Assembly: GCA_039028975.1 (NCBI GenBank)
Contig: JBCCHB010000104.1
Location: 1 to 60,392, forward strand
Origin: Chloroflexota bacterium
GTDB taxonomy: Bacteria > Chloroflexota > Anaerolineae > Caldilineales > Caldilineaceae
Reading direction: 5' to 3'
DNA length: 60,392 bases
Shown here: positions 1-60,392 of the stretch, piece after piece
How positions within the stretch are numbered: the first letter of the stretch is position 1
Layout of the letters: each line of letters begins with the position of its first letter
Made by a program: the position numbers and the translations under genes
The notes under the pieces: generated by a model
Told to the model about the DNA's origin: nothing
Database searches by the model: none
The model's input: only the letters and a program-made list of their open reading frames with translations

Positions 1-2
1 GA

Positions 3-2570
3 ATTAAAGCTGTTGAGAACAAGTCTATTGGGCTGATTCGGGATGAAATCGGATACGACCTAGAACGAAACGGTGGCAGTGCCGTTGAGCGGTGGGGCAA
101 AGGCCACATCCCACCAGAAACCGAGGACATTGAGTCCCTTGCCAGGATTTTCATAAAGAGGGGAAAACTGCCGGAATCCTGGATCAGGAAATTTCTGGAA
201 TATGCAGGCTACCCGAATATCAACGACCTTTGTGCCAATTTGTTCCACGATTCAGATGCTGTTCCTGGTGACATCTACTCCGCAGCAACAAACGGGAATC
301 CAACCGCGCAACCGATACCGGATTCGGTCAACGAACAGTGGCAAACGAAGGTAAATGCCCGTTTGGAACCACAAGGGTACTCGCAGCTTTTTGGCATAGA
401 TGAGTATATTCTACAACTCAACCAGCATCTATTGGAGTTAGACGATATCTGGCTTATTGCTATTCAGGGCATGGGCGGTTTGGGAAAGACCACACTCGCT
501 GACTATGTGGTGCGACAGCCGGAGATGAGCCAACGGTTTGAGGAAATTGCGTGGGTGACGATCAAGAAGCATGGCTATATCCTGGAGGAAGGGAGAGTTA
601 CAGGAGATGACGCCTTTGTGGACAGGGAAGGGATTGTCGAAATGCTCTGTACCCAACTGGGCATCGTACATCATCAGGCATTACCTCCACATCAAAAACA
701 AAACGCCTTGATCACGCATCTGAAACGCGTCCCCTGCCTCATAGTGCTGGATAATCTTGAAGAGCTTCCAGATATGGGGCGTTTTATTCCATTCTTGCAT
801 TCGCTGACCAACCCAAGCAAAATCCTCATCACCAGTCGGCATGCTCTTCCCCAGACATCAGGCATTGCACCTATGGGTATGAAACGCCTGCCCAAAGATC
901 ATGCAACAGCGTTCCTACGCCATTTGTTAGGCAATCATGGCTCTTCTGCTCTAGCTTCCGCGACGGATGCGCAGTTAGGCCAGATGTATGATCGGGTAGG
1001 CGGTCATCCTCTGGCCTTGCGGATGGTTGCCAGCCAGGTGCGTATTTTGTCGCTGCCTGTGGTGCTACAAAATCTGAGCGCAGTGCCTGATGATGAAACG
1101 GATACATTGTACCATTTTCTATATCACAGGTCGTGGGAACTCCTTTCGCCCGATTCGCAGCAGCTACTAGCACTCATGCCGCTAGTGGATAATGGTTCAA
1201 GCGAGCAACTAGCTGCTATCGCTGAACTTAGAATTTCAGAATTGAACACAGCGTTACGTCAGCTAGTCCGCATGTCGCTCATAGAGGTGCGCGGAGGTCT
1301 GGAGGAGAAACGGTATTTTATTTACCGTCTGACCGAAACCTTTCTGCGTAAACAAACCCTTGCATGGAAAGCCCAGCCACATCGTTTTACAGAGTTCCAA
1401 TTCAGGCGTGGCACAGAGCGGAACCTGGATTACTGGCAAGCATGGCTTGAGCAACACAGCCATGAAGTGGACAGGCTGCACCGTGATCAAGCAGGTGTTG
1501 TCAAAGCTATCTGGTATGGATTGGATGTTCCTGATGCATTGCCTTCTGCCTATGCTCTCATTGAGCAGTTTTCACCCTATATGGAGCATCGGGGACATTG
1601 GCAAAGCTGGGGAAACGTGCTTGATACAGCCATAGAAACCGCGCAAGGAACGAACGGTAACGCACAGTTGCCATCGCTTTCTATCTCACATGCGCGTCTG
1701 CTCAGGCATCAGAGCCGCTACCTGGAAGCCGTTTCAGAATATGTCCGTGCTATCCGTCTTTCCCGCCAAGCGAAAGACCGCTATGCCAAGGCAAGGGCAT
1801 GGTCGAATTTAGGTCATCTCTATATTGAACTGGATCGGTGGTGGCGCGCGGAAGTCTTATGTGTTCATTCATTACAGATATTTGAGGAAACGGATAGTGT
1901 TCATGGGCGCGCCCATACGCATAACCATCTTGGTATCCTGTATACCCGCCAATGCAGGTGGGATGTAGCATGGCATCATCTACAGCAGGCTTTGAGTCTG
2001 TGGCAGGAGATGGATGAACTGTATGGCATTGCCGTTGCTAATCTCAATCTGGGCAAACTGGCTAACGATATGCGTATGGAAGCAGTGGAGCCGCCATGCT
2101 CTGCACATGGATTTCTTGAACGGGCCATCGATTATGGCACACAAACGGCGGATGAGGTGGCAGTCGCCATTGCGCGTATGAATTTGGGGATTACCTATAA
2201 GCTGGATGGCGAGTTAGATGAGGCCGAGCGTATCTTTCACGACTCAGCAAAGATTTTTGAGGAATATGGGGATGCCCTTAGCCTTGCCTTAATTTCTGAC
2301 AATCTGGGAGTGATATATGGCGAACGGGGAAACCCAAAGCAGGCGATGCATTATTTGCAAAAAGCCCTTGACAAATGGCGCGCATTGCATAGCCGATACG
2401 GCGAAATACGCACCTTACTCTATTTGGCAGAGTGGGAACTCAAAATCTGGAGCAAAAAGAGCGGGCAAGACTGGCTAGAGAAAGCCGGAGATCTTCTGTC
2501 ACAGGGTAATACAGGAGAGAAATATCCATCGCTACAAAAGACTTTTGAACGACTGAGTAGCAGCCTATGA
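3..2570 (+). CDS. STAND NTPase: N-terminal XRE-like HTH, NB-ARC ATPase, C-terminal TPR repeats. The frame is open to nt 3, so the gene is 5'-truncated by the window.
   Basis: Walker A 'GMGGLGKTTLADYV'; kinase-2/Walker B 'CLIVLDNLEE'; GxP motif 'VGGHPLALRMV'. Multiple TPR-like 'NLG.IY....W..A' repeats in the C-terminal half. The upstream frame reads '...AVERWGKGHIPPETEDIESLARIF...' (HTH-like) with no stop back to nt 3. Confidence 0.85.
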   Translation: MKAVENKSIGLIRDEIGYDLERNGGSAVERWGKGHIPPETEDIESLARIFIKRGKLPESWIRKFLEYAGYPNINDLCANLFHDSDAVPGDIYSAATNGNPTAQPIPDSVNEQWQTKVNARLEPQGYSQLFGIDEYILQLNQHLLELDDIWLIAIQGMGGLGKTTLADYVVRQPEMSQRFEEIAWVTIKKHGYILEEGRVTGDDAFVDREGIVEMLCTQLGIVHHQALPPHQKQNALITHLKRVPCLIVLDNLEELPDMGRFIPFLHSLTNPSKILITSRHALPQTSGIAPMGMKRLPKDHATAFLRHLLGNHGSSALASATDAQLGQMYDRVGGHPLALRMVASQVRILSLPVVLQNLSAVPDDETDTLYHFLYHRSWELLSPDSQQLLALMPLVDNGSSEQLAAIAELRISELNTALRQLVRMSLIEVRGGLEEKRYFIYRLTETFLRKQTLAWKAQPHRFTEFQFRRGTERNLDYWQAWLEQHSHEVDRLHRDQAGVVKAIWYGLDVPDALPSAYALIEQFSPYMEHRGHWQSWGNVLDTAIETAQGTNGNAQLPSLSISHARLLRHQSRYLEAVSEYVRAIRLSRQAKDRYAKARAWSNLGHLYIELDRWWRAEVLCVHSLQIFEETDSVHGRAHTHNHLGILYTRQCRWDVAWHHLQQALSLWQEMDELYGIAVANLNLGKLANDMRMEAVEPPCSAHGFLERAIDYGTQTADEVAVAIARMNLGITYKLDGELDEAERIFHDSAKIFEEYGDALSLALISDNLGVIYGERGNPKQAMHYLQKALDKWRALHSRYGEIRTLLYLAEWELKIWSKKSGQDWLEKAGDLLSQGNTGEKYPSLQKTFERLSSSL

Positions 2571-2617
2571 TGGTAGGCCGCTACTCCTTTATGTGCCTCA
2601 GACGGCAAATGGGTTAC

Positions 2618-2767
2618 TTAACAGCCGCCACCTACATTTCCGCCACTACAGGCAGAGACGGAAGTGGTGTCATACCCAAAGGTATCTGCTGCAAACCCCA
2701 TACCGACATACAATGTCAATGCCGTCACGATACCCAGAACACACAGGACGATTTTTCGTTTCAACAT
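2618..2767 (-). CDS. Unannotated 49-aa ORF (MLKRKIVLCVLGIVTALTLYVGMGFAADTFGYDTTSVSACSGGNVGGGC) with a signal/TM-like N-terminus and a Gly/Cys-rich tail.
   Basis: ATG (rc of cat 2765-2767) to TAA (rc of tta 2618-2620). Hydrophobic N-terminus, convergent with the NB-ARC gene. Below the 60-aa ORF-track cutoff. Confidence 0.25.
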   Translation of the reverse strand: MLKRKIVLCVLGIVTALTLYVGMGFAADTFGYDTTSVSACSGGNVGGGC

Positions 2768-3032
2768 GGCTCTATAGCCCTCCAAAGGCTAAATGAGATA
2801 GAGCCTGCTGAGTATAAGCTCATACCACCCGTCGGTGGCACCACCGGTGTTTCCTCAACAAGCAAAATGGTCGATACGTATTAGTCTGTACAAACCGTTG
2901 CTTGCTGCCAGCCCTAGAACAGGTCTGTAACTGCAAGTGCATCTATTATTTCATGGGGCGGTGGCGGGTTTCAATATCGGGCGCGATATAGCGCCAAATC
3001 TCCTATCAATAGCACACAATGTCTTTCGGGAT

Positions 3033-3389
3033 TTATTTCAGTGCCTTCCGGACAGCATCGGGTGCATTGGCGATGGCAGTGAGGAAGGCAATAGCGGTTC
3101 TGTCCGGTGAACGGCCCTGCTCCCATTCCTGAACGGTGCGCACAGACAGATGATAGGTTTCTGCAAATTGGCGTTGTGACAGCTTCAATTTTTGGCGTAT
3201 GGCCTTGATATCCGGTACAGGGCGGAAGCGTTTTAACTCCTCTTTGGTCATAGGTAGCGCGTCTGGATCTGACTGTGCTGCCTCTGTGATTTCTTCTTCA
3301 GTCATTGCATTCACCCGTTGCCAATCAGTCATGCCTGTTGAGGGAGCATGTGGATCAAGTGTGACTCTCACAATATGTTCTTCGTTCAT
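3033..3389 (-). CDS. BrnA-like antitoxin (DUF4415-like N-terminus plus XRE-type HTH).
   Basis: 'TEEEITEAAQSDPDALPMTKEELKRFRPV' (DUF4415-like) followed by 'LSQRQFAETYHLSVRTVQEWEQGRSPDRTAIAFL' (HTH). Operon order is toxin then antitoxin, as in BrnTA. Confidence 0.7.
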   Translation of the reverse strand: MNEEHIVRVTLDPHAPSTGMTDWQRVNAMTEEEITEAAQSDPDALPMTKEELKRFRPVPDIKAIRQKLKLSQRQFAETYHLSVRTVQEWEQGRSPDRTAIAFLTAIANAPDAVRKALK

Positions 3390-3630
3390 CTTTCCTTGCC
3401 CTTCGTGCTGAAATCATACGTATGCGTCCATTTCGGTAGGTGTAGACTACCAATAAGATCTGTTCCTCTACCATACCGATGATTCGATACCGCGCCTCAC
3501 GATAATCGTTTCGGCAATCCATTTCAGTGATATAGCGAGGATCAAGAAATACGTTCTTGGCATCCTGAAAATCTATGCCATGCTTCTGCATATTGGCATG
3601 GTTTTTCTTTTGATCCCACTCAAATTCCAT
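3355..3630 (-). CDS. brnT: BrnT-family (DUF497) ribonuclease toxin.
   Basis: 'MEFEWDQKKNHANMQKHGIDFQDAKNVF' and 'RMISARRARKDERRTY' match the BrnT/DUF497 signature (FEWD..K...N..KHG..F..A...F ... ISAR.A). Overlaps the downstream antitoxin by 35 nt. Confidence 0.8.
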   Translation of the reverse strand: MEFEWDQKKNHANMQKHGIDFQDAKNVFLDPRYITEMDCRNDYREARYRIIGMVEEQILLVVYTYRNGRIRMISARRARKDERRTYCESHT

Positions 3631-3688
3631 AACTGACTATACGCGTAACGCGTAGCCATTTCAATGAAAATCGACACTGCCTCATCTT

Positions 3689-4570
3689 TCACATTGGCCT
3701 GCTAACCACACCTATTGTGCTGAACACTTCTCTGAACCTTTCACTCTCTGTTCCAAGGTAAAAGAATACATTGCCATGCGTGGGGCTACGCTGCTGCTGG
3801 CCATTTTTATCGATGAAACGAATGCGATGGTGAGTAGTGCAGGAGATATAGGTACTTGCCAGCTTCATATACCATGTGGCTGCAACGGCAGGCCGGACCA
3901 GAATGACTGCCTGGGTGATGTTGCCTGCCTCATATTCCTGGATGGCCTTGCCTGTGAAAGCTGCGGCTAATCCTGCCCCGAAAGGCGGGTTGAGCCAAAG
4001 ATTTCCTTGCCAGGGTTGCTCCAACCCATTATCCTTGATGCCATACCACTGTTTGGCCCGTATCCATTGCTGGGCTACTTCATTAGAGGCAGGGTCAAGG
4101 GAGATACGCCCCATGACTTGTCTGGCCATCTCGATATATTCGGATGGTGTATACCATTCATCACTTACCGAGCTACATTTGGCCTCATGGGGTTTACGTT
4201 TTCTGGTTTCCAGCCATGCTATCTCCCGCTTGATTTTCTTCAGCTCCCGTCCATTGTCAATTAACCGTTGGAACAGTTCGATTTCAGCATCTTTCAGATA
4301 GCGGCTCTTACAGCCATTTGCAAAGGGTGTACGGCTCCGGAGTTTGCCATAACGTCCTTTTCCTTTGGCGGTCCCTCCTGGTTTTGAATATTCGATCCAA
4401 CAATCCTGTAATATGCCCTCTTGCTGGAGCTGTTCCTGTTTGCGTTTGAGTGAAGCAAGACTACGCTGAGGCATAACAACTTTCGGTGGGCAGGATTCGG
4501 GGGCAAAACAGCAATGAGGCTCTTTTCTACTCTCCTTTGTGTCACATGGCAAGCCGTCACCCGAATGCAA
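3689..4570 (-). CDS. Phage-type DNA N6-adenine methyltransferase (Dam_phage-like). Probable true start is Met at ~4474.
   Basis: 'DEWYTPSEYIEMARQVMGRISLDPASNE' then 'NLWLNPPFG', i.e. the W.TP ... LDPA ... NPPF arrangement of phage Dam methylases. Confidence 0.7.
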   Translation of the reverse strand: MHSGDGLPCDTKESRKEPHCCFAPESCPPKVVMPQRSLASLKRKQEQLQQEGILQDCWIEYSKPGGTAKGKGRYGKLRSRTPFANGCKSRYLKDAEIELFQRLIDNGRELKKIKREIAWLETRKRKPHEAKCSSVSDEWYTPSEYIEMARQVMGRISLDPASNEVAQQWIRAKQWYGIKDNGLEQPWQGNLWLNPPFGAGLAAAFTGKAIQEYEAGNITQAVILVRPAVAATWYMKLASTYISCTTHHRIRFIDKNGQQQRSPTHGNVFFYLGTESERFREVFSTIGVVSRPM

Positions 4571-5011
4571 TGGGTGATTTTCTTTGCCTTGCCATCTGAT
4601 TTGTGATTGAACGATGCTGTTGCTATTCCAGTACCCAATTGTTTGCTATGCCCCAATCTGAGCCAGACATCCCCGCATTATCATCAACGGAGCAGCCTAT
4701 ACCACAGGAAGATGATATCACTTCGCCTACAGCTCCCCTTTTGCCCCTTAGCCCTACCCGTTATGTGGAACTACAAATGAACGGACTATATGGTATTTCC
4801 CCGGAGCGGCGATATATCCGTCCTGACCTGCCCTATGACCTTTACGATGGCTTGGCGGCAGTCACGGACGACCTCATGGAAGTGGAGGAACCGGAACGAT
4901 AGCAGCGCCCTTCTAGCGCAGTTTTCACCTTTTCTGCTTGCTCTCATCGGCACGTCCCGATAGAAGGGAAAATCTTAAAGATGTTTACCCTAAACCCAGT
5001 GCGCTACCCCG

Positions 5012-5890
5012 ATGCCTTCTTCCCCTTCATGGAATCAATATAGCAAGGACTTCATCAACATCCTTGAAGGATTCCGGTATCAGCACGGTATCCGAGAAGT
5101 GTTTTCCGACTGGGTTGAGGTTGCAGCCTGTGCCATCCACCAGGAACCGTATCATTTGGGGCTGGTGATACGGGATGAAACCTTTGATATCGTTGAAGCG
5201 CAATATATGGAGGCAGTGAAGAAGTATAACAAGGAGGAATTGAATGCTTTCGCCAATCTACTTGCGATCACGAAAATGGCGCTTGGTGAGGGCTATGGTG
5301 ATTTTCTTGGGAGAACGTATATGCAGCTTGAAATCAGTAACGACCGCAGCGGTGAATTCTTTACACCTTATCCAGTGTCCCTGATGATGGCCAGAATGAC
5401 CCTGGCGGATGTAGCTGAACAACTTCAGAAGAAGTCTTTTATCACTGTATCCGAACCAGCTTCTGGTGCAGGTGGGATGCTGATCGCACTGGCAGAGGTA
5501 CTTCAGGAGAAGGGATACCAACCAAGTGAAGCCATGTTCTTTGAGGCAGTTGATGTAAGCAAACTCTGCGCCGATATGACCTACCTACAGACAGGAATTC
5601 TTGGACTGTCCGGCATGGTGAGGCATGGCAATACGCTGACGATGGAGTCATGGAGCCACCGCTTTACACCGATATGTCGTATTTTCCCATACCGTACCAA
5701 CAGATTCCTGGACAGCCTTTATACTGATCCGGCGGAAATACCCGAACCAGAACAACCACCTGTTGCCGCCAACGACAATGAATTAGAGCAAGAAACCAGC
5801 ACACCCACACCAGAGGCTACTGCTGAAGCCGAGGTACTTGATCGCCTCTCTGACCTCGATCAATCTTACGTCCAGGGAAGATTGTTCTAG
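5012..5890 (+). CDS. N6-DNA-methylase-like protein (HsdM/gamma-class AdoMet-binding core) lacking a recognisable NPPY/F/W catalytic loop. Degenerate or non-catalytic.
   Basis: 'GEFFTPYPVSLMMARM' then 'VSEPASGAGGMLIALAE' (FxTP ... EPAxGxGG). No NPP[YFW] follows, and there are no adjacent hsdS/hsdR. Confidence 0.5.
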   Translation: MPSSPSWNQYSKDFINILEGFRYQHGIREVFSDWVEVAACAIHQEPYHLGLVIRDETFDIVEAQYMEAVKKYNKEELNAFANLLAITKMALGEGYGDFLGRTYMQLEISNDRSGEFFTPYPVSLMMARMTLADVAEQLQKKSFITVSEPASGAGGMLIALAEVLQEKGYQPSEAMFFEAVDVSKLCADMTYLQTGILGLSGMVRHGNTLTMESWSHRFTPICRIFPYRTNRFLDSLYTDPAEIPEPEQPPVAANDNELEQETSTPTPEATAEAEVLDRLSDLDQSYVQGRLF

Positions 5891-6302
5891 GCTGCTTCTT
5901 CTCTTACAGCCAAGCTATCCGGGCCTGCTCAGGCTATGCTGAAGGCCCTTTGCCCCTCGTTACTTGCCAAGGTGTCAGCCTCACATTGCCATCTCTCAAA
6001 GAGCGGATGCTACATGTTGCTTAACCCCTTTTCCCTCTTGACTGCACTCGCTATTTCCCGCTCATTTTTTCTTTTATCCGTCCTTATTTGATGCTCTGGG
6101 CAGGGTATCACGTCTCATGTGATGGGTTATAAGGCAGGTATCGGTACAGATTTCTCCACGTGGTGTCCGTTGGTTCCGGCTTGTGTAGCAAACCACAGCA
6201 GACAGGCAATGCCGCGGTCCGCGCAAACGTGTTGGACATGCCTGTCTGCTGCGGCCTGCTTCTCTTCTCCTCACATACGAACCACAACATAGGAGAAAGA
6301 TC

Positions 6303-6542
6303 ATGACTGAATCAACCACCAACAAACCCGTATTCACTTTCCGACTTGGTACCCTTTCCGCCACCATCTGGCAGAACCGGACGAAGAAAGGAAGCTATTA
6401 CCGTACAGAAATGGTTCGGAATTACAGAGATACGGAAGGTGTCTGGCAAACAAGTAGCAGCTTCGGCCATGAGGAGTTGCTGAATGTGGCCAAACTAGCC
6501 GAACGTGCTGAAGACTATATCGCCCGTCTTACGCAATCCTAA
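6303..6542 (+). CDS. Hypothetical 79-aa protein.
   Basis: ORF only. Sits directly upstream of the methyltransferase gene. Confidence 0.3.
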   Translation: MTESTTNKPVFTFRLGTLSATIWQNRTKKGSYYRTEMVRNYRDTEGVWQTSSSFGHEELLNVAKLAERAEDYIARLTQS

Positions 6543-6612
6543 CAAGGCACATTTTCACAGGGCTGCACCAAAACGCAGCCCTTACTATTACACTTACTTC
6601 ACGGAGTATCTC

Positions 6613-7269
6613 ATGTTTTCGATTCACAGCTTTCTGAACCAACTCATTCACGATAATTGCATCCAGGTGATGCAGACCATGCCAAGTCACAGCATCGACC
6701 TGATCGTCACCGATCCACCCTATCTGGTGAATTACCGCTCCCGCGATGGCCGCACCATTGCCGGGGACCAGGATGATGCATGGCTGCATCCAGCCTTTGC
6801 CGAGATGTATCGGGTACTTACTCCCAACAGCCTGTGTATTTCCTTCTATGGCTGGAACAAGGTAGACCGCTTCATGGATGCATGGCGCACTGCCGGATTC
6901 ATGCCCGTAGGTCACTTCACTTGGAGCAAGCCTTATGCCTCTAGTCAAGGCTTCACCCAGGCCAGACATGAAAATGCCTATCTACTCGCTAAGGGTAACC
7001 CCAGAAAACCTGCCCATCCACCCAGAGATGTTCTGCCCTGGCACTATACCGGAAACCGACTGCACCCGACGCAAAAGCCTGTCTCTGCACTCACACCGCT
7101 GATTGAGGCATACTCTACCGAGGGTGCCATCATTCTCGATCCCTTCGCTGGTTCCGGCACTACTGCCGTTGCTGCTAGACAGTTACACCGTGCCTTTATC
7201 GGTATAGAGATGGACCGCACCTATTTCGTTAAGGCCAAAGACAGGCTGGCAAAGCATTCCGCCTCGTAA
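6613..7269 (+). CDS. DNA methyltransferase (N4-cytosine/N6-adenine, PF01555-like). The ORF track begins at 6505; the first ATG is at 6613.
   Basis: 'IDLIVTDPPYLVNY' (DPPY motif IV) then 'ILDPFAGSGTTAVAA' (AdoMet motif I), the beta-class motif order. Confidence 0.85.
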   Translation: MFSIHSFLNQLIHDNCIQVMQTMPSHSIDLIVTDPPYLVNYRSRDGRTIAGDQDDAWLHPAFAEMYRVLTPNSLCISFYGWNKVDRFMDAWRTAGFMPVGHFTWSKPYASSQGFTQARHENAYLLAKGNPRKPAHPPRDVLPWHYTGNRLHPTQKPVSALTPLIEAYSTEGAIILDPFAGSGTTAVAARQLHRAFIGIEMDRTYFVKAKDRLAKHSAS

Positions 7270-7399
7270 ATCGTAGACTGGCCGCTTTGGTATAAGAGCG
7301 GCCTGTTGCATTGGGCATCTATTAAGCGTAACCATTTTACGTCACGGGAAGCCATATTGCCACTTGATTTGTACGCCTTTTTAGCATACAATTGGGTGT

Positions 7400-7699
7400 A
7401 TGGAAACAGAACATGCAACGCAGCCAACAAAGAATCAACGCATCGCTACCCGCGTGACCAGTGAGCATAAATTACTGTTTGAGCAAGCCGCTCTCCTGAA
7501 GGGGATATCCCTGACGGACTTTATGGTGAGTTCTGCCTATGATGCAGCGGTCAAAGTGCTCATGGATAGTCAGGCTGTGTTAGAGGTGGGGGCAAAAGAC
7601 AGCCATGCTTTGATTGAGCGCTTACTGCATCCCCGCCAGCCCTCTGAATTGCCTGAACTTCAGAAAGCGGCTGCACAGAATCCATGTATCAAGTCATAG
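7400..7699 (+). CDS. DUF1778 (TacA-like RHH) antitoxin with no intact GNAT toxin partner.
   Basis: 'RIATRVTSEHKLLFEQAALLKGISLTDFMVSSAYDAAVKVLMD' matches the DUF1778 family. The downstream ORF (7614-7814) is not GNAT-like. Confidence 0.65.
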   Translation: METEHATQPTKNQRIATRVTSEHKLLFEQAALLKGISLTDFMVSSAYDAAVKVLMDSQAVLEVGAKDSHALIERLLHPRQPSELPELQKAAAQNPCIKS

Positions 7700-7864
7700 T
7701 CGGTGGCGGCACAATCATTTTACACGCAGTTGCTCACACGGATGTATCCCTTTGATCAAGCAGCGATGTATTTCTATCAGAAGTATCGTTTTCTTTCCTT
7801 ACCAGTTATGTTGAATATACTGTTTATCGAGATGGCAACGATCTGGAACAAGTTTGCCGTCTGA

Positions 7865-8617
7865 ATGGATATGAGTCAATGCAAAAGTGATACGGACATA
7901 GTTATTTTTGTCTACGGTGCAATGTTATCATTACGTTCTCAATTACAGGCCAAGATTGTTTTAAAAGTCATTTCGGTCGTTTCATTTGTCATCGCATTTA
8001 TTTGGTTCGTTGTCGAACCAGGTTTCGAGCCGATCCTGGCATTTCTGGGAGGAACCGCAGCCCTAATATCCTCTTTTGTTGATTCTGGTCAACAAAGTAA
8101 CGACGATGAAACAAGCTCTAATTTGGTGAATCAAACGGTTCGGCATGACAAACAGTATGATTATTTGACATCATCGCTACACAAAAAACCAGTCGAAAGA
8201 CCCAAAATCAAGTATAGGCCCACTCAAGATAAGGTAGTGGAAGATAAGCTTTACGATGCATTCATATCGCTAAGAAACCTATCATTCATTATTCTAATAT
8301 TCTCTTTATTCATGGTATGCGTTTTGACAGCAATGATGATTGCCCGGCTAGATGGCATACCGCTGATTGGATTCATCTGGCTAGTGACCATATTTAGCAT
8401 CTTTATATTCATGATGAAGACTCTTTATCGACGAATATCTGTTACGGGTTATTATGGCAAGATAAAGCTTGTTGACACACGAGAAACCATAAAACATTCA
8501 CTACAAAAACGAACCTGGGGAAACGTATTCACTAACATTTATATGGAGGCAGTCATTTCCTTTTTGCTCAAAACTAAGAAAAGGGAAGCTGATAAGCTTA
8601 TGGGCTGGTTTGGATAG
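7865..8617 (+). CDS. Polytopic (about 4-TM) membrane protein of unknown function, translationally coupled to the downstream peptidase.
   Basis: Hydrophobic segments 'IVLKVISVVSFVIAFIWFVV', 'ILAFLGGTAALISSFV', 'LSFIILIFSLFMVCVLTAMMIA', 'IPLIGFIWLVTIFSIFIFMM'. AT-rich codon usage. Stop at 8615-8617, 37 nt before the next ATG. Confidence 0.6.
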   Translation: MDMSQCKSDTDIVIFVYGAMLSLRSQLQAKIVLKVISVVSFVIAFIWFVVEPGFEPILAFLGGTAALISSFVDSGQQSNDDETSSNLVNQTVRHDKQYDYLTSSLHKKPVERPKIKYRPTQDKVVEDKLYDAFISLRNLSFIILIFSLFMVCVLTAMMIARLDGIPLIGFIWLVTIFSIFIFMMKTLYRRISVTGYYGKIKLVDTRETIKHSLQKRTWGNVFTNIYMEAVISFLLKTKKREADKLMGWFG

Positions 8618-8654
8618 AGCCAGCAGTAGGCAGTTTGTTAGGGAGAATTGGATT

Positions 8655-10040
8655 ATGGACAGTTTCGGCAATCAAGAATTGTTATATTTTAATGGCATTA
8701 ATGGTTTTACTGGTGAATATGGATTACCACCCATGTCATACGAAGAATTTGGGGAATTTATACGAAATGAACGGCCACCTCAAAATTTGGGCGACCTTAA
8801 GTTGCGACGTCAGTTAATTGCCAAAGAGAACCTTTATACAAAGGAAGGGGTAGATCCTAAAAAATTATCAGAAGCAGGCTGGGGTATTATTTTTGCTCAT
8901 GACGGTGATCCAAAGATTAAGGAAGCCCTCACCCCCCTTCTTGACCTGCGTTCCCAACAGGCTGGACAATATTTCAAGATTTATGATGGGAACGATGGAT
9001 ACCGACCTAATGAAACAAAAACCAGATTTCTTGCTAGGCATGGAGGTGGCCCTGGCCCAGCAGATCCCGAAAAGGTTCCGTATTACCTGCTGATTGTCGG
9101 CACTCCAGAGGCTATACCCTATCAATTTCAATATTTATTGGATGTACAGTACGCTGTTGGCCGAATTAGTTTTGATACAGTACAAGAATATGAGAATTAT
9201 GCCAAGAGTGTAGTTGCTGCTGAAACAAATGGGATACGAGGTCCAGAACGTTGCTGTTTTTTTGGTACGTCCAACCAAGATGATCGAGCTACGAATTTCA
9301 GTGCAACTCACCTGGTTCAGCCTTTATACAAGGAATTTTCTGGAAATAATCCTACTTGGGAGTCTGAATCCTTCATAGGTACACGGGCTACCAAAACAAA
9401 GCTTAAAGAACTTCTTGGAGGAAAGCAGGCACCTGCCCTTTTGTTTACTGCTACTCACGGTATGGGATTCCCTAAAGAGCATTCTCTTCAGGCCAGCCAT
9501 CAAGGTGCTTTATTATGTCAAAATTGGCCAGGACCAAAAAAGTGGCAACAACCGATCCCACAAGATTTTTACTTTTCAGAAGATGATGTGATCAGTGATG
9601 CAAATATGCTTGGACTTATAATGTTTTGTTTTGCATGTTATTCGGCTGGTACCCCTCTCTATAATGATTTTGACCGAAATCAGAACGAGCCCATTGCGTC
9701 ATCTCCGTTTATTGCAGGTTTGCCAAAAAAAATTCTGGGGAATACAAGTGCTGCTTTAGCTTTTGTTGGTCACATAGAACGAGCTTGGTCATACTCATTT
9801 CTTTGGCCTGGTGTTGGCGAACACACTATTGTCTTTCAGGATGTATTGAAGCGCCTCATTGATGGTCATCCGATTGGATCGGCAATGGAGCCAATTAATC
9901 AACGTTATGCAGAACTTGCAACTGTCACAGATTATTTGAACTCCGAAGATATTGACGATAATATTGGCGTATGGACAGCAAAAAACGACTCGCGTAACTA
10001 TATTATCATCGGTGATCCTGCCGTGCGTGTATCTAGTTGA
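8655..10040 (+). CDS. Clan-CD (caspase/legumain/gingipain-like) cysteine peptidase homolog. The ORF track starts at a TTG at 8610; the ATG at 8655 has a GGGAGA RBS.
   Basis: Putative catalytic His in 'ALLFTATHGMGFP' and Cys in 'MFCFACYSAGTP', ~54 aa apart (HG ... AC.S.G, as in legumain 'DHG...EACESG'). N-terminal beta-strand-like 'YYLLIVGTPEAIP'. Confidence 0.55.
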   Translation: MDSFGNQELLYFNGINGFTGEYGLPPMSYEEFGEFIRNERPPQNLGDLKLRRQLIAKENLYTKEGVDPKKLSEAGWGIIFAHDGDPKIKEALTPLLDLRSQQAGQYFKIYDGNDGYRPNETKTRFLARHGGGPGPADPEKVPYYLLIVGTPEAIPYQFQYLLDVQYAVGRISFDTVQEYENYAKSVVAAETNGIRGPERCCFFGTSNQDDRATNFSATHLVQPLYKEFSGNNPTWESESFIGTRATKTKLKELLGGKQAPALLFTATHGMGFPKEHSLQASHQGALLCQNWPGPKKWQQPIPQDFYFSEDDVISDANMLGLIMFCFACYSAGTPLYNDFDRNQNEPIASSPFIAGLPKKILGNTSAALAFVGHIERAWSYSFLWPGVGEHTIVFQDVLKRLIDGHPIGSAMEPINQRYAELATVTDYLNSEDIDDNIGVWTAKNDSRNYIIIGDPAVRVSS

Positions 10041-10133
10041 GGTGTAACAGAGAATATGTCCACTTGCTCTGATTTGACACTGCAATCAACAGACCATGAC
10101 TGATATAAAGTAAAAATCTCACTCCTTACCAGT

Positions 10134-10664
10134 CTAATTTGGCGCAATCAGATCTGTTACATTGGCAATTGCGCAATTTATGGCATCGCTAGGCTTCAAA
10201 GTAGGATCATGGCAGACCAAATTAGTTAATTCCTCAAATAGAAGCCTGACACCAACCATGTCAATAGGAAGGTGATATGCAAAAATCTGGGAAGCCCCCG
10301 TTTTTTTACGAATATCATCAATTTCAGAGCGAAAATGTAAATCATCGCCACAAGAATTCAAGATGATGAATTGCCCTTTGAAATTATCATGTTGTTCGTT
10401 TAAATCCTTAAGTATGCCCTCATTCAAGCCAGAATTGTGCCCAGCAACGAATACAGTGTTAACTGATGCTTGAGCTAAAGCTTCGATATTTGGGTAAGTC
10501 TCTATTTTTTTTTCTTGTGCATATTTTTCGATTTGTATCCCTGCTTGTATTTGTCTATCATCCAATCTGCGCAAATCTATCCATACTGCCATATTCCATT
10601 TACCATCGGCTCCCATTAGAGGTTGTTCATTAATTAAGTTTCGAATCGTATCTGTGAGGACCAT
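10134..10664 (-). CDS. Minimal (176-aa) CHAT/caspase-like domain protein.
   Basis: 'TVFVAGHNSGLNEG' (His-Gly) and 'QFIILNSCGDD' (Cys), spaced as a caspase-fold dyad. AGGAGA RBS 8 nt upstream of the ATG. Contains an A10 tract (10504-10513). Confidence 0.5.
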   Translation of the reverse strand: MVLTDTIRNLINEQPLMGADGKWNMAVWIDLRRLDDRQIQAGIQIEKYAQEKKIETYPNIEALAQASVNTVFVAGHNSGLNEGILKDLNEQHDNFKGQFIILNSCGDDLHFRSEIDDIRKKTGASQIFAYHLPIDMVGVRLLFEELTNLVCHDPTLKPSDAINCAIANVTDLIAPN

Positions 10665-10696
10665 TTCTGATTCTTCTCCTAATTGTGTTCACTGAC

Positions 10697-12667
10697 TCAA
10701 ATCATAGTCATACTTTTATCTAACAACATCGATATATACGAAAGCCCAGTCTGTAGCGCACGTAGATTATCTTTCTGAATATCAGTTAAATCGTCCCTTC
10801 CTAAAGTAGAATTTATTGCCTCATGGAGTAAGGGTGAAAAACCTTTACTGATTGCTTCGTCTGACTTAGCAAGCTCAATAAATTCATCAAGCACAATTTC
10901 TAGGGTCTCCAGCATCACCATCCCATCATATGCGAAAACGCCGCGGACTCCAGTGCTAGTAATGAACGAACTATCGAAGCGGCGTTGTTCATCATGATCC
11001 ACTGCTAGTATTGCTACATAACATTCCTGAAGGTGTTCAACACTAGTCGCTATAGGCAAGGATGATCTAGAATTTGTATCGAAGGGGGGGATAAAGTCAC
11101 TTTGTTGATTTGCTGAAATATAAAGAGCATTGGAACATCCATCCTCATCGAATTTATTTTGTGTAACAATCCCATTATTATCAGCTAGAGACTTTAGCTG
11201 CGCCAGGCGTTCTGAACTTGCAGGGCCGAATGAATCTTCATCAATTATCAGCGTCAGATTCCAGTTCCCATTGTTGTCCAATACAGGACGTTGGCCCTCA
11301 AGATTAGCTAGTGCAATTATTGGATCATCATCTAGTGAAACATTTTTGACGCCTCGAGTTTTCGCAATCATAGCTAATCCATGCGCGATTCCACGTCGAA
11401 GTTCTCGCTCTGCCTTGTTCGATGTTAGCCCGGTAACGAAAACTAGATTTTCTTGTTTCTCGGAGAATAGAAATTCAAAAACATCTGTAAAGTCAGGAAA
11501 CTCATATTGTAATTCCAGGTTGTAAAGATGTTGTAGACAATAATCTCCGACCGCACATTTTATTTCGACATTTAGATCTGTTAGAGATATACCCTCAAAA
11601 ACCCTAAATTCTCGCCCACGTTGTACTAACAAATACCCATTTAACTCATCGACATAAATAGCGGGGTACCCCTTCATTGTCATGGCCGCAACGCCCAGTC
11701 GATTTCGCAGCCAGTAATCAATTGAAAACGATTTTCCCATAAATGCCCACATGCCATTTGCATTTGTCTTACCTATAGCATCAAGGAAGTTTAGTATTTG
11801 TTGAGCGCCTATATTATCATCGTTAGCGAAGAACGTCCGTCCAAATTCCGATACTGCATCAAATTCTACGTCAATAATTTCACCTTTTTTTGTATGCCAG
11901 AGCGTGAGTTTATCGCCCCACTCTGTTGTACCAGGTGTAACGTCAGTACCATTTTCCCATAATGCGTGGAAAAATTTTTCCTCTGAGCCAACTTCATAAT
12001 TTAATGCACGATTGTTGTAGCCAAATATGTCTAGGTCTGACAGATAGAGTTCTGGTAATGATTTTCTTTGTGTTGGTGTTAGGCTCAGAAGATTTAGAAG
12101 AAGAAATGTTTCTATTTCGTTCCCAGAAAGTTCTTGATAATTTGCTTGACCTCCCCCCCGTAGCTCAAGCAAATTATCAAGAGCTTCCAGGTCTCCAGAA
12201 CTTATACGGGGCCTAAGTAGCTCATACGCATGAGCTATATCTTCATCTACCCAAAAAGGTTGTGGGTAAGCGCTATTAGGTGAGAAAAAATCGTATTCAC
12301 TAATATCGTATTCGCTAATATACATGTCAACTAGCACTACTCTTTTGGTCGTATCATATCTTACACTGTTATCTAGTTGTGATTGTAAAAGTTGTTCCAA
12401 AGCCCTTGAGGTTCCAGTTCTTGCACTAAGGTTGACTAACTCTGGAGATAATCCATTAACCGTAAAAGAGCGACCACCATAGGTAATCATATTACCTGCT
12501 ACCGACCCTCCAACCACCCTAGTACCGGAAGATATTGTCCGTAAAATTTGTCGAATCAGGGAAGCTTGTTGGGTAGGCGATGCGTAAGCAGGTGCAAAAA
12601 AAATTACTGTCAAAATTAAGGTGATGCTAATTATTGTAATTCGTAGGAAATATCTCAACATTATCAC
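10697..12667 (-). CDS. Large secreted protein (656 aa) of unknown function with an N-terminal signal peptide. Operonic with the 176-aa CHAT-like gene.
   Basis: 'MIMLRYFLRITIISITLILTVIFFAPAYASPTQQ' (signal peptide, A-Y-A|S cleavage-like). 32-nt gap to the downstream gene. In-frame 15-bp tandem duplication (ISEYDISEYD) at 12291-12320. Confidence 0.6.
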   Translation of the reverse strand: MIMLRYFLRITIISITLILTVIFFAPAYASPTQQASLIRQILRTISSGTRVVGGSVAGNMITYGGRSFTVNGLSPELVNLSARTGTSRALEQLLQSQLDNSVRYDTTKRVVLVDMYISEYDISEYDFFSPNSAYPQPFWVDEDIAHAYELLRPRISSGDLEALDNLLELRGGGQANYQELSGNEIETFLLLNLLSLTPTQRKSLPELYLSDLDIFGYNNRALNYEVGSEEKFFHALWENGTDVTPGTTEWGDKLTLWHTKKGEIIDVEFDAVSEFGRTFFANDDNIGAQQILNFLDAIGKTNANGMWAFMGKSFSIDYWLRNRLGVAAMTMKGYPAIYVDELNGYLLVQRGREFRVFEGISLTDLNVEIKCAVGDYCLQHLYNLELQYEFPDFTDVFEFLFSEKQENLVFVTGLTSNKAERELRRGIAHGLAMIAKTRGVKNVSLDDDPIIALANLEGQRPVLDNNGNWNLTLIIDEDSFGPASSERLAQLKSLADNNGIVTQNKFDEDGCSNALYISANQQSDFIPPFDTNSRSSLPIATSVEHLQECYVAILAVDHDEQRRFDSSFITSTGVRGVFAYDGMVMLETLEIVLDEFIELAKSDEAISKGFSPLLHEAINSTLGRDDLTDIQKDNLRALQTGLSYISMLLDKSMTMI

Positions 12668-13629
12668 TTCCTTATTATTTTACTGAGGAAAATAAAATTA
12701 ATAAATCAAACTGCGTCTCATCGAACGATTGTTAAACAATCCCCTATGTGTGTTGGGTTACTCTTCCTAATTGATTTTATCATATGAAACCTTCCGGGTA
12801 ATTCTGTAAGTTGTTGGTCGCGCACAATGATTGAGGAAGACAATACAAGGTGTGCTGAGAGTGTTCCTAGTGGCTGATAACACCCATATGACAGATAGTC
12901 GTATGAAGACATTTACACTGAAACTAATCAGAAGATTGTTATTGTACGAGTGCTTAGATTTGGGCAAGCATTTGTCGGTTGCTTTCTAACCCCAGGTCCT
13001 GGACGTTTTATTTTAATTCCACAACAATGATCATTTGTTCCTCAGCGTTTACCGTTTTTGCGATGTTGAATCGCTCAATATGGTATTTCAGTTGGTAATT
13101 GCTTCATTTTTGCAAACTATTTGTACCAAAAGTAACCCTTCAGCCACCCTAAAATTAAATCGATATAAAGTCTAATAAGAATCAGTAGATCGCAATCCAA
13201 CCTCTTCACGAGGTGGCGGAGTCGAGATTCTTCGCTAGGCATGTACCGAATAGCTTGGTAACCCAAGCCATAACACGGTTTTGTCTCACGGAAATAGTGG
13301 TGGCTCAGAATGATATTGCGATCTACTAAGTATAGTATCTATAGACGTAAAAGCCTGTCTATTTCTTTCACAAAGGACTTCCTGTCGTAACAGGCTCAAC
13401 TGGCACGTAGTAAATACTGAAGTGCGTTTCGTGAGAATGCTATCGATAGGACCAGCGGGCTTAGATGGACAGAAGCCTACACTTTTAGATTTGTTTTGAG
13501 GGTTGAAAGCGTAGGTTCTTGTTCGAATCGGCTTAGGAGTCCTTCGTCGGTGAAGTATGTGCCATTGGGTAGCACATGCTTGTATGGGAGTAGCGAGATG
13601 TGTGACAGGTTTTCATCGTCGGTGGTTTC

Positions 13630-13896
13630 TCACCGCTGCCGCAAGTTTTCAACGATGCTGTCTATTTTGATGGTGTTCCAGTAGAGTACGGCGTTGGAAA
13701 CAAGGCTGAGACAACTGGCCTTGTTCATGATTTCTTCGTAATTTCCGGTCGTGAACTCTACCTGGTCTGCAAAGAAAATCCGCTGTGGTAATTTATGACG
13801 ATACTCTCCTTTGTTGAGCTGTAGCTGGACGGTTCGACGTAAATCCGGATCGGTGAGATAGCGCAGAATATATTCTGTTTTGATGATACGCCCCAA
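13630..13896 (-). pseudogene. Tn3-family transposase (TnpA) C-terminal fragment. Remnant only.
   Basis: 'GEYRHKLPQRIFFADQVEFTTGNYEEIMNKASCLSLVSNAVLYWNTIKI' matches the conserved C-terminal region of Tn3 TnpA. No upstream continuation of the frame. Confidence 0.75.
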
Positions 13897-14003
13897 ATGA
13901 GTGAATGCTTTAGATAGACGGTCTGATGGGTAACTGCTGGTTAGGCGCTGTACGATAACATGAACAGGAGCAGTTCGTTGTTCCAGCGAGGTTATGGTTG
14001 ATA

Positions 14004-14237
14004 TTAGATGTCTTCCTTTTCGGAGGCTATCCTCAGTGATTTATCAAGCGTGGCTACCTGAAATTGACGCCGCAAAGCCAATTCTAGGTAACAGGCATCG
14101 TAGGTTGTCAGACGGTAGGTAGTCATCACGGGGACCATACGCTCGATCTCCGGGGGGGTGGCCGCCTCCGTGTCAATAGTCAAGGTCAAACATCCGATTG
14201 GCTTCAAAGGCTCCGATTTCCTGCACCGTGCTCCCAT
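14004..14237 (-). pseudogene. PIN-domain (VapC-like) toxin C-terminal fragment.
   Basis: 'TYDACYLELALRRQFQVATLDKSLRIA' resembles a VapC C-terminus. The N-terminal half is missing or frameshifted. Confidence 0.5.
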
Positions 14238-14478
14238 TCATCTGGACATCCAGACTACTGTAGCAGAATGGTGGAAAGAAAGAGATTCTTTCTGCCCTAT
14301 GAAACTTTATGGATCATACTGTTTCAACTTTCTGCATTCTCTGTCCCTCAACGGCTCATCACCATACATGATCAATGGGCTGATTTTTGACAGGATTTAT
14401 AGGTTCTCATGATGGATCGATGGCGACATCTTTCCATGAAATCCTGTCCCATCCTGACTTGCATGAAACGTTAGATAG

Positions 14479-14730
14479 TTGTATTGTTTCACTATGCGGT
14501 ATGACACCGAAAAATGGCAGGCCAAACGGTGGGAAACGGAGCGCCGTTACTACGTGGCCGAACTGCGTCAGGATCTGTTTGGTGGCTGGTGTATTGAACG
14601 GCATTGGGGAGCACGTTACAGTCGGCAGGGAAATAGTCTGACCATCTCTGCAAACGACTACGTTCATGCGCTTGAGCTGCTTGAGGAGGTTGCCAAACGG
14701 AGACAGCTTCGGGGGTACGCCCATGCCTGA
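14479..14730 (+). CDS. WGR-domain protein.
   Basis: 'RRYYVAELRQDLFGGWCIERHWGARYSRQGNSL' matches the WGR-domain pattern (RyY.....DLFG.w.v...WGRiG..Gq). Confidence 0.6.
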   Translation: MYCFTMRYDTEKWQAKRWETERRYYVAELRQDLFGGWCIERHWGARYSRQGNSLTISANDYVHALELLEEVAKRRQLRGYAHA

Positions 14731-15301
14731 TGTCCTCCATGACCAGGAAGGCCACCGCAAATACCTCAATAAGGCCGAGCGGGAAGCTTTCTTAAAAGCA
14801 GCACTCGATGAAGAACGGGAACGGCGCACTTTCTGCGAGATGTTACATTACAGCGGTGCGCGGATTTCTGAAGTGCTGGCGATCACCGCAGGCCGCATCG
14901 ATCTCGACACGCATAGCGTCACGCTGGAAAGCCTCAAAAAGCGGCAGCGGGGTATTTTCCGCATTGTTCCCCTGCCTTCTTCTTTCGTCGAACGGCTCGA
15001 TTTGGTACATGGGATTAAACAGGCACAGAAAAAGGGTAAAGAGGAGGTGTGGCTTTGGACATGCAGCCGTACCACCGCATGGCGTATTGCCAAGGGTGTG
15101 ATGCAGCGGGCCGGAGTGATAAGCAGCGCCGCCACACCCAAAGGACTACGGCACGGTTTCGGTGTCGCAGGCGTTACCCATGAAGTGCCGCTCAATATGG
15201 TGCAGAAATGGCTCGGACATACCGACATCGCCACCACCGCCATCTACGCCAATGCCATTGGTGAAGAAGAACGGCAAATTGCACAGAGAATGTGGGAGTG
15301 A
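14666..15301 (+). CDS. Small tyrosine recombinase/integrase (catalytic domain only). Likely start is Met at ~14723.
   Basis: Catalytic-residue context 'ARISEVLAI' (Arg), 'HGLRHGFGV' (His-x-x-Arg), 'IATTAIYANA' (Tyr nucleophile). Confidence 0.75.
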   Translation: MRLSCLRRLPNGDSFGGTPMPDVLHDQEGHRKYLNKAEREAFLKAALDEERERRTFCEMLHYSGARISEVLAITAGRIDLDTHSVTLESLKKRQRGIFRIVPLPSSFVERLDLVHGIKQAQKKGKEEVWLWTCSRTTAWRIAKGVMQRAGVISSAATPKGLRHGFGVAGVTHEVPLNMVQKWLGHTDIATTAIYANAIGEEERQIAQRMWE

Positions 15302-15393
15302 AAACCCTCATCACCACGTCTTTAAATATTGTGAGGCATTAGAAAGATTTTATTCCATAAAAACGTTGTACAGTTTATTTGCAATTCTTACAT

Positions 15394-15583
15394 ACTCTAA
15401 TTGCTAACCTCTATTAGTGCTTTTGCTAGAGAAAGAAACTAGTTCGGCTTGTTATGTCAACTCCGCCTGATATGTGTGGAAAACACAGCATCAGGCATCC
15501 AAACAATTTACCGTCACGCACTGTATGCTGTGTGCCTTTTAAATTAGCCACTATATACATCCAGAGTAGGTTAGCAATTAGAG
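15394..15583. repeat. Perfect 16-bp inverted repeat (CTCTAATTGCTAACCT / AGGTTAGCAATTAGAG) separated by 158 bp, ~90 bp downstream of the integrase gene.
   Basis: Left arm 15394-15409; right arm 15568-15583 is its exact reverse complement. Confidence 0.5.
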
Positions 15584-15874
15584 TTACATATCTTAATACC
15601 AATTTTAAAAAATTACCCAACCTCTGACACATGTCGTTCAGGCTAAGAGGTTATATTATCAGAATACCCCTATGATGATGTTTGAATGATTATTAGATGA
15701 CCGTGAATGAATATTCAGCGGAAAGGATGCGCTGTAGGGGTTTGAAGTCCAACGGTACAAAAACGCGGGAAATAACTAAAACTTCAATGTTACCCCCTCT
15801 ACAATCTATCGGCTGTAAGTTGCATGGTATCAGAGTGGTTTTATTTCGCAGATATACGCCGATCTAAAAATTAA

Positions 15875-16636
15875 ATGTATACACAGCATCCAGTGTTCAT
15901 GCCCCCTGAAAACGATAGCGCTCGGATTTGGCGATATTTAGATTTCACAAAACTAGTGTCACTATTTGAATCACAATCGCTCTTCTTCGCTCGTACAGAC
16001 AAACTCGGTGATCCCTTTGAGGGATCTTGGCCACAAAAAAACTTGCGCGTGGTAAGAGATAACCTTCCCGATATTCCTGTTGACAAGCATGAAATCTATT
16101 TTATGGACGTGGCCAACATTAGCAATCTCTTGAAAAAGTGGGCAGAGTGCAATGCGATCAGTTGTTGGCATCTAAATGAGCAAGAATCCGCGGCAATGTG
16201 GAGACTATATCTTAAGAGTGATGAGGGAATTGCAATTCAATCGACATTTGCACGTCTTCGTGATTCGATAACCGATGACAGAACCGTTTACATTGGAACA
16301 GTCCGCTACATTGATTATGAGACAGATTGGTTTGATCCAATTAACCTTTACGAGGCTCTGCTACACAAAAGAAAAAGCTTTGAACATGAGAGAGAATTGA
16401 GGGCTGTTGTCACAGCAATATCAACCGGTCCAGAGGAAAGAGAAATCGACTTTAGCAAGTCAGAAATTACTGATGGAATCAAGATCGCTGTGAATGTTAA
16501 TATGCTGATTGAAAATATTTACGTAGCTCCTGATGCGCCAACATGGTTTACGGATCTCGTGAGTTCTATTGTCAACAGGTACAAATACAAGTTCAATGTC
16601 CAACAATCGAAGTTGTCTGAGAGACCAATCTACTAA
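15875..16636 (+). CDS. DUF2971-family protein (abortive-infection-associated family).
   Basis: 'IWRYLDFTKLVSLFESQSLFFARTDKLGDPFEG' matches the DUF2971 N-terminal signature (YrY.s...l..l....l.fs....fNDPfE). Confidence 0.55.
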   Translation: MYTQHPVFMPPENDSARIWRYLDFTKLVSLFESQSLFFARTDKLGDPFEGSWPQKNLRVVRDNLPDIPVDKHEIYFMDVANISNLLKKWAECNAISCWHLNEQESAAMWRLYLKSDEGIAIQSTFARLRDSITDDRTVYIGTVRYIDYETDWFDPINLYEALLHKRKSFEHERELRAVVTAISTGPEEREIDFSKSEITDGIKIAVNVNMLIENIYVAPDAPTWFTDLVSSIVNRYKYKFNVQQSKLSERPIY

Positions 16637-16737
16637 ACGAGAACGATCCGATATATACATGGCACCGCTTTCATTTTCAATGAATCATGTGTTTATGCTT
16701 TGTCCTGCACCTTGGGCGAGCTGTGCCAAACGCATAT

Positions 16738-18351
16738 CTAACCTAATACAAACCTAATATCGCTGGGATTTACATTTTCAGATGATATTAGTCTAACTTG
16801 CTCTGAGCCACCAAGGTTCTCCATTAATAACTCCGCTTGGGCAAGAATGTATGCTTCGTTCATATTCCGTCCTGAAGCAATAGACTCGTAAAAAGCAGAA
16901 GCAAAGGCAATGGCAGACACATTTTCTATCTCACCCTCAATACCAATAACACAGTCAACATGACACGATATCTGCGTTGCTTGAGTATGTGAGTAACAAG
17001 AATTTAGTACTACACAACGGATATCGCCCTTAAATCCTCTAAAAATTTCGCTGAGTGTATGAGGCTCTACCCGATGATAAGTTCCTGTGTTATTTTCAAA
17101 GAGTAATGCCCCATTCTTTACGCCATGTCCACTAAAGTGAACTATAGTGGGTCTATAGTAAAGTAAATACCGTAAGACGTCTCTCGCTTTAGTCGCCCAT
17201 ATTTGCTGAATCGTAAATTGTTGTCCATAAATAGCCCGATTCAATGATTCAAAAATTTCTCTATGCTCTTTTCCGAGCTGAAGCCAAACCCTATCAGAGG
17301 GTTCGGCAGCTAAACAAAGTATTACATTTTTTTCAATATGATTGTCGTTTGATTTAGGCTGAAACTGTTGTTCTATAGTGATCGAATAAGACTCTAATTC
17401 AGGATGTTTATTCCCCAATTCATACACGAGTTGATGTGCGTCCTTCTCCGAAAGTTCTAACGTAACACGCACACTACCGGAGCTAATATTTTGCAAGAAA
17501 ACTCTCTCTGAATCTATGTCGGCAGCAGCACAAATAGCTGCGATTAAATCATCGAGATGTTTAGGTGTATAGGTAGCTATATCATTTGGGATGGATATGG
17601 TAATCTGACCACGTGATCGGTCTTTGCGTAAACGGTCGATAGCATCTTGCAAGAATTCAACATCAGCCGAGTTTTCCCGCTTGCTAAACATGTCTTGGGT
17701 ATTGTGACGACTGTTGTTAGTATCCACCTCATTAGTCAGAAGAGTATACCCAAGTTCTTGCCGTTCTCTGGTACCTATCGGGTCCCAACCCCACTCCTCT
17801 TCTAATATAGTCCATACCTCTTCAAAAAACTCAGGATTCTGGCTTAATCGCAGAGTATCCAAGAGATACATTATAAAGGAAAAGCGACGCGTGGCGCGAG
17901 GTTTGGCTATACCTTGCTCCCATGCTGCAACTGTTTTTCGAGCCTGTCGGCCGGTTAGACCTAACATTTTTGCTGCTTCAGCTTGTGATAGCCCAACCCC
18001 TTCGCGTAGCTGACACAGAATTTGAAGACGAGACGTAGTGGAACGTTGATTGCGATCTCTTGAGGAAAAATCTTCATTAAGTGCTTTTAGAGTTGGGTTC
18101 CCTGGATTATAGTCATGTGCACTTTGGATCAATTCATAAACTCGATCTGTCGCAACAGACCATTCGATGAGGCTAGATACGATTGATGCCAGATTGCTAC
18201 CAGATGCAATCCTATCCAGGGATACGTTCATCTCTACTTGAACCATCATGCGCAAAGCATCTTTGGTTCGGTAGCCATCCAGGAGCGCTTCCTTAATCTG
18301 TTTTATTTGAGAACCGTCCGGCTTCATATGGCTCTCTGTCTTACCTTCCAC
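16738..18351 (-). CDS. Effector-associated-domain (EAD-like) + HTH + C-terminal CHAT/caspase-like domain protein.
   Basis: N-terminus 'IKQIKEALLDGYRTKDALRMMVQVEMNVSLDRIASGSNLASIVSSLIEWS...NPGNPTL' is EAD-like. Central 'LSQAEAAKMLGLTGRQARKTVAAWEQG' is an HTH. C-terminal 'TIVHFSGHGVKNGALLF' (His) and 'IRCVVLNSCYSH' (Cys) form a caspase-fold dyad. Confidence 0.6.
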   Translation of the reverse strand: MEGKTESHMKPDGSQIKQIKEALLDGYRTKDALRMMVQVEMNVSLDRIASGSNLASIVSSLIEWSVATDRVYELIQSAHDYNPGNPTLKALNEDFSSRDRNQRSTTSRLQILCQLREGVGLSQAEAAKMLGLTGRQARKTVAAWEQGIAKPRATRRFSFIMYLLDTLRLSQNPEFFEEVWTILEEEWGWDPIGTRERQELGYTLLTNEVDTNNSRHNTQDMFSKRENSADVEFLQDAIDRLRKDRSRGQITISIPNDIATYTPKHLDDLIAAICAAADIDSERVFLQNISSGSVRVTLELSEKDAHQLVYELGNKHPELESYSITIEQQFQPKSNDNHIEKNVILCLAAEPSDRVWLQLGKEHREIFESLNRAIYGQQFTIQQIWATKARDVLRYLLYYRPTIVHFSGHGVKNGALLFENNTGTYHRVEPHTLSEIFRGFKGDIRCVVLNSCYSHTQATQISCHVDCVIGIEGEIENVSAIAFASAFYESIASGRNMNEAYILAQAELLMENLGGSEQVRLISSENVNPSDIRFVLG

Positions 18352-18696
18352 CCGATAACGACGGGTAATACTCTATCACTAAATAATAATCCGCTCGACT
18401 TCATCAAGACTGATCGCATTACTCGTTCTATCATGAATCCTGGTTACATCTGGTGAAGAATCAATGAATATGGTGAACGTGTCCTGCTCTGCTTCTTGAG
18501 TTAATGCCGGAATGTGTGCAGAAGCGGCGACCGCAAGATCCTAGGGTTTTGAATGGAGCGACAAGTGCGTTTGGCATGACACATTCTCCAGCGGGAATTA
18601 TACTTCATGACCAGGGATTGTGTCTACGAGAGTGTTTAGCATAAAGCGGCTTATGTTATATGTTAAGGAAGGTTAATGTGGGGATGCTCCAGGCTT

Positions 18697-19080
18697 TTAT
18701 CGGATCGTTTTTACTTGACACAGACTCAGGGTCTCCCAAGATCTATCGGCAGTGACGGCGATAAACTTGCGGCTGCAAGCGACGGCAAGGCAAGCACGAT
18801 CGCCAAAGGATAAACCAGCCTGTTTCGTCATTGGGCGCAATCGTCCTGCTTCCCAGGATAACTGACGATCAAAATCAACGATATTTCCGATACCGATCAC
18901 AGAAATTATCGTCGTCACATCCGCTTCGCTCACGCCTTTCTCCAAGAGTTTTGCAATGACTTCGGAAAGGTTGACTGAGCATATGACAGATGCAGGTATC
19001 AGTGGGGTGACTGCATCACTTCCTGTCTCATCATTGAGTAGCGCAAGCACTGCGGATGCATCCAGAATAAAATCAATCAT
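18697..19080 (-). CDS. vapC: VapC PIN-domain toxin.
   Basis: 'MIDFILDASAVLALLNDE' (PIN N-terminal Asp) and 'LSFGDRACLAVA'. 8-nt overlap with the upstream antitoxin. Confidence 0.8.
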   Translation of the reverse strand: MIDFILDASAVLALLNDETGSDAVTPLIPASVICSVNLSEVIAKLLEKGVSEADVTTIISVIGIGNIVDFDRQLSWEAGRLRPMTKQAGLSFGDRACLAVACSRKFIAVTADRSWETLSLCQVKTIR

Positions 19081-19321
19081 CTCCTGCCTCTTGTCGGCGA
19101 TCCGTAATTAATTCATCGACAAGAGGTGTGTCTGGAGGCAGATATTGGCGCAGAAGCTTCTGCGCCTTTTTCACGGCTTGATCGTGTGAAATAAGCCGCA
19201 ATTGCCCATTCTCCAGGATCAGGGTCAGTGCATCGCCGATCTGTAATCCTAACTCTTTACGAATAGATGCAGGAATCACGATGCGGTTCCCGTGCATAAT
19301 TTTGGCAGCCTCAGAAATCAT
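19073..19321 (-). CDS. vapB: AbrB/SpoVT-type VapB antitoxin.
   Basis: 'GNRIVIPASIRKELGLQIGDALTLILENGQLRL' is a swapped-hairpin AbrB/MazE-like fold. Confidence 0.75.
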   Translation of the reverse strand: MISEAAKIMHGNRIVIPASIRKELGLQIGDALTLILENGQLRLISHDQAVKKAQKLLRQYLPPDTPLVDELITDRRQEAGDD

Positions 19322-19668
19322 GGCGTAAAACCTATTTAGTGCATATCATACAAATATGCCACATCATAGGTTAAATCAGAAGCAAAAAGAGTTCATGCTC
19401 ATTCTTTCAACGTACAGGATACGGATTTAGAGTCACGAAAAACCTGCTTTCATCATTGATAATTCGGTGAGCAACATTCGGGGGCAAAGTGGAGAGCGGA
19501 GCCTCTTTAGCATTACCTGTTTCTGTCACACGCGAAACATTTGCAACAGCTTTCAGATATTAGCAATTGAGATAATTCTGTGGATTTATTGCGATAAGAT
19601 TCAACCCGATACGTTTTGGTTGCCTTTCAGATGAAGATAGTGCATTTTGGTGCCTATTATTACCGCAA

Positions 19669-19968
19669 ATGAAGACGTATTCTGCGATGACCAGCCGTTC
19701 CAATACCGATAAACAGCAACGTAAGATACAGATGGACAGGGAAATCCTGGACGTAGACGGAGCCGCCGCTTTGCTAGGCGTTTCCAAACGCACCATCTAT
19801 AAGCTAGTCAGTGATGGAGAACTGCCAGCCAAGAAAGTTGGCAAGGAATGGCGATTCTCCAAGAAAAAGCTTGTGGAGTGGGTCACACAGGGCGAACCAC
19901 AGGGGAATACCGATTCTGCCGAAGCGCTCCTTAAAAATCCTAATATCCGCTTTGGTTCGCGTTCATGA
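19669..19968 (+). CDS. Excisionase/AlpA-like HTH (HTH_17) DNA-binding protein.
   Basis: 'LDVDGAAALLGVSKRTIYKLVSDGELPAKKVGKEWRFSKKKLVEWV' matches the excisionase-family HTH. Confidence 0.65.
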   Translation: MKTYSAMTSRSNTDKQQRKIQMDREILDVDGAAALLGVSKRTIYKLVSDGELPAKKVGKEWRFSKKKLVEWVTQGEPQGNTDSAEALLKNPNIRFGSRS

Positions 19969-19969
19969 C

Positions 19970-20623
19970 TTATCTGTCTCTCAGCACTATCGGTAGTACT
20001 CCATCCTTATAGTAGGCTTCTGCTATCCCAAGGTATCTACGAAGCCCATAGGGAAAGGTAGCCACGGCTTCAAAGGGAATATTTCCTTCTGTCACCCGTT
20101 TAACGCCTGTTGGCCTCTTGCCACGTTTGCTAAGAGGGCCATCCACTGGTACGCGTTTCGTGGTGCTTCTTCCGGCCTCTATTCCCTCGAACCCTAACAG
20201 GGGAGCTAAACGGTTGACTTCTGTGATCCATTGCGGATCGTTATGGGAGGTGGTTCCGGTCATACCACCAAGATGGTAATGTACCGAAGCATGAATACAT
20301 TCATGCAGCAACACATCAAAGGCAAAAGACTGGCCAAGCCATTCGGATGGCACGCCCCAAGGCTCTTTGGCTGCTGTGCCGCCAAAGACGGAAGGATGCA
20401 TGATCATGGTTGGTGGATGCCTGTCACTGGCAGCGCACTGCCCCAGGCATCTCCCATGTGCGGTCAGAGAGAGAATCAGGTGCGGATATGGTAAAGCACC
20501 CTCAAACCACGCTGCATTGATGGCGTCAAAGGCTGCATAGAGCCACCTGCCCTGCTCTCCATAGAATGTCTCTGCCACCAGATGGCAAGCCTCTCTCACT
20601 GCAACTTCGTTCCTGTAACACAT
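19970..20623 (-). CDS. SprT-like zinc metalloprotease-domain protein.
   Basis: HExxH in 'VLLHECIHASVHYH'. N-terminal 'FDAINAAWFEGALPYPHLILSLTAHGRCLGQC' is a SprT-like pattern. Confidence 0.6.
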   Translation of the reverse strand: MCYRNEVAVREACHLVAETFYGEQGRWLYAAFDAINAAWFEGALPYPHLILSLTAHGRCLGQCAASDRHPPTMIMHPSVFGGTAAKEPWGVPSEWLGQSFAFDVLLHECIHASVHYHLGGMTGTTSHNDPQWITEVNRLAPLLGFEGIEAGRSTTKRVPVDGPLSKRGKRPTGVKRVTEGNIPFEAVATFPYGLRRYLGIAEAYYKDGVLPIVLRDR

Positions 20624-20751
20624 AACAACATGTTACAGGATAGGTAGCTGGTAGTAAAGGCAGATTCAGAATCCAGGCTTGGGTAAACTTGCATGACAAA
20701 TCAACAGAAAATACGATGGCAAACAGTACTAATCTATGCTATAAGTAAAGA

Positions 20752-21003
20752 ATGGCTATTGTTATTGATACTCTTCAGGCAATGAAGGCTCTCACAGAGG
20801 GCGGTGTTTTTACGCAAGCTCAGGCTGAGCGGATTGTCGATGTAGTGGCCGAAGCAAATGATGATGTGGCCACAAAGGGTGATATGAAAGAGTTGCGAGC
20901 AGATCTCGAGATTCTTCGTCGTGACATCACTATCAAAATGTATGTTTCTACCTTCAGTGCAGCAGCATTTGTCATTGGTGCCATACGGCTAATGGGTATT
21001 TAG
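20752..21003 (+). CDS. Small coiled-coil/membrane-anchored hypothetical protein (DUF1640-like).
   Basis: ORF with a C-terminal hydrophobic tail 'STFSAAAFVIGAIRLMGI'. Confidence 0.3.
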   Translation: MAIVIDTLQAMKALTEGGVFTQAQAERIVDVVAEANDDVATKGDMKELRADLEILRRDITIKMYVSTFSAAAFVIGAIRLMGI

Positions 21004-21191
21004 GCAGAGAACCTTCTCTTATTGCCCCGGCAATGGCAATTTTCCCCTCATCCATTTCCATAATGGAGTTGATCGTGCCAAAATCCCCCAATTTGCATTG
21101 CCAGGTATGTGTGTACCAGGGTATGTACACTGGAAAGTTAGCATCCGGTTTTTCAGCACAAGACTTTCACTCAGATATTTCTCATCTCATT

Positions 21192-22241
21192 TTACTGATG
21201 CCTTCTCTTTTCATGGACTTTACGACAGAAGCCGATAAATGCTGCATCAGGATTACGGGGCGGCTCCGTCATCCATTCCCGCCACTCCTCCTCCAAATTA
21301 TAAATATCGCGCCCTGGGGCGGCTAAACGGGCTTTGTGATATGTATCCGGCTTCAAAGGAGGGCAGAAGGGACCAGTTTGTTTATCCTCCTCTATGCACA
21401 ATGGCATTGTGTTTCTATTTCTAAACTCCACCTGATCCGCCTGCTCATAAAAGATGACTGTGTAATCTGGTAAATGATCGTGTGCGGCCAGATGCTTTAT
21501 AGATCGGCGAAATTCTTTCAAGGAAGCTTTAGAACCAGATTTTTTATGCATTACCTCCAAAGATACAGACCACCTCTCTTGTTGGCCGCAGTGTTTTCTG
21601 GCTAATTCATAGGTTCTTCGCTCGATGGGCTTCCGTAAGCGGAAATAGTCACGATGTAGAGTCAATACTTCGCGTTCGCGTATTGCATCAAAGACCCAAT
21701 CTGATAACACAACCTCACAGTAGAGTAAGCGCCCATCTAGGCCGAATTTTCGGGCTACCGTTGCTGCTTCAATCAGGCCAAATGCTTCCCATTTCTCCTC
21801 GTCACCTCGGTGTATATTGGTGCGGATACGTGTTCCATCCAAACGATCTAAAGCCTCGCATAGAGCCTGATAATCCTTGCCAGCCGTTCCCCGATTGGTA
21901 AATTTCAGTAACTCATGTGCATTGAGACGTACTCGCTTACCAACTGGTTTATCTTCCCTAAGTCTTGCGATAACCTGAGAAATCGCATATATCAAGATAT
22001 CTTTATCGTATATGGTCGCTAATCCCTTCACACTGGGAACAACCTCTAACCAATTGCCATTATGTTCGTATCGCCGGATATTAGTCTCTGGCTTTTTCGA
22101 CAAAGAATAAAATGGGTGCTCCATTTGCGGGATAATGTCTTTCAGTACCGCATCTGCAACATCGCAGATAAACAGATCGTGCTGCGGATGACGATCCGGT
22201 AATAGTTGGTCGTCGTTGTTGTTCGGGGTTTCACACACCAT
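21192..22241 (-). CDS. repA: Plasmid replication initiator protein RepA (RPA family, PF10134-like).
   Basis: 'MEHPFYSLSKKPETNIRRYEHNGNWLEV', 'GLATIYDKDILIYAISQV' and 'LLKFTNRGTAGKDYQALCEALDRLDGTRIRTNI' match conserved RPA-family blocks. Iterons lie immediately upstream and overlap the start codon. Confidence 0.8.
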   Translation of the reverse strand: MVCETPNNNDDQLLPDRHPQHDLFICDVADAVLKDIIPQMEHPFYSLSKKPETNIRRYEHNGNWLEVVPSVKGLATIYDKDILIYAISQVIARLREDKPVGKRVRLNAHELLKFTNRGTAGKDYQALCEALDRLDGTRIRTNIHRGDEEKWEAFGLIEAATVARKFGLDGRLLYCEVVLSDWVFDAIREREVLTLHRDYFRLRKPIERRTYELARKHCGQQERWSVSLEVMHKKSGSKASLKEFRRSIKHLAAHDHLPDYTVIFYEQADQVEFRNRNTMPLCIEEDKQTGPFCPPLKPDTYHKARLAAPGRDIYNLEEEWREWMTEPPRNPDAAFIGFCRKVHEKRRHQ

Positions 22242-22372
22242 AGAGTATGTTTCGGGGTTTTACACACCCTTGTCAAGAACTTTCGGGGTATTAAACACCG
22301 CCTGTAGATAAACCGGATTTTACCCACCAAGTTTCGGGGTTTTACACACCAAAATTCGGGGTTTCACACACC
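22222..22372. repeat. Iteron array: five copies of an 18-bp TTCGGGGTTT(T/C)ACACACC repeat with 22- to 31-bp spacing, plus a degenerate half copy.
   Basis: Copies at 22222-22239 (overlaps the repA ATG), 22251-22268, 22282-22299 (degenerate), 22333-22350 and 22355-22372. Half copy near 22311-22328. Confidence 0.75.
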
Positions 22373-22475
22373 GCCTAGTTCAAATAATAACCTAAAATCA
22401 AACCCCTATAAGCAAAAAATTTCCTTTAACACCTATTTAACACCTATCTAACACACTACGTGCGCGAGGAAGCCT

Positions 22476-22484
22476 GTGGATAAC
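22476..22484 (-). promoter_or_regulatory. Consensus DnaA box (TTATCCACA on the minus strand) next to the AT-rich stretch and TTAACACCTAT repeats.
   Basis: 'tgtggataa' at 22476-22484. 'ttaacacctat' x2 at ~22425-22447. An AT-rich run at 22380-22420. Confidence 0.4.
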
Positions 22485-22514
22485 ACCAAATTCTAATGCC
22501 AACATAAAAATTGC

Positions 22515-22632
22515 ATTCGCTCAAAGAGCGAATAGATTTTGATTAGTACCTACCCTTCGGTCGCCATGCTCCCTACGCCCCACACCTACGGTGTGGCCTA
22601 AAATGCATGAGCGATGCATTTGCATCGCTCAT
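22515..22632. other. Cluster of three perfect hairpins (8-bp, 7-bp and 12-bp stems) between oriV and the primase gene. Candidate oriT, single-strand initiation site, or primase loading site.
   Basis: attcgctc-aaa-gagcgaat (22515-22533); ccacacc-tac-ggtgtgg (22580-22596); atgagcgatgca-tt-tgcatcgctcat (22607-22632). Confidence 0.45.
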
Positions 22633-22776
22633 AACTCATCCTGATGACTAGGCAATGACAACAGAACGCAGCACTCCATGCAGATGTGGAAATGCAAAGA
22701 GAGTCAAAAAGAAGACTGATGAAAGAAAAAATAAAGGCTTTTTTGGGGTTGTTGGTTAACAAGAGGAAGGGAATAC

Positions 22777-23769
22777 TCAAGCGATGCAGGCGGCTAGTCT
22801 GTTTTGGATGAGGAAGGCATTGTAGTCATGGAAAGAGGCATAGAGGGGAGATTGATCGATGAGGGTAAGGTCTGGCAGCTTCTCTTGTAGGTAAGAGACT
22901 AACTCTTTGCCTGTATCATCATGATCTAGATAGAGATGAACCTCCCCTACTCCCATCTCCTGGATAGTTTCCACAGCACGTTTCCTTAGAGAGGCAGAAT
23001 TGAGAATGATCACGGGCATGGGCAGTGTCCTACTGCCTCTATGTTGCATCCAGGACAGAAAATCCATAAAGCCCTCAAACATGGCAACAGCATCCGGTAT
23101 GGATGCTGTTGCGTGTTGTGGAGACAGCAGGGTGAGATCTTTCTTGCCTTGGGCGCTCTTGAAGCCACGGGAGCGGAGTTCATACCCACCGCTCCTACTG
23201 GCAAAGGCAAGAGAATAGAAGCGTCTATCACCACGTTGATAGTGCATCTCCTGTAGCCAGGGCATTGCTATCGCTTTGTCGATACCACGTTCTTTCAGAT
23301 ACTGAATTAATCCTAAACTCTGCAAAGGAAGGATTCTAAGCACCGTGAGAGCATCATCCGCACCCTCCGGGTGGGATTCTCTATCCAAACCCTCTTTCGC
23401 TGCTCTACGGGCATCTATGGCCCTTTGGTGCGCGTCCTCCCACAAAGAAGGCTGCACAGGTGCAAGCGATGGATCACCCAGGCTCGTAGAGCGGGCAATC
23501 GGTAAGGCTTCCAGCTTGCGTAAGGCTCCCGCTACATCATCCACAGCCAAGCCGTAATACAGGCACACAAATTTCAGGATGTTGCCCCCTACCCCAGACC
23601 CGTGGTCGTACCAAGCTTTCCCGTCACGGCTTATCTTGAAAGACGCATCACTTTCTTGCCGCCAAGGACTACAATACCACCACTCCCCTCGGACCTGGCG
23701 GACCGCCTCACACCCCAAAGCCGAAAGCAAGTCTCGAATATGGATGGTCTTGGCCTCTTGGGTGCGCAT
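22777..23769 (-). CDS. Primase-like protein: degenerate CHC2-type Zn-finger-like N-terminus plus C-terminal Toprim domain (plasmid TraC/DUF3991-like).
   Basis: 'WYCSPWRQESDASFKISRDGKAWYDHGSGVGGNILKFV' (primase Zn-binding-like, with cysteines largely lost). C-terminal 'VHLYLDHDDTGKELV' is a Toprim acidic motif. Confidence 0.55.
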   Translation of the reverse strand: MRTQEAKTIHIRDLLSALGCEAVRQVRGEWWYCSPWRQESDASFKISRDGKAWYDHGSGVGGNILKFVCLYYGLAVDDVAGALRKLEALPIARSTSLGDPSLAPVQPSLWEDAHQRAIDARRAAKEGLDRESHPEGADDALTVLRILPLQSLGLIQYLKERGIDKAIAMPWLQEMHYQRGDRRFYSLAFASRSGGYELRSRGFKSAQGKKDLTLLSPQHATASIPDAVAMFEGFMDFLSWMQHRGSRTLPMPVIILNSASLRKRAVETIQEMGVGEVHLYLDHDDTGKELVSYLQEKLPDLTLIDQSPLYASFHDYNAFLIQNRLAACIA

Positions 23770-24138
23770 GGAAAACTTTCTTTTTTCATGAATAATATGT
23801 TTCTCGAAGGCGTATGAGTGTTCTAACTTAAAAAATCTTTATAAACTCATGAGCATCTCCAACTCAGAAAGTGCAATTGTGACGTAATGTCAATACAATT
23901 GAGCTATTGCACTTGTGAACAACTGCACAGCAGAGCTAACATACACGTGTATTATTGTAGGCTCATATTGGATTCCTGGGATCTAATGCAAAGGGTCCCC
24001 AAGCAGATCCTTGGAATCCATCATGAGCCTTATTGTATAGCCTTTCTGCTGTATGATTGTACTAAAAAACAGTTGTTTCTCTATATAATTGCGCTATTGT
24101 GCAGTTGTATAGCAATTAATCTAACGAAGTAGAGGGCC

Positions 24139-24888
24139 ATGATTACAGCATTCATCAATCAGAAGGGAGGGGTAGGAAAAACAGCTACGGTTCTTCAAGC
24201 AGGTGGCATTCTGGCTGCTTCGGGCAAAAGGGTTCTACTTGTGGACGCAGACCCACAAGCAAGCTTATCTATCGATTTTGGTATTGAATCCCCTGATCCA
24301 GGATTAGATGACGTCATACTAGATGGTCGTTCAGTGAATGATATTATTCATCAGGTAAGAGATAATCTCGACTTAGCACCGACATCAATTCATCTGGCGC
24401 GAGCCGAACTTGAATTACAGAGCGCCTTTAATCGCGAATACCGAATGAAGGATGCATTAACCCCACTCCGAGATAAGTATGATCATGTACTCATTGATTG
24501 CCCTCCTAGTCTTGGCTTAATGGCTGTCAATAGTTTGGCAGTTAGCGACGACATCGCAATTGTCATGTCGTGTGATTATCAAGCCTTGATGAGTGTCGGG
24601 CTTCTGTATGAATCTGTGGTGGCACTCAAGGCTCAGATAAATTCAGACCTCTCAATTCGAGGACTCATTCGCACACGCTATGACGGACGCACAAATCATT
24701 CTGAATCAGTAGCACAAAAGGTAGTCGAATTATACGCCGACTATTTCCATATCTTTGATACGATTATAGGTGAACGCACAGTTATAAAGGATGCGACTGC
24801 TGCACATCAATTGATAATCGAATACCAGCGAGGTAGCGATGCTGCAAAAGACTATATCAAGCTGACAAAGGAGGTCTTCGGTGAGTAA
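24139..24888 (+). CDS. parA: ParA/Soj-family partition ATPase.
   Basis: Deviant Walker A 'INQKGGVGKTAT'. ParA-typical 'LLVDADPQASLS' and 'VLIDCPPSLG'. Confidence 0.9.
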   Translation: MITAFINQKGGVGKTATVLQAGGILAASGKRVLLVDADPQASLSIDFGIESPDPGLDDVILDGRSVNDIIHQVRDNLDLAPTSIHLARAELELQSAFNREYRMKDALTPLRDKYDHVLIDCPPSLGLMAVNSLAVSDDIAIVMSCDYQALMSVGLLYESVVALKAQINSDLSIRGLIRTRYDGRTNHSESVAQKVVELYADYFHIFDTIIGERTVIKDATAAHQLIIEYQRGSDAAKDYIKLTKEVFGE

Positions 24889-25231
24889 GAAGCAAGGTAG
24901 CCCATTAGATTCTCTGCAACGTCGTGACCTTCCAAAACTGGATGATATTAAATCTGTGCGAGAAAACAATTGTACAGTAGAACAGTTAGACAGTAAGAAC
25001 GAAGTTGCAAAAGAACCGACGCGATCTTCCAATGTGACTTTACCTATTTCTATGTGGGATTGGATCGACGACCGACATCGTGAAATCCAGCGTAGCGGAT
25101 GGCATTCTATTCGTAAAGCTGCTGTGATTCGAGCTATTATCCAAACTGCTATATCGGTTGAGGTTGATCTGACAGGTGTGACAACAGAAGAAGAAATATC
25201 TCAACGGTATAGAAGTGCAATTCAACAATAG
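24881..25231 (+). CDS. Small partition/centromere-binding protein candidate (ParG/RHH-like). Overlaps parA by 8 nt.
   Basis: Genomic position and coupling to parA. 'NVTLPISMWDWIDDRHRE' is an RHH-like beta-strand/helix. Its stop lies inside a 36-bp palindrome. Confidence 0.45.
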   Translation: MSKKQGSPLDSLQRRDLPKLDDIKSVRENNCTVEQLDSKNEVAKEPTRSSNVTLPISMWDWIDDRHREIQRSGWHSIRKAAVIRAIIQTAISVEVDLTGVTTEEEISQRYRSAIQQ

Positions 25232-25258
25232 CACAGTTGATCAACTGTGCTATTGTTG
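25223..25258. promoter_or_regulatory. Perfect 36-bp palindrome CAACAATAGCACAGTTGA|TCAACTGTGCTATTGTTG. Candidate centromere (parS/parC) or operator site.
   Basis: 18+18 nt exact reverse complement. Related CTATTG...GCAGTTG/CACAGTTG motifs recur upstream of parA at ~23900-23930 and ~24090-24115. Confidence 0.6.
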
Positions 25259-25279
25259 AATTGGCGATGTTTCAAACAT

Positions 25280-26362
25280 CTAATCCCCTTCTCTTTCGAT
25301 GAACCCGCATGTTAGGTTTATAATAGTGTTTGTATTGATATCGTAAGTGATAGAATAGGGTATATTGGAAATGGTTTTGCCGATAAAGTCTCCGTGATCA
25401 GAGCAAAAGACGATTATAGTTTCTTCGCGTAGTGATAGGCGGATCAATGCATCCAGGATTTGACCAAGAGCATCGTCAATAAAGCGAACCATGCCATAGT
25501 AGACCGCCAACAGTCCATAGATATCTTCTATGTCATCATTGCGTACACCTAGCATCTCATATAGCATCCGATTGCGTTCGGGGGCAGTGCCGTCGTTAAA
25601 TTCATCATCTCGCCAGGGCGGCAGGTCAATCTTCTCTTTGGGGAAGATAGCGGCGTATTGCTCAGGACAGACCCAAGGCTCGTGGGGATCGGGGATGGAA
25701 ACCCATAGGGCAAAGGGTTGGATATCTGATTGAATCCCAGAAAGGTTGCCAGGGTTGTCATCCGGCTGGGTATTGGATAAAACTTCCCGCCTGCTGGCAT
25801 ACTCTTCCAGAAAGCGGATGGTCTGGCCAGCCACCAATCCAGTGGAATAATCTTCAAGCGGAAAGTCGTTGGTGGCGTAGGCAAAATGGGGATTTTGGGG
25901 CGTCATCGTGCGCCGCAACTCATGGGCTGCATGGATTCCCGAAAGTGGGCGGAACCACTCCATGCCCTTGGTCTCAACCTTCTCTGGTAGGCCACTATGA
26001 GAAATTTCGCAGTAGGTATCAAAGAGAGCTAAATCCTCAGCCTGAGAAAAACAGTGGTTTTTCCCAATCAATCCCACATGGTACCCCGCCTCTTTCCATA
26101 GACGGACGCCATGCTCAACCCCCGCTGGCATAGGTGTCTCATTTCGCCGGCTACCGTGAGAGTGAGGCCACTGGCCTGTCCAAAAAGAGACCCGGGCGGG
26201 CATACAGAGCGGATGAGGCGTAAAGGCATTTTCAAAGAGAACCCCCTCGTCCGCCAAACGAGCCATATTTGGTGTCTCGCAGAAGGAATTGCCATAGAGA
26301 TGGCTGGCTGTCGCCTTCTGCTGGTCAGTCATGATTATGAGAATATTAGGTTGATTAGGCAT
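25280..26362 (-). CDS. Cys-type sulfatase (arylsulfatase family).
   Basis: 'ILIIMTDQQ' and the 'PLCMPARVSFWTGQWPHSHG' sulfatase signature (C-x-P-x-R). Confidence 0.85.
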   Translation of the reverse strand: MPNQPNILIIMTDQQKATASHLYGNSFCETPNMARLADEGVLFENAFTPHPLCMPARVSFWTGQWPHSHGSRRNETPMPAGVEHGVRLWKEAGYHVGLIGKNHCFSQAEDLALFDTYCEISHSGLPEKVETKGMEWFRPLSGIHAAHELRRTMTPQNPHFAYATNDFPLEDYSTGLVAGQTIRFLEEYASRREVLSNTQPDDNPGNLSGIQSDIQPFALWVSIPDPHEPWVCPEQYAAIFPKEKIDLPPWRDDEFNDGTAPERNRMLYEMLGVRNDDIEDIYGLLAVYYGMVRFIDDALGQILDALIRLSLREETIIVFCSDHGDFIGKTISNIPYSITYDINTNTIINLTCGFIEREGD

Positions 26363-26394
26363 ATTGTTGGGCGAATCTTAGAAAGTCGTAGACG

Positions 26395-28410
26395 CTAAAA
26401 GTCGAGCGCTTCATCAATAATCTCATTACTCTCCCGGACCGTATCATACTCACTACGAGCCTCTTCTAGAATGCGACCGATACCTTCGATGCGTTCGCTC
26501 AGCTCTTCGTCACTTTGGCTCGATTGCCAAGCCTGCCTTAGTAGATCTTCGAAGGATTTGGCCCCCTCGATATTTCCTAAGATCAGGTCGAGTTCCCCAA
26601 TCACCAGCTCGAACATACGGATCTTGCGGGCCAAAAGCTCAATGACGTGAGACTCAATGGTCTCATTGCAGGATAGGTTAAATATGGTCACATCATGAAT
26701 TTGGCCGAGGCGGTGGAGACGTCCAATGCGCTGCTCGACCCGCATAGGATTCCACGGCAGGTCATAGTTGATGAGCTGATGGCAGAATTGGAGATTGCGC
26801 CCTTCTGCACCGCTCTCGGTAGAGACCATCACGCGCATCCCTTCTTCACCTTCATCTCGAAATGCTGCGACCGCGGCCTCTTTCTGCTGAATGCTCATAC
26901 CGCCATGGAACCCGGTTGTAGGGATGTTCAGTTCGTTGAGCCGATTGACGATGGTCTCCTGAGTTTGCCGGTACTCAGTAAAGATGAGGAATTTGCCCGG
27001 AAACTGTTCCAGTAGTTCTTCTACAGCAACCAACTTCCGCCCGATAGGAATAGAACGGGCTAGATCTAAAAATTCCTGTAACTCAACCCGAGCATCATCG
27101 CTGTAGGCCCGATCATTGACCATCTTCTGGAGCGTGGAAGCGACGGCTTGAGGGCTACTGCTTAACTCGCGTTGTAGGATCGTCAGCGTTAGGCGCAGAA
27201 ACTTGCTATTTTCTGTGTTGCGGAAGCGTTTGCGGATATAGTCCGTAACGTCTTGGTAGAGCTTAAATTCGGCTTCACTAAGCGTTAAATGGTAGATGGC
27301 TGCTTGTCGCTTGGGGAATTGAACGTCCACTTTGCTGCGACGGTTGCGAATCATTACATCATTAAGCAAATGACGCAGGGATTGGGCATTTCTGGGTTGT
27401 CGTTTATCAGCTTGATCCAAAAAGTGGCGGCGGAAGGCTCGAGCCGTACCTAATTGTCCAGGTGAAAGAATGGTAATGAGGCTGTACAGCTCCAGGAGAT
27501 CATTCTGAACCGGCGTGGCCGTCAACATAAGAATGTAGCGCTTACGGATTTTGTTGACGAATTGCCAGGCTTGGGTACTACGATTTTTTAACTTATGAGC
27601 TTCATCGATGATGAGCAGGTCGTAATCCCGTGCCAGAATAACGTCACTATGGTCTCGACGTTTGGCCCGATCGATGGACGTAATCCAGCGACCGCTCTCT
27701 TCTTGGGCCAGAGCACGCCATTCAGCTGGCTTGTTGATGACGGTAAAGCGTTCGTTGAACTTGCCTTCCAACTCTTCGCGCCACTGTTCAGTTAAAGATG
27801 CAGGCGTCAACACCAGCACTGTACGCACGAGGCCACGCTGAATCAACTCCTTCATAATGATGCCGGCTTCAATGGTTTTACCTAATCCGACCTCATCCGC
27901 CAGAAGCGCACGGCCTCGCATATCGTTAAGCGCCTGGTGAACTGCTTGGATCTGGTGTTCATAATGCTCTACATTAATAGAGTCGAGGCAAATCAACTGG
28001 TCAAAGCCGGTGCTAAGGCTCAGCTCTTCTGCCTCTAATCGAAGCTGGTAGAGAGGTAGTGGCTCAGGCATCCGGATACGACCATGAGTACGAAAGAAGT
28101 TGGTCAGATTTTGAGGTGTCTCAATGACCCTTGGTGGCAACGTAACGCCAAAACGAGCGATCTTCTCTGCCATTTCGTGATCAATGTTGTACCGATACCC
28201 ACAGCGGAAACAAGCTGTTGCCTCTTCTTCATCAAGCCAGTTGCATTGAGGACAGCGCTTACCCATGACCGTCGGGGTCACCTTCTCTGTCTTATTCAGC
28301 TCTTTCTCAGCTTCGTCTGGTATTTCAAGCCATTCAAACCGCTCTTGCATTGGGATAGATAGGTCCTTACGATGCCCGCCGATCTGCGGGGATCTTGGTT
28401 TTGGCAGCAA
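26395..28410 (-). CDS. SNF2-family helicase with N-terminal zinc ribbon. Alternative start is Met at ~28350.
   Basis: 'CPQCNWLDEEEATACFRCGY' (Zn ribbon); 'LADEVGLGKTIEAG' (motif I); 'LLIIDEAHKLKN' (DExH); 'NYDLPWNPMRVEQRIGRLHRLGQ' (motif VI). Confidence 0.85.
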   Translation of the reverse strand: MLPKPRSPQIGGHRKDLSIPMQERFEWLEIPDEAEKELNKTEKVTPTVMGKRCPQCNWLDEEEATACFRCGYRYNIDHEMAEKIARFGVTLPPRVIETPQNLTNFFRTHGRIRMPEPLPLYQLRLEAEELSLSTGFDQLICLDSINVEHYEHQIQAVHQALNDMRGRALLADEVGLGKTIEAGIIMKELIQRGLVRTVLVLTPASLTEQWREELEGKFNERFTVINKPAEWRALAQEESGRWITSIDRAKRRDHSDVILARDYDLLIIDEAHKLKNRSTQAWQFVNKIRKRYILMLTATPVQNDLLELYSLITILSPGQLGTARAFRRHFLDQADKRQPRNAQSLRHLLNDVMIRNRRSKVDVQFPKRQAAIYHLTLSEAEFKLYQDVTDYIRKRFRNTENSKFLRLTLTILQRELSSSPQAVASTLQKMVNDRAYSDDARVELQEFLDLARSIPIGRKLVAVEELLEQFPGKFLIFTEYRQTQETIVNRLNELNIPTTGFHGGMSIQQKEAAVAAFRDEGEEGMRVMVSTESGAEGRNLQFCHQLINYDLPWNPMRVEQRIGRLHRLGQIHDVTIFNLSCNETIESHVIELLARKIRMFELVIGELDLILGNIEGAKSFEDLLRQAWQSSQSDEELSERIEGIGRILEEARSEYDTVRESNEIIDEALDF

Positions 28411-29314
28411 TAAATTGACGATGGGTTAAGTTTAACTTGTAGGAAATGTTGTAGATCTCCTCAGCCTCCTGAGCCGTGACATATCCATCCGCATCAGCGA
28501 TGGTGAAAAGGAGGTCAAGCAACTCTTCTCCTTCATCAGACGTAATGGTGGTTGCCAATTCTCGTGTCAAACGCAGAAAATCCATCTCTGCGCTGACTTC
28601 GCTAATGGCCACTTGGGCAATAAAGAGCGCCTCATCGCTGCTAACAGAAAGATCCTGCTCTAGATGAGTCGTCATGGCATTGAATTCACTGTCGGTGACT
28701 TGCTGGTCGATGTGGGCTATCCGGGCCATAAGCCCGCCAATTGCCGCTAGACGACGCAATTGTTCATCAGGCAGATTGAGGCTGAATGCCTCGCCCTCCA
28801 GCCGCCGTTGAATGCCGTAGTAGACCTTATTGCGGATAAATTCATCAAAGTATCGTTCCCGATTAGGGGCCTGGCTGATAGCTTGCTGGCGTCGCTGGAA
28901 GGGACCTTGCAACAGGCGAGAAAACTGACCAAAGATGTTGAGGTTGACCTGATCCATCGCCTGCTGAATCTCGGTCACAACAGCTTTCTCTTCAGAGGTA
29001 ATTACGCCATCGGCATGGACCAAGTTATCCAGATACTCTAAGGCCAACTTTTTATCGTCATCCGTACGCAGCTGGGTCTGTAATTCTTCGATCAGGTGAT
29101 GACGCTCGTCGGCAGATATAGGCGATTCGATGAACATTTCCAGGCGCGCCCATTCGATGGAATTTAAACGACGGTTGCCGCTTTTATGGGTTTCGGGTAG
29201 CTTATAGAGCAGATCTTTAAGTAGATTTTGCTCCTCATCAGTCAGTTCATTGTCTGCCCAAGCTGCTGCAATGATCACTTTCGCCAGGGCAAGGATTAAG
29301 TTTCGTTCGGACAT
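28367..29314 (-). CDS. Tandem TerB-domain protein.
   Basis: 'LALAKVIIAAAWADNELTDEEQNLLKDLL', 'LVHADGVITSEEKAVVTEI' and 'LLFTIADADGYVTAQEAEEIYNI' give the TerB (xADGxhxxxE) signature at least twice. Confidence 0.65.
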   Translation of the reverse strand: MSERNLILALAKVIIAAAWADNELTDEEQNLLKDLLYKLPETHKSGNRRLNSIEWARLEMFIESPISADERHHLIEELQTQLRTDDDKKLALEYLDNLVHADGVITSEEKAVVTEIQQAMDQVNLNIFGQFSRLLQGPFQRRQQAISQAPNRERYFDEFIRNKVYYGIQRRLEGEAFSLNLPDEQLRRLAAIGGLMARIAHIDQQVTDSEFNAMTTHLEQDLSVSSDEALFIAQVAISEVSAEMDFLRLTRELATTITSDEGEELLDLLFTIADADGYVTAQEAEEIYNISYKLNLTHRQFIAAKTKIPADRRAS

Positions 29315-29322
29315 ATTTCCCT

Positions 29323-29691
29323 TTATTTTTCTTCAAGTCGTACCAGATTCCGCACAGAAATCCAGCCCCACTCATTCTCCTCTGTCTTGGCCCAAGCCCA
29401 TCCGTTGAGAACGTGCGAGACCGTTACAAACGCGCCTATAGTGAGCGTCAACTCGTGGGCTGTATACGTGCCCTGTGCCGTTGCCCATTCACCATCTACA
29501 TGTAGAAGTTGTAGCGGAACCCAGCCTTGTTTGCCGTCGGCATTTTCGCACTTAACCCAATTTGCCCATTCCGGATCATCTGTAAACTTCTGGATTACTT
29601 GCACCAACTCTCCAGCAACAAAAGTAATAGGGTCTGGGTTGGTGGATTCGTGGGCGCGATGGACCATGTGGGTTGGTTGATATGAAGTCAT
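29323..29691 (-). CDS. Small protein with two SH3-like repeats.
   Basis: 'FVAGELVQVIQKFTDDPEWANWVKCENADGKQGWVPLQLL' and 'ELTLTIGAFVTVSHVLNGWAWAKTEENEWGWISVRNLV' follow the ELxhxxGxxVxV...W..a....G.xGWhP pattern. Confidence 0.5.
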   Translation of the reverse strand: MTSYQPTHMVHRAHESTNPDPITFVAGELVQVIQKFTDDPEWANWVKCENADGKQGWVPLQLLHVDGEWATAQGTYTAHELTLTIGAFVTVSHVLNGWAWAKTEENEWGWISVRNLVRLEEK

Positions 29692-29697
29692 TATTTA

Positions 29698-31089
29698 TCA
29701 CCCAGACCGTATGGTCAAATCTACATCAGCAGGGGTGAAATAAAGTTGGGCGTTGCCCTCACTTAGTCGTTCTAGCGCCTCTTGTTTACGCAGGGTGTTG
29801 AAGATAGCTACCTTCTCAGCTATAGGCAGATCCTCGCCAAGACCGTTGAGGAATGCTTGTACCCGCTGGGCCTCGGTTTCACCTGCTATAGCTCCCTCGA
29901 TTTGGGCATGTTGCCGACGGAGGTCAAGTAGTTGGCCGCGCTGTTGCTCCTTCTCAATTTCGCCTTGAAGCCCCTTTAAGCTGACTTCGTTTTCGCTCTC
30001 CTGCTTCTGCAGCCGGTTGATGCGATTGGTGGTTTCGTTGATGATCTCTTGGAGCACTTTTTGGGTGCTTGGATCCTTGCTGCTTACAGAACGAACTTCG
30101 ACCGCGTGTAGCGCAACGCCTCTTGCCAGATAGAAGGTCAGATCCCCTTCGATAATCACGCTGCGGATAATTTCGTTGAACGAGGCCAGGAATTGCTCCA
30201 GCGTAACCCGAGAGACGGCCTGAATGATCGCGCTTCGAGCATGGGAACAGATATCCCCTGGCGTGTCATCGGTGGTGCCAATCATCTTCTCTAAATCGGA
30301 GATCTCCCAAAAGAAGGTGACGCCGATAACCAACTCAACATTGTCTTGAGTGCGCGCCTCGAATTCATACCACATAAATTTGGGGCGTAGATCAAAGTGG
30401 GTGATCATCAGATTCCGCTGGTCTTTATAAATGCCACTTGACCAACGTAACGCCACCAGCTCTTGATGTGGCTCCAGGAAAAAGGCTCGTTTCGTTTCGT
30501 CACTGCCTCTGTGAAAGAGATAACGCCCGTTTTCGTCTTTAATAATGACTGCTTCGTTATCCTCTAACCGGATGCGCTTGCGTACTTCTGCCACCTCCTG
30601 GTGGGGCTCTGGCACAAAGACCTGCTTGTTTGTGATAAGAGATAGCTGCCCCGTGCGGTTGTCTCGCACCAACACGGCCGTCTCTTCATCAATATTCACG
30701 CCGACTTGTACAGCGTTGATCACATCTTCGGTAGGAGATAAATAAATGGTCTGCTCACCCCGTTCAACCCGAACGGTGCCAGTAAGATTGTCGATCAAGC
30801 AGACATATTCGTTTTGCCGGAGGGTAATGCTCTGCCGTTCTTCTACGACCTCGTCTTCTGCCTCCCGGAAAAAGAGCGTAGGACCGATGACATTACGCAA
30901 TTCACCAGTCAATGTGTTGCGGATAAGTAAATAATCGATAGGGCCGAGCGTTGTGGCCTTGAGTCGTGTAACTTTCCAAAGGGGTGGAATAAAGGCCATC
31001 TTGGGGCCATTTATCATGAATCGTCGAGTAAATGCCTGAACAAGCAGTTGCTCATCATCTTTCAGAAAGTAGTATCGGGGGAAGAACAT
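29698..31089 (-). CDS. Major-vault-protein-like protein: four ~45-aa MVP-type repeats, an SPFH/band-7 (vault shoulder-like) domain, and a C-terminal coiled coil.
   Basis: Repeats 'YLLIRNTLTGELRNVIGPTLFFREAEDEVV', 'YVCLIDNLTGTVRVERGEQTIYLSPTEDVI', 'VLVRDNRTGQLSLITNKQVFVPEPHQEVA', 'VIIKDENGRYLFHRGSDETKRAFFLEPHQELV'. Compare the vault repeat '[29 protein letters not shown]'. Then 'DNVELVIGVTFFWEI' (SPFH-like) and a heptad-rich tail. Confidence 0.55.
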   Translation of the reverse strand: MFFPRYYFLKDDEQLLVQAFTRRFMINGPKMAFIPPLWKVTRLKATTLGPIDYLLIRNTLTGELRNVIGPTLFFREAEDEVVEERQSITLRQNEYVCLIDNLTGTVRVERGEQTIYLSPTEDVINAVQVGVNIDEETAVLVRDNRTGQLSLITNKQVFVPEPHQEVAEVRKRIRLEDNEAVIIKDENGRYLFHRGSDETKRAFFLEPHQELVALRWSSGIYKDQRNLMITHFDLRPKFMWYEFEARTQDNVELVIGVTFFWEISDLEKMIGTTDDTPGDICSHARSAIIQAVSRVTLEQFLASFNEIIRSVIIEGDLTFYLARGVALHAVEVRSVSSKDPSTQKVLQEIINETTNRINRLQKQESENEVSLKGLQGEIEKEQQRGQLLDLRRQHAQIEGAIAGETEAQRVQAFLNGLGEDLPIAEKVAIFNTLRKQEALERLSEGNAQLYFTPADVDLTIRSG

Positions 31090-31367
31090 TATTGAATAGC
31101 ACCTCTTATTCCATATCTAATTTGGTCTTTGTCCGTGCCAACTCACCACGACGCGGCCGACTCTCTTCTGAGATCTGCTGAGGGGCAGCGGCTTCTTCCT
31201 TTGCACGAATTATATCTGTTCATCTTACGTAAGCAAAAGCTCAGCTGCGCTCTCATCGTATAGTTTGAGCTCAGAATGACCTTAGAGCAACAATATGTCT
31301 AAAAATCCTTAGCGATTCGTTATCTCCGCAAATGGCGAAAAATGAATATACTTTTTGTGGCTTTATA

Positions 31368-32282
31368 CTACAACTCTAGACTATAAGCAGCCCGTACACC
31401 CATGCCCGTATCGCCATAATTGGCACAAACGATACGGGTGGCGCATCGGCAGAGATCCCATCCGTAGTTGAAGCAACCGCCTCTTTGAATCCCATCCGGG
31501 TCTTTATGCTCGACGTCTACGAACGGTTCATCCCATATCTGTCTCCCCGTATATTGATGATAATCATCTGCCACCCACTCGCTAAGATTGCCGAGCATGT
31601 CGATCAACCCAAAGGCATTGTGCTTGCCTTGGTGCTCATCTTCTTTGTGGTTTAGATAGTGATAGTATTCGTTAAAGATAGCCTTGTAGTCGTAATCATA
31701 TTGTGTATGATTTTGCTTCATCCAGCAATAGGACGGATCTGGATCATTGCCCCAGTAGAAGAGGGTCTGGCTTCCTGCACGGCAAGCATATTCCCACTCT
31801 GCTTCAAGGGGCAGGCGTAGCCCAACTTTGGTTAATAAGGCAACTGCCTCATCTCTTGAGACTGCATCAACAGGATACTCTTCCCCAAATTCAAAGGTGA
31901 GATTTGCCCCTCCATGCTGACGCCAAGCCCCTTCTGTCACCATAAATCGGCTGAGTAGGAAGGGGGATAGGGTTACCTCAACTGTCGGAGACTCAGATGC
32001 ATCGCCACGATAGCCTTTCTGTTGAAGCAGTGCTCTTTCTTCATCTGAGGAGCCGAGCAGAAATGTGTCACCTGGAATGAGATGAAAGAGCATGTCGGTT
32101 TGTCTATGACGATAGACTCCGATCGCATGACTTTGAGCACCACATGAGAAACGCCTCATTTCAACAAAGTCAAAACGGTTTGCCAAAGTTTCAGATGCAA
32201 CGTTCAGAGCATTGCGCCGCTCTTGATCTGTTGCTTCATCCCAAACGTTGATTCTCTCAAGCAAATTGTGCGGGTTCATCAT
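31368..32282 (-). CDS. Formylglycine-generating enzyme (FGE/SUMF1) family protein. The ORF is open to 32450; likely start is 'MMNPHNLL' at 32282.
   Basis: 'FHLIPGDTFLLGSSDEE', 'TVEVTLSPFLLSRFMVTEGAW', 'RGGCFNYGWDLCRCATRIVCANYGDTGMGVRAAYS' are FGE-sulfatase domain blocks. Confidence 0.7.
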   Translation of the reverse strand: MMNPHNLLERINVWDEATDQERRNALNVASETLANRFDFVEMRRFSCGAQSHAIGVYRHRQTDMLFHLIPGDTFLLGSSDEERALLQQKGYRGDASESPTVEVTLSPFLLSRFMVTEGAWRQHGGANLTFEFGEEYPVDAVSRDEAVALLTKVGLRLPLEAEWEYACRAGSQTLFYWGNDPDPSYCWMKQNHTQYDYDYKAIFNEYYHYLNHKEDEHQGKHNAFGLIDMLGNLSEWVADDYHQYTGRQIWDEPFVDVEHKDPDGIQRGGCFNYGWDLCRCATRIVCANYGDTGMGVRAAYSLEL

Positions 32283-32298
32283 AAACGTAATCCTTACC

Positions 32299-33357
32299 TT
32301 AATCGAATGCCACCTGGTATCGTGGATTCCCAGCAATCTCAACGGCTTGACCACTCTCAATAGAGTCGATGGCGGCGCTGAGCATGGCGAAAACCTTGAG
32401 GTTTTTGCGTCCACTAAAGGGCGGTTCCTCACCTTGCGCTCCTTTGCCAATGGTCACGTATTTGTACCAGACATCAAAAAAGGGAGCAAAGGGTTTAACA
32501 AGTGGCACAGCGGCATCAATCTTCACATCATCAAAATCACCCAGAGCAGGTGCAAATTGATAGCTCATCTGATCTTTGGACATGTGGAGACCATGGCATC
32601 GTAGCACCCCTTTTGTCCCCTCAATGCGAAATTCATACATGCTGGATTGTGCCGAAAAACCACCATGATAGCCCATGTGCAGCCCGTTACTAAAGCGTAT
32701 CAATGCATTGACCATGCATGGTCCAACGTAGGGTGACCAGGAGGGGATAAAGCCATCACAGGAGATCCACTCGGGCTCATACCCAGGGAAAACTGCCAAG
32801 AAGGAGTCGAAGTGATGACACGAGGTTTCGTATAGGGCTGGCTGAAGCATCTTGGCCAGATTAAGTGCTTTGGGACGAGGTTTGCTATTCATGAACCAAG
32901 CGCCTTCTGGTTTACCTAGCTGACCGGAGCAGATAAATTGGGCCACAGCCTGATAGTGCCGATTATATCGCATCTGCTGGCCTACACTCAGAGTCAATCC
33001 GCTCTCGTCGGCTAATCGAACCAAATCAACTGCTTCCTCAAAGTTGTTGGTAATCGGTTTCGCTACAAGTACATGAGCACCAGCCTGTAGGATCGTCTTG
33101 GTCTGCTCATAATGCAGATCGGATGGTGTGTTGATGAGGACGGCATCTGGACCTAGTTTAGCTAGGGCTTCCCCTAGATCTTTGAAGGTAGCTTCTCTTG
33201 GGATACCCAGCTTTTCCTGTGCATTGGCTAGGGCATCATCACGTATATCAACGATACCAGCCGTCTCATACCACGGCTTCTCCACTAAGAGAGATGCCAT
33301 GTGATTGCTAACCCCGCCCCACCCTACAATGAGGCAGCGAATGTTCTTCCCAGCCAT
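32299..33357 (-). CDS. Gfo/Idh/MocA-family NAD(P)-dependent oxidoreductase.
   Basis: N-terminal Rossmann fold 'IRCLIVGWGGVSNHM' and 'AGAHVLVAKPI'. Confidence 0.85.
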   Translation of the reverse strand: MAGKNIRCLIVGWGGVSNHMASLLVEKPWYETAGIVDIRDDALANAQEKLGIPREATFKDLGEALAKLGPDAVLINTPSDLHYEQTKTILQAGAHVLVAKPITNNFEEAVDLVRLADESGLTLSVGQQMRYNRHYQAVAQFICSGQLGKPEGAWFMNSKPRPKALNLAKMLQPALYETSCHHFDSFLAVFPGYEPEWISCDGFIPSWSPYVGPCMVNALIRFSNGLHMGYHGGFSAQSSMYEFRIEGTKGVLRCHGLHMSKDQMSYQFAPALGDFDDVKIDAAVPLVKPFAPFFDVWYKYVTIGKGAQGEEPPFSGRKNLKVFAMLSAAIDSIESGQAVEIAGNPRYQVAFD

Positions 33358-33391
33358 GAATGACTCCTCTTTTCCATACTATTTTTCTTGT

Positions 33392-33420
33392 TTGACACCT
33401 ACACATTCATTTGCTATCCT
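33392..33420 (+). promoter_or_regulatory. Sigma70-like promoter candidate (TTGACA-17 nt-TATCCT) upstream of the ABC importer operon. The divergent intergenic region is shared with the oxidoreductase gene.
   Basis: 'ttgaca' at 33392-33397 and 'tatcct' at 33415-33420. GGAGG RBS before the 33630 ATG. Confidence 0.3.
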
Positions 33421-33629
33421 AGAGTAGACTCCTAATATGTAAGAAATTGTATAAGATAGATGCTTGTCATTTATTATAGTGCCTGAATCCCAAAGTGACA
33501 ATCACTATCGATCTGGCTCTCCCCCCAGCGCAACCAATCCTTGCCCGTTTGTATAAACACGTCGTTACTGTAAACAAGCTGACGACCCAATTAGTCCAAA
33601 AATTTCTATAACCATTGGAGGAAACTTAA

Positions 33630-35324
33630 ATGATACGTGCTACCAAGTCTTGGCAGTTGTTGTCTTTGCTTTTTGTGATCGTGCTTGTCATATCTGCCTG
33701 TGCCACACCTGCCGCTGCCCCTGCTGAGAGCGACGGCGATAGTGGAGCGGATTCCGGTAGTGGTGAAATGATGGCAGATCTGCCTGACGGTGCTGCAGCG
33801 GAGCAGGTTCTGCGCATTAACACCGGCTCAACAGGCGCATCTAGCTTTTCCTTCTATCCCATGACTGGCGGAGGCGACCATCAGAACTGGATGCCCTTCC
33901 TTTATGTGCCACCTATCTACTTCGATGTTGATTTGAACTTGCAACCAGGCATATTCAACACCTGGGATTCCAACGACGATTCTACCGTTTGGACCTTTAC
34001 CATTGACCCAGCGGCTCGCTGGTCGGACGACACACCTATTACAGCTAACCAGGTGGTAGGCACATGGACGCTCATGACCGATCCGCTAACTGAGATGGGA
34101 CGCATTCCCCAATACATCGGCAACGTGCAGGGTTTTGCAGAAGAGCGCGAAGGCCCCGACGGCACCATCGAAGGCTTCAATATCGTTGATGATAGCACCA
34201 TCGAAGTTTCGCTGGTCAATCCAGACGCTATTTTCCACTGGCGCATCGCCACGACTCATATGAATCCTATCAAGGTGGAACAAGTAGAAGCCAACCCTGA
34301 TTCTTTCTGGCTCCCAGAAAACGAACCAGCCGTTAGTGGCCCCTACATGTTAGAGAGCTACGACCCCGATCTGCAAACCGCTACATTGGTTCCTAATCCC
34401 AATTGGTGGATGGATGAAGGCCCCTACCTTGAGCGTATCGAATTCATCTTCCAACCTGAACCAGATACCATGGCCGTCATGCTCCAAAATGACCAGGCTG
34501 ACGCCAATATGACGGGTATTCCCTATGCCATGAATGAGCAATTCCCTGATTTCTTCCGTCCCGTCAAAGCCTTTGGCTTTAATTCTTTCTGGTTGGCTTC
34601 TACGGTAGAGCCAACGGATGACGTCAATGTACGTAAGGCTCTTGCCCTCTCTGTTGATGGTGACGCCATCTTCCAAGCCGCTTTCCCTGAAGGCAATGGA
34701 ATTCAGGCCAATCAGGTGCTCGATCCAGATCTGCCCTGTTTGGAAAGCGAGATGAGTTGGTGGCCCTTTGATGTGGAAGCGGCCAAACAAGCCATTGCCG
34801 ATTCTAAGTATGGTAGTGTTGAAAATCTGCCCAAAATTCGCATTACACCTCGTGGGACGGATGCCACCAATAACCGGGCACTGGAAGCCGTTATGGAGCA
34901 GTGGCGTCAGAATTTGGGCCTGACCAATATCGAGTTCCAGCAGGCTCCCGATGGCTTTGGTGATGATCAAGAGCTGATCAACCTCTCTCGTGATGATGCC
35001 GTTATTCGCTTCCCTGACTCTGCGACCTACATGTGGGTGAGCGCCCACACAGCAGGCCCGATTGCCCGTGGTGACATGATGCGTGGCTACTCCAACCCAG
35101 AGGTTGATTCCCTTTTGGAAGAAGCCCTCTCCCTAGCGGCTGACGATCCAGAGCGTTGTGCATTGGCCTTGGAAGCCCAACGAGTCTTCATGGACGATTA
35201 CCAGTTCCTCTTCATTGGCATTGGTATCCCCACGTTGAATGCACGGGACTATGTCGTTAACTACGAAAAAGGGCCAGACATTGGCGTTATTGCACCGTGG
35301 CGCATCTATATTGCAGAACACTAG
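33630..35324 (+). CDS. ABC transporter substrate-binding lipoprotein (family 5, peptide/nickel/oligosaccharide).
   Basis: Lipoprotein signal 'LLSLLFVIVLVISACATPAAA'. SBP_bac_5-like length and composition. First gene of the SBP-permease-permease operon. Confidence 0.85.
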   Translation: MIRATKSWQLLSLLFVIVLVISACATPAAAPAESDGDSGADSGSGEMMADLPDGAAAEQVLRINTGSTGASSFSFYPMTGGGDHQNWMPFLYVPPIYFDVDLNLQPGIFNTWDSNDDSTVWTFTIDPAARWSDDTPITANQVVGTWTLMTDPLTEMGRIPQYIGNVQGFAEEREGPDGTIEGFNIVDDSTIEVSLVNPDAIFHWRIATTHMNPIKVEQVEANPDSFWLPENEPAVSGPYMLESYDPDLQTATLVPNPNWWMDEGPYLERIEFIFQPEPDTMAVMLQNDQADANMTGIPYAMNEQFPDFFRPVKAFGFNSFWLASTVEPTDDVNVRKALALSVDGDAIFQAAFPEGNGIQANQVLDPDLPCLESEMSWWPFDVEAAKQAIADSKYGSVENLPKIRITPRGTDATNNRALEAVMEQWRQNLGLTNIEFQQAPDGFGDDQELINLSRDDAVIRFPDSATYMWVSAHTAGPIARGDMMRGYSNPEVDSLLEEALSLAADDPERCALALEAQRVFMDDYQFLFIGIGIPTLNARDYVVNYEKGPDIGVIAPWRIYIAEH

Positions 35325-35415
35325 GCCGATTGACGATTTAAGGATTTTAGATTGACGATTGTTTAGGGGTTAGCCTCAAATCGTCAATCTAAAATCGCCA
35401 ATCACAAATTGACTG

Positions 35416-36363
35416 ATGCTTTCTTACCTATTCTCTCGTATCATCCGATGGACAACAGGGCTGCTATTGGTCCTGTTTGTTTCATATTCCATGCTCTATT
35501 ATGGCGCTGGTGATCCGATCAAGCGGATGTTCCAGGACATGGAGCAGGGTGGGATGGAGGTTGATGAAGTGACGCTTGAGGCGTTACGCGAAAAGTATGG
35601 CCTGAACGATACCTTAGCAGTGCAATTTTCAACGTATTTGCGCAACTTGGCTCGTGGAGAGTTGGGCATGTCGATTCGTGAAAAGCGCTCTGTCACGGAT
35701 ATGGTGATGGCCCGCATCCCGATATCGTTTCAAATTGGTCTAGTTTCCACCCTACTGAGTGTGCTCATTGGTATCCCACTTGGCGTACTGGCATCGCTCT
35801 ACCACAATCGCTGGTTGGACCAATTTATTGTGAGTTCTGGGGTCTTTGTTAACGCAATTCCCATTTTTGTCACTGGTCCAATTTTGATGCTCTTTTTGGT
35901 CGTGGGTTTGGGGATTATGAACGTACCCTTTGGCTGGAAAGGCATCTTCCACTCCCAGGTAATCTTGCCAGTTATTGTATTGGCTTTAGGGCCTTTGCCG
36001 ATTCTAATTCGCCAAACTCGTGCCGCCATGCTCGAAGTGATGGGTGAAGAGTACGTTCGTACTGCCCGTGCCAAAGGAATGCCCGAGCGCTTGGTCATTG
36101 GTCGCCACATGCTGCGTCCCGTTCTAACACCAGTGATTACCTCCGCTGGTCTTATTCTGATTTCCGTTGTCAATGGGGCTATCTTTGTTGAAATCATCTT
36201 TGGCATCCCTGGTTTAGGCCAGTTGACCAAAAAGGGAATCGATACCATTGACTATCCAGTCATAATGGGAACAGCTTTGGTTGGTGCCGTCATTGCCATG
36301 GCGGGGAATCTCCTAGTTGACTTGATCTATCCGCTCCTTGATCCAAGAGTCACTCGACAATAA
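35416..36363 (+). CDS. ABC transporter permease (DppB/OppB-like).
   Basis: Six TM segments. EAA-like loop 'EEYVRTARAKGMPERLVIGRHMLRPVL'. Confidence 0.9.
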   Translation: MLSYLFSRIIRWTTGLLLVLFVSYSMLYYGAGDPIKRMFQDMEQGGMEVDEVTLEALREKYGLNDTLAVQFSTYLRNLARGELGMSIREKRSVTDMVMARIPISFQIGLVSTLLSVLIGIPLGVLASLYHNRWLDQFIVSSGVFVNAIPIFVTGPILMLFLVVGLGIMNVPFGWKGIFHSQVILPVIVLALGPLPILIRQTRAAMLEVMGEEYVRTARAKGMPERLVIGRHMLRPVLTPVITSAGLILISVVNGAIFVEIIFGIPGLGQLTKKGIDTIDYPVIMGTALVGAVIAMAGNLLVDLIYPLLDPRVTRQ

Positions 36364-36374
36364 GCCAACAAACG

Positions 36375-37352
36375 ATGTCTGCCACCACTCAAGCTACCTC
36401 TCGCCTAAATTTACAAACGGACGGTGCTCTACCGGTACGCAGCCTCTGGAGGGATGCTTGGTATCGTTTCCTGAAGAACAAATTGGCCATTATGGGTCTG
36501 GTCATCATTTTGGTCTTTTTTGTGCTTGCTGCTTTTGGTCCGACTTTGGCACCTTATGACTTTCTGGATCAACAGCTTGACCAACAACTAGAGTCCCCAT
36601 CAATGAGTCACTGGCTGGGTACCGATGATCTGGGACGTGATATCTTTAGCCGTCTCTTATATGGTGCACGTACGGCTGCACTTGTTGCAGTGATCTCGAC
36701 GGCTATTAGCCTAATTATCGGCGTTGTGGTTGGGGCCACAGCGGGGTATGTTCGGGGTCGTACAGATGAATTTTTGATGTGGTTAACGGATGTAACCATG
36801 TCCGTACCAGGGTTGTTGTTGGCTATGGTGATCAATTCGGCACTGAAACGCCCGATTGTTAACTGGATGGATGTGATGTATCAGCAGACGAAAAACCCCA
36901 TCTACCTCAACACCTTATGGATTGATCTGCTGTTGCTCTTTGGCGTATTGGCACTCATTAGCTGGCCCGGTTTTGCCCGCTTGATACGGGGGCAAGTATT
37001 GAGCATTGGCAATACAACCTACGTGGAAGCTGCCCGCTCTGTTGGTGCCTCAGCTCCCCGAATTCTGGCTCGGCACGTTGTGCCAAACTCTATGGGGCCA
37101 TTGATTGTGGCTGTAACGGCTGGCATGGGCGCGGCGGTGGTTGCCGAGGTTGCGTTGAGTTGGCTAGGCCTGGGCATTCAACCACCCAATCCAAGTTGGG
37201 GAATTATGCTTAGCAATAGCCAAACTTGGTGGCGTACTTATCCTCATTTTCTGGTTGCGCCGGCCATCACAATTGGCATTATTTCCATTGCCTTTACCTT
37301 CTTTGGGGACGGGTTAAATGATGCCTTAAACCCGCGTTTGCAGCAGAAATGA
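36375..37352 (+). CDS. ABC transporter permease (DppC/OppC-like).
   Basis: 'TYVEAARSVGASAPRILARHVVPNSMGPLIV' is an EAA loop. Confidence 0.9.
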   Translation: MSATTQATSRLNLQTDGALPVRSLWRDAWYRFLKNKLAIMGLVIILVFFVLAAFGPTLAPYDFLDQQLDQQLESPSMSHWLGTDDLGRDIFSRLLYGARTAALVAVISTAISLIIGVVVGATAGYVRGRTDEFLMWLTDVTMSVPGLLLAMVINSALKRPIVNWMDVMYQQTKNPIYLNTLWIDLLLLFGVLALISWPGFARLIRGQVLSIGNTTYVEAARSVGASAPRILARHVVPNSMGPLIVAVTAGMGAAVVAEVALSWLGLGIQPPNPSWGIMLSNSQTWWRTYPHFLVAPAITIGIISIAFTFFGDGLNDALNPRLQQK

Positions 37353-38146
37353 TGATGGAGCCATACGGCGATACGTTTCAAACGGCACCGAGTATAGATG
37401 TCTCCGGCATGATTGATGCGGCGCAACCAATTGCCAAGGCTGCCTCAACCATCTATTTGCGCCACACAGAACCCTGGTTCATTGGGTTGCTTGCCCACGG
37501 TTCGGCTGTGAAAGGCGGCTTTATCCCCAACTGTAGCGATATCGATTTTCAGCTTTATCTGGAAGATGGTGCATTTGATGCACCTGGCTACATAAAGTTC
37601 GACATCGCCCAATCTATCCATCTAGAATTAGCCGAGATCGATCCTACCCCATTTCGATACATTCAATGCTATTCGATGACTCGGAACCTTCGGACCGACT
37701 TTGTTGGGCCGATCCCTGGAGCGTACCATGTCATCTATGGCCGCTGCCCCGTTCCGGCTGCTACGGCAGATGAGCTTCGACAGTCGGCCCAAGATGGATT
37801 GAAGCAGCTTAATGCATATGCACCCAACTTGTTGAGCCATGGAGGAGGCCGTTTGGAAAGGCATGTCAGACTACTTTGCACCAAAGTTTGGCCCGTGCTT
37901 TATCAAGTGCTTGTCTTACAACAGGATGATCCAATTGCCACATGGAATTTACCCAAAGAGCAAGCTATGGCTCTACTGCCAGAGTCTTCCGAGATGGCGT
38001 ATGCCATTCAATGCTTTTATCAAGCGGTTCTTCTCTACTACCCATATGAAGCGTCTGTGGACCGCGGGCTATCCGTCATTGAGAGTGGCCTACAATTTTT
38101 GAAGAAAGTCAACATATGGAGTGAAAATAGGCTTAGTTCGTTGTGA
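37349..38146 (+). CDS. Nucleotidyltransferase-fold protein (ANT/DUF4111-like). 4-nt overlap with the permease gene.
   Basis: 'HGSAVKGGFIPNCSDIDFQLYL' matches the hG[GS]x(9-13)Dh[DE]h NTase motif. Confidence 0.5.
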   Translation: MMMEPYGDTFQTAPSIDVSGMIDAAQPIAKAASTIYLRHTEPWFIGLLAHGSAVKGGFIPNCSDIDFQLYLEDGAFDAPGYIKFDIAQSIHLELAEIDPTPFRYIQCYSMTRNLRTDFVGPIPGAYHVIYGRCPVPAATADELRQSAQDGLKQLNAYAPNLLSHGGGRLERHVRLLCTKVWPVLYQVLVLQQDDPIATWNLPKEQAMALLPESSEMAYAIQCFYQAVLLYYPYEASVDRGLSVIESGLQFLKKVNIWSENRLSSL

Positions 38147-38190
38147 AAACTTAGCGATGAGAATAGGTGAATCAAACAAGGGGATGACGG

Positions 38191-39066
38191 ATGAGTTTTG
38201 TTGCCAAAAAGCACGTTAGTCACAACCAGTTTGGCTACATGATTGTTGACGAATCAACTGGTCAATGTTTGGGTGGATTCGGTGCCAACTACTATCGCCC
38301 TTGGGTCTTTCCCCTCTATACGCCCAACGGGTTAACTGTTCTGCAAGAATTTCCATATGATCACCCCTTCCACACGGCGATGTGGGTGGCCCAAGGTCCG
38401 ATATGCCATAATGGTAACGAATCTCATTTCTGGCCCTCACCACCTATGCGAATCGCCGATGAGCCGCTCTTTGAAAATATGGGCCGTATGGATGTCGGTG
38501 ATCCTGAAATTATCGCACTGGAGCAGGGTATTCGCTTTCGGCTCAATAGTATCTGGCGGGATAAGAACGGAGAAGCTGTGTTGGACGAGGAACGAACGGT
38601 CGAACTGCTTTCCAGCAACGAAGGAACAGTCTGTAACATGTGGAGCAAGAAGACGGCTTCCTATGGGGCCCTGGAATATCGTCAATCCAAATTTGGCAGC
38701 GTCGGTGTTCGGGTAGAGCCACGTCTCCTACCCGAATTGGGAGGCGTTGTGTTGGCCAGTGATGGGCGACGAGGCACGGCTGAGGTGGCCATTGATCAGG
38801 AGTGTACGTACGTTGCCTATGAAAATAGTCTGCCCTCTGGGGAACGCTTTGGTCTCCTAATGACGATTTTGGACAGGGAAACAGAGCAGGCAGGAATCAA
38901 AACCGGGCCTTGGTTTGTGCGCGATTATGGGCTGGCCGCCTACAATGCCACTCGTCATGAATCCATATACAGCAATATGGGTGAATCATGGACAATCGGG
39001 CTACGTGTCGCGGCCTATGACGGCTCGATGAATAACCACCGCGCTGACTCCATCATGGCTCTCTGA
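38191..39066 (+). CDS. PmoA-like/DUF6807-family protein.
   Basis: 'NYYRPWVFPLYTPNGLTVLQEFPYDHPFHTAMWVAQG' resembles the family N-terminal block. Confidence 0.45.
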   Translation: MSFVAKKHVSHNQFGYMIVDESTGQCLGGFGANYYRPWVFPLYTPNGLTVLQEFPYDHPFHTAMWVAQGPICHNGNESHFWPSPPMRIADEPLFENMGRMDVGDPEIIALEQGIRFRLNSIWRDKNGEAVLDEERTVELLSSNEGTVCNMWSKKTASYGALEYRQSKFGSVGVRVEPRLLPELGGVVLASDGRRGTAEVAIDQECTYVAYENSLPSGERFGLLMTILDRETEQAGIKTGPWFVRDYGLAAYNATRHESIYSNMGESWTIGLRVAAYDGSMNNHRADSIMAL

Positions 39067-39111
39067 ATAACATCACGATTGACTTGACAAATACCAACCA
39101 CCGACTACCTT

Positions 39112-40089
39112 ATGCTATCAATTGATTGTCAAAGCCACGTTTTCCCTCAAGAATATGCCGAATTGCTGACCCGAAACAAGGGACGTCTTCAAACAAGTGG
39201 CGGCGGCGGCATTTATACCATCAACTATTGGGATGTCCAACGCTTTCGTTTGGATCTGGAACTCTACTCCATCGAGCGGAAGCTGGCGGCTATGGACGCT
39301 GCCGGTATTGACATGAGCGTATTGAGCGTCAACATCCCTAGCCCTGAATTGTTGGATCCTGAGTTGGCTCTACAAGGCGCTCAAATTTGCAATAACTTTT
39401 TGGCTGAAATATGCCAGAAGTATCCAGAGCGATTTGTTGCCATTGCCTCGCTGGCCCTATCGGATGTTGCGAGTGCAATTACGGAGCTAGATCGAGCTAT
39501 TGACGAATTGGATCTGCGAGGTGTATTCCTGGTCTCCAATATCAACGATCATCCATTGGATGCCCCCCAATTTGAGCCATTTTATGCTCATGTGGCTGCA
39601 CGGAATATTCCGCTCGTACTCCATCCAACCGTGGCTTCTTGGCAGGGCTCGATCCAGAGCCATTCCATGATTCCCATGATGGGTTTTATGATCGATACCT
39701 CCTTTGGCATGATGCAGCTTCTCTTGGGCGGTGTGCTGGAAAGACACCCTACGTTGAAGGTGGTCCATCCCCATACCGGTGGCGTGGTTCCCTACCTCAT
39801 GGGCCGCATTCAGGAGCAGACCGAAGTTAAGGGGCGAGGGCGGGACAATATTACAAAGCCGCCCATGGACTACTATGAGAATGTCTATCAGGATCTGGTT
39901 TCGCCTTCAGCCCAGGCTATACGGTACGCTGTCGAATTTTCTAGACCCGATCGACTTCTCTTTGGTAGCGATCACCCATGGGTTTCGATTGAGACTATAT
40001 TGGATCCTGTTAGGGAATTGGATATTCCACAAGAGGTGCGCTCGATGATTATGGGGCAGAATGCAAGTAGGTTATTTGGGATTGAGTAA
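39112..40089 (+). CDS. Amidohydrolase-2 (ACMSD-like TIM-barrel metal-dependent hydrolase).
   Basis: 'IDCQSHVFP' (N-terminal His-x-His-like) and 'LLFGSDHPW' (C-terminal Asp/His metal ligands). Confidence 0.7.
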   Translation: MLSIDCQSHVFPQEYAELLTRNKGRLQTSGGGGIYTINYWDVQRFRLDLELYSIERKLAAMDAAGIDMSVLSVNIPSPELLDPELALQGAQICNNFLAEICQKYPERFVAIASLALSDVASAITELDRAIDELDLRGVFLVSNINDHPLDAPQFEPFYAHVAARNIPLVLHPTVASWQGSIQSHSMIPMMGFMIDTSFGMMQLLLGGVLERHPTLKVVHPHTGGVVPYLMGRIQEQTEVKGRGRDNITKPPMDYYENVYQDLVSPSAQAIRYAVEFSRPDRLLFGSDHPWVSIETILDPVRELDIPQEVRSMIMGQNASRLFGIE

Positions 40090-40527
40090 GGACTCTTCAA
40101 TATATCTACAAGGATCAAAGAGATGCACTCAGGCATACTGATGCACGCGAAGGCACACGGGGTTCTCTGAAATTCGGTGCAACTTTATGGATAGCTGTTT
40201 TTCTGGCTCCGCCTTAGCATCTTGCTCCTTTATGCGATATAATGATGAATATCTAACGGCCACAACTCGTTGGGCATCCCCTGATTAACCATAGTGGATA
40301 AACCAAATCACATGTACCGATCGCAATTTATCATTTCTGTGAAGAGTGAGATGCACAGGGGCCGGACCATAAACAATCCACACTATTTTTCCCCGTGCGT
40401 TGCACTTAGTGCGGCCTCATATAGAGAAATGCGAAGTAAATGATTGCGCATCCGATTTGTCAGCCAACAAACTATCAATAAGTACGTACCCCGTTCACTT
40501 CTTAGGAACGACATAAGGAGAATTCCC

Positions 40528-40947
40528 ATGGCTTCGATTGAAAACCCTCAATTAATGATCGTACCCGACGATGATACCAAAACAGCTCTCGTCAAAGTTT
40601 CATGCAGGGTCAATTTTACTGATGAAGAGATGCAGGTGATCAAGGAAAATCCGGAGCGCAAGTATTTTAAACTATTTTGCCTCCTCAAGGGACATGATTT
40701 TGGCAAGGTTGCTTTCTGGGATTCAGACGACTGGATTTACTCTTTCCCCACCATTGTTTTCCCAGATAGTACACCAGAAAAACAAGAAGTTGCCATCTTT
40801 GAGGCCACGTTGGGCTACAGCTTGCTCAATGAGGATGTTATTGGCGTCGATGAAATCTATGCCAAAATTATGCTGACCGGTTTCCGGCCATTTAGTGACA
40901 GCACAACTACCAGAACTGACATTGTACGCTATGAGTTTGGTGGCTAA
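40528..40947 (+). CDS. Hypothetical protein (~139 aa from Met 'MASIENPQ'). The ORF is open from 40444.
   Basis: ORF only, with an AGGAGA-like RBS 'taaggagaa' before 40528. Confidence 0.35.
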   Translation: MASIENPQLMIVPDDDTKTALVKVSCRVNFTDEEMQVIKENPERKYFKLFCLLKGHDFGKVAFWDSDDWIYSFPTIVFPDSTPEKQEVAIFEATLGYSLLNEDVIGVDEIYAKIMLTGFRPFSDSTTTRTDIVRYEFGG

Positions 40948-41004
40948 GCTCGAACCAACCCATGCAAATCCCCTCTTGGGATCATTCCTGGGGAGATCAT
41001 TCCT

Positions 41005-42171
41005 GTGAAGATTGTTGACATTTATGAAGGGGTGATTCCCATCTCTTCTTCAATTCGTAATGCTTATGTAGACTTTTCCAAAATGACCGCGTCCATGGTG
41101 GCGGTCGAATCCGATGTGATCCGAGAGGGGAAACCACTTGTTGGTTTTGGCTTCAACTCAAATGGCCGCTATGCCCAAGGCGGGATTTTACGAGAGCGAA
41201 TTCTGCCACGACTCCACCAAGCAAGCGAATCCGAGCTGCTGAGTGACGACGGCCAGAATATCGATCCCTTTAAAGCTTGGGATGTTATGATGACCAATGA
41301 AAAGCCGGGCGGCCATGGCGATAGGTCAGTGGCCGTCGGCGTGATCGACATGGCCTTGTGGGATCTGGTTGCTAAAATTGAAGAGAAATCCCTGAGCCAA
41401 CTACTAGCCGATCGCTATTGTAACGGTGAAGCGGATTCAGACGTGGAGGTTTATGCGGCAGGCGGCTACTATTACCCTGGCAAAGGGCTAGTACAGCTTC
41501 AAGACGAGATGCGCCGGTACCTGGATATGGGGTACACGAAAGTCAAAATGAAGATCGGTGGCACATCTTTGGCAGACGATCTGGAACGTATTGAAGCGGT
41601 CATCAATATCGTAGGAGATGGGGCCAATCTGGCTGTCGATGCCAACGGGCGCTTTGACCTCAAGACTGCGGTGGCCTATGCTGAAGCAATGGAGCCTTAC
41701 GACTTACGTTGGTACGAGGAGCCGGGTGATCCCCTCGATTATCAACTGAACGCCGTGGTCGTCCAATCCACGTCTACACCGATTGCCACAGGTGAGAATC
41801 TCTTCTCTCGCATCGATACGCAAAATTTGATCCGTTATGGCGGCATGTCACCCAGCAACGGCATCTTACAGATGGATCCAGTACTGAGCTATGGATTGGT
41901 TGAATATATGCGAATGCTTGAGATGTTGACCACACATGGCTGGTCATGGCGACGATGTATTCCACATGGCGGTCATCAGATGGCGCTCAATATCGCTGCT
42001 GGATTGGGATTAGGAGGTAACGAATCCTATCCAGAAGTCTTCCAGCCTATTGGGGGCTTTGCTGATACAGTTCCAGTTATTGATGGGCGGGTTCGGATCC
42101 CTGATGCTCCAGGTATTGGTTTTGAACTAAAAGGTGACTTGATCGATGTGTTGCGGCAATTAAGAGACTAG
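41005..42171 (+). CDS. Enolase-superfamily enzyme (mandelate racemase/muconate lactonizing enzyme family).
   Basis: 'KVKMKIGG' (KxK), 'LAVDANGRF' (metal Asp), 'YDLRWYEEP' (Glu), 'IATGENL'. Confidence 0.8.
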   Translation: MKIVDIYEGVIPISSSIRNAYVDFSKMTASMVAVESDVIREGKPLVGFGFNSNGRYAQGGILRERILPRLHQASESELLSDDGQNIDPFKAWDVMMTNEKPGGHGDRSVAVGVIDMALWDLVAKIEEKSLSQLLADRYCNGEADSDVEVYAAGGYYYPGKGLVQLQDEMRRYLDMGYTKVKMKIGGTSLADDLERIEAVINIVGDGANLAVDANGRFDLKTAVAYAEAMEPYDLRWYEEPGDPLDYQLNAVVVQSTSTPIATGENLFSRIDTQNLIRYGGMSPSNGILQMDPVLSYGLVEYMRMLEMLTTHGWSWRRCIPHGGHQMALNIAAGLGLGGNESYPEVFQPIGGFADTVPVIDGRVRIPDAPGIGFELKGDLIDVLRQLRD

Positions 42172-42299
42172 TTATCCATAATTTGGTGTCGATGTCATGG
42201 CCTTGAGTGCTTAAGCAAGAGCCATATACATAAAGATAGCCATAGCTACACACTACCCCTACTACCCCCACTTTCCCCTTTCCATGATATAATAGCTGT

Positions 42300-43757
42300 A
42301 TGTCGCCAGAGAATGGAAGCCAAATACAAGCTGAATATCGGCGTTTGCCCTCAGTAGAGGCGCTTCTGCGTGTATCAGAAGTTTCATATCTTACAGGTGC
42401 CTACGGGGTTATGCAGGTTACGGAGGCACTTCGTACTTTGCTCCAGTCAGCGCGTCAAAAAATCCGTGAAGGGCAATCTGCACCAGCACCCACATCTTGG
42501 CCTCATCTTCTTCAAGCTCATTTAACCCAACTTTCCCAGCCCCTCTTGCGCCCAGTCATTAATGCAACCGGCGTAATAATCCATACCAACTTAGGTCGCG
42601 CCCCCTTGAGTGTTGCCGCCCGTCAGGCTGTGACTGATGTGACCCTTGGTTATAGCAATCTGGAATATGATCTGGATGCTGGAAAGCGGGGGAGTCGCTA
42701 CAGTCACGCCAGGGAGCTGCTGGTAGAATTGACCGGTGCTGAAGATGCGTTGGTGGTTAACAATTGTGCAAGCGCTCTCTTTCTAACTCTTCGTGCTCTC
42801 TGTGAGGGGCGGGAAGTGGTTGTGAGCCGAGGGCAATTGGTAGAGATTGGCGGTGGGTTCCGTATTCCAGATGTGCTTCGTCAAAGTGGAGCGACTTTAG
42901 TTGAGGTCGGGACGACCAATCGGACTCATCCGCGAGATTTTGCTGAGGCAATCTCAGAAAACACGGCTGCATTGATGCGGATCCATTCGAGCAACTTTCG
43001 TTTGATCGGTTTTGTTACAGAGCCAGGGCTGGATCAATTGGTTGATGTCGCGCTTCAGGCTGTGCTGTCCGATGCCGCTTCACATTGTGAGGGGAACTTG
43101 GAGCCACGGGAACGTTCATTGGTTATTGATGATCTAGGAAGCGGGACGCTATTGGATACTCAGCCTTATGGTCTGCTAGCTGAACCTATGGTTCAGCAGA
43201 GCGTGGCTGCTGGTGCAGATGTTGTGGTGTTTAGTGGTGATAAATTGTTGGGTGGACCACAAGCTGGCATTCTAGTTGGAAAGGCCGACTGTATTGCTGA
43301 GTTACGTCAACATCCTTTGGCCAGAGCATTGCGGGTAGATAAGATGACCTTGGCAGCTTTGGAGGCGACCTTGCGCAGCTATCGCTCAGGCCGGGCATTG
43401 CAAGAGATTCCCGTGTGGCGAATGATCAGTGGGACAGTTGAGCAAATGAAGAACATGGTTACTGATTGGCAAACTCAGCTAGGCGTCTGCGGCATCGAGA
43501 GTAGCCAGTGGGAGGGTGAGAGTGCCGTGGGGGGGGGAAGCCTTCCTGGTGAAACGTTGCCAACCTCCTTATTGTCCTTGCCTGTCTCAGCCTTCGGGAA
43601 GAACTCAGATGACGTAGCGACAGACTTACGCAGTCTGGATTTTCCCATCATCTGTCGGATCCAGCGAAACCATTTACTCTTTGACCCACGAACTGTGTTG
43701 CCAGAGCAACATGATAAATTAGTACAGGGTATTTTGGGGATAGCGGATGGTGGTTAG
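42300..43757 (+). CDS. selA: L-seryl-tRNA(Sec) selenium transferase (selenocysteine synthase SelA).
   Basis: 'INATGVIIHTNLGRAPL' and 'VVVFSGDKLLGGPQAGILVG' (PLP-lysine region) are SelA hallmarks. Confidence 0.8.
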   Translation: MSPENGSQIQAEYRRLPSVEALLRVSEVSYLTGAYGVMQVTEALRTLLQSARQKIREGQSAPAPTSWPHLLQAHLTQLSQPLLRPVINATGVIIHTNLGRAPLSVAARQAVTDVTLGYSNLEYDLDAGKRGSRYSHARELLVELTGAEDALVVNNCASALFLTLRALCEGREVVVSRGQLVEIGGGFRIPDVLRQSGATLVEVGTTNRTHPRDFAEAISENTAALMRIHSSNFRLIGFVTEPGLDQLVDVALQAVLSDAASHCEGNLEPRERSLVIDDLGSGTLLDTQPYGLLAEPMVQQSVAAGADVVVFSGDKLLGGPQAGILVGKADCIAELRQHPLARALRVDKMTLAALEATLRSYRSGRALQEIPVWRMISGTVEQMKNMVTDWQTQLGVCGIESSQWEGESAVGGGSLPGETLPTSLLSLPVSAFGKNSDDVATDLRSLDFPIICRIQRNHLLFDPRTVLPEQHDKLVQGILGIADGG

Positions 43758-43807
43758 TGGGTGGTTGAACTGCCATCGACCAATCGACCAATCGACCAGT
43801 TGACTAA

Positions 43808-44677
43808 TTGACCAAAGAAGCTAAAATGCTCATCTTATTAAAACTGGGTGGTTCGCTCATCACAGATAAGCAAATCCCTGAATCAGCCCGACATGATGTG
43901 ATAAAGCGTTTGGCTGCTGAGATTGCCCAGGCGTTGAGGGAAAATTCGAAACTAAAATTAATTCTGGGCAATGGGGCTGGAAGCTTTGGCCACGTTCCGG
44001 CTAAACAATATGGAACCCGCCGCGGTGCCCGCACTTCGGAAGAATGGAGTGGTTTTGCCCAGGTGGCTGATGCTGCCGCTCGGTTGAGTCGTCTTGTGGC
44101 TGCAGCGCTTTTGGAAGAGGGGGTTCCCGTATGGACTATACAGCCAAGTGCTAGTCTGCGGTGTACAGATGGAGTGGTTGTAGATGGCCCGGTTGAGACA
44201 GTTGCACTTGCCCTTCAACGAGGATTGGTGCCGCTTGTCCATGGCGATGTGGCACTAGATAGTGTCCGAGGAGCCACAATTGCCAGCACTGAAGAGATCT
44301 TTGAGTTGCTTATGGCGCAGATTGGGGATTATCTACCTAATGAATCAACTTGGCGTTTAGAACGTATGGTTTTGGCTGGCGAAGTGGATGGCATCTATAG
44401 TGAAGATCCACTCCGGAACCCTACTGCCACACGCTTTAACTCGCTGACGCCCGCCAGAATCACTCAGATCCAAAAGGGGTTAGCGGGTAGCCATGGCGTG
44501 GATGTTACAGGGGGCATGGTCGCCAAGGTGGACCAATCTGTATCTTTTGTGGAAAAGTATCCAGGTTTGGCAATCTTTGTGTGTAGTGGCTTGACGCCTG
44601 GCTTAGTTGGTCAAGCCTTGCAGATGAACGAGCCAAGTAAATTGACACAAGATGGAACTTGGATCCACGCAGCATGA
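43808..44677 (+). CDS. Isopentenyl phosphate kinase (amino-acid-kinase family).
   Basis: 'ILLKLGGSLITDK' and 'GNGAGSFGHV' match the IPK signature (KxGGSxITxK ... HGxGSFGH). Confidence 0.65.
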   Translation: MTKEAKMLILLKLGGSLITDKQIPESARHDVIKRLAAEIAQALRENSKLKLILGNGAGSFGHVPAKQYGTRRGARTSEEWSGFAQVADAAARLSRLVAAALLEEGVPVWTIQPSASLRCTDGVVVDGPVETVALALQRGLVPLVHGDVALDSVRGATIASTEEIFELLMAQIGDYLPNESTWRLERMVLAGEVDGIYSEDPLRNPTATRFNSLTPARITQIQKGLAGSHGVDVTGGMVAKVDQSVSFVEKYPGLAIFVCSGLTPGLVGQALQMNEPSKLTQDGTWIHAA

Positions 44678-44838
44678 TCCGTTCTATAATCCATGTACAA
44701 ATTCATTAAGTGGCGCTCTTTGACGTTGCGATCTACCGAATATGGGCAGATGAAATCATTTGCATGAATACCCATGCAAAAGTATAATGCCTCACGCTTG
44801 TAGATGTAGTTGAATTGCTTTGAAAGGCCTATTAATTT

Positions 44839-46245
44839 ATGTTACCGTCCTTTTTTTCCGGTGAAACTTTAATCACATTTGTCTCTTTTGTTGTCGTGCT
44901 GGGTATATTAGTCTTTTTCCATGAACTTGGGCACTATTGGGTTGCTCGGCGTAATGGGATCATCGTCGATGAGTTTGGTATGGGATACCCACCCCGCCTG
45001 ATAAAACTCTTTACCTATGACGGCACGGACTTCACTATTAACCTGATTCCTTTTGGCGGTTTTGCGCGTATGCGGGGTGAGGATGCCGCAGATATGGGGC
45101 CTGGAACCTTTAATGGGGCCAGCCGAGGAGGTAGGGCAGCGACGCTTATTGCAGGGCCAGCTATGAATGCACTGCTAGCAATTATACTCTTTGCCATTAG
45201 CTTCATGGATGGATTCCCAGCCCCAGCCGCAAGTCCTCAAGTGCTACCCAATAGCTCCGCCGAACTTGCTGCATTTGGCGTTGAATCGGGTGATATTCTG
45301 CTTACTCTTGATGATCGGCCTATCTATACTACAGGAACCAGCGAGCTAAACTACCGAATTTTGAACCGTAGCACAGCAAGCAGTGGCGACAATGATTCCT
45401 TGCCTGTTTTGGTTGTGAGCCGAGAAGGCGAGCTTGTGTCTTTAACGTTGCCCGCTGAGACTACAGCCAACGACCTGATTGATGTGAATGAGTACCAAGG
45501 AGTATTGGGTACCCAAATTTCCCTCGTAGAGAAAGGTAGCCCCGCTGATGCAGCCAATTTACAGAACGGTGATCTATTCTATGCGGTGGACGAGGAGGTT
45601 GTCACAGATGCAAAGCCTCTTACTGACATAATTAGTCGTCATGTTGAAGAGCATCCTGATAAAGATCAAGCGGTCTCGCTCACGGTCATGAGGGACCAAG
45701 AATGGATTACTGTACAAATTACGCCCCGCTCTAACCCACCAGAAGGGCAAGGGGCGCTAGGCGTTCGGATCGGCAGTATCTCTCAAATGGCCGCACTGCC
45801 TTTTGGTCAGTCCTTGTGGCAAGGTGTCGTATGGACCTTTGACTATTTTCGGGTTGTTCTTCAACTGCCTTTTATGCTTTTAACCGGAGATGTTTCACCT
45901 GCAGAAGCTGAATTGACTGGCCCTGTAGGCATTGCTGGACTGGTTGGGGGTGCTGTCAGTGCCACGATTGAGACTGGTTATCGTTTTCCCATTTGGCGCT
46001 TGTCGGCGATTTTGAGTGCTGCCTTAGCTATTACCAATATGCTGCCCCTGCCTGCTTTAGATGGGGGGCGTCTGCTCTTTATTCTGATTGAAACCATTCG
46101 TGGTCGTCGGATTAATCCCGAAAGAGAAGGAATGGTTCACATGTTGGGCTTTATGCTTTTGCTTGGTTTGATTGTGATTATTACTGTACGGGATATAAGC
46201 GCTACCCGAGAAGGGATCGATTGGCTTTCGATTCTTGGCCAGTAA
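44839..46245 (+). CDS. rseP: Site-2 protease RseP (M50 family) with PDZ domain.
   Basis: 'FFHELGHYWVAR' (HExxH), a central PDZ-like region, 'NMLPLPALDGGRLLF' (LDG motif). Confidence 0.85.
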   Translation: MLPSFFSGETLITFVSFVVVLGILVFFHELGHYWVARRNGIIVDEFGMGYPPRLIKLFTYDGTDFTINLIPFGGFARMRGEDAADMGPGTFNGASRGGRAATLIAGPAMNALLAIILFAISFMDGFPAPAASPQVLPNSSAELAAFGVESGDILLTLDDRPIYTTGTSELNYRILNRSTASSGDNDSLPVLVVSREGELVSLTLPAETTANDLIDVNEYQGVLGTQISLVEKGSPADAANLQNGDLFYAVDEEVVTDAKPLTDIISRHVEEHPDKDQAVSLTVMRDQEWITVQITPRSNPPEGQGALGVRIGSISQMAALPFGQSLWQGVVWTFDYFRVVLQLPFMLLTGDVSPAEAELTGPVGIAGLVGGAVSATIETGYRFPIWRLSAILSAALAITNMLPLPALDGGRLLFILIETIRGRRINPEREGMVHMLGFMLLLGLIVIITVRDISATREGIDWLSILGQ

Positions 46246-46269
46246 GATTCTTGGTCAGTAAGTAAGATT

Positions 46270-48243
46270 ATGTCACACAATTCAGGGAATTACCTTGTTT
46301 CGAATCCAGAGGGCAATAACACGGACAAACGCAAGGTCCGGTGTCGCAATTGCGGACACCGTTCATACGCTGCGCTTGTCATCTGCCCCCAGTGTGGGCG
46401 TGAACTGCGTGCCGCTCCAACGCGCTTTTTGAGCTGGCTATTACCGGTCTTAATTGCCGTACTCTTCCTATTTGTTCTTGTAACCAATATACCGGATCCG
46501 GGGTTATGGATCGCGCAGCAAGTGACCCGTACACGGGGTTGGATTACCCAACTGGCAACGCAGATTGAACCTCGTGTCATGATAGAAAGTACTGTGATTC
46601 CAGCTGGAGTGACTGGTTCTGTGGGTGAAACAGAGAATAGTTTGACGGTAGTGACACCTAATCCACCAGTCGTGGGAGACTTATCTGGGACGATTGGTAA
46701 CGTGCCTACACCGATTCCCCCCGAAGAAAACTCGGTCGCCTTGGTCACTATACCTCCCACAGCTCTGTCAACGAGTACGCCTTTGGCAACAAGTACACCT
46801 GCTCCCACCCAGACGCCGATTCCAACTGAAACACCTACTGATATTCCGCCTCCTACACGGACGCTAACTTCTACACCTAAGCCAACGGCCCTACCTATAT
46901 CCACAAATACGCCTACCCGTACATCTAGACCAACTCAACAACCTCCATCACCAACGCCGACGGTAACAATCGAGCAGGCCACTCCTACCGATTCTAGCCA
47001 AGATGAACAGCTACGAACAGGCGATACTATCACATCGGGCCGCTTGACAGTCTCTGATATTTTGGGCCAGAATAAAGATGACGCTAATTCTGGTCTTTCT
47101 GGTGAGGACCAAGACGGTTCGACAACTACAGTCGCTCAGATTGCTACCTCAACAGCAATCGAGACAGCGATTGCCACTCATACACCCACAACGCGTCCTA
47201 CAGTGGCCAATACAGCAACAAGTACGAGGACCCAGACTGCGACGAGTACTGCGACAAATACTCGCACAAGCACAGCGACAAGATCGCCCACAAGTACTGC
47301 AACCAATACGGCGACAAATACTGTAGTAAGTACTGCCACAAGCACTGCCACGCGAACTCAGACGCCATTGCCTACTATTTCCCCCACTAGCACAGATACC
47401 TTGACCCCATTGCCAACAGAGACGCCTCTGCCGACGGATACACCTCTGCCAACGGATACACCCGAACCTACCGCTACAGCTACACCTGTTACCTATGTAG
47501 TTCAATCGGGTGATACATTATTAGCCATTGCTGCCGAGATGGATACAACGGTGAATGCAATATTGGAAGCCAATGGCTTAACAGCGGATGATGCACGACG
47601 CTTACGCTTGGGACAGGTTCTTGTGATTCCAACCCTTGAGGGTGTTGAGGACGATGTGACTGAGGAAATTGTGGAAACCGCTACCCCTGAGTCAATCGAA
47701 TATGTTGTCGAGGCTGGCGATACGATTTTGGGAATTGCTGCTCGCTATGGTGTTTCTGTCAACGGTGTTTTGGCTGCCAATGGGCTCTCTTCGGATGATG
47801 CCGCAACGATTCGCATTGGGCAAACTTTGATCATCCCTGCGGCTGGAAGCGGGCTGGAAGGCAATGTCGTTGCAAATGCTCCCCAAAATGCCTATCGATT
47901 GGATGCTCCGATCTTGCGTAGTCCGGAGGACGGAACGCCAATGAGCTGTAGCCGAGAGGACAATTTGGTTTGGCAGCCTGTACCCTTTATGGGGCCTGCT
48001 GATCAATATCTGATGCACATGGGCTTTGTCAGTGGCTATAGACAGGATGGCACACCGACCATCACCTGGATTGTTGAACAACTAAGAGATAGAGATCGGA
48101 CATCTTGGTCTATGGAAACCGCCTATTGCTCACTAGCACCACAGGAATTTGGACGTATTTGGTATTGGTATGTGGAGGTCATCGATCAATTTGGCGTTGC
48201 TGTCAGCCCGCCCAGCTCTTCTTATTCCTTTACATGGCGGTAG
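46270..48243 (+). CDS. Membrane-anchored protein: N-terminal zinc ribbon, one TM, Pro/Thr-rich linker, 2x LysM, and a C-terminal unknown domain.
   Basis: 'VRCRNCGHRSYAALVICPQCGREL'. TM 'WLLPVLIAVLFLFVLV'. PT-rich 46700-47500. LysM 'YVVQSGDTLLAIAAEM...LGQVLVIP' and 'YVVEAGDTILGIAARY...IGQTLIIP'. Confidence 0.7.
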   Translation: MSHNSGNYLVSNPEGNNTDKRKVRCRNCGHRSYAALVICPQCGRELRAAPTRFLSWLLPVLIAVLFLFVLVTNIPDPGLWIAQQVTRTRGWITQLATQIEPRVMIESTVIPAGVTGSVGETENSLTVVTPNPPVVGDLSGTIGNVPTPIPPEENSVALVTIPPTALSTSTPLATSTPAPTQTPIPTETPTDIPPPTRTLTSTPKPTALPISTNTPTRTSRPTQQPPSPTPTVTIEQATPTDSSQDEQLRTGDTITSGRLTVSDILGQNKDDANSGLSGEDQDGSTTTVAQIATSTAIETAIATHTPTTRPTVANTATSTRTQTATSTATNTRTSTATRSPTSTATNTATNTVVSTATSTATRTQTPLPTISPTSTDTLTPLPTETPLPTDTPLPTDTPEPTATATPVTYVVQSGDTLLAIAAEMDTTVNAILEANGLTADDARRLRLGQVLVIPTLEGVEDDVTEEIVETATPESIEYVVEAGDTILGIAARYGVSVNGVLAANGLSSDDAATIRIGQTLIIPAAGSGLEGNVVANAPQNAYRLDAPILRSPEDGTPMSCSREDNLVWQPVPFMGPADQYLMHMGFVSGYRQDGTPTITWIVEQLRDRDRTSWSMETAYCSLAPQEFGRIWYWYVEVIDQFGVAVSPPSSSYSFTWR

Positions 48244-48281
48244 AGAGTAGGATGGATATGTAACAGAATGGCTATATTACC

Positions 48282-49385
48282 ATGACTCAAAATATGAACT
48301 ATACAGATACAAGTGATTTGAATGCAATAGGTAGCGATATCGCCAAAGAGCTAAATAATGGCAAGATCAAATTGCCAGTGGATCAGCTTCTCTTTCGCTT
48401 AACTAGTGATGATCGCTCACTGACCGCTCAAGATCTCTTTGCTTTCTCGGACTTAACCCGCTACGATGCACGTTTAGTTCAGGATCATTGGACCGATATC
48501 CCTGTGCAGCGCCGTCAATGGGTTGTATCAACCCTGGTTGAATCTGCCGATAATGAATTAGATTATCATTTAGGTCGTATCTTGCGAATTGCTCTGCGAG
48601 ATGACGAACCGCTCGTCAAAGAGGTGGCTATTCAGGGACTACGGGAAGAATTGGGGAGTGATCTATTGGCCGAATATATGCGTATTTTACGTAGAGAGAT
48701 GGAACCAGGGGTTCGTGAAGCGATCGCCATTTCCCTCGGACATTACGTGCTATCTGGAGAGCTGGATGAGCTTGATGCATCATTAGCCATTCAGGCTGAA
48801 GAGACCCTTCTATCTATGCTTCACGATGAGATGGAAGCATTGGCTGTGCGCTGCCGAGCTTTGGAAAGTATTGCCTATTCAGGTGAAACAGGTATCCGCG
48901 AGCTGATAGAGGATGGGTATTACTCGCCTGATGAAGAGATGCGCGTTAGCTCACTGGTTGCCATGGGGCGAAGCGCAGATATCCGCTGGCGTGGCCTGGT
49001 ACGGGCTGAATTACAGAATCCATCTCCATTGATGCGCGCGCAGGCCGCTAGAGCATGTGGCGAATTAGGGACACAAATTGCTAACCAAGATCTGCTCTTC
49101 TTATTAGAAGACGAAGCACCAGTCGTACGCGATGCTGCCATCTTTGCGCTAGGCAGGATTGGTGGGAAAGATGCTACCGAGGCGTTACGCATTATTGCCG
49201 AAGAGGGCGATGAAGCTGAACGTCAAGCGGCTGACGATGCCCTGGAAGAGATGGCCTTTTACGCTGATTCAGAGGGCGCCCCGTTCTTTGATGAAGCATT
49301 GGATAACGAGGATGAGTGGGACCATGAGCCGTGGGACGAATGGCTTGGTTCGGATGAAGAGGATCTCGGCATCTATGAAGAATAG
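48282..49385 (+). CDS. HEAT/PBS-lyase-repeat protein with an acidic C-terminus.
   Basis: Repeats such as 'EPLVKEVAIQGLRE', 'PLMRAQAARACGELG', 'VVRDAAIFALGRIGG'. C-terminal 'DNEDEWDHEPWDEW'. Confidence 0.55.
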   Translation: MTQNMNYTDTSDLNAIGSDIAKELNNGKIKLPVDQLLFRLTSDDRSLTAQDLFAFSDLTRYDARLVQDHWTDIPVQRRQWVVSTLVESADNELDYHLGRILRIALRDDEPLVKEVAIQGLREELGSDLLAEYMRILRREMEPGVREAIAISLGHYVLSGELDELDASLAIQAEETLLSMLHDEMEALAVRCRALESIAYSGETGIRELIEDGYYSPDEEMRVSSLVAMGRSADIRWRGLVRAELQNPSPLMRAQAARACGELGTQIANQDLLFLLEDEAPVVRDAAIFALGRIGGKDATEALRIIAEEGDEAERQAADDALEEMAFYADSEGAPFFDEALDNEDEWDHEPWDEWLGSDEEDLGIYEE

Positions 49386-49395
49386 GGCATGATTT

Positions 49396-49767
49396 GTGAA
49401 TTTGAAATTGAAGCGCTTGGTGCGTACGCAAAGTTCAGAGCAGTACGCACTTTTTGATCTAGACCAACGAGATAGCCGCCAGCAACCTATGACCATTGGT
49501 AAGCTGGATATGCACTACACCAACGAAGGAGTCTACGGGACGATTCTCTTCTGGGACCAGCAGTCTCGGAAATTGCCTGAGGGGCAGCGAAAGCGGTTGA
49601 TTCAATCCCTCTTGCGGGAGATCACCCAGCCCATGGGGGTCCCCAACGAATTTGTCGTTGAATACTTTGCGCCTAGATTGGATGAGTATCACGTCTTTCA
49701 TAATTTGGATGATGCTGAAGATGAGGAAGATTTCCCGGATGAAACTGAGGAATTCTTAGATGAATAG
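49396..49767 (+). CDS. Hypothetical acidic protein.
   Basis: ORF with a DE-rich tail. Confidence 0.4.
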   Translation: MNLKLKRLVRTQSSEQYALFDLDQRDSRQQPMTIGKLDMHYTNEGVYGTILFWDQQSRKLPEGQRKRLIQSLLREITQPMGVPNEFVVEYFAPRLDEYHVFHNLDDAEDEEDFPDETEEFLDE

Positions 49768-49775
49768 GCGTAGTA

Positions 49776-50687
49776 TTGTTCATTTTTGATTCTCTTCTGC
49801 CAATCTTTGGACGTACAGTTTTGCCTGTTTTACTTGTGGTTGCTTCTGGGTATTTTCTGGGCCGCAATATGGTGTTGGATAGTCGCACCATCGGCAGAAT
49901 CCTCTTCTATCTTGCCACTCCTTCTTTAGTCTTTCGAAGCCTCTATCAGACGAAAATCAATATCAGTAATCTTCAAAACCTGGCGCTTATCTCTATCTGT
50001 ATGGTTATCCTTACTGGTACATTGGGATGGCTTACCGCTTTTCGGGAAGAGCGCCGCAGGCGAGCCGCCGTTACCTTGGCGTCAGCCGTCGCCAATAATG
50101 GCAATATGGGCATCCCCATTTCCCTATTTGCCTTTGGCGAAGCGGGAGCAGCTTTGGGGACTCTCTACTATGTAGTAACCTCTTTTTGCAGCAATACATT
50201 GGGTTCCGTTGTGGCCTCCGCAGGTAGTGCTTCCGTTGGGAAAGCCGTCAGTCACGGGCTACGGGTGCCTACCCTGTACGCTGCTATTGGTGGTTTAGCC
50301 CTCAATTGGCTTCAATGGGAACTACCAACAGGGGTTGTGCGAGCGGCCGATCTGATGGGTGGGGCTGCAGTGCCTGGAATGTTGATCCTGATGGGGGTGC
50401 AGTTGAGCAGTGTTAAAGTCGCATTCAACCAGCAACCTGTCTATGCCGTTACCTTGATTCGACTACTGGTTGCGCCCATCTTAGCATGGGGGCTCTGTCT
50501 TCTGCTGGGCGTAAATGGCCTAGAGCGGGATATCATCATTTTACAAGCATCTATGCCTACTGCTGTCATGGTGACCATCCTGGTTACAGAATTTGATGCT
50601 GCTCCCCGACTAGTTGCCGCTATTATCTTCTTTTCAACCCTTTGTAGTATCGTGAGTCTTTCTGTTCTGCTCTGGATTTTGCTATAG
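49776..50687 (+). CDS. AEC-family (auxin efflux carrier-like) membrane transporter.
   Basis: Ten hydrophobic segments. N-terminal 'LPIFGRTVLPVLLVVASGYFLGR' resembles the AEC/malonate-permease family. Confidence 0.75.
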   Translation: MFIFDSLLPIFGRTVLPVLLVVASGYFLGRNMVLDSRTIGRILFYLATPSLVFRSLYQTKINISNLQNLALISICMVILTGTLGWLTAFREERRRRAAVTLASAVANNGNMGIPISLFAFGEAGAALGTLYYVVTSFCSNTLGSVVASAGSASVGKAVSHGLRVPTLYAAIGGLALNWLQWELPTGVVRAADLMGGAAVPGMLILMGVQLSSVKVAFNQQPVYAVTLIRLLVAPILAWGLCLLLGVNGLERDIIILQASMPTAVMVTILVTEFDAAPRLVAAIIFFSTLCSIVSLSVLLWILL

Positions 50688-51126
50688 TACTCACTCCCTT
50701 TCCTTAAACGGTCCAAAATTTAAAACGGTGTGTCACTTGCTTAACCTTAGCGACCAAACAGATGCAAAGTTGAGAAAATTGTCTACCTCTGTTACAGTAT
50801 AGAAACTCTTATTAGCTGATGGCATCTGTGAAGTGATTAGGCTTGGTGCGGAAATTATTTCGTACATCTTGGAATCTGTTGTGGAGAGCAGATTCCATGT
50901 CTGAATGCTTATCAAGTTGTGATCTATTGATTGTGTTTATTGGTATCAAGTGTGCAAGTTATAGGGAACCATGTTCTCAAATGACTTGCACACTTTTTGT
51001 CCTTATACTCAGCTCCGTTTGAAAACCGGAATTTAGTCTCTCCTGTAGAGGCTGCGGAAAACTCCGGTCTTCAAATCGACCGCAGTATTGCAATATTGCC
51101 ACGTTCCACTTTAATTCCACTCACCC

Positions 51127-52392
51127 ATGAAAAAGAAATGCTTTGTTCGCATAGTTCAAATCTGTTTGTCTACTGTTATACTATTATTCGTAACGAGCTG
51201 CCAAGCCACCTTCTCGACATCTTCTGAAGAGACGCGCTCATGGTCTAAACAGGCTCCTCTACAAGCCGCGGTTCAAACGCTGAAGCAAGATGAAACAGGA
51301 ATAGAAGAACCTGTTTCAGGTGAACTTGATGCAGATAGCTCGATTGTAAATGAACCTAGTTCAGATAATCCTAGTTCAGATGAGGTTGATTCTGTTGAGG
51401 CTAATGTGGTTGTGGCTGACACTGACGTGGCTGATCCTGGGGCAGCCTTATCGGATGAAGTATCTGCATACAAACCACTGCCTGTACCTATAGCACCGCT
51501 TGCCAGGGTGTCAGACGCCCAACTTCAGTCGACCCGCAAAAATGCGTTAGAACGAATGACATTTGCCACACGGAAAGCTGAGCCAGATTCGCCATATTAT
51601 CATACGACGTGGTTAACTTATTATGGGCGCCCAAATATAGGCGTGATGGGGATCTTGGGTGAATATGACATCAATACCCTGGTACGGTTATTGCGCACCA
51701 AAGCAAACGAGTATGATGATGCCAATGGCGCTGGCATCTCGGTGATGCCTGCTTTCCACTTAGTGTATGGAATGGCAACCCGGGCACCTGGTGTTCGGGG
51801 TGACTATCTCAATTTTCTGAGCGATGAGACGGTCATGGAGTATATTGAGCGGGCTGAAGAAGAAGGCTTTGCGGTGATACTGGATATCCAGATCGGTGGC
51901 TTGACACCCGTTGCTTCCATGCGCTATGGCTTCCCTTATCTTAAATACCCTAATGTTCATCTCGCGGTTGACCCTGAATTTGCCTTGGTACACCCAGACC
52001 AAGCCGTTCCCGGCAACCCCATCGGCTATGTCACGGCAGAGCAGGTGAATCAGGTGCAGGCAGCCATGTTTCAACATATGATCATCAATGGAATCCGGGA
52101 TAGAAAGATCCTTCTGGTACACCAATTTCTAGATGAAATGATTCGGGATAAAGAGGATCTAGACCACAGCTATCCGATTGATCTAACTATCTCGGTTGAT
52201 GGGTGGGGGGGGCCTGGGGGTAAGATCAGCAAATATAATATCTTTGTCGATAAGAGTGACGAATTCAGCTCCTTCAAACTATTTTATGGTTGGGATGTAC
52301 CCCTGTTAACACCTTCTCAAGCGCTTGGCCTTGAATCTTACGATGACTATCTAACCATCGATGTCATGCCAAATATGATCATTTATCAATAG
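51127..52392 (+). CDS. Secreted/lipoprotein candidate with an acidic low-complexity linker and a C-terminal putative glycoside-hydrolase-like TIM-barrel domain.
   Basis: Signal peptide 'VILLFVTSCQATFS'. The function call is weak. Confidence 0.4.
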   Translation: MKKKCFVRIVQICLSTVILLFVTSCQATFSTSSEETRSWSKQAPLQAAVQTLKQDETGIEEPVSGELDADSSIVNEPSSDNPSSDEVDSVEANVVVADTDVADPGAALSDEVSAYKPLPVPIAPLARVSDAQLQSTRKNALERMTFATRKAEPDSPYYHTTWLTYYGRPNIGVMGILGEYDINTLVRLLRTKANEYDDANGAGISVMPAFHLVYGMATRAPGVRGDYLNFLSDETVMEYIERAEEEGFAVILDIQIGGLTPVASMRYGFPYLKYPNVHLAVDPEFALVHPDQAVPGNPIGYVTAEQVNQVQAAMFQHMIINGIRDRKILLVHQFLDEMIRDKEDLDHSYPIDLTISVDGWGGPGGKISKYNIFVDKSDEFSSFKLFYGWDVPLLTPSQALGLESYDDYLTIDVMPNMIIYQ

Positions 52393-52398
52393 TCAACT

Positions 52399-53805
52399 AT
52401 GGATCCATTTAGCGATCACCCCTTCGACGAACCTTATCTAGAACCGGTGAGCCAATCGGCACCGATCAAAATGGTCCCGGCCAATATTGAGTCCGAGATG
52501 GCAGTATTGGGCTCTTTATTGATCGATCCTGACGCCATTGTAAAGGTTGCCAACTTCTTGCGCGTTGAAGATTTCTACCGCGAGCGTCATGGCTGGATTT
52601 ATGGGGCTATCCTGGCTCTCAACGAACGTCGGGAACCTCTTGATCCCCTCACCCTGACTGATGAACTCGATAGGCGTGAGCAGCTCGACGAGATCGGCGG
52701 TCCAGCTTACCTCAACGATCTGATGGGTACCACACCCACAGCGATTCATGTTGATCACTATGCCCGCATTGTAGAGCGGACAGCGCTCCTTCGCCGCCTC
52801 ATCTCGGCTGCTGGCAAGATTGCTGAACTAGCCTATGATGAAAGCCAAGATCCAGACCAAGTAGTGGAACGGGCTGAACAGATCATCTTTGGCGTTAGCG
52901 AGAGTCGCATTCATCGCGATCTAACGCCCATTCACTCCATTATGCAAGAGGTTGTGAACCGGCTCGACTTTATGGCCCGCAACCAGGACGCACTCATGGG
53001 CGTGCCAACTGGCTTTCAGGCGCTGGATCAGATGCTTGGCGGCTTCCAACAGAGCGATCTGATTATCCTGGCAGCACGACCCGGCATGGGCAAATCCTCT
53101 TTTGCGCTTAGCCTAGCCTTAAATGCCGTCCGTAATCTCCGGTCCCGAATCGGCATCTTTAGCTTGGAGATGAGCAATGATCAAATGGTGCAGCGCCTGC
53201 TCGCCATGGAGACCCGGATCGACAGCCACCGTCTACGATTGGGACAGGTTCATGATGACGAATGGACCATTGTGCTAGAGGTCGCCAACACCCTCGCCAA
53301 CACCAGCATCTTTATCGACGATACGCCAGGCGCAACAGTGAATGACATCCGAACTAAGTCTCGTCGTCTCTATGCCGAGCATGGGTTGGATCTAATCGTC
53401 ATCGACTACATGCAATTGATGACCGGCCAGCAGACCGCCGGGCGAGGTGAAAATCGTCAGCAGGAGATCAGCTACATTAGTCGCTCTCTCAAAGAGATTG
53501 CCCGTGAATTGAATGTACCTGTGCTGGCGTTAAGTCAGCTAAGTCGCGCTGTAGAGAGCCGGGCCGATAAGCGACCTATGTTGTCTGACTTGCGTGAAAG
53601 TGGATCGATAGAGCAGGATGCGGACGTCGTCATGTTCATTTACCGAGAGGATTACTACATTCCAGACACGGATCGACAAAATATCGCCGACATCATTGTC
53701 GCCAAGCATAGGCACGGCTCAACCGGTACTGCAAGCCTCTATTTCCGTAAAGAGCTGACTCAATTTAGTGATATGGAAGTCCAGAGGACAGAGCTAGATT
53801 ACTAA
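52399..53805 (+). CDS. dnaB: Replicative DNA helicase DnaB.
   Basis: Walker A '[16 protein letters not shown]'. '[10 protein letters not shown]' (Walker B). '[19 protein letters not shown]' (RecA-like arginine-finger region). Confidence 0.9.
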
Positions 53806-53938
53806 CTATGCTTTGCTAGACAGTTTGATAGAACAAATGTATAATTCTGCCTAGAGTCATAGAATTCGTTGTAGCGCTAATGATTTCAGAGGTAGCAGAC
53901 CTTTTTATTGATCCCTTTGGAGAGCAACCAGTAGACTT

Positions 53939-54781
53939 ATGAGCCAAAATACTGCCTTTATTGGGTTTCCCGATAAAAAAATGAATCCAATTGTTGTACC
54001 GGATTACTTTTTTAGTGATCTGCTTCCCTTAATTGATAATTTGGCCGAGCTAAAGTTGACCATGCACTGCTTTTGGTTGCTAAACGAGCAGAGTGGCGAT
54101 TTGCGCTATTTGCGGGGTGACGATTTGCGTAGCGATACCCAACTTCTCTCTAGCTTGAGCGCAGATGATCTTCGCCCTCCGCTGACTATTCTAGACGATG
54201 CCTTGGAACGGACCGTCGCTCGCAATACGTTGCTGCGCCTGGAGATTACTGCGCCGGGCGAGCCAGATGAATTGGGTTTAGGACTGGGCAACGAGCCAAA
54301 GAGTGGAGAAGAGGAGTTACTTGAAGATTGGTACTTTATGAATACGGTCAAGGGACGGCAGACGCTGGCTTTGATTCGTCAGGGGCAACTGACGGAACTT
54401 CTGCCTGTTCTGCCCGAAGAGGCAAAGCTCAAAGTGGACCGACCGATTATCTTTATTCTCTATGAGCAAAATGTGGGAATGTTGTCACCCATGATCGCCG
54501 ACCAACTGCGGGATCTTGAAAAGACCTATCCACCCTCTTGGATCGAGGAGGCATTTGAGATTGCCGTAAGCCGCAATGCCCGCAACCTGAAATATATTCT
54601 CGCCATTCTCAAACGTTGGGAAACAGACGGACGAGATACTGCCAAGCACAAGAGTGCTGGAACAGATACTCTAGGAAAGAGCAATCAATATGAAAGGAAT
54701 GGACGACCTGCTGGGGAACGACGAGTCCCAGAGAGCGGATATGATATCCCAGATGATCTCAAGGACATCATCATCGGGTAG
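53939..54781 (+). CDS. DnaD-domain replication initiation/primosome protein.
   Basis: C-terminal '[32 protein letters not shown]' matches the DnaD/DnaB_2 YxxxIxxxW motif. Positioned between dnaB and the helicase loader. Confidence 0.55.
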
Positions 54782-56195
54782 TAGAGGACGACGGCGAAAT
54801 CGGCCCGAGGCTCCAGTCCATCAGATTACCCTACCGGATAGAGATCTAGCCAATCCCAAAGAAATCACACCAGAAGTTAGCTGCACCCGATGTAATGACA
54901 TGGGCTTTTTAACAGTAGATGTACCCATGGGGCATCCTGAATTTGGCAAGGCGATTCCCTGCTCATGCCGAGCGCAAGAGAGAGCCTATCGCAAGCTGAA
55001 TCGTCTTTTGCGGATGAGCAACCTAGATGGCCTAGAGCCATTGACCTTTGACAGATTTGATGCTTCTCCAGAGCACCTATCAAGGGAGCACAAGCATAGC
55101 CTGCACTATGCCAGCACAACCTGCCAGCATTTTGCCCAGCAGCCTGAAGGATGGTTATTGATCACTGGAACTTATGGCTGCGGAAAGACCCATCTCGCGG
55201 CAGCAATTGCCAATGAACGGCTCAATGCAGGTCATTCGGTTCTCTTTCAAGTCGTACCAGATCTGCTCGATCACTTGCGGCGTTCATTTGGCCCTAATAG
55301 TGATGTGACCTATGACGAGCTTTTCGAGCAGGTACGCTCGACACCTCTGCTGATTTTGGATGATCTGGGGGCACAACATAGCAGCGGCTGGGCGCAGGAA
55401 AAACTCTTCCAACTGCTCAATCATCGTTATAATGTAAAGCTACCCACCGTTATCACCACGAACCTCCGCATGGATGAGATCGAACCTCGCTTACGTAGCC
55501 GTCTTCTTTATGTTCAATTTGTGAATCATGTGTTGATTACAGCACCTGATTTCCGCGTTGAGCAAGGGGCTACGAGTAATTACGGGTTGAGTACCCTACG
55601 TCTTCATCAGGATAAGCGCTTTGATACCTTTGAAACTCGACGTAATGAGCTAACAGCTCAAGAGCGAGCAAACGTACAAACGATCTATGATTTCTGTTAT
55701 CAATACGCCGAAAATCCGACGGGATGGGTTGCTATCAATGGTACCTACGGTGCTGGTAAGACTCATCTTGCCGCAGCCATCGCCAACCATCGACTCGATA
55801 GGGGACTTGGAGACGTACTTTTCATCGTGGCTCCAGATCTGCTTGATCATCTTCGCTCTACTTACAGCCCAACAGCAACCACCACTTACGATCGCCGGTT
55901 TGATGAGATTAAAAATACACCTATGTTGATCTTGGATGATCTGGGCACGGAAAGTGCTACTCCTTGGGCGAAGGAGAAGCTCTTCCAGTTGTTGGACTAT
56001 CGCTATAGCGCTTCCCTGCCTACTGTGATCACAACTACCATTCACGTCGATGATATTGAACCATGGCTCCTTACTCGTATCAAGGATGTAAGCCGTTGTC
56101 GAATATGCGTGCTCTCATGTCCCAGTTTCCGGGGCAGCCCGACCCAACAGCAGCAGACCGGAAAAGGGCGTAGGTCAAATGGTGGAAAGAGATAA
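54690..56195 (+). CDS. DnaC/DnaI-like helicase loader with an N-terminal Zn-binding region and two tandem AAA+ (IstB-like) ATPase modules. The annotated ORF overlaps the upstream gene by 92 nt, so the start is uncertain.
   Basis: 'CTRCNDMGF...CSC' (Zn). Module 1 '[24 protein letters not shown] ... LLILDDLG'. Module 2 '[24 protein letters not shown] ... MLILDDLG'. Confidence 0.75.
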
Positions 56196-56321
56196 TTTTG
56201 CTCTGTTTGACAGCAAATTTGTTGTCTGCTAGAATCACGAGAGGCCATAGGCACACGCCTAGTTGGCCTTTTTATTTGGCCTGAATTTTTATTGGTTTCG
56301 TAAGGCTGACAGGAGGGAATC

Positions 56322-58172
56322 ATGAATGAGACACTACGGACATACGCCCGTCTGCTTGGACATCTACGCCCTTATCCTAAGGAGGTTTGCATTGCCTACA
56401 TTTCAATGATGGGCGCGGCTCTCCTCAACCTCTTTATTCCACAAGTCATAAAAAATGCAATTGATAACGGCATTGCTGCAGGCAATTCAACCAGCCTCTT
56501 TTGGGCTGCTGGCTTGATTGTAGCCATCGCTGTCATTCGAGCTATGGCGGCTTTTGGCCAACAATATTTCGGTCAATGGTTAACGTTTCGCGTAGCCTAT
56601 GATCTACGTGATTACTTTTATCAGAGTATGCAGCGTCTGCCCTTTGGCTTCCATGATACAGCTCAAACAGGTGATCTGATGAGCCGAGCCACAAGTGACA
56701 TTACCGAGACAGAACGTTTTGTCGGTATGGGGCTCATGGATCTGTTGGCTACAGTGCTGCTATTAATCGGTGTAATCACTGCTATGCTCTTTGAAAATCT
56801 ACGTCTTGCACTCATGGTGCTGCCTTGCATGGCCGTAATGGTCTATTCAACCATACGCTTTGGAGGGGTCATCCGCCCACTTTTCCAACGGATCCAAGAG
56901 CAGATGGGTGTGCTCTCGACAGCTATGCAGGAAAGTATGACGGGGATTAATGTTGTAAAGGCGTTCGCCAGGGAAGAGGATGAGTTCGTCAAATTTGATC
57001 GAGAGAATGATGATTGGTTTGAGCGACGCTACGATGCGATCAAGCTTTGGTCAGTTTACTGGCCTCTTTTTACACTTATTTTAGCCCTTAGTATTGTCTT
57101 ATTACTCTGGTTTGGTGGCCCCATGGCCTTGTCGGCCCAGATTACAGTGGGTTCTCTCTTTGCCATGATCTCCTATGTGCTGATGCTCAACGGACCCGTA
57201 CTTCGCCTTGGGTTTCTGGTCAATATGGCGGCAACCGCTGGTGCAAGTGTCAAGCGAGTATATGAAATCATTGATACGCCCAGTACCATAGAGGAGCCAG
57301 AACAGGCTGTATCTGTAGAAGAGTCCACAGGTCATGTAGTCTTTCAGGATGTCACCTTTGGCTATCTCGAGGATGCACCAATCTTACAGAACATCAGCTT
57401 TGTATCAGAACCAGGGCAAGTTGTGGCACTTATTGGACCGACCGGTTCGGGCAAATCATCTATCATTAATCTGATTCCTCGCTTTTATGACCCTTTCAGC
57501 GGGCAGGTGCTCGTCGACGGTGTAGATGTGCGGGAGCGCAAACTGCATGAGCTGCGGCGCAACATTGCGATTGTCTTGCAGGAACCATTCCTCTTCAGCT
57601 CGACAATTGCTGAGAATATTGCTTACGGACGGGGTGATGCAACCCAAGAACAGATCGAAGCCGCGGCCAAAGCCGCCTGTGCTCACGACTTTATCCTTAC
57701 CTTCCCTGACGGTTACCAAACCCATGTTGGTGAGCGCGGCGTCACCCTAAGTGGTGGACAAAAACAACGCGTGGCCATTGCTCGGGCTTTGATCTGCGAT
57801 CCGCGTATTCTGATCTTAGATGACTCAACCAGCGCCGTTGATACGGAGACTGAACATCTGATTCAACAAGCCCTGCAGGAATTAATGAAGGGACGAACAA
57901 CCTTTGTCATTGCCCAACGCCTCTTATCGCTCAAAAGTGCCGATCAGATATTGGTCTTAGAGAATGGACGGATTGCTGAGCGTGGAACTCATGATAGCCT
58001 TTTGGAAATGAATGGTCTCTATCGACAAATTTACGATCTACAACTCAAGGACCAAGAAGAATTCCAACAACTTTCGACCTCTCCATCGCCTTACGATGCA
58101 AGTTCTCATCGCATTGAGGAGTCTGCAACCCTATCCGAATCCGCATCGTTTACACCAGTTCCTGGCCGGTAA
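56322..58172 (+). CDS. ABC exporter (fused permease-ATPase, type I exporter fold).
   Basis: Six TM N-terminal domain. 'GPTGSGKSS' (Walker A), 'LSGGQKQRVAIARAL' (signature), 'ILILDDSTSAVD' (Walker B). Confidence 0.9.
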   Translation: MNETLRTYARLLGHLRPYPKEVCIAYISMMGAALLNLFIPQVIKNAIDNGIAAGNSTSLFWAAGLIVAIAVIRAMAAFGQQYFGQWLTFRVAYDLRDYFYQSMQRLPFGFHDTAQTGDLMSRATSDITETERFVGMGLMDLLATVLLLIGVITAMLFENLRLALMVLPCMAVMVYSTIRFGGVIRPLFQRIQEQMGVLSTAMQESMTGINVVKAFAREEDEFVKFDRENDDWFERRYDAIKLWSVYWPLFTLILALSIVLLLWFGGPMALSAQITVGSLFAMISYVLMLNGPVLRLGFLVNMAATAGASVKRVYEIIDTPSTIEEPEQAVSVEESTGHVVFQDVTFGYLEDAPILQNISFVSEPGQVVALIGPTGSGKSSIINLIPRFYDPFSGQVLVDGVDVRERKLHELRRNIAIVLQEPFLFSSTIAENIAYGRGDATQEQIEAAAKAACAHDFILTFPDGYQTHVGERGVTLSGGQKQRVAIARALICDPRILILDDSTSAVDTETEHLIQQALQELMKGRTTFVIAQRLLSLKSADQILVLENGRIAERGTHDSLLEMNGLYRQIYDLQLKDQEEFQQLSTSPSPYDASSHRIEESATLSESASFTPVPGR

Positions 58173-58238
58173 GAAATCATAAACTCTACAGTTGGTGGCT
58201 GGTAGCTGGTGGCCGACACATAGCGAACGCCGACCAAA

Positions 58239-60254
<2,016 letters not shown>

Positions 60255-60262
60255 GTCAGCGA

Positions 60263-60281
60263 CCACCGGCAGAGCCGGTGG
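60263..60281 (+). terminator. Hairpin ccaccgg-cagag-ccggtgg immediately after the ABC exporter stop. No U-tract, so a weak terminator candidate.
   Basis: 7-bp perfect stem with a 5-nt loop, 9 nt after the TAA stop. Confidence 0.3.
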
Positions 60282-60392
60282 CTTGAATTCATGGACCGCT
60301 CGAAGCGGTTATTTAGAGCCCCCAATGGGGGCAACTTCTATCAGTCTTGGTCGAAGAGACTCAGTTGGTCGTAGCGTCGGTCTTCTTCTTCC

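What the first reader, a model, noticed from the sequence alone, without database searches (positions are those of the whole stretch)
2900..25280. Plasmid backbone, integrase/excisionase and Tn3 debris juxtaposed with core replication genes: chromid or integrated plasmid?
The left block holds RepA/iterons, ParA, a primase-like gene, a tyrosine recombinase (14666-15301), an excisionase-like HTH (19669-19968), an SprT-like protease, several TA loci and Tn3 TnpA/VapC fragments. Without a break the window then continues into genes normally chromosomal (dnaB, a dnaD-like gene, a dnaI-like gene, rseP, selA, isopentenyl phosphate kinase, a heterodimeric ABC exporter). Either this is a secondary replicon (chromid/megaplasmid) that has captured essential genes, or a plasmid has integrated. 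The two options have different evolutionary implications.
Basis: inference. Interest (0 to 1): 0.5.

Follow-up and report, generated by a model that had tools for sequence, protein, structure and literature searches.

The report
Plasmid block fused to Caldilineaceae chromosome
A 25-kb patchwork of plasmid genes, with an intact-looking replication and partition system, is joined to ordinary core DNA of a Caldilineaceae (Chloroflexota) bacterium at a breakpoint that cuts a sulfatase gene in half; this looks like a plasmid that recombined into the chromosome, which is a common kind of event.

Summary
The window is one whole 60,392-bp contig of an NCBI metagenome-assembled genome (MAG) labelled Chloroflexota. 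Its DnaB is 70-85% identical to Caldilineaceae DnaB.

The gene inventory in the finding is essentially correct:
- RepA (PF10134) with 5-6 iterons, a primase-like gene and ParA
- a catalytic-domain-only tyrosine recombinase and an HTH_17 protein
- toxin-antitoxin (TA) loci and Tn3/VapC debris
- then selA, isopentenyl phosphate kinase, rseP, dnaB, dnaD-like, dnaI-like and ABC exporters

"Without a break" is wrong. A sharp junction lies at 25378/25379. The sulfatase gene 25280-26362(-) keeps only its first 327 homologous codons, where homologues run to about 490 aa. GC steps from 0.41 to 0.50-0.54 at the same point. A relative (L088) carries the same TerB-SNF2-sulfatase run with the sulfatase intact. 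The missing 3' piece is nowhere in the contig, there are no att repeats and no tRNA, and the left boundary at 2.9 kb has no support. The block therefore runs off the contig's left end.

The dnaB-dnaD-dnaI operon is the family's conserved housekeeping set. In one relative it sits on a 14.3-Mb contig.

Best reading (about 0.6): a mosaic plasmid recombined into the chromosome, not through the recombinase seen here. A chromid (about 0.2) cannot be excluded without a closed genome. Ordinary overall; interest is low to moderate.

The parts
3..2570 (+). NB-ARC/TPR STAND NTPase gene, open from the first base, so cut by the contig start
3033..3630 (-). BrnT toxin (3355-3630) with an HTH antitoxin (3033-3389)
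3689..7269 (.). Three DNA methyltransferase genes with no partner nuclease seen: Dam-like 3689-4570(-), N6_Mtase 5012-5890(+), N4/N6 type II-like 6505-7269(+)
7400..7699 (+). TacA antitoxin with no TacT toxin; GC drops from 0.49 to 0.40 just after it
7751..13300 (.). Low-GC (0.40) cargo segment: membrane protein, C25-peptidase-like protein, and unknown proteins of 176 and 654 aa
13544..13989 (-). Tn3-family transposase remnant, about 0.45 kb of a gene of about 3 kb
14004..14237 (-). VapC/PIN C-terminal fragment (weak)
14479..15301 (+). Small WGR-domain ORF (14479-14730) followed by a catalytic-domain-only tyrosine recombinase (14723-15301, 192 aa as called by NCBI)
15875..18327 (.). Low-GC (0.42) segment: DUF2971/PDC-S31-like gene (+) and an EAD1-HTH-CHAT protein (-)
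18697..19321 (-). VapB (MazE-type) and VapC (PIN) toxin-antitoxin pair
19669..20623 (.). HTH_17/excisionase-family DNA-binding protein (+) and a SprT-like HExxH protein (-)
21192..22241 (-). RepA, replication initiator protein A (PF10134). Full length, 65% identical to RepA of small alphaproteobacterial plasmids and 90% to L085
22220..22372 (-). Iteron array: 5 copies plus one degenerate copy of GGTGTGTRAAACCCCGAA. The same arrangement is found in L085, and the motif recurs next to RepA relatives in 9 of 10 metagenome loci
22777..23769 (-). Primase-like protein (CHC2 Zn-ribbon plus Toprim_2)
23897..24111 (.). GCTATTG-containing repeats upstream of parA, related to the arms of the 46-bp palindrome. 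Inferred par operator or centromere sites
   Evidence: (I8); inference
24139..25231 (+). ParA (24139-24888) with an overlapping 116-aa partner that matches no family. A ParB/ParG-like role is inferred from position only
25218..25263 (.). Perfect 46-bp palindrome at the end of the par locus. The k=31 Logan contigs end here
   Evidence: (I2)
25264..25378 (.). 115 nt, GC 0.35, with no homology to sulfatase genes; the last stretch of the incoming DNA. The breakpoint lies between 25378 and 25379
25280..26362 (-). 3'-truncated sulfatase gene. Only codons 1-327 are homologous, and it lacks the C-terminal SGSH_C domain present in nearly all listed homologues of about 490 aa
26395..29314 (-). SNF2 helicase and TerB-domain genes, syntenic with relative L088 (84% and 69% aa identity); native flank
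42300..46245 (+). selA, isopentenyl phosphate kinase, rseP (M50/PDZ)
52399..56195 (+). dnaB, dnaD-like (DnaB_2 domain) and dnaI/dnaC-like (two P-loop regions) operon, conserved in all 10 closest Caldilineaceae genomes

Best explanation
The left 25.4 kb of this contig is a mosaic, plasmid-derived block. It has been physically recombined onto native Caldilineaceae DNA, most probably the main chromosome, at a single breakpoint (25378/25379) inside a sulfatase gene.

Shown:
- The block carries a complete-looking theta-type replicon: full-length RepA of the PF10134 family, its canonical iteron array and a primase-like gene.
- It carries a partition cassette: ParA, a small partner protein, and palindromic or repeated sites.
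- It also carries TA loci, three DNA methyltransferase genes with no partner nuclease seen, conflict-system genes of lower GC, and transposon debris.
- The sulfatase gene on the native side has lost about 160 codons from its 3' end exactly where composition changes.
- A relative has the same TerB-SNF2-sulfatase run with the gene intact.
- The dnaB-dnaD-dnaI operon 27 kb away is the family's conserved housekeeping operon.

Inferred:
- The event was an illegitimate or transposition-associated recombination (a plasmid-chromosome cointegrate, possibly with a deletion), not site-specific integration by the small recombinase present.
- The other junction lies beyond the contig's left end.
- In the integrated state the chromosome's own origin replicates the block. 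RepA and the iterons are then either repressed or redundant.
For: - Truncation: the window's sulfatase is 360 aa, against 427-517 aa (mostly about 490) in 117 of 119 listed homologues, which also carry PF16347. Homology stops after ...VFCSDHGDFIG, at window 25379. No 3' fragment occurs elsewhere in the contig.
- Synteny: L088 has TerB-SNF2(84%)-sulfatase(74%, full length).
- Composition: GC is 0.41 left of the breakpoint and 0.50-0.54 right of it. Tetranucleotide correlation to the 33.5-60.4 kb reference is 0.56-0.78 for 1-25 kb, against 0.79-0.92 for the right side.
- Core genes: DnaB is 70-85% identical to Caldilineaceae DnaB. The three-gene operon is conserved in 10 of 10 closest genomes, including one at 2.3 Mb on a 14.28-Mb contig. 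No second housekeeping-type dnaB could be traced to this MAG.
- Independent assembly: Logan k=31 contigs of the same run reproduce 112-24215 (the mapped 13,024-bp locus matches 11192-24215 exactly; the start at 112 is inferred from the contig's length), 24186-25247 and 25234-28826 exactly. They break only at a ParA Walker-A 30-mer and at the centre of the 46-bp palindrome, which is what a de Bruijn graph does at a palindrome longer than k. The contig starting at 25234 crosses the breakpoint without branching.
- Mosaic and decay: orphan TacA, a 0.45-kb Tn3 remnant, a VapC fragment and five GC segments.
Against: - The replication and partition modules look intact. The iteron array keeps the same layout as in a 90%-identical relative. 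That is also what an autonomous replicon would show.
- Only one junction is visible. The left 7.7 kb does not return clearly to host-like composition (correlation 0.73-0.77), so no chromosomal DNA is demonstrated on the far side.
- Topology, copy number and the rest of the genome are unavailable, because the MAG is not in the searchable genome set.
- Synteny with relatives is limited to 3-gene stretches.
Confidence: 0.6

Rival explanations
1. Chromid or megaplasmid. The contig belongs to a secondary replicon driven by RepA/iterons and ParA. That replicon acquired a chromosomal segment, cut within the sulfatase gene, and now carries the organism's only dnaB-dnaD-dnaI, rseP, selA and isopentenyl phosphate kinase genes.
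For: - RepA is full length, the iterons are canonical, and the primase-like gene and ParA are intact.
- The junction is equally compatible with capture of chromosomal DNA by a plasmid.
- The Logan contig crosses the breakpoint without a branch, so no second, intact copy of that sulfatase is abundant in the sample. The segment is therefore single copy.
- No second housekeeping dnaB was found.
Against: - In relatives the dnaB operon lies on very large contigs (14.28 Mb, and 0.7-0.78 Mb).
- The plasmid block differs from the core-gene block in GC and tetranucleotides, whereas chromids usually match their chromosome (chromid criteria from Harrison et al. 2010, recalled from memory).
- Relocation of a sole replicative helicase operon to a plasmid is rare a priori.
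- The contig shows no sign of being circular.
Confidence: 0.2
2. Site-specific integrative element. The block is an integrated mobile element inserted and excised by its own tyrosine recombinase and excisionase at att sites.
For: - A Phage_integrase catalytic domain.
- A protein with the TIGR01764 'excise' domain.
Against: - The recombinase is 192-211 aa, catalytic domain only. It sits mid-block beside Tn3 and VapC debris and 4.4 kb from the HTH_17 gene.
- No direct repeats link the 25.2-25.4 kb junction to any left site beyond chance-level matches of 16-18 nt.
- No tRNA, tmRNA or Rfam hit.
- The target gene is truncated, not split with both halves present.
Confidence: 0.08
3. Assembly chimera. 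A plasmid contig and a chromosomal contig from the metagenome were wrongly joined at or near the 46-bp palindrome.
For: - The window is a short-read MAG contig.
- The k=31 assembly cannot bridge the palindrome.
Against: - The Logan contig 25234-28826 carries the palindrome's right arm, the 115-nt non-sulfatase stretch and the truncated sulfatase as one unbranched piece.
- The contig 24186-25247 carries parA, its partner gene and the complementary arm. Both attach to the same palindromic node.
- A mis-join would need two loci sharing at least 30 nt of this palindrome. It would still leave a truncated sulfatase fused to foreign AT-rich DNA.
Confidence: 0.07

Closest known systems
RepA (PF10134, 'replication initiator protein A') iteron plasmids of Alphaproteobacteria, for example the 12-40 kb plasmids of Rhodobacteraceae and Acetobacteraceae
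   Same: RepA is 64-66% identical over 96-100% of its length. An iteron array lies directly upstream of repA. The iteron motif GGTGTGTRAAACCCCGAA recurs beside RepA relatives of 57-78% identity in metagenome contigs with GC 0.38-0.61.
   Different: - Here it is embedded in a contig of a Chloroflexota (Caldilineaceae) genome.
- It is linked to a primase-like gene whose relatives are on Bacteroidota plasmids (about 32%) and to a ParA at most 39% identical to any PLSDB ParA.
- No relaxase or T4SS is visible, unlike relatives L089 and L090.
- Only RepA is shared with those plasmids.
Chromosomally integrated plasmids and plasmid-chromosome cointegrates, for example Hfr-type integration of F (recalled from memory)
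   Same: A complete plasmid replication and partition set lies inside otherwise chromosomal DNA. The junction is not an att site and disrupts a host gene.
   Different: No flanking IS or transposon copies are visible at the junction. Only one junction is on the contig, so the integrated state is inferred, not shown.
Chromids (Harrison et al. 2010 definition, recalled from memory)
   Same: A plasmid-type replication system is on the same molecule as core genes that are chromosomal in relatives.
   Different: Composition of the plasmid block does not match the core block. A separate replicon is not shown. The core genes involved (the replicative helicase operon) are not known to me to lie on chromids.
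Logan contig L085 (run SRR23287132), an unnamed plasmid-like contig of 9.6 kb
   Same: Same order ParA(-), primase-like(+), iterons, RepA(+). RepA is 90% identical, the iteron region 78% at nucleotide level, the primase-like protein 42%. GC 0.488 and tetranucleotide correlation 0.83 to the window's core block.
   Different: The rest of the contig is unrelated. It has no terminal overlap, so it is not shown to be circular. Its host is unknown.

Membership tests
Iteron-type theta replicon with RPA-family (PF10134) initiator | Full-length RepA of the family | tested here: met
   PF10134, E 3.5e-82, profile positions 4-228 of 228. 349 aa, against 335-373 aa in 7472 homologues.
Iteron-type theta replicon with RPA-family (PF10134) initiator | Array of directly repeated iterons next to repA | tested here: met
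   Five 20-nt copies at 85-100% identity at 22220-22372. Same layout in L085. The same motif lies beside RepA relatives in 9 of 10 metagenome loci.
Iteron-type theta replicon with RPA-family (PF10134) initiator | Autonomous replication in this host | not testable with these tools
   Needs a closed genome, copy number or an experiment.
Type I (ParA Walker-type) plasmid partition cassette | ParA ATPase plus an adjacent small centromere-binding protein and repeated or palindromic sites | tested here: inconclusive
   ParA is clear (AAA_31, E 2.4e-45). The 116-aa partner matches no family. The 46-bp palindrome and GCTATTG repeats flank the operon, but the palindrome motif is not enriched beyond those sites.
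Chromid | Plasmid-type replication and partition genes on the replicon | tested here: met
Chromid | Carries core genes that are chromosomal in related species | tested here: met
   The dnaB-dnaD-dnaI operon is conserved in 10 of 10 Caldilineaceae genomes, and lies on a 14.28-Mb contig in one.
Chromid | Nucleotide composition close to the chromosome throughout | tested here: not met
   The 1-25.4 kb block has GC 0.456 with segments at 0.40-0.42, and tetranucleotide correlation 0.56-0.78. The core block has GC 0.493 and correlation 0.79-0.92.
Chromid | Is a separate replicon from the main chromosome | not testable with these tools
   Single MAG contig with no terminal overlap.
Integrase-mediated integrative element (ICE, IME or prophage-like) | Full-length tyrosine integrase with an N-terminal DNA-binding domain at an element end | tested here: not met
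   192-211 aa, catalytic domain only, aligned to the C-terminal halves of Xer and integron integrase models and far below their cutoffs. It sits mid-block.
Integrase-mediated integrative element (ICE, IME or prophage-like) | Flanking direct repeats (attL/attR), often at a tRNA or tmRNA gene | tested here: not met
   No repeat pairs with the 25.2-25.4 kb junction beyond 16-18-nt chance matches. No tRNA or tmRNA and no Rfam hit. The left end may lie off the contig.
Tn3-family transposon | Intact TnpA of about 1000 aa with terminal inverted repeats | tested here: not met
   Only about 445 nt match Tn3 transposase genes, at 66-77%. The Pfam hit covers profile positions 276-362 of 389. No matching inverted repeats.

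The most novel reading that the evidence does not exclude
The contig is part of a chromid or megaplasmid of a large-genome Caldilineaceae bacterium. It is replicated from a proteobacterial-type RepA/iteron origin and carries the organism's only replicative helicase and loader operon (dnaB-dnaD-dnaI), together with rseP, selA and isopentenyl phosphate kinase. That would be a recent relocation of core replication genes onto a plasmid-type replicon in Chloroflexota.
Probability: 0.15. Interest if true: 0.7.

Novelty: new member of a known kind. Interest (0 to 1): 0.3.

Why it matters
If the favoured reading holds, this is one more plasmid-chromosome recombination event. Its modest value has three parts:
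- It puts a RepA/iteron replicon best known from Alphaproteobacteria inside a Chloroflexota genome, which is evidence of cross-phylum plasmid traffic into a group with few described plasmids.
- It supplies a precisely mapped junction.
- It warns that plasmid-marker genes on MAG contigs do not identify plasmids.

Only the less likely chromid reading would bear on how essential replication genes move to secondary replicons.

Tried and rejected
- Megablast of 20-44.9 kb against PLSDB gave only a 91-nt hit, so this is not a known plasmid.
- A search for att-like direct or inverted repeats across 1-32 kb found only the iterons, the palindrome and chance-level 16-30-nt pairs.
- tRNA/tmRNA and Rfam scans found nothing.
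- Circularity test: no terminal overlap in the window or in L085.
- Search for the missing sulfatase 3' half elsewhere in the window: absent.
- 'Empty site' hunt in relatives: only L088 is syntenic. The contexts of P0124 (529-kb contig) and P0128 (14.28-Mb contig) are unrelated and probably paralogues.
- Synteny around dnaB in 10 Caldilineaceae genomes: only the 3-gene operon is conserved, so the flanks are uninformative.
- Second dnaB copy: I tried to trace NCBI hits to the same MAG by accession range (MEM713xxxx). None could be assigned, and most carry no accession, so the result is inconclusive.
- Cluster look-ups found no mate at 90% identity or more for the backbone proteins, so there is no sister copy of the element in the collections.
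- PADLOC gave only generic methyltransferase, CHAT, PDC-S31 and SNF2 hits, and no complete defence system.
- Literature: no paper cites the run, and nothing relevant links Caldilineaceae and plasmids.
- I considered reading the GC-skew minimum near 34-35 kb as an origin. I rejected this because it coincides with a switch in gene orientation.


Full report
**Source of the window.**
The window is a complete contig. The RepA protein and several others occur in NCBI as products of a "MAG: Chloroflexota bacterium" whose longest contig carrying them is exactly 60,392 bp (accessions MEM7132094-MEM7132133, locus tags AAF702_376xx-377xx). An independent k=31 assembly of run SRR22824298 (Logan) contains contigs identical to four stretches of the window:
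- 112-24215 (the mapped locus matches 11192-24215; the start at 112 is inferred from the contig's length)
- 24186-25247
- 25234-28826
- 51039-58268

DnaB is 70-85% identical to DnaB of Caldilineaceae, including Litorilinea and Caldilinea, so the host is a member of that family. The genome itself is not in the searchable species set; the best DnaB match there is 78%.

**Check of the observation.**
- Left block:
  - an NB-ARC/TPR STAND gene cut by the contig start
  - a BrnT/BrnA-like pair
  - three DNA methyltransferase genes with no partner nuclease seen
  - an orphan TacA
  - a low-GC segment with a C25-peptidase-like protein and unknown proteins
  - a Tn3 transposase remnant of about 0.45 kb and a weak VapC fragment
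  - a WGR ORF followed by a tyrosine recombinase that is only a catalytic domain (192-211 aa)
  - DUF2971/PDC-S31 and EAD1-HTH-CHAT genes
  - VapBC, an HTH_17 'excise'-domain protein, and a sub-threshold SprT-like protein with an HECIH motif
- Plasmid core:
  - RepA (PF10134, E 3.5e-82)
  - five good and one degenerate iteron, GGTGTGTRAAACCCCGAA, at 22220-22372
  - a CHC2/Toprim primase-like gene
  - ParA with an overlapping 116-aa partner
- Right block:
  - sulfatase, SNF2 and TerB genes, followed by transport and metabolic genes
  - selA, isopentenyl phosphate kinase (NF040647, above cutoff) and rseP
  - dnaB, a DnaD-like gene, an IstB/DnaC-like gene with two P-loop regions, and two ABC exporter genes

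The sulfatase gene next to the par locus (25280-26362, minus strand) encodes 360 aa. Of the 119 homologues listed besides the contig's own copy, mostly Caldilineaceae at 60-74% identity, 117 are 427-517 aa (mostly about 490) and carry an extra C-terminal domain, PF16347.

Alignments show that homology runs through ...VFCSDHGDFIG (residue 327) and stops. Homologues continue EHG(M/A)QCKGGVFYDC..., whereas the window reads KTISNIPYS... and hits a stop 33 codons later. At DNA level the match to the relative L088 ends at window 25379.

Next to the breakpoint on the plasmid side lie 115 nt of GC 0.35 (25264-25378). Beyond them is a perfect 46-bp palindrome (25218-25263) at the end of the par operon. 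GC in 400-nt windows steps from 0.41 to 0.50-0.54 at this point.

Tetranucleotide correlation to the 33.5-60.4 kb reference changes at the same place:

| Region | Correlation |
|---|---|
| 1-25 kb | 0.56-0.78 |
| 25-33 kb | 0.83-0.91 |
| within the reference | 0.79-0.92 |

L088, a 12.4-kb contig from another run, carries TerB(69%)-SNF2(84%)-sulfatase(74%) in the same order with a full-length 491-aa sulfatase. The native state of this locus is therefore known, and here it has been cut. No trace of the missing 3' part exists anywhere in the contig.

**Is the junction an assembly artefact?**
The Logan contigs end at 25247 and begin at 25234. Their terminal 30-mers are reverse complements of each other inside the palindrome. 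That is the expected behaviour of a k=31 de Bruijn graph at a palindrome longer than k. The contig that starts at 25234 runs unbranched through the 115-nt stretch and the breakpoint into the sulfatase and SNF2 genes.

The truncated gene is therefore fused to foreign DNA in the reads, whatever the MAG assembler did. No abundant alternative continuation, such as an intact copy of that sulfatase, exists in the sample. I rate a chimera at about 0.07.

**What the left block is.**
It is a mosaic. Five segments differ in GC:

| Segment | GC |
|---|---|
| 1-7750 | 0.498 |
| 7751-13300 | 0.401 |
| 13301-15400 | 0.487 |
| 15401-18690 | 0.419 |
| 18691-25378 | 0.460 |

The TacA antitoxin has lost its toxin exactly at the first GC drop, and the Tn3 and VapC pieces are debris.

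The backbone itself is composite:
- RepA is 64-66% identical to RepA of small alphaproteobacterial plasmids, 70-72% to RepA on relaxase/T4CP-bearing metagenomic plasmids that share nothing else with the window, and 90% to L085.
- L085 has the same ParA-primase-iteron-RepA order.
- The primase-like gene resembles Bacteroidota plasmid genes at about 32%.
- ParA is at most 39% identical to any PLSDB ParA.
- The iteron motif is conserved next to RepA relatives in 9 of 10 metagenome loci with GC 0.38-0.61.

The RepA/iteron unit is thus a widely travelled replication cassette, and the copy here looks canonical and intact.

**Chromid or integrated plasmid?**
For a chromosomal location:
- The dnaB-dnaD-like-dnaI-like operon is conserved in all ten closest Caldilineaceae genomes, and also in a Promineifilaceae genome. 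In one relative it lies at 2.3 Mb on a 14.28-Mb contig. Other orthologues sit on contigs of 0.7-0.78 Mb.
- The window's DnaB is an ordinary orthologue of these. No second housekeeping-type copy could be traced to the same MAG, although that test is weak.
- The plasmid block is compositionally foreign to the core block, unlike typical chromids.
- The junction destroys a native gene.

For an autonomous replicon:
- The replication and partition modules are intact.
- Only one junction is visible.
- The leftmost 7.7 kb does not clearly return to host composition.
- The contig ends give no topology, as there is no terminal overlap.

A plasmid capturing chromosomal DNA and a plasmid inserting into the chromosome give the same junction. 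Relocation of a sole replicative-helicase operon is rare a priori. I therefore put integration or cointegration at about 0.6 and a chromid at about 0.2.

**How the join was made.**
The route suggested by the finding (integrase, excisionase, att) is not supported:
- The recombinase lacks an N-terminal DNA-binding domain. It lies in the middle of the block beside transposon debris and 4.4 kb from the HTH_17 gene.
- No repeat pairs with the junction.
- There is no tRNA, tmRNA or Rfam hit.
- The target gene is truncated rather than split into two recoverable halves.

The most likely mechanism is illegitimate or transposition-associated recombination, possibly with a deletion. This step is inference. 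The left boundary proposed at 2.9 kb has no support, and the element extends to, and probably beyond, the contig start.

**Verdict.**
The inventory is right, 'without a break' is wrong, and the integrated-plasmid option is favoured but not proven. This is a new example of a known kind of event. It has some interest as a proteobacterial-type RepA replicon inside a Chloroflexota genome, and as a caution for plasmid calling in MAGs. Interest 0.3.

Noticed in passing
window 54690-56195 (+); also L003-L012 and L014: The dnaI/dnaC-like helicase-loader gene downstream of dnaB and dnaD-like has two IstB/AAA+ P-loop regions in one protein: two Pfam stretches, with a second P-loop near residues 341-402. 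NCBI/Logan call it at 431 aa. This doubled form is conserved across Caldilineaceae and in a Promineifilaceae genome, where tblastn also gives an internally shifted self-like hit.
   Followed up: partly
L009, L010, L012; proteins P0253-P0262, P0267, P0338: Many Caldilineaceae DnaB orthologues carry an intein (about 1 kb inserted before the last 66 residues; Pfam PF14890 and PF14528; proteins of 590-790 aa). The window's DnaB (468 aa) has none.
   Followed up: no
window 26395-29314 (-) and L088 6800-9747: An SNF2-family helicase (strong PADLOC matches to DrmD and BrxH models) is paired with a TerB-domain protein, and the pair is conserved between two Caldilineaceae relatives. No other DISARM or BREX components are adjacent.
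   Followed up: partly
window 29323-31089 (-): A bacterial SH3-domain protein followed by a 463-aa protein with weak matches to the major-vault-protein shoulder and repeat domains (PF11978, E 6.6e-06; PF17795, below cutoff).
   Followed up: no
window 14479-15301 (+): A small WGR-domain ORF directly precedes, and overlaps, a catalytic-domain-only tyrosine recombinase. I cannot place this pairing.
   Followed up: no
window 60255-60392: After the last ABC exporter gene, the contig's right end holds three short GC-rich hairpin-like inverted repeats in tandem (for example CCACCGGCAGAGCCGGTGG and GCCCCCAATGGGGGC). These may be repeated elements that stopped the assembly.
   Followed up: no
window 24186-24215: The independent k=31 assembly breaks inside the ParA Walker-A coding region (NQKGGVGKT). 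This suggests that at least one other ParA gene with an identical 30-mer is present in the same sample.
   Followed up: no
window 33630-60254: All 22 or so genes over 27 kb lie on the + strand and all genes from 25.3 to 33.4 kb lie on the - strand, giving a divergence point near 33.5 kb. The cumulative GC-skew minimum falls just to its right, at about 35-36 kb. I took this as operon orientation, not an origin.
   Followed up: partly

Follow-up and report, generated by a model that had tools for sequence, protein, structure and literature searches.

The gene pair and its AT-rich island

In the window (the whole stretch of 60,392 nucleotides of Chloroflexota DNA that was analysed), a gene for a helical membrane protein is followed by a gene for a C25-like cysteine peptidase (Table 1). 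As described in an earlier note on this DNA, exactly 37 nt separate the stop of the membrane ORF from the ATG of the peptidase on the same strand, and a GGGAGA precedes this ATG. The note called the two genes translationally coupled, a term too strong for genes 37 nt apart of which the second has a Shine-Dalgarno sequence of its own; such spacing is ordinary in operons and involves no overlap of stop and start. The ATG at 8655 was taken as the right peptidase start, and not an upstream TTG at 8610, because the aligned homologues begin 5–12 residues ahead of a conserved 'LLxFNG'. Promoter and terminator scans of 7300–10800 stayed at the level of shuffled controls and thus gave no information for or against an operon. 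The shared strand, island composition, short gap and good Shine-Dalgarno sequence may well point to joint expression, and the two genes are probably co-transcribed.

Both genes lie in an AT-rich island. The GC content over positions ~8,000–13,000 is 0.39–0.43 versus 0.477 in the whole window, and GC3 is 0.40 in the membrane ORF, 0.31 in the peptidase ORF, and 0.33 and 0.31 in the two convergent ORFs, compared with 0.50–0.61 in the adjacent methylase, TacA and integrase genes. A Tn3 transposase fragment, integrase relics, a possible PIN fragment (sub-threshold in Pfam) and a TacA without detectable toxin were found nearby. The island that had been noticed before is therefore real in these values, and the suggested horizontal acquisition fits the GC3 contrast together with the Tn3 and integrase relics. 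A search for direct or inverted repeats at the island boundaries returned just short, chance-like matches. Scans of the four island proteins with PADLOC and NCBIfam gave no match, and the only match of the 656-aa protein among 5.8 billion proteins was the protein itself. The 176-aa ORF was considered as a paralogue of the 656-aa C-terminus, which was rejected (BLASTP E = 0.2). Also unsupported was a truncated TacT acetyltransferase in the 53-aa ORF after tacA (7703–7864), as no Pfam match appeared even at E = 10.

Table 1. Features of the gene pair and the surrounding island (positions in the window).
Feature	Position	Strand	Basis or remark
AT-rich island: two paired genes and two convergent genes	7865..13500	.	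GC, GC3
Helical membrane protein, 250 aa (NCBI: from Met3, 248 aa)	7865..8617	+	ORF; TAG at 8615-8617
Module A, predicted first TM hairpin, residues ~27-80	7943..8104	+	motif W..VEPGFEP.LAFLGG.AAL..SF
Disordered charged linker between hairpins, residues ~75-118, predicted cytoplasmic	8087..8218	+	pLDDT, charge
Module B, residues ~119-250: predicted second TM hairpin and conserved three-helix cytoplasmic tail	8219..8614	+	pLDDT 83-91
Shine-Dalgarno-like GGGAGA	8641..8646	+	8 nt 5' of peptidase ATG 8655; read from sequence
C25-like (gingipain-fold, clan CD) cysteine peptidase, 461 aa, short form	8655..10040	+	ORF, Pfam, Foldseek, AlphaFold
Catalytic His268-Gly269 codons (TATHGMG)	9456..9461	+	invariant in alignment; after model strand 262-266
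Catalytic Cys328 codon (FACYSAG)	9636..9638	+	invariant in alignment; after model strand 322-326
Convergent gene, 176 aa, without detectable relatives	10134-10664	-	
Convergent gene, 656 aa, N-terminal signal-like hydrophobic segment	10697-12667	-	
Tn3 transposase fragment	13630-13896		

The peptidase and the operon of its family

Pfam PF01364 (Peptidase_C25) matched residues 165–459 of the 461-aa protein (profile positions 124–374) at 31.1 bits, above the cut-off of 23, with E 1.9e-7, and no further Pfam domain was found. The NCBI name is 'C25 family cysteine peptidase', and a precomputed PF01364 match is present on most homologues. With the AlphaFold2 model (pLDDT 80.5, pTM 0.87), the top Foldseek matches were the gingipains RgpB (1cvr, E 2.8e-10) and Kgp (6i9a, E 2.2e-9), with TM scores of 0.51–0.54; behind them came separase, CHAT proteases and caspase-7. 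Sequence searches of the PDB, whether by peptidase profile or by just the catalytic half, gave nothing meaningful, so only the fold search ties the protein to gingipains.

The two motifs proposed earlier as a catalytic dyad, TATHGMG and FACYSAG, are present, and His268, Gly269, Ala327 and Cys328 are invariant in an alignment of 25 sequences; the His-Cys spacing is 60 residues instead of the ~54 that had been given. Asp210, which follows the first core strand, is likewise invariant and might be the S1 acid. The gene product is thus, as far as profile, model and conserved residues can tell, a clan-CD peptidase of gingipain (C25) type, as the earlier note had proposed. Gingipains (MEROPS C25, clan CD; PDB 1cvr, 6i9a, 4rbm) have the same fold over ~430 aligned columns (E 2.8e-10 to 2e-8, TM ~0.5), and the 461-aa peptidase resembles them in a His-Gly and Ala-Cys dyad placed after consecutive beta-strands and in passing the PF01364 threshold. 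In contrast to them, it shares only 12–13% identity, is predicted to be cytoplasmic and belongs to a family found in STAND/CHAT conflict operons. The His-Cys spacing of gingipains is shorter.

This family is large, with more than 4,168 matches at ~55% identity across phyla, and its hosts include Chloroflexota, cyanobacteria, Acidobacteriota and others. The best 120 of these relatives share 54–61% identity with the peptidase over 98–100% of the query, and an invariant N-terminal FNG...G...PP motif and the catalytic dyad are common to the peptidase and the family. When GTDB species genomes were scanned with patterns built from the peptidase alignment, relatives were encoded at 525 of 598 pattern matches; patterns made from the single protein were too specific and matched nothing.

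Neighbourhoods were compared at 79 of the family's thousands of loci. Of 74 catalytic homologue genes, 53 have a gene from the STAND/CHAT/WD40 clusters on their strand and at most three genes away, and Pfam assigned CHAT plus SIR2_2 and nSTAND1 plus WD40 to representatives of these clusters. The usual operon runs from CHAT-SIR2 through an nSTAND1(-WD40) NTPase and a C25-like peptidase with a C-terminal extension to a ~260-aa and a ~110-aa protein, the last of which is homologous to the peptidase's C-terminal extension. The closest homologues, P0004 and P0002 (59–61% identity), sit in exactly this nSTAND1/CHAT-SIR2 operon, as does P0024. Homologues mostly measure 550–700 aa; the extension typical of this operon type measures 100–200 aa, 65 of 74 homologues have one of at least 40 aa, and eight are complete short forms. 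From this gene order, the family would normally be part of bacterial conflict (cell-suicide or anti-invader) operons. Certain homologues have a gene for a membrane-anchored muramidase directly 5' or for a patatin phospholipase 3', so envelope-directed effectors do accompany the family.

When the literature was searched for a link between C25 or gingipain-like peptidases and STAND, CHAT or defence systems, all that came up was work on Porphyromonas, type-IX secretion and sediment peptidases, and the Aravind-lab papers on STAND/CHAT conflict systems do not mention C25 or gingipain. The nSTAND1-associated family is absent from PADLOC, and no paper describing it was found in the literature searched.

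The copy at this locus has the catalytic core in common with these operon-borne peptidases and is orthologous to them in that part, but differs in its surroundings and length. A same-strand nSTAND1/WD40 or CHAT(-SIR2) gene is absent within a few genes of it. The nearest STAND gene (NB-ARC-TPR, 240–2570) is 5.3 kb off and outside the island, and an EAD1-HTH-CHAT gene (16738–18351) lies 6.7 kb away on the opposite strand. The protein ends three residues past GDPAVR, i.e. past the catalytic core, and has no C-terminal extension. Genes for the ~260-aa and ~110-aa proteins do not follow it either; the genes 3' of the peptidase are convergent and have no relatives in the 79 homologue loci. Judged by these comparisons, the peptidase looks like a detached, shortened copy of a protease normal to large cell-suicide or immunity operons, which at this locus would have lost its STAND/CHAT neighbours and its extension.

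The membrane protein and its modules

For the membrane protein, the earlier note counted four hydrophobic helices of about 20 residues. The AlphaFold model agrees in number, with four long helices (8–50, 54–80, 119–159 and 165–194) and three short C-terminal ones, whereas in the hydropathy profile three hydrophobic segments are strong and a fourth (~55–72) is weaker; four TM helices arranged as two hairpins are a reasonable prediction. The pLDDT falls below 50 over residues 75–114. Residues 73–138 contain 11 K+R and 11 D+E, and the C-tail contains 13 K+R; these charges fit the positive-inside rule, and linker and tail are thus predicted to be cytoplasmic. Residues ~75–118 are a candidate protease-accessible site. 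The model is all-helical and had no PDB match below E = 1 in Foldseek, in line with the earlier view of a polytopic rather than gasdermin-like partner. Pfam returned only sub-threshold DUF2244 (module A) and DUF92, and PHROGs a weak match of unknown function to module A only.

A first search for relatives found one, truncated and with transposases on both sides. Full-length relatives are P0123–P0126, with 45–30% identity (E 3e-49 to 3e-20), and a JGI metagenome scan found no further copies of the family. Most of 72 HMMER matches cover the module A stretch only; NACHT domains occur in 17 of the 72, EAD7 in five and TIR in two. Module A is located at the N-terminus of NACHT NTPases, TIR proteins and one TIR-NACHT-FGE protein (38–54% identity). 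Module B, whose tail carries the motif ..LYRRI..TGFY...S...RE.VK.SL..R.WGN..., is fused to EAD7-type adaptor domains in P0158, P0177 and P0182 and to a cysteine/histidine-rich N-terminal region without Pfam match in P0129.

Compared with the N-terminal TM modules of NACHT and TIR proteins and with EAD7-linked effectors (Kaur et al. 2020), module A aligns with the NACHT/TIR hairpin and module B with the C-terminal part of EAD7 proteins. Unlike those proteins, the one encoded here has no NTPase, TIR or EAD and consists of the two membrane modules and the disordered linker alone. EAD-coupled effectors need an EAD matching that of the core component (PMC7159879), and Pfam found none on either the membrane protein or the peptidase. 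On the strength of these alignments, the ORF is a real gene of a very rare, modular, conflict-associated family, and its product a mosaic of two TM-hairpin modules used elsewhere in NACHT/TIR and EAD7 proteins. As the modules occur elsewhere on NACHT/TIR proteins and EAD7 adaptors, both genes of the pair are read as parts of conflict systems. The occurrence of such hairpins in NACHT/TIR immune, EAD7-linked and stand-alone membrane proteins suggests reusable membrane-effector or anchor parts.

Adjacency of the two genes and its possible meaning

The earlier note read the genes as a pair of protease and protease-gated membrane effector and had named a lack of synteny in related genomes beforehand as one result that would refute this reading. 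At the loci compared, the pair is not syntenic. Relatives of the membrane ORF were found by tblastn and profile HMMs at none of the 79 peptidase-homologue loci, and a C25 peptidase at none of 11 loci where such relatives are encoded. These 11 loci include the full-length relatives, all four of them, as well as a truncated copy, lie mostly on contigs of 1–3 kb and represent 10 distinct contexts, because L086–L088 encode the same protein. The conserved partners of the peptidase are nSTAND1-WD40 and CHAT-SIR2 instead. As the pairing was seen only at this locus, there is no support for a dedicated system in which the protease gates a membrane protein. Lack of conservation is no proof of lack of function, and conflict systems evolve by recombination of this shuffling kind. 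With modules known from NACHT, TIR and EAD7 proteins and a linker within reach, there is still room for a functional pairing specific to this locus.

The best explanation as a whole, to which a probability of roughly 60% is given, is that the peptidase is an intact, cytoplasmic cysteine endopeptidase and that its adjacency to the membrane gene results from one-off gene shuffling in an AT-rich island on a plasmid-like mobile element, not from a conserved two-gene system. Once activated, the peptidase would cleave cytoplasmic substrates through its His268/Cys328 dyad, and the membrane protein would be an effector-type module that acts at the inner membrane. Any cooperation of the two would probably involve contact at the disordered, K/R-rich linker, where a cut would separate module A from module B. 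Experiments would be needed before the pairing is listed among defence systems, and the protease call itself is already in the NCBI annotation.

An unlikely alternative is that the peptidase gene was left behind when an nSTAND1 operon broke up and is now, with constraint relaxed, inert or being lost, next to an unrelated solo membrane gene. It is the most divergent of its set, with a mean of 56% identity to 24 homologues that share 62–70% among themselves, and it departs at 14 of the 128 positions that do not vary among these 24; the departures include Ser267Thr beside the catalytic His, Gly330Ser beside the catalytic Cys, and two small deletions. The gene relics around it and the truncated, transposase-flanked copy of the membrane gene would suit such decay. 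However, the ORF is full length with 98–100% coverage of the catalytic core, 114 of the 128 positions and the whole dyad are kept, AT-biased composition can account for part of the divergence, and short forms occur inside intact operons too (L044, L007, L032).

A genuine new minimal abortive-infection module of two genes, in which the peptidase cleaves the four-helix protein, plausibly in the linker, and releases a membrane-disrupting form, is rather unlikely. Strand, gap, Shine-Dalgarno sequence and shared island would suit it, as would a disordered, predicted cytoplasmic linker facing a peptidase without signal peptide, the immune-type proteins that carry both membrane modules, and the muramidases and patatins beside some homologues. 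A precedent exists in the EACC1-caspase system (2020, eLife, PMC7159879), in which a 5' gene for a membrane protein, the proposed sensor and activator of the protease, precedes a 3' gene for a caspase-superfamily peptidase, a pair conserved in 671 organisms. The gene order is the same here, but no second instance was found at the peptidase or membrane-family loci and no more membrane-family copies in the JGI metagenome scan; the pair has no sensor or switch, in contrast to the family's usual dependence on a STAND NTPase, and the adaptor extension is absent. EACC1 also differs in having a single conserved TM helix, compared with four helices in two unrelated modules here (the Pfam copy used may lack an EACC1 model), and its partner joins a caspase/CHAT-type domain to variable C-terminal effector domains, while the C25-type domain here stands alone; of the two pairs, that of EACC1 is widely conserved and the present one unique.

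A newly assembled, sensor-less suicide module, in which the peptidase cuts the linker and frees an EAD7-type membrane effector module, with a protease cascade across the C25-like family as corollary, is doubtful to a still greater degree. If true, protease gating would here act on a helical membrane effector other than a gasdermin, and the family would be a second clan-CD protease beside CHAT in STAND ('apoptosome-like') systems, i.e. a protease cascade. Liberation of an effector by a clan-CD or other protease is known from gasdermin modules, Craspase and SAVED-CHAT proteases, and CHAT structures are distant fold matches of the peptidase model (7y85, E 3e-4; 8tl0, E 2.6e-3). In contrast to gasdermin modules, the membrane partner here is all-helical and polytopic, and conserved synteny and a nucleotide or CRISPR sensor are absent.

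A secreted nutritional or virulence protease of gingipain type, with the membrane protein as export or anchoring partner, would agree with RgpB and Kgp as best structural matches but is highly improbable, as signal peptide and hydrophobic segment are absent by hydropathy, the pro-domain, Ig-like domain and type-IX C-terminal domain of gingipains proper are missing (the last two by Pfam), the family's neighbours are cytoplasmic STAND, CHAT and SIR2 proteins, and the host is a Chloroflexota MAG, whereas type IX secretion is restricted to Bacteroidota (PMC5445135).

Apart from the reading of one-off shuffling at this locus, the family to which the peptidase belongs has a bearing of its own. C25 peptidases with the gingipain fold have been known almost exclusively as virulence factors that are secreted, yet in filamentous or multicellular bacteria they make up a very large and strongly conserved cytoplasmic family within nSTAND1-WD40/CHAT-SIR2 operons. 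This family, and likewise the TM-hairpin modules, might guide experiments on how bacterial STAND systems execute cell death.

The peptidase, its family and its usual operon

Two forward-strand ORFs, separated by exactly 37 nt and with a GGGAGA motif ahead of the second, were confirmed as the earlier note had described them (see the table for coordinates). The translational coupling claimed there was not borne out, as 37 nt and an own ribosome-binding site are ordinary operon spacing and no proof of coupling; promoter and terminator scans gave signal at chance level only, and the two genes are probably transcribed together. Homologues of the peptidase begin only 5–12 residues ahead of a conserved LLxFNG motif, and the ATG at 8655 is therefore taken as the true start. 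A TTG further upstream at 8610, which would overlap the membrane ORF, is disfavoured by the same N-termini.

The clan-CD fold had been called correctly. A database entry identical to the protein is named 'C25 family cysteine peptidase' by NCBI, and Pfam Peptidase_C25 matches residues 165–459 with 31.1 bits (cut-off 23). The AlphaFold2 model (25 sequences; pLDDT 80.5, pTM 0.87) has gingipain R as top match among solved structures (1cvr, E 2.8e-10, TM 0.51/0.54, 428 columns), with gingipain K also among the top ones, followed by separase, Craspase and SAVED-CHAT proteases, and caspase-7. In clan CD, the catalytic His and Cys are each expected after a beta-strand, and in the model both dyad residues follow predicted beta-strands. 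His268-Gly269 and Ala327-Cys328 are invariant in the alignment; His268 and Cys328 lie 60 residues apart and not about 54, as first estimated. By Pfam threshold, fold and dyad, the protein belongs to family C25.

A protein search returned more than 4,168 significant matches, and the best 120 of these show 54–61% identity over 98–100% of the query, except P0008, a homologue of 806 aa with 38% identity and two tandem C25-like catalytic domains, the second of which is cut by the contig end. Relatives are encoded at 525 of 598 pattern matches on GTDB contigs (one genome per species), in Chloroflexota, Acidobacteriota, Desulfobacterota, filamentous cyanobacteria (Nostoc, Calothrix, Fischerella, Tolypothrix) and others. 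Homologues are mostly 550–700 aa long owing to a C-terminal extension.

ORFs were called and clustered in 79 fetched loci of relatives (L002–L080), and a same-strand neighbour from one cluster was found within three genes of 53 of the 74 peptidase genes. By Pfam, this cluster comprises CHAT+SIR2_2 proteins (about 690 aa), nSTAND1+WD40 proteins (about 1,200–1,650 aa) and CHAT-nSTAND1-WD40 fusions. The typical operon runs from CHAT-SIR2 through nSTAND1(-WD40) and the C25-like peptidase to a protein of ~260 aa (20 loci) and one of ~110 aa, a homologue of the extension at the peptidase's C-terminus; the recurrent arrangement is exemplified by L036 596–9793, L091 3403–10853 and L069 8514–21414. In variants, patatin or membrane-anchored N-acetylmuramidases replace members or are added, and glycoside hydrolases with SH3 domains or papain-like peptidases also occur. 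An unannotated protein of ~450 aa without Pfam match is found mainly in cyanobacteria, where it precedes the C25-like and CHAT-nSTAND1-WD40 genes in that order. P0004 and P0002 (59–61% identity), the closest relatives among the matches listed, are encoded in the canonical operon, as is P0024.

With C25-like and CHAT proteins encoded together, a single STAND system contains two clan-CD proteases. The C25-like peptidase and the ~260-aa and ~110-aa proteins are not covered by any PADLOC model, and a literature search found no paper tying C25-like peptidases to STAND/CHAT-type operons. From gene order, the peptidase of the usual operon would presumably act downstream of the nSTAND1 NTPase sensor, with CHAT-SIR2 and lytic effectors as its presumed companions.

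The window peptidase is by sequence a member of this nSTAND1-associated family, but the context features of the system are absent: it has no STAND/CHAT neighbour and no C-terminal extension (the protein terminates 3 residues past GDPAVR), and the usual downstream genes are missing. Eight other complete short forms were found, half of them inside STAND operons. The protein shares on average 56% identity with 24 homologues, which are 62–70% identical to one another, and is a long-branch family member. Of 128 positions that do not vary among these homologues, 14 are changed and 114 kept, as is the dyad; catalytic neighbours are among those altered (Ser to Thr beside His, Gly to Ser beside Cys). 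This divergence fits a changed role or relaxed constraint, and AT-biased composition probably contributes to it. Relaxed constraint would also be expected of a decaying remnant, a reading that is considered unlikely alongside the kept dyad.

The membrane protein

A word-indexed search with the membrane ORF found one relative only, the truncated P0122, whose locus has transposases on its flanks and no peptidase nearby. This copy is decayed, since it is N-terminally truncated, with similarity running upstream of the called start and then breaking, and lies between IS91 and rve transposase genes. An exhaustive HMMER search gave 72 matches, among them four full-length relatives (P0123–P0126, 45–30% identity), and thus the membrane ORF is a real gene.

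The remaining matches show its product to be a fusion of two modules. Elsewhere, module A forms the N-terminus of NACHT NTPases that carry multi-TM tails, and it is also present in two TIR proteins, one of TIR-beta-propeller and the other of TIR-NACHT-FGE-sulfatase composition; module B is found behind EAD7-type adaptor domains and, in P0129, after an unannotated cysteine/histidine-rich N-terminal region. The Pfam census of the 72 matches counted NACHT 17 times, EAD7 five times (best E 1.5e-17) and TIR twice. Module-bearing proteins include P0132, P0143, P0145, P0148, P0151, P0156, P0158, P0177 and P0182. The two hairpin modules are common to stand-alone membrane proteins, NACHT NTPases, TIR proteins and EAD7-adaptor proteins, and seem to be membrane parts that immune-type proteins can reuse. 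EAD7 is one adaptor that recruits effectors to conflict systems (Kaur et al. 2020, PMC7159879), which makes it plausible that module B serves as an effector module.

In the AlphaFold2 model, four long helices (residues 8–50, 54–80, 119–159 and 165–194) and three short C-terminal helices (pLDDT 83–91) are seen, and linker residues 75–114 have a pLDDT below 50; the model matched no solved structure. Because of their richness in Lys/Arg (11 in the linker, 13 in the C-terminal tail), both segments should face the cytoplasm according to the positive-inside rule.

Relationship of the two genes

Conserved synteny, proposed in the earlier note as the test of a protease-gated membrane-effector pair, was found neither from the peptidase side nor from the membrane-ORF side. 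Across the 79 peptidase loci, with 4,735 ORFs of 70 aa or more, tblastn with the membrane ORF detected nothing related, and profile HMMs built for the whole membrane family and for module A gave zero matches. A C25 peptidase is absent from the loci of P0123–P0126, of the truncated relative and of the module-B fusions, most on contigs of 1–3 kb, and neighbours at the membrane-ORF relatives' loci are unrelated (HigB toxin, XisI, ABC-transporter genes, chorismate mutase). A JGI metagenome scan for the membrane family gave no further copies. The original observation largely stands, as does the peptidase assignment, whereas the comparative evidence gives no support to an effector-pair system.

The reading preferred here, with a probability of roughly 0.6, is that the genes are merely juxtaposed and form no dedicated conserved system. 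Components of conflict systems with separate origins, an intact cytoplasmic clan-CD enzyme and an effector- or anchor-type membrane module, would have been joined within the AT-rich island of a mobile element. If the pair cooperates, the accessible K/R-rich linker would be the obvious cleavage site, and cleavage would part module A from module B. That the pair is a new two-gene module in its own right is considered improbable, as neither set of loci examined showed synteny. Likeness to the EACC1-caspase two-gene system (PMC7159879) and to gasdermin-protease pairs is in logic alone, the defining features looked for from each being absent. A secreted protease is scarcely credible despite the gingipain fold, as a hydrophobic N-terminal segment was looked for and none found, so that the peptidase is predicted to be cytoplasmic, unlike gingipains, and for lack of secretion features does not count as a gingipain biologically.

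Taken by itself, the locus is moderately interesting; more interesting by-products are the cytoplasmic gingipain-fold proteases within STAND/CHAT operons and the TM-hairpin modules that recur in several protein classes.

The AT-rich island and its surroundings

The AT-rich island described earlier is real by GC and GC3 and holds four genes. GC is 0.39–0.43 over about 8,000–13,000 versus 0.477 across the whole window; GC3 is 0.40 for the membrane ORF, 0.31 for the peptidase, 0.33 and 0.31 for the 176-aa and 656-aa convergent ORFs, and 0.50–0.61 for the adjoining methylase, tacA and integrase genes. The 176-aa ORF had no match in any profile library, the sole match of the 656-aa protein among 5.8 billion proteins was itself, and the two have no detectable kinship. 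A TacA-type antitoxin gene (PF08681, E 5e-16) lies within 7400–7864. No recognisable TacT toxin was found 3' of it, where there is a 53-aa ORF without Pfam match, whose stop is directly abutted by the membrane-ORF ATG; the island's left recombination junction may lie here. The Tn3 and putative PIN relics are close to the right edge.

Features of the window and of one related locus
Feature	Coordinates	Strand	Remarks
NB-ARC-TPR STAND NTPase	240–2570	+	
DNA methyltransferases (Dam-like, N6_Mtase, N6_N4_Mtase)	3689–4570, 5012–5890, 6505–7269	-, +, +	
Membrane ORF	7865–8617	+	250 aa; NCBI start = Met3
Module A, TM hairpin	7943–8104		residues about 27–80; W..VEPGFEP.LAFLGG.AAL..SF
Module B, second TM hairpin and conserved cytoplasmic tail	8219–8614		residues about 119–250
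TAG stop of membrane ORF	8615–8617	+	
GGGAGA, ribosome-binding site	8641–8646	+	before peptidase ATG 8655
Peptidase ORF	8655–10040	+	461 aa
Convergent ORF, 176 aa	10134–10664	-	island
Convergent ORF, 656 aa	10697–12667	-	signal-like hydrophobic N-terminal segment
Tn3-family transposase fragment	13630–13896	-	profile positions 276–362 of 389; relic
Possible PIN-domain fragment	14004–14237	-	sub-threshold Pfam match, E 0.01; relic
Tyrosine integrase	14666–15301		beyond both relics
DUF2971 protein	15875–16636	+	PADLOC defence candidate PDC-S31, E 2.6e-22
EAD1-HTH-CHAT protein	16738–18351	-	adjoins DUF2971 gene; GC3 0.35, AT-rich
PIN protein	18697–19080		after EAD1-HTH-CHAT gene
SprT-like protein, RepA-type initiator, Toprim/DnaG-like primase, ParA	19970–24888		plasmid-like/mobile backbone
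Sulfatase/alkaline-phosphatase-like, SNF2 helicase, TerB-domain protein, 122-aa ORF, major-vault-protein shoulder/repeat matches	25280–31089	-	
Truncated membrane-ORF relative	L001 (its locus) 7900–8459		IS91 and rve transposase genes on either side

Beside the three methyltransferase genes that follow the NB-ARC-TPR gene, no obvious restriction endonuclease was found; they are orphan methylases, a type borne by mobile elements. Because of these genes, TacA, the Tn3 fragment, the possible PIN fragment, the integrase, the RepA-type replication initiator (PF10134, E 3.5e-82), the primase and ParA, the surroundings of the island resemble a mobile element or plasmid, and the 60-kb contig, which comes from a Chloroflexota MAG, could be a plasmid or bear an integrated element. 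Conflict genes are dense around the island (NB-ARC-TPR, EAD1-HTH-CHAT, PIN and DUF2971 proteins). Besides the C25-like peptidase, the window encodes another clan-CD protease, the EAD1-HTH-CHAT protein. The genes from the sulfatase-like to the vault-protein matches may form another defence-type cluster.

Follow-up and report, generated by a model that had tools for sequence, protein, structure and literature searches.

Two adjacent genes on the minus strand of a Chloroflexota contig seem, on balance, to encode an enzyme/pseudoenzyme pair, in which a small protease would be docked on, or controlled by, a dead paralogue within a large protein that would act as an exported scaffold. The genes lie in the window, the whole 60,392-nt stretch of DNA that was analysed. 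The family that they represent is previously undescribed and very rare, and the pairing of large and small protein recurs in other genomes. To our knowledge, the small protein is below the size of any characterised caspase-fold peptidase. The features of the pair are as follows.

10697..12661, minus strand: large gene, 654 aa from the ATG at 12661
12667, minus strand: alternative GTG start of the large gene, giving 656 aa
12581..12661, minus strand: predicted Sec-type signal peptide (aa 1-27), MLRYFLR followed by a hydrophobic core and AYA, cut before S
11954..12580, minus strand: orphan N-terminal region (aa 28-236), standing in for a DUF1598-like N-domain of about 400 aa
11309..11716, minus strand: first alpha/beta lobe (aa 316-451) of the predicted separase/gingipain/CHAT-like unit
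10766..11308, minus strand: second lobe (aa 452-632), predicted dead caspase-fold domain, paralogue of the 176-aa protein
10730..10741, minus strand: SYIS motif (aa 641-644), short terminal beta-strand in the model (model residues 404-406)
10665..10696, minus strand: intergenic spacer of 32 nt, holding an AGGAG ribosome-binding site
10134..10664, minus strand: small gene, 176 aa, predicted single-lobe caspase-fold protein with no signal peptide
10437-10439, minus strand: codon of putative catalytic His76 of the small gene
10350-10352, minus strand: codon of putative catalytic Cys105 of the small gene

The open reading frames of 176 and 656 aa and the 32-nt gap between them are present in the sequence as originally described. 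The longer product uses the GTG at 12667, and the ATG at 12661 is more likely the true start; it is preceded by AAGGAAG and is also the start called on an independent assembly of the same DNA. The NCBI annotation of the large protein has 597 aa, starts at Met58 and has no signal peptide, whereas every homologue has a hydrophobic leader. Neither frame contains an in-frame stop (0, versus 13-46 in each other frame, per segment tested). Codon-position GC follows GC1>GC2>GC3 in the 236 N-terminal codons that include the orphan region, and GC1 is highest in every coding segment tested. Since in-frame stops are absent and coding periodicity is present, both reading frames are judged to be real genes rather than chance open frames; homologues of both were found in other genomes. 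The two genes are probably co-transcribed. Scans for promoters and terminators gave background levels. At 12123-12191, within the orphan N-terminal coding region, is an inverted repeat whose 30-nt arms are 87% complementary and separated by 9 nt.

The signal peptide proposed earlier for the large protein stands as a prediction: a hydropathy scan finds an N-terminal hydrophobic segment, preceded by a basic stretch, that ends in AYA before SP. A leader is visible by eye in all members of the large family, and the scan flagged six of the eight; signal-peptide calls in this work are those made by eye and by hydropathy. The orphan region that follows the leader (aa 28-236) has no homologue in an exhaustive HMMER search, and a profile built from the N-domain of the canonical large proteins gives no match to it either.

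The 176-aa protein very probably adopts a minimal caspase-type fold of about five strands, in which a His/Cys dyad occupies the usual strand ends. It contains VAGHNSG (aa 73-79) and ILNSCGD (aa 101-107), the two motifs on which the original prediction was based. His76 and Cys105 are invariant in the alignment of small proteins (12 of 12), and Gly-His and Cys105 are among the few invariant columns, in a family whose other members are 30-40% identical to the window protein in a six-sequence alignment. In the window protein, VFVAGH76 and FIILNSC105 correspond to predicted strands 70-75 and 98-103. The His and then the Cys each end a hydrophobic strand, and the two strands are consecutive, as in peptidase clan CD; the alpha/beta/alpha sandwich with a caspase-type sheet that marks this clan is also predicted for the family. 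His-Gly and Ala-Cys dipeptides are usual in that clan. In the small proteins the residue after His is mostly Asn, with Gly in the P0010 group and His in one protein, and the residue before Cys is Ser, Ala, Thr, Ile or Val.

The structural model of the small protein itself is poor (pLDDT 58), and a Foldseek search of this low-confidence model against the PDB returned nothing significant, with only flavodoxin-like, PurE and receiver folds listed. Therefore, the fold assignment leans mainly on homology to the corresponding domain of the large protein. The element NLxxxxPxxxxxGxW (window 10550-10661, small protein aa 2-39), located before the first strand, is the most conserved element common to small and large proteins. 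A match of aa 1-38 to a hairpin of adhesin Ig-like repeats (PDB 6xi3, E 1e-5) was rejected as probably due to chance, since the E value sums four near-identical weak repeat matches that each have E>30.

The large protein had been described as having an unknown fold, which no longer applies to its C-terminal half. The model of this domain is confident and its structural matches are solely clan CD proteases. The listed figures are 12.2 for Lys-gingipain, 11.8 for separase, 11.8 for RgpB, 11.5 for Csx29 TPR-CHAT, 11.0 for human separase, 10.8 for yeast separase and 8.8 for SAVED-CHAT. These are followed by CED-3, caspases 1, 3, 4, 8 and 9, Dronc, cFLIP and clostripain, with MALT1 and legumain lower. 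The alignments to gingipain, separase and CHAT cover 224-279 residues, and so both lobes are matched. In the model, aa 316-646 thus form two lobes that resemble the catalytic region of separase, gingipains and CHAT proteases, and it is to the second of these lobes that the small protein is homologous. A low-confidence linker (aa 237-315) and the SYIS strand are candidate cleavage or docking elements. The motif (S/N/D)YIS is kept in five of the seven other large proteins, with SHIS in P0005, and is absent from P0011 and P0013.

The relationship between the two proteins is found by several comparisons. Over its whole length, the 176-aa protein can be aligned with aa 452-632 of its larger partner, and MAFFT agrees. 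The Smith-Waterman score for this pair is 97, compared with 58.6 ± 9.1 for shuffled sequences, and none of 300 shuffles reached 97. By tblastn, a foreign small protein matches the C-terminus of the window's large protein (6e-6) and a foreign large protein matches the window's small gene (5e-5). Profile-profile comparison of the two families with hhalign gives 99.4% probability and an E value of 5e-22 over 167 columns. At the catalytic positions the classes differ: in large proteins the His position is Arg or Asn (Asn518 in the window) and the Cys position is Ile, Ala, Val or Thr (Val554 in the window), so the His and Cys of clan CD are both missing. Most large proteins retain Gly/Asp-Gln-Glu/Asp after the Cys position, and the window's large protein does not. 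Since the large protein lacks the catalytic His and Cys, it is expected to be a pseudoenzyme. With the dyad intact in one protein and lost in the other, the small protein looks like the enzyme, and the C-terminal domain of the large protein like the pseudoenzyme, of one caspase-fold (clan CD) family. A reading of the small gene as an orphan recombination cassette made of the 3' end of the large gene was rejected because identity is about 20% and the residues at the catalytic positions are class-specific.

The family is small. An exhaustive HMMER search of 1.84 billion representative proteins gave 14 matches including the two queries, which split into large proteins of 729-869 aa and small proteins of 131-194 aa. 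P0003, P0004, P0005, P0007, P0011, P0012 and P0013 align to the window's large protein from about aa 237 or 317 to aa 654. Searches by word index found nothing beyond the queries among 5.8 billion proteins, and a search of this type with a 14-sequence profile likewise gave only the query. The large-family profile run against genome and metagenome contigs gave distant relatives of the N-domain and no family member. Neither protein matches a model in Pfam, NCBIfam or PADLOC, including the anti-phage component models of PADLOC-DB 2.0, and no significant PDB match to either came from profile or sequence searches. A literature search on HD-CE, DUF6759, DUF1598 and PF24391 found nothing relevant.

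The comparison with peptidase profiles that had been proposed as a check was negative: neither protein of the pair matches Pfam Peptidase_C14 or Peptidase_C25, and neither matches Pfam CHAT (PF12770) at E<=1, which is also true of five small homologues. When the small family is compared with CHAT sequences by hhalign, only the Cys strand is aligned (21-22 columns, E 0.025-0.03). Since the link is limited to this local match, the small protein is not filed as a CHAT member. The earlier description of a minimal CHAT/caspase-like protein therefore holds in part. The caspase-type fold, the invariant dyad and the homology to a domain that matches clan CD structures support it, and membership of the CHAT family does not stand.

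The suggested search for homologues of the large protein and for co-occurrence gave few homologues and a consistent pairing. The small gene directly follows the large gene in all eight loci in which both sides are readable (L007, L008, L009, L012, L014/L015, L016, L018 and the window). The spacing between them is -17 to +22 nt in six related loci, 159 nt in L007 and 32 nt in the window. At related loci the usual upstream genes encode an HD-CE protein and a lipoprotein, which gives the order HD-CE, lipoprotein, large, small. The HD-CE gene product is cytoplasmic, often carries TPRs, and matches the Pfam HD-CE model near or above threshold in four loci. The lipoprotein has a lipobox and DUF6759/DUF4397 beta-sandwich repeats. 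Canonical large proteins have an N-domain of about 400 aa with sub-threshold similarity to DUF1598. Leaders are predicted for all of the large proteins and for none of the small and HD-CE proteins.

The related loci also show several kinds of variation. The first gene of the operon varies N-terminally across L011 (3-1718), L012 (1-1956) and L008 (6618-8663). In L011 a full-length CHAT protein (E 4e-63) is encoded just upstream of the HD-CE gene, in L012 the HD-CE protein is fused to a PNP_UDP_1 phosphorylase domain, and in L008 the first gene has a weak match to NNH2, a NACHT N-terminal helical domain. N-terminal variability of this kind is typical of conflict-system effectors (PMC7159879). 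Distant relatives of the N-domain head RHS-repeat proteins. At L002 (9-8018) such a relative heads a 1162-aa RHS-repeat protein; the next genes encode a CHAT protein of 262 aa, a NACHT NTPase and a protein with a PIN domain. In L007 (5855-7009) the large gene has an internal deletion that leaves 384 aa, so that the N-domain runs straight into the final part of the C-terminal lobe, yet the small gene downstream is intact.

Compared with these loci, the pair in the window is a partial copy of the canonical operon: it consists of the last two genes, and the N-terminus of the large protein is orphan. No remnants of HD-CE, lipoprotein or N-domain genes were found in the window. The 8-14 kb stretch has a GC content of 40-41%, compared with about 49% for most of the remaining contig, which suggests acquired DNA. 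A fragment of a Tn3-family DDE transposase (88 aa, 13630-13896, minus strand) lies about 1 kb upstream of the large gene, and a tyrosine recombinase is encoded nearby (14666-15301, plus strand). The contig, which belongs to a MAG, is plasmid-like in content, with RepA, three DNA methylases, toxin-antitoxin genes, the tyrosine recombinase and the Tn3 remnant. Conflict-rich, plasmid-like genes at 240-2570, 3689-4570, 5012-5890, 6505-7269, 7400-7699, 18697-19080 and 21192-22241 encode an NB-ARC/TPR STAND protein, Dam-like, N6_Mtase and N6_N4_Mtase methylases, a TacA-like antitoxin, a PIN toxin and RepA (E 4e-82). A further caspase-fold gene less than 6 kb from the pair (16738-18351, minus strand) encodes a 537-aa protein with EAD1 (E 6e-16), helix-turn-helix and CHAT (E 6e-8) domains and weak PADLOC chat/SAVED_CHAT matches; its CHAT domain is 39% identical to the 262-aa CHAT protein of L002. 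The gene at 15875-16636 (plus strand) encodes a 253-aa protein that matches the PADLOC candidate defence family PDC-S31 (E 3e-22), with weak DUF2971 similarity.

Two genes on the opposite strand converge on the pair.

7865-8617, plus strand: multi-pass membrane protein, 250 aa, with an 8-nt overlap with the next gene
8610-10040, plus strand: C25-like peptidase, leaderless, 476 aa, matching Pfam Peptidase_C25 at 31 bits (cut-off 23, E 2e-7)

The motifs ATHGMG and FACYSAG of the second protein are apparently intact, and PADLOC and NCBIfam have no match for this membrane/C25 pair. The tail-to-tail arrangement was correctly predicted, with the small gene ending 93 nt from the stop of the 8610-10040 gene. 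The idea of the four genes as a single unit found no support at related loci, which carry HD-CE and lipoprotein genes upstream instead. The physical adjacency, the shared low-GC stretch and the presence of caspase-fold proteins on both sides speak for one functional four-gene module, but the transcription units are convergent and separate, and a tblastn search of the fetched comparison loci, among them all pair-bearing loci but L018, detected neither the membrane protein nor the C25-like peptidase in any related form. Such a module is highly improbable.

The favoured explanation is that of the enzyme and its dead partner. The small protein would be the catalytic cysteine-protease subunit and would work while docked on its dead paralogue, or under the control of that paralogue; the large protein that contains the paralogue may serve as an exported or surface scaffold. 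The docking can be likened to caspase-8 with cFLIP or to the packing of the active lobe of separase on its pseudo-protease lobe. A role in cell-surface processing or a conflict/defence function is possible. The predicted compartments differ, with an exported large protein and a leaderless small one, and this argues against a simple complex, although co-export of the small protein, or action ahead of export, would remove the conflict. The poor model of the small protein, the Asn in place of the usual Gly after His, and the partial state of the operon in the window also count against this explanation. A more specific version, which we regard as speculative and rather unlikely, is a split separase-like protease in which a protein of 150-190 aa supplies the sole active lobe in trans and is active only when docked on the dead two-lobed unit of the exported partner, and which, together with the HD-CE protein and the lipoprotein, would form a new envelope-spanning signalling or conflict system of Chloroflexota.

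The original suggestion that the secreted large protein is a substrate or pro-protein cut by the small peptidase, for example in the aa 237-315 linker or near SYIS, is compatible with docking. The conserved and tightly coupled gene order, the intact dyad of the small protein, and the presence of a low-confidence linker and a conserved C-terminal motif in the large protein all agree with it. However, it leaves a full, conserved, dead protease lobe in the large protein unexplained, and the difference in predicted compartments, with a signal peptide on the large protein only, also counts against it. This model is considered unlikely. It is very unlikely that the small protein is instead a non-protease, five-stranded flavodoxin-like module whose His and Cys bind a metal or ligand, or which competitively mimics the C-terminal lobe of the large protein. 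Consistent with such a module are the non-significant Foldseek matches to flavodoxin-like, PurE and receiver folds, the restriction of the CHAT/caspase profile link to the Cys strand, and the replacement of His-Gly by His-Asn in most small proteins.

A separate question is whether the copy in the window still works. It may be non-functional, since it lacks two of the four canonical genes and lies next to a Tn3 remnant. It could be a decaying piece of the four-gene operon that a degraded transposon carries along as passenger DNA: the HD-CE and lipoprotein genes are gone, the canonical N-domain is replaced by orphan sequence, a transposase remnant and a recombinase are near, the 8-14 kb stretch is low in GC, and the internally deleted large gene of L007 offers a related case. 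In contrast, both open reading frames are intact with normal coding periodicity, and the signal peptide, both lobes and the His/Cys pair of the small protein are all kept. Decay is considered unlikely.

Caspase-fold proteases such as caspases, separase, CHAT proteases and gingipains have central roles in cell death, immunity and virulence, and for many of them control is exerted through pairing with a dead paralogue. The family described here would set a lower size limit for the caspase fold, and would provide a natural example of an active lobe and dead lobes that are encoded by separate, obligately linked genes. It also brings a four-gene operon, as yet uncharacterised, to the Chloroflexota, which have been little studied. 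Since the family is very rare and without a known phenotype, its immediate impact is limited.

Several known systems resemble the pair in part. The CHAT proteases (PF12770), including Csx29 TPR-CHAT of type III-E CRISPR and SAVED-CHAT, have a similar fold and dyad, but the CHAT domain has about 290 aa, whereas the small protein has 150-190 aa and a single lobe. The active and dead lobes of the pair are also on separate polypeptides, and there is no Pfam CHAT match. Separase (peptidase family C50) is again similar in fold and dyad; it is eukaryotic, cytoplasmic or nuclear, is under the control of securin, and has its two lobes on a single chain, whereas the two-lobed chain of the pair is wholly dead and a small protein of its own provides the active lobe. 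The gingipains Kgp and RgpB (peptidase family C25) share the fold and dyad; they are active, and one chain carries both the His and the Cys, but the Pfam C25 model has no match in the pair. Caspase-8 with cFLIP(L) and the cyanobacterial pseudo-orthocaspases likewise combine an enzyme with a dead paralogue. They have no sequence relationship to the pair, whose heterodimerisation is inferred and whose dead partner is predicted to be exported. What sets the present family apart is the lack of sequence-level membership in any of these families, the tiny active protein, the split into linked genes, the predicted export of the dead partner and the distinct four-gene operon.

What the first reader, a model, noticed from the sequence alone, without database searches (positions are those of the whole stretch)
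15875..18351. EAD-HTH-CHAT effector next to a DUF2971 protein, with no adjacent NTPase
The 537-aa minus-strand protein begins with a block resembling the effector-associated domains (EADs) that, in NTP-dependent conflict systems, tether effectors to STAND/AAA+ sensors. It continues with an XRE-type HTH and ends in a caspase/CHAT-like domain ('HFSGHG' ... 'VLNSCYS'). It converges on a DUF2971 gene, a family recurrent in abortive-infection loci. No cognate EAD-bearing NTPase is adjacent. The only STAND NTPase in the window (HTH-NB-ARC-TPR at 3-2570) is 14 kb away and its N-terminus is an HTH, not an EAD. The effector may therefore be orphaned, or may pair in trans with a sensor outside the window.
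Basis: partly seen in the sequence, partly recalled or inferred. Interest (0 to 1): 0.6.

Follow-up and report, generated by a model that had tools for sequence, protein, structure and literature searches.

The report
Four-module EAD1 caspase-like defence effector
This gene from a Chloroflexota metagenome genome encodes a caspase-like "suicide/defence" protease built from four known modules (EAD1 adaptor, STAND-type HTH, TRADD-like switch, CHAT protease), so it is a new member of an already described class, and its DUF2971 neighbour is most likely an unrelated stand-alone defence gene.

Summary
Window 16738-18327(-), 529 aa from the ATG (537 aa from the GTG at 18351), has Pfam EAD1 (59 bits, cutoff 24), a sub-threshold XRE-type HTH, and CHAT (33 bits, cutoff 24). 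Its His401/Cys444 dyad is kept in 96-98% of 123 homologs.

- **Middle domain:** residues ~236-322 form a TRADD-like_N domain (beta-alpha-beta-beta-alpha-beta, invariant Gly-Ser turn). Homologs reach Pfam PF20694's cutoff; the window copy does not.
- **HTH module:** it is the specific ~95-aa N-terminal module of HTH-NB-ARC/NACHT-TPR STAND NTPases (~50% identity), not a generic HTH.

No second EAD1 lies on the contig, which is the whole record. Simple EAD1-CHAT effectors sit next to a STAND NTPase (3 of 3); in two, that NTPase carries a matching EAD1 (41% and 84% identical). The closest TRADD-CHAT relatives are solo genes in regions rich in mobile elements. The contig's own NB-ARC-TPR gene is cut at its HTH by the contig edge, so an EAD there cannot be excluded.

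DUF2971 (PADLOC PDC-S31, Aristaios-like ADP-ribosyltransferase) is convergent and not conserved beside relatives, so it is probably independent.

The class, including unlinked EAD1 effectors, was described by Kaur et al. 2020/2021. NCBI already names the protein "EAD1-containing". Verdict: ordinary-to-moderate interest.

The parts
16738..18327 (-). CDS of the 529-aa EAD1-HTH-TRADD-like_N-CHAT protein (stop codon 16738-16740). An alternative GTG start at 18351 gives 537 aa. NCBI MEM7132100.1.
   Evidence: ORF list; 529-aa product called in Logan and NCBI; codon positions checked.
18052..18327 (-). EAD1 adaptor domain, residues 1-92.
   Evidence: Pfam PF19955 at 59.2 bits vs cutoff 24.2. 45 of the top 150 exhaustive-search hits align here. 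The closest EAD1s sit mostly on TIR/FGE-sulfatase effectors.
17752..18033 (-). HTH plus helical extension ('HTH-ext'), residues 99-192. An XRE-type HTH of the kind found at the N-terminus of STAND NTPases.
   Evidence: HTH_3 at 21.7 bits, sub-threshold. 105 of the top 150 exhaustive hits align here at 40-56% identity, nearly all at residues ~5-100 of the hit. Of 57 long hits, 40 have TPR_12, 37 AAA_16, 35 NB-ARC, 13 NACHT.
17623..17751 (-). Polar linker, residues 193-235, including a predicted helix just before the TRADD-like domain.
   Evidence: No family hit. Low pLDDT, with an N-terminal helix in both models.
17362..17622 (-). TRADD-like_N domain, residues 236-322. Invariant Gly284-Ser285 (codons 17473-17478) lies in the beta2-beta3 turn.
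16741..17361 (-). CHAT caspase-like protease domain, residues 323-529. Catalytic His401 (17125-17127) and Cys444 (16996-16998).
   Evidence: Pfam CHAT at 33 bits vs cutoff 24. Dyad conserved in 96% and 98% of 123 sequences. AF2 pLDDT 80-97. Foldseek best hit is the SAVED-CHAT filament 8TL0 at E 1.5e-10, then separase and caspases.
18597..18626 (-). Best promoter-like site upstream of the gene (TAGACA-18-TATAAT, 11 of 12).
   Evidence: Consensus scan. The number of sites in the region is not above the shuffled expectation, so this is only a candidate.
15875..16636 (+). Convergent neighbour: a DUF2971 / PDC-S31 family protein, 253 aa (245 aa from the ATG at 15899). A predicted DarT/AbiGi-like ADP-ribosyltransferase and probably an independent one-gene defence.
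   Evidence: Pfam DUF2971 at 18.2 bits, below the 22 cutoff; PADLOC PDC-S31 at 2.6e-22. E170-H-E172 motif seen in the sequence. Literature. Not found next to relatives.
3..2570 (+). HTH-NB-ARC-TPR STAND NTPase, N-terminally truncated by the contig edge. The only STAND on the contig and an unproven candidate partner.
   Evidence: Pfam NB-ARC 9.1e-17 and TPR_12 2.1e-25. The frame is open from base 3. The contig is the whole record. Its visible HTH is unrelated to HTH-ext (HMM score 0.9; hhalign probability 0.3%).

Best explanation
The gene encodes a conflict-system (abortive-infection or apoptosis-like) protease of the class Kaur et al. describe as EAD-coupled / bacterial TRADD-N caspase effectors. 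Its architecture is EAD1 - STAND-type HTH - TRADD-like_N - CHAT.

Shown here: the four modules, the intact and conserved His/Cys dyad, the caspase fold, and the absence of any second EAD1 on the 60-kb contig.

Inferred mechanism:
1. The protein is kept inactive as a monomer, with the TRADD-like domain bridging its flanking parts.
2. On infection it is recruited by a homotypic EAD1-EAD1 contact to an EAD1-bearing NTPase core (STAND, MoxR-vWA-VMAP or GAP1 type) encoded elsewhere in the genome.
3. Oligomerisation of that core brings CHAT domains together and switches on proteolysis, as filament formation does for SAVED-CHAT, the nearest solved structure.
4. Proteolysis leads to growth arrest or death of the infected cell.

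The HTH-ext module most likely binds DNA, either for autoregulation or tethering, or as a transcriptional output released by cleavage.

The DUF2971 gene is a separate single-gene ADP-ribosyltransferase-type defence. It shares only the low-GC, mobile-element-rich island, which also holds an integrase, a Tn3 fragment, VapBC, RPA, Toprim and ParA.
For: - Domain calls.
- Dyad conservation.
- EAD principle: two canonical pairs seen directly. In L088, EAD1-CHAT is followed 29 bp later by EAD1-NB-ARC-TPR, with the two EAD1s 84% identical. In L093, EAD1-CHAT lies next to EAD1-NACHT, 41% identical. A third effector (P0044, L091) lies next to an AAA_16-TPR STAND in which no EAD1 was detected.
- Unlinked EAD1 effectors, and the correlation with a cognate EAD on a core component elsewhere in the genome, are stated in PMC7159879.
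- The TRADD-N switch model and the EAD1...TRADD-N...caspase architectures are in PMC8195603.
- Oligomerisation-activated CHAT: 8TL0 is the best structural match, with its mechanism.
- Lineage: a Chloroflexota MAG whose closest module relatives come from filamentous Caldilineaceae. That fits the reported enrichment in multicellular bacteria.
- Independence of DUF2971.
Against: - No partner has been identified. The contig has no second EAD1.
- In 1.84 billion representative proteins, the best single EAD1 matches are only ~45-51% identical. They are mostly TIR/FGE-sulfatase effectors from other organisms, not NTPases.
- The four closest relatives of the TRADD-CHAT module are all solo genes with no adjacent NTPase gene; one of them carries a NACHT fused in cis. 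This could mean the module works without a separate NTPase.
- The window's own TRADD-like_N match is below Pfam's cutoff (13.4 bits).
- Nothing about activity, substrates or DNA binding was or could be tested here.
Confidence: 0.5

Rival explanations
1. A self-contained sensor-effector that needs no NTPase. The HTH-ext, or the TRADD-like domain, senses invader DNA or a protein cue directly and releases the CHAT protease. EAD1 then serves only for self-association or optional recruitment.
For: All four closest relatives of the TRADD-like_N-CHAT module are solo genes with very different N-termini (wHTH, cyclophilin, NACHT in cis, Ubl-Hint) and no adjacent NTPase gene. No close cognate EAD1 was found anywhere. 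Kaur 2021 proposes that TRADD-N switches flanking domains on signal reception.
Against: EAD1 domains are defined by paired occurrence with core components. Two canonical EAD1-CHAT genes have an adjacent STAND with a matching EAD1, and a third has an adjacent STAND without a detected EAD1. In other proteins the HTH-ext module is the N-terminal (output-side) domain of STAND NTPases, not a known sensor.
Confidence: 0.22
2. It pairs with the NB-ARC-TPR STAND at window 3-2570. In this reading that gene's missing N-terminus carries an EAD (an EAD-HTH-NB-ARC-TPR architecture like P0270), and the two genes have been separated by about 13.5 kb of inserted DNA.
For: The canonical partner type is EAD1-NB-ARC-TPR (L088). 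P0270 shows EAD(1/7)-HTH-NB-ARC. The window STAND is cut by the contig edge exactly at its HTH. Kaur 2021 reports TRADD-N proteins in neighbourhoods with AP-ATPase-TPR STANDs. The intervening DNA contains methyltransferases, low-GC blocks, Tn3 and integrase remnants.
Against: No EAD is visible. Its HTH is not of the HTH-ext family (HMM score 0.9; hhalign probability 0.3%). The genes are about 13.5 kb apart, on opposite strands, with at least 10 ORFs between them. Similarity to the L088 partner is only generic NB-ARC/TPR at 26-29%.
Confidence: 0.1
3. A stranded remnant. A domain-shuffled effector was left without its partner after mobile-element rearrangements and is no longer functional.
For: The architecture is a singleton. 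No homolog covers more than 54% of the protein among 5.8 billion sequences, and only P0270 shares the EAD+HTH tandem. It is flanked by a Tn3 transposase fragment and an integrase. The GC of the gene (0.39-0.48) lies mostly below the contig mean of 0.477, with GC3 of 0.30-0.47 in every part of the gene.
Against: The 529-codon ORF is intact, with every conserved CHAT position, the dyad, the G-S turn and the HTH-ext signature residues retained. A plausible promoter lies upstream.
Confidence: 0.1
4. A two-gene system with DUF2971. The CHAT protease and the DUF2971 ADP-ribosyltransferase act together, for example by protease activation of the toxin.
For: The genes are only 101 bp apart and share low GC. 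Both families occur in defence contexts.
Against: The convergent orientation rules out an operon. No closest TRADD-CHAT relative (L082-L085) or canonical EAD1-CHAT locus (L088-L093) has a DUF2971 neighbour. PADLOC lists PDC-S31 with its 'S'-series models. A single DUF2971 gene (Aristaios) is sufficient for abortive infection.
Confidence: 0.04
5. A mobile-element transcriptional regulator: an XRE repressor fused to a protease, with self-cleavage on induction as in LexA/CI.
For: It has an XRE-type HTH and sits in a plasmid-like or integrative segment with RPA, Toprim, ParA, VapBC and an integrase.
Against: The HTH is of the STAND-N-terminal type, not a phage-repressor type. EAD1 and TRADD-like_N are conflict-system adaptors. 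No palindromic operator stands out upstream. Relatives of the constant module lack any HTH.
Confidence: 0.04

Closest known systems
Bacterial TRADD-N proteins with EAD or HTH N-termini and caspase C-termini (Kaur, Iyer, Burroughs, Aravind, eLife 2021, PMC8195603; first noted in eLife 2020, PMC7159879)
   Same: The TRADD-like RRM-fold domain carries the Gly-Ser beta2-beta3 turn and sits at the junction of a variable N-terminal part (EAD1, HTH) and a caspase-superfamily domain. Members occur in filamentous or multicellular lineages and change architecture rapidly between relatives.
   Different: The HTH here is an XRE-type STAND-N-terminal module, not the ECF-like HTH mentioned in the paper. EAD1 and HTH occur in tandem before TRADD-N. 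The window's own match to Pfam TRADD-like_N is below cutoff. No AP-ATPase-TPR or EACC2 gene is adjacent.
Canonical two-gene EAD1 pairs: EAD1-CHAT next to EAD1-NB-ARC-TPR or EAD1-NACHT (e.g. loci L088 and L093 fetched here; 'EAD principle' of Kaur et al. 2020)
   Same: An N-terminal EAD1 on a ~190-aa CHAT protease of the same subfamily (37-42% identity in the CHAT part).
   Different: Those effectors are ~310 aa with no HTH and no TRADD-like domain. Their partner NTPase, with a 41-84% identical EAD1, is the adjacent gene. Here no EAD1 partner exists within the 60-kb contig.
SAVED-CHAT of the Haliangium ochraceum type III-B CRISPR/CBASS module (PDB 8TL0; Steens et al., bioRxiv 10.1101/2023.06.23.546230)
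   Same: Closest solved structure of the protease domain (Foldseek E 1.5e-10, ~22% identity). It is a defence protease activated by oligomerisation.
   Different: There is no SAVED sensor and no cyclic-oligonucleotide or CRISPR context. The input here would be EAD1/TRADD-mediated rather than nucleotide-mediated.
HTH-NB-ARC/NACHT/nSTAND-TPR STAND NTPases (e.g. MEZ4869333.1, Caldilineaceae 'NB-ARC domain-containing protein', cluster of P0162)
   Same: They share the ~95-aa HTH-ext module at 40-56% identity, with signature RLxIL..LRE.AGLSQ...W(E)xG..P..RR..FI.YL.D.L.L...P..F..VW..L.EEWxW.P.
   Different: In those proteins the module is the extreme N-terminus and is followed by a P-loop NTPase and TPRs. 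Here it is internal and followed by TRADD-like_N-CHAT, with no NTPase.
Aristaios / PADLOC PDC-S31 (DUF2971 single-gene abortive-infection systems; PMC11381338, PMC12522546). Applies to the neighbouring gene only.
   Same: PDC-S31 profile match at 2.6e-22. It is a DUF2971-type predicted ADP-ribosyltransferase with an ExE motif, of similar size (253 vs 316 aa), encoded on a mobile or plasmid-like segment.
   Different: The Pfam DUF2971 score is below cutoff. No activity data exist. It comes from a distant lineage (Chloroflexota vs Lactococcus).

Membership tests
EAD1 (Pfam PF19955; Kaur et al. 2020) | Significant match to the EAD1 profile over its full length | tested here: met
   59.2 bits vs cutoff 24.2, profile positions 1-89 of 90. 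45 of the top 150 exhaustive hits align to residues 1-90, and 34 of 35 scanned are Pfam EAD1.
EAD1 (Pfam PF19955; Kaur et al. 2020) | Small non-enzymatic domain at a protein terminus, fused to an effector or signalling domain | tested here: met
   It starts at Met1 and is followed downstream by a CHAT protease.
EAD1 (Pfam PF19955; Kaur et al. 2020) | [quoted passage not shown] | tested here: not met
   phmmer and an EAD1 HMM run on all six-frame ORFs of the whole 60,392-bp contig hit only the gene itself. Pfam on 30 other ORFs found no EAD, MoxR, vWA, VMAP or GAP1.
EAD1 (Pfam PF19955; Kaur et al. 2020) | A cognate EAD on a core component somewhere in the same genome | not testable with these tools
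   Only this contig of the MAG is available. The exhaustive search found no EAD1 above ~51% identity and none traceable to the same MAG.
CHAT / caspase-like clan CD peptidase (Pfam PF12770) | Profile match above the curated cutoff | tested here: met
   33 bits vs cutoff 24. PADLOC chat 3.9e-6 and SAVED_CHAT 7.4e-6, CHAT part only.
CHAT / caspase-like clan CD peptidase (Pfam PF12770) | Catalytic His ... Cys dyad after the conserved beta strands | tested here: met
   His401 (HFSGHG) and Cys444 (LNSC) are present, and conserved in 96% and 98% of 123 aligned modules.
CHAT / caspase-like clan CD peptidase (Pfam PF12770) | Caspase/hemoglobinase fold | tested here: met
   AF2 pLDDT is 80-97 over the domain. 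Foldseek hits are SAVED-CHAT 8TL0 at E 1.5e-10, then separase, caspases 6/7/9 and DdvA.
CHAT / caspase-like clan CD peptidase (Pfam PF12770) | Proteolytic activity | not testable with these tools
   Needs biochemistry.
TRADD-N superfamily (Pfam PF20694 TRADD-like_N; Kaur et al. 2021) | Significant profile match | tested here: inconclusive
   The window copy scores 13.4 bits (E 0.069), below the 23.7 cutoff. Its four clear homologs (jackhmmer E 1e-29 to 1e-56) score 27.8, 23.9, 19.8 and 18.0 on the same profile region. One also hits NCOA6_TRADD-N at E 0.019.
TRADD-N superfamily (Pfam PF20694 TRADD-like_N; Kaur et al. 2021) | RRM-like beta-alpha-beta-beta-alpha-beta two-layer fold | tested here: met
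TRADD-N superfamily (Pfam PF20694 TRADD-like_N; Kaur et al. 2021) | Conserved 'uS' (tiny residue + Ser) motif in the beta2-beta3 turn | tested here: met
   Gly284-Ser285 is invariant in all 5 family members and lies between the two central strands of the model.
TRADD-N superfamily (Pfam PF20694 TRADD-like_N; Kaur et al. 2021) | Single copy between two other globular regions, at the junction of the variable and constant parts | tested here: met
   The N-termini differ completely among the query, P0001, P0002, P0003 and P0014, while TRADD-like_N + CHAT is constant.
XRE-type HTH (Pfam HTH_3) / STAND-N-terminal HTH-ext module | Profile match to HTH_3 | tested here: inconclusive
   21.7 bits vs cutoff 23. 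23 of 57 homologous modules reach E<=0.001 for HTH_3.
XRE-type HTH (Pfam HTH_3) / STAND-N-terminal HTH-ext module | Homology to the N-terminal module of HTH-STAND-TPR NTPases | tested here: met
   105 of the top 150 exhaustive hits, at 40-56% identity, mostly at residues ~5-100 of the hit. They carry NB-ARC, AAA_16, NACHT, nSTAND and TPR downstream. A local HMM gives 126 bits for the query.
SAVED-CHAT (CBASS / type III CRISPR effector) | SAVED cyclic-oligonucleotide sensor domain N-terminal to CHAT | tested here: not met
   The PADLOC SAVED_CHAT match covers only profile positions 293-448 of 498, the CHAT part. The N-terminal modules are EAD1, HTH and TRADD-like.
DUF2971 / PADLOC PDC-S31 / Aristaios (neighbour gene) | Profile match | tested here: inconclusive
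   Pfam DUF2971 at 18.2 bits, below the 22 cutoff. PADLOC PDC-S31 model PDLC04993 at 2.6e-22, with three further PDC-S31 models at 1e-5 to 1e-7.
DUF2971 / PADLOC PDC-S31 / Aristaios (neighbour gene) | ART-type catalytic motif III (ExE) | tested here: met
   E170-H-E172, in '...KRKSFEHERELR...', lies inside the Pfam-matched stretch 108-176. The motif definition comes from PMC12522546. The assignment is by inspection only.

The most novel reading that the evidence does not exclude
The HTH-ext module is otherwise the N-terminal output domain of STAND NTPases. In this reading it is not a passive DNA tether here but a second input or coupling domain. Either it senses invader DNA and, through the TRADD-like switch, triggers the CHAT protease without any NTPase, giving a self-contained DNA-triggered bacterial caspase. 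Or it makes homotypic contacts with HTH-STAND-TPR NTPases, so that one effector bridges two kinds of core system (EAD1-type and HTH-STAND-type). A related possibility comes from locus L082: the TRADD-like_N-CHAT unit may spread as a C-terminal cassette that recombines into resident genes and captures their N-termini.
Probability: 0.12. Interest if true: 0.6.

Novelty: new member of a known kind. Interest (0 to 1): 0.3.

Why it matters
If the model is right, this is a compact candidate for testing two ideas that so far rest on comparative genomics:
- **Homotypic EAD1 coupling in trans:** the effector and its core would be encoded apart.
- **The proposed TRADD-N 'switch':** the conserved Ser285 would gate a caspase-like protease.

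The tandem of EAD1 with a STAND-derived HTH is an unrecorded combination. No protein among about 5.8 billion aligns over more than 54% of its length. It shows how these systems are rebuilt from modules of both effectors and sensors.

It does not change the picture already drawn by Kaur et al. 2020/2021, and the DUF2971 adjacency adds nothing beyond co-location in a defence and mobile-element island.

Tried and rejected
- **Word-index homolog searches** with the N-terminal 200 aa and with the middle domain alone returned nothing. The exhaustive HMMER search was needed instead.
- **PLSDB megablast** of window 14-24 kb found no match.
- **Exact look-up of the 537-aa GTG product** failed; the 529-aa ATG product is the one on record.
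With middle domain + CHAT it returned 80 CHAT loci, only one with an EAD1 (L054), so it gave no base rate for EAD1 pairing.
- **Full-length alignment for structure prediction (A5):** MAFFT misplaced the EAD1 and HTH segments, so it was dropped. Only the middle domain and middle domain + CHAT were modelled.
- **Extending the left contig edge in JGI metagenomes** gave no match.
- **HTH-ext as an operon-level adaptor:** only two HTH-ext-STAND loci were recovered. Neither has a second HTH-ext, EAD1 or CHAT gene within 10 kb, so there is no support, but n=2.
- **Relationship between the window STAND's HTH and HTH-ext:** rejected.
- **Operator-like repeats upstream of the gene or a terminator between the convergent genes:** nothing notable.
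- **Compositional seam inside the gene:** only mild (middle domain + CHAT GC 0.39-0.41 vs EAD1/HTH 0.44-0.48), so not conclusive.
- **NCBIfam:** no family reached its cutoff for either protein.

Full report
**1. Observation**

They converge with 101 bp between them.

Pfam on the minus-strand protein, in 537-aa numbering:

| Family | Bits | Cutoff | Residues |
|---|---|---|---|
| EAD1 (PF19955) | 59.2 | 24.2 | 9-95 (profile 1-89 of 90) |
| CHAT (PF12770) | 33 | 24 | 346-510 |
| HTH_3 | 21.7 | 23 | 114-154 |

Four other HTH families are also weakly hit.

The EAD1 match begins exactly at the first ATG (18327). NCBI and Logan both call the 529-aa product from that ATG. I use 529-aa numbering from here on.

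The quoted motifs hold His401 (HFSGHG) and Cys444 (LNSC). In an alignment of 123 CHAT modules from the homolog search they are conserved in 96% and 98% of sequences.

The DUF2971 call is weaker than stated. Pfam gives 18.2 bits against a cutoff of 22. A PADLOC PDC-S31 model supports it at 2.6e-22.

**2. Source and setting**

The window is an entire 60,392-bp contig of a Chloroflexota MAG. The protein is NCBI MEM7132100.1, already named "effector-associated domain EAD1-containing protein". The same locus is present on a 24-kb Logan contig (L001).

The gene lies in a low-GC stretch. The gene itself has GC 0.39-0.48, the 1-kb windows covering 15-18 kb are 0.41-0.43, and the contig mean is 0.477. 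It sits among mobile-element and plasmid-type genes:
- a Tn3 transposase fragment
- a tyrosine integrase
- VapBC
- an HTH_17 protein
- an SprT-like protein
- replication initiator RPA
- a Toprim primase
- ParA

The rest of the contig carries housekeeping-type genes: DnaB, SelA, an RseP-like M50 peptidase and ABC transporters. It has no MoxR, vWA, VMAP or GAP1-type core genes.

**3. What the protein is made of**

*C-terminal half.* The word-index search matched only the C-terminal ~54%. The ~190-aa CHAT module is fused in other proteins to EAD1, EAD7, EAD8, TIR, receiver and many other domains. It is most frequent in filamentous cyanobacteria, Chloroflexi and myxobacteria.

*Middle domain.* Four relatives also share the ~90 residues before CHAT: P0001, P0002, P0003 and P0014. 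Their N-termini are entirely different: helical/wHTH-like (by eye), cyclophilin, NACHT and Ubl-Hint. So [middle domain + CHAT] is a constant module under a variable N-terminus.

The evidence that the middle domain is a TRADD-like_N domain:
- It has an invariant Gly-Ser-Val (Gly284-Ser285).
- AF2 models it as beta-alpha-beta-beta-alpha-beta with the Gly-Ser in the beta2-beta3 hairpin. Confidence is only moderate: pLDDT 62, and 54-71 in the larger model.
- Kaur et al. 2021 define the TRADD-N superfamily by an RRM-like fold, a conserved "uS" motif in the beta2-beta3 turn, and a position between variable and constant regions. They note that its profiles also touch ACT, dystroglycan and acylphosphatase domains (PMC8195603).
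- A permissive Pfam scan links the family directly to PF20694 TRADD-like_N. All five sequences hit the same profile region: 27.8 and 23.9 bits reach the 23.7 cutoff, then 19.8, 18.0, and 13.4 for the window copy. One member also touches NCOA6_TRADD-N.

I therefore assign a TRADD-like_N domain at family level. The window copy alone is sub-threshold, and TRADD itself never appeared in the structure hit lists.

*N-terminal 200 residues.* These have no word-sharing relatives. An exhaustive phmmer search of 1.84 billion representatives gave 1,779 hits, falling into two separate classes.
- **EAD1 class.** Residues 1-90 match EAD1 domains. Their carriers are mostly TIR and FGE-sulfatase effectors. 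Only one of 35 scanned is an NB-ARC protein. Named members come from Caldilinea/Caldilineaceae.
- **HTH-ext class.** Residues ~99-192 match, at 40-56% identity, a module that nearly always sits at residues ~5-100 of the hit. Of 57 long hits, 40 have TPR_12, 37 AAA_16, 35 NB-ARC, 13 NACHT and 12 nSTAND1. An example is a Caldilineaceae "NB-ARC domain-containing protein".

So the HTH is the N-terminal HTH-plus-extension module ("HTH-ext") of STAND NTPases. Invariant Trp and Arg positions define it.

One hit, P0270, carries both modules followed by a P-loop NB-ARC. Pfam calls its first domain EAD7 at sub-threshold; Kaur et al. report EAD7 as related to EAD1. STAND NTPases with the same EAD-HTH N-terminal tandem therefore exist.

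*Protease domain.* The CHAT domain is modelled confidently (pLDDT 80-97). Its closest solved structure is the activated SAVED-CHAT filament 8TL0 (E 1.5e-10), followed by separase, caspases 6/7/9 and the CHAT domain of DdvA.

The resulting architecture is:

| Module | Residues (529-aa numbering) |
|---|---|
| EAD1 | 1-92 |
| HTH-ext | 99-192 |
| Linker | 193-235 |
| TRADD-like_N | 236-322 |
| CHAT | 323-529 |

**4. The partner question**

On the contig, phmmer and purpose-built HMMs for EAD1 and HTH-ext hit only this gene in all six frames.

Three of three EAD1-CHAT relatives of ~310-450 aa lie directly beside a STAND NTPase:
- P0083 is followed 29 bp downstream by an EAD1-NB-ARC-TPR protein.
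- P0087 lies next to an EAD1-NACHT protein.
- P0044 lies next to a 1,297-aa AAA_16-TPR protein, in which no EAD1 was detected.

Paired EAD1s are close: 84% identity for P0083 and its partner, 41% for P0087 and its partner. This agrees with the published rule that adjacent EAD copies are each other's closest relatives.

By that yardstick a cognate for the window protein should stand out. The best single EAD1 matches in the exhaustive search are ~45-51% identical. They lie on effectors from other organisms. This negative is limited in two ways: the library is clustered at 50% identity, and the MAG is probably incomplete.

The four closest relatives of the TRADD-CHAT module are all solo genes, in housekeeping or mobile-element-rich contexts. 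One of them has the NTPase fused in cis (P0003, NACHT).

The literature states that EAD1 effectors are commonly dispersed, with up to 19-22 EAD1 proteins per genome. It also reports that their presence correlates with a cognate EAD on a core component elsewhere in the genome. An unlinked EAD1 effector is thus not in itself unusual.

The contig's only STAND (3-2570, NB-ARC + TPR) is open to base 3, and the contig ends there. Its N-terminus is unknown. Its visible HTH is unrelated to HTH-ext (HMM score 0.9; hhalign probability 0.3%). The gene is also ~13.5 kb away on the other strand. I could not extend the edge. I rate this partner hypothesis at about 0.1.

**5. The DUF2971 neighbour**

DUF2971 is predicted to be a DarT/AbiGi-like ADP-ribosyltransferase (PMC12522546). 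A single DUF2971 gene, Aristaios, confers abortive infection on its own (PMC11381338).

The window protein matches PADLOC PDC-S31 and has an E170-H-E172 motif. The orientation is convergent, and no relative's locus has a DUF2971 gene. I treat it as an independent defence gene sharing an island.

**6. Mechanism**

*Shown:*
- four modules
- an intact, conserved catalytic dyad
- a caspase fold
- no partner on the contig

*Inferred from Kaur et al. 2020/2021 and the SAVED-CHAT work:*
1. The TRADD-like domain holds the flanking parts in an inactive state.
2. EAD1 recruits the protein by homotypic contact to an EAD1-bearing NTPase core encoded elsewhere.
3. Core oligomerisation brings CHAT domains together and activates proteolysis.
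4. The cell arrests or dies.

The HTH-ext most likely binds DNA, for autoregulation, tethering, or as a released transcriptional output. No operator-like repeat was evident upstream.

Confidence in the architecture is high. Confidence in the trans-pairing mechanism is about 0.5. The main rival, at about 0.22, is a self-contained effector that needs no NTPase, in line with the solo relatives.

**7. Comparison and novelty**

The protein belongs to the described class of bacterial TRADD-N / EAD-coupled caspase effectors. It differs from the canonical EAD1-CHAT + EAD1-STAND pairs in three ways:
- two extra modules
- the lack of an adjacent partner
- an HTH that is otherwise part of the sensor NTPases

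No protein in the 5.8-billion set matches over more than 54% of its length. Singleton architectures are, however, the norm in this class.

I file it as a new member of a known kind, with interest 0.3.

The most novel reading not excluded is that HTH-ext acts as a DNA-sensing or second coupling domain, or that TRADD-CHAT spreads as a recombining cassette (see L082). I give this probability ~0.12.

Noticed in passing
L082:1752-3403 (Logan SRR23272290 contig, relative P0002): The cyclophilin-TRADD-like_N-CHAT fusion gene is followed directly by a 91-aa gene that is 89% identical to residues 84-157 of the fusion's own cyclophilin domain. The middle+CHAT segment has GC 0.40, against 0.49 and 0.53 for its flanks. 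This suggests the TRADD-CHAT unit arrived as a cassette that recombined into a resident PPIase gene and displaced its 3' end, much like the orphan modules of Rhs/CDI loci.
   Followed up: partly
window 26395-31089 (-): Three consecutive genes: an SNF2 helicase (PADLOC DrmD/BrxH-like, 3e-84), a TerB-domain protein, and a 463-aa protein with weak Major-Vault-Protein shoulder/repeat hits. Possibly another defence cluster.
   Followed up: partly
window 7865-12667: A low-GC block (0.38-0.42) encoding a 250-aa protein with a weak membrane-protein (DUF2244) hit, a 476-aa Peptidase_C25-like (gingipain family) protein, and 176-aa and 656-aa proteins with no family hits in Pfam or PADLOC.
   Followed up: partly
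window 3689-7269: Three DNA methyltransferase genes in a row (Dam-like, N6_Mtase, N6_N4_Mtase). No restriction endonuclease was recognised among the ORFs scanned.
   Followed up: no
window 3-2570 (+): The HTH-NB-ARC-TPR STAND NTPase runs off the contig start. Its N-terminus is unknown, and its visible HTH belongs to a different family from the effector's HTH-ext.
   Followed up: yes
proteins P0121, P0122, P0124, P0259 (exhaustive-search hits): Some proteins carry 3-7 tandem EAD1 copies; P0121, 989 aa, has seven. They may be scaffolds that recruit several EAD1 effectors.
   Followed up: no
L088:1104-4572, L093:2893-6601, L091:627-5987: Textbook pairs of an EAD1-CHAT effector with a STAND NTPase. 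In L088 the two EAD1 domains are 84% identical over 109 residues, and the genes are 29 bp apart.
   Followed up: yes
window 18697-19321 (-) and 19669-19968 (+): A VapB/VapC (MazE-like antitoxin + PIN) pair lies immediately upstream of the effector gene, followed by an HTH_17 (excisionase-like) gene. These are typical mobile-element cargo.
   Followed up: no
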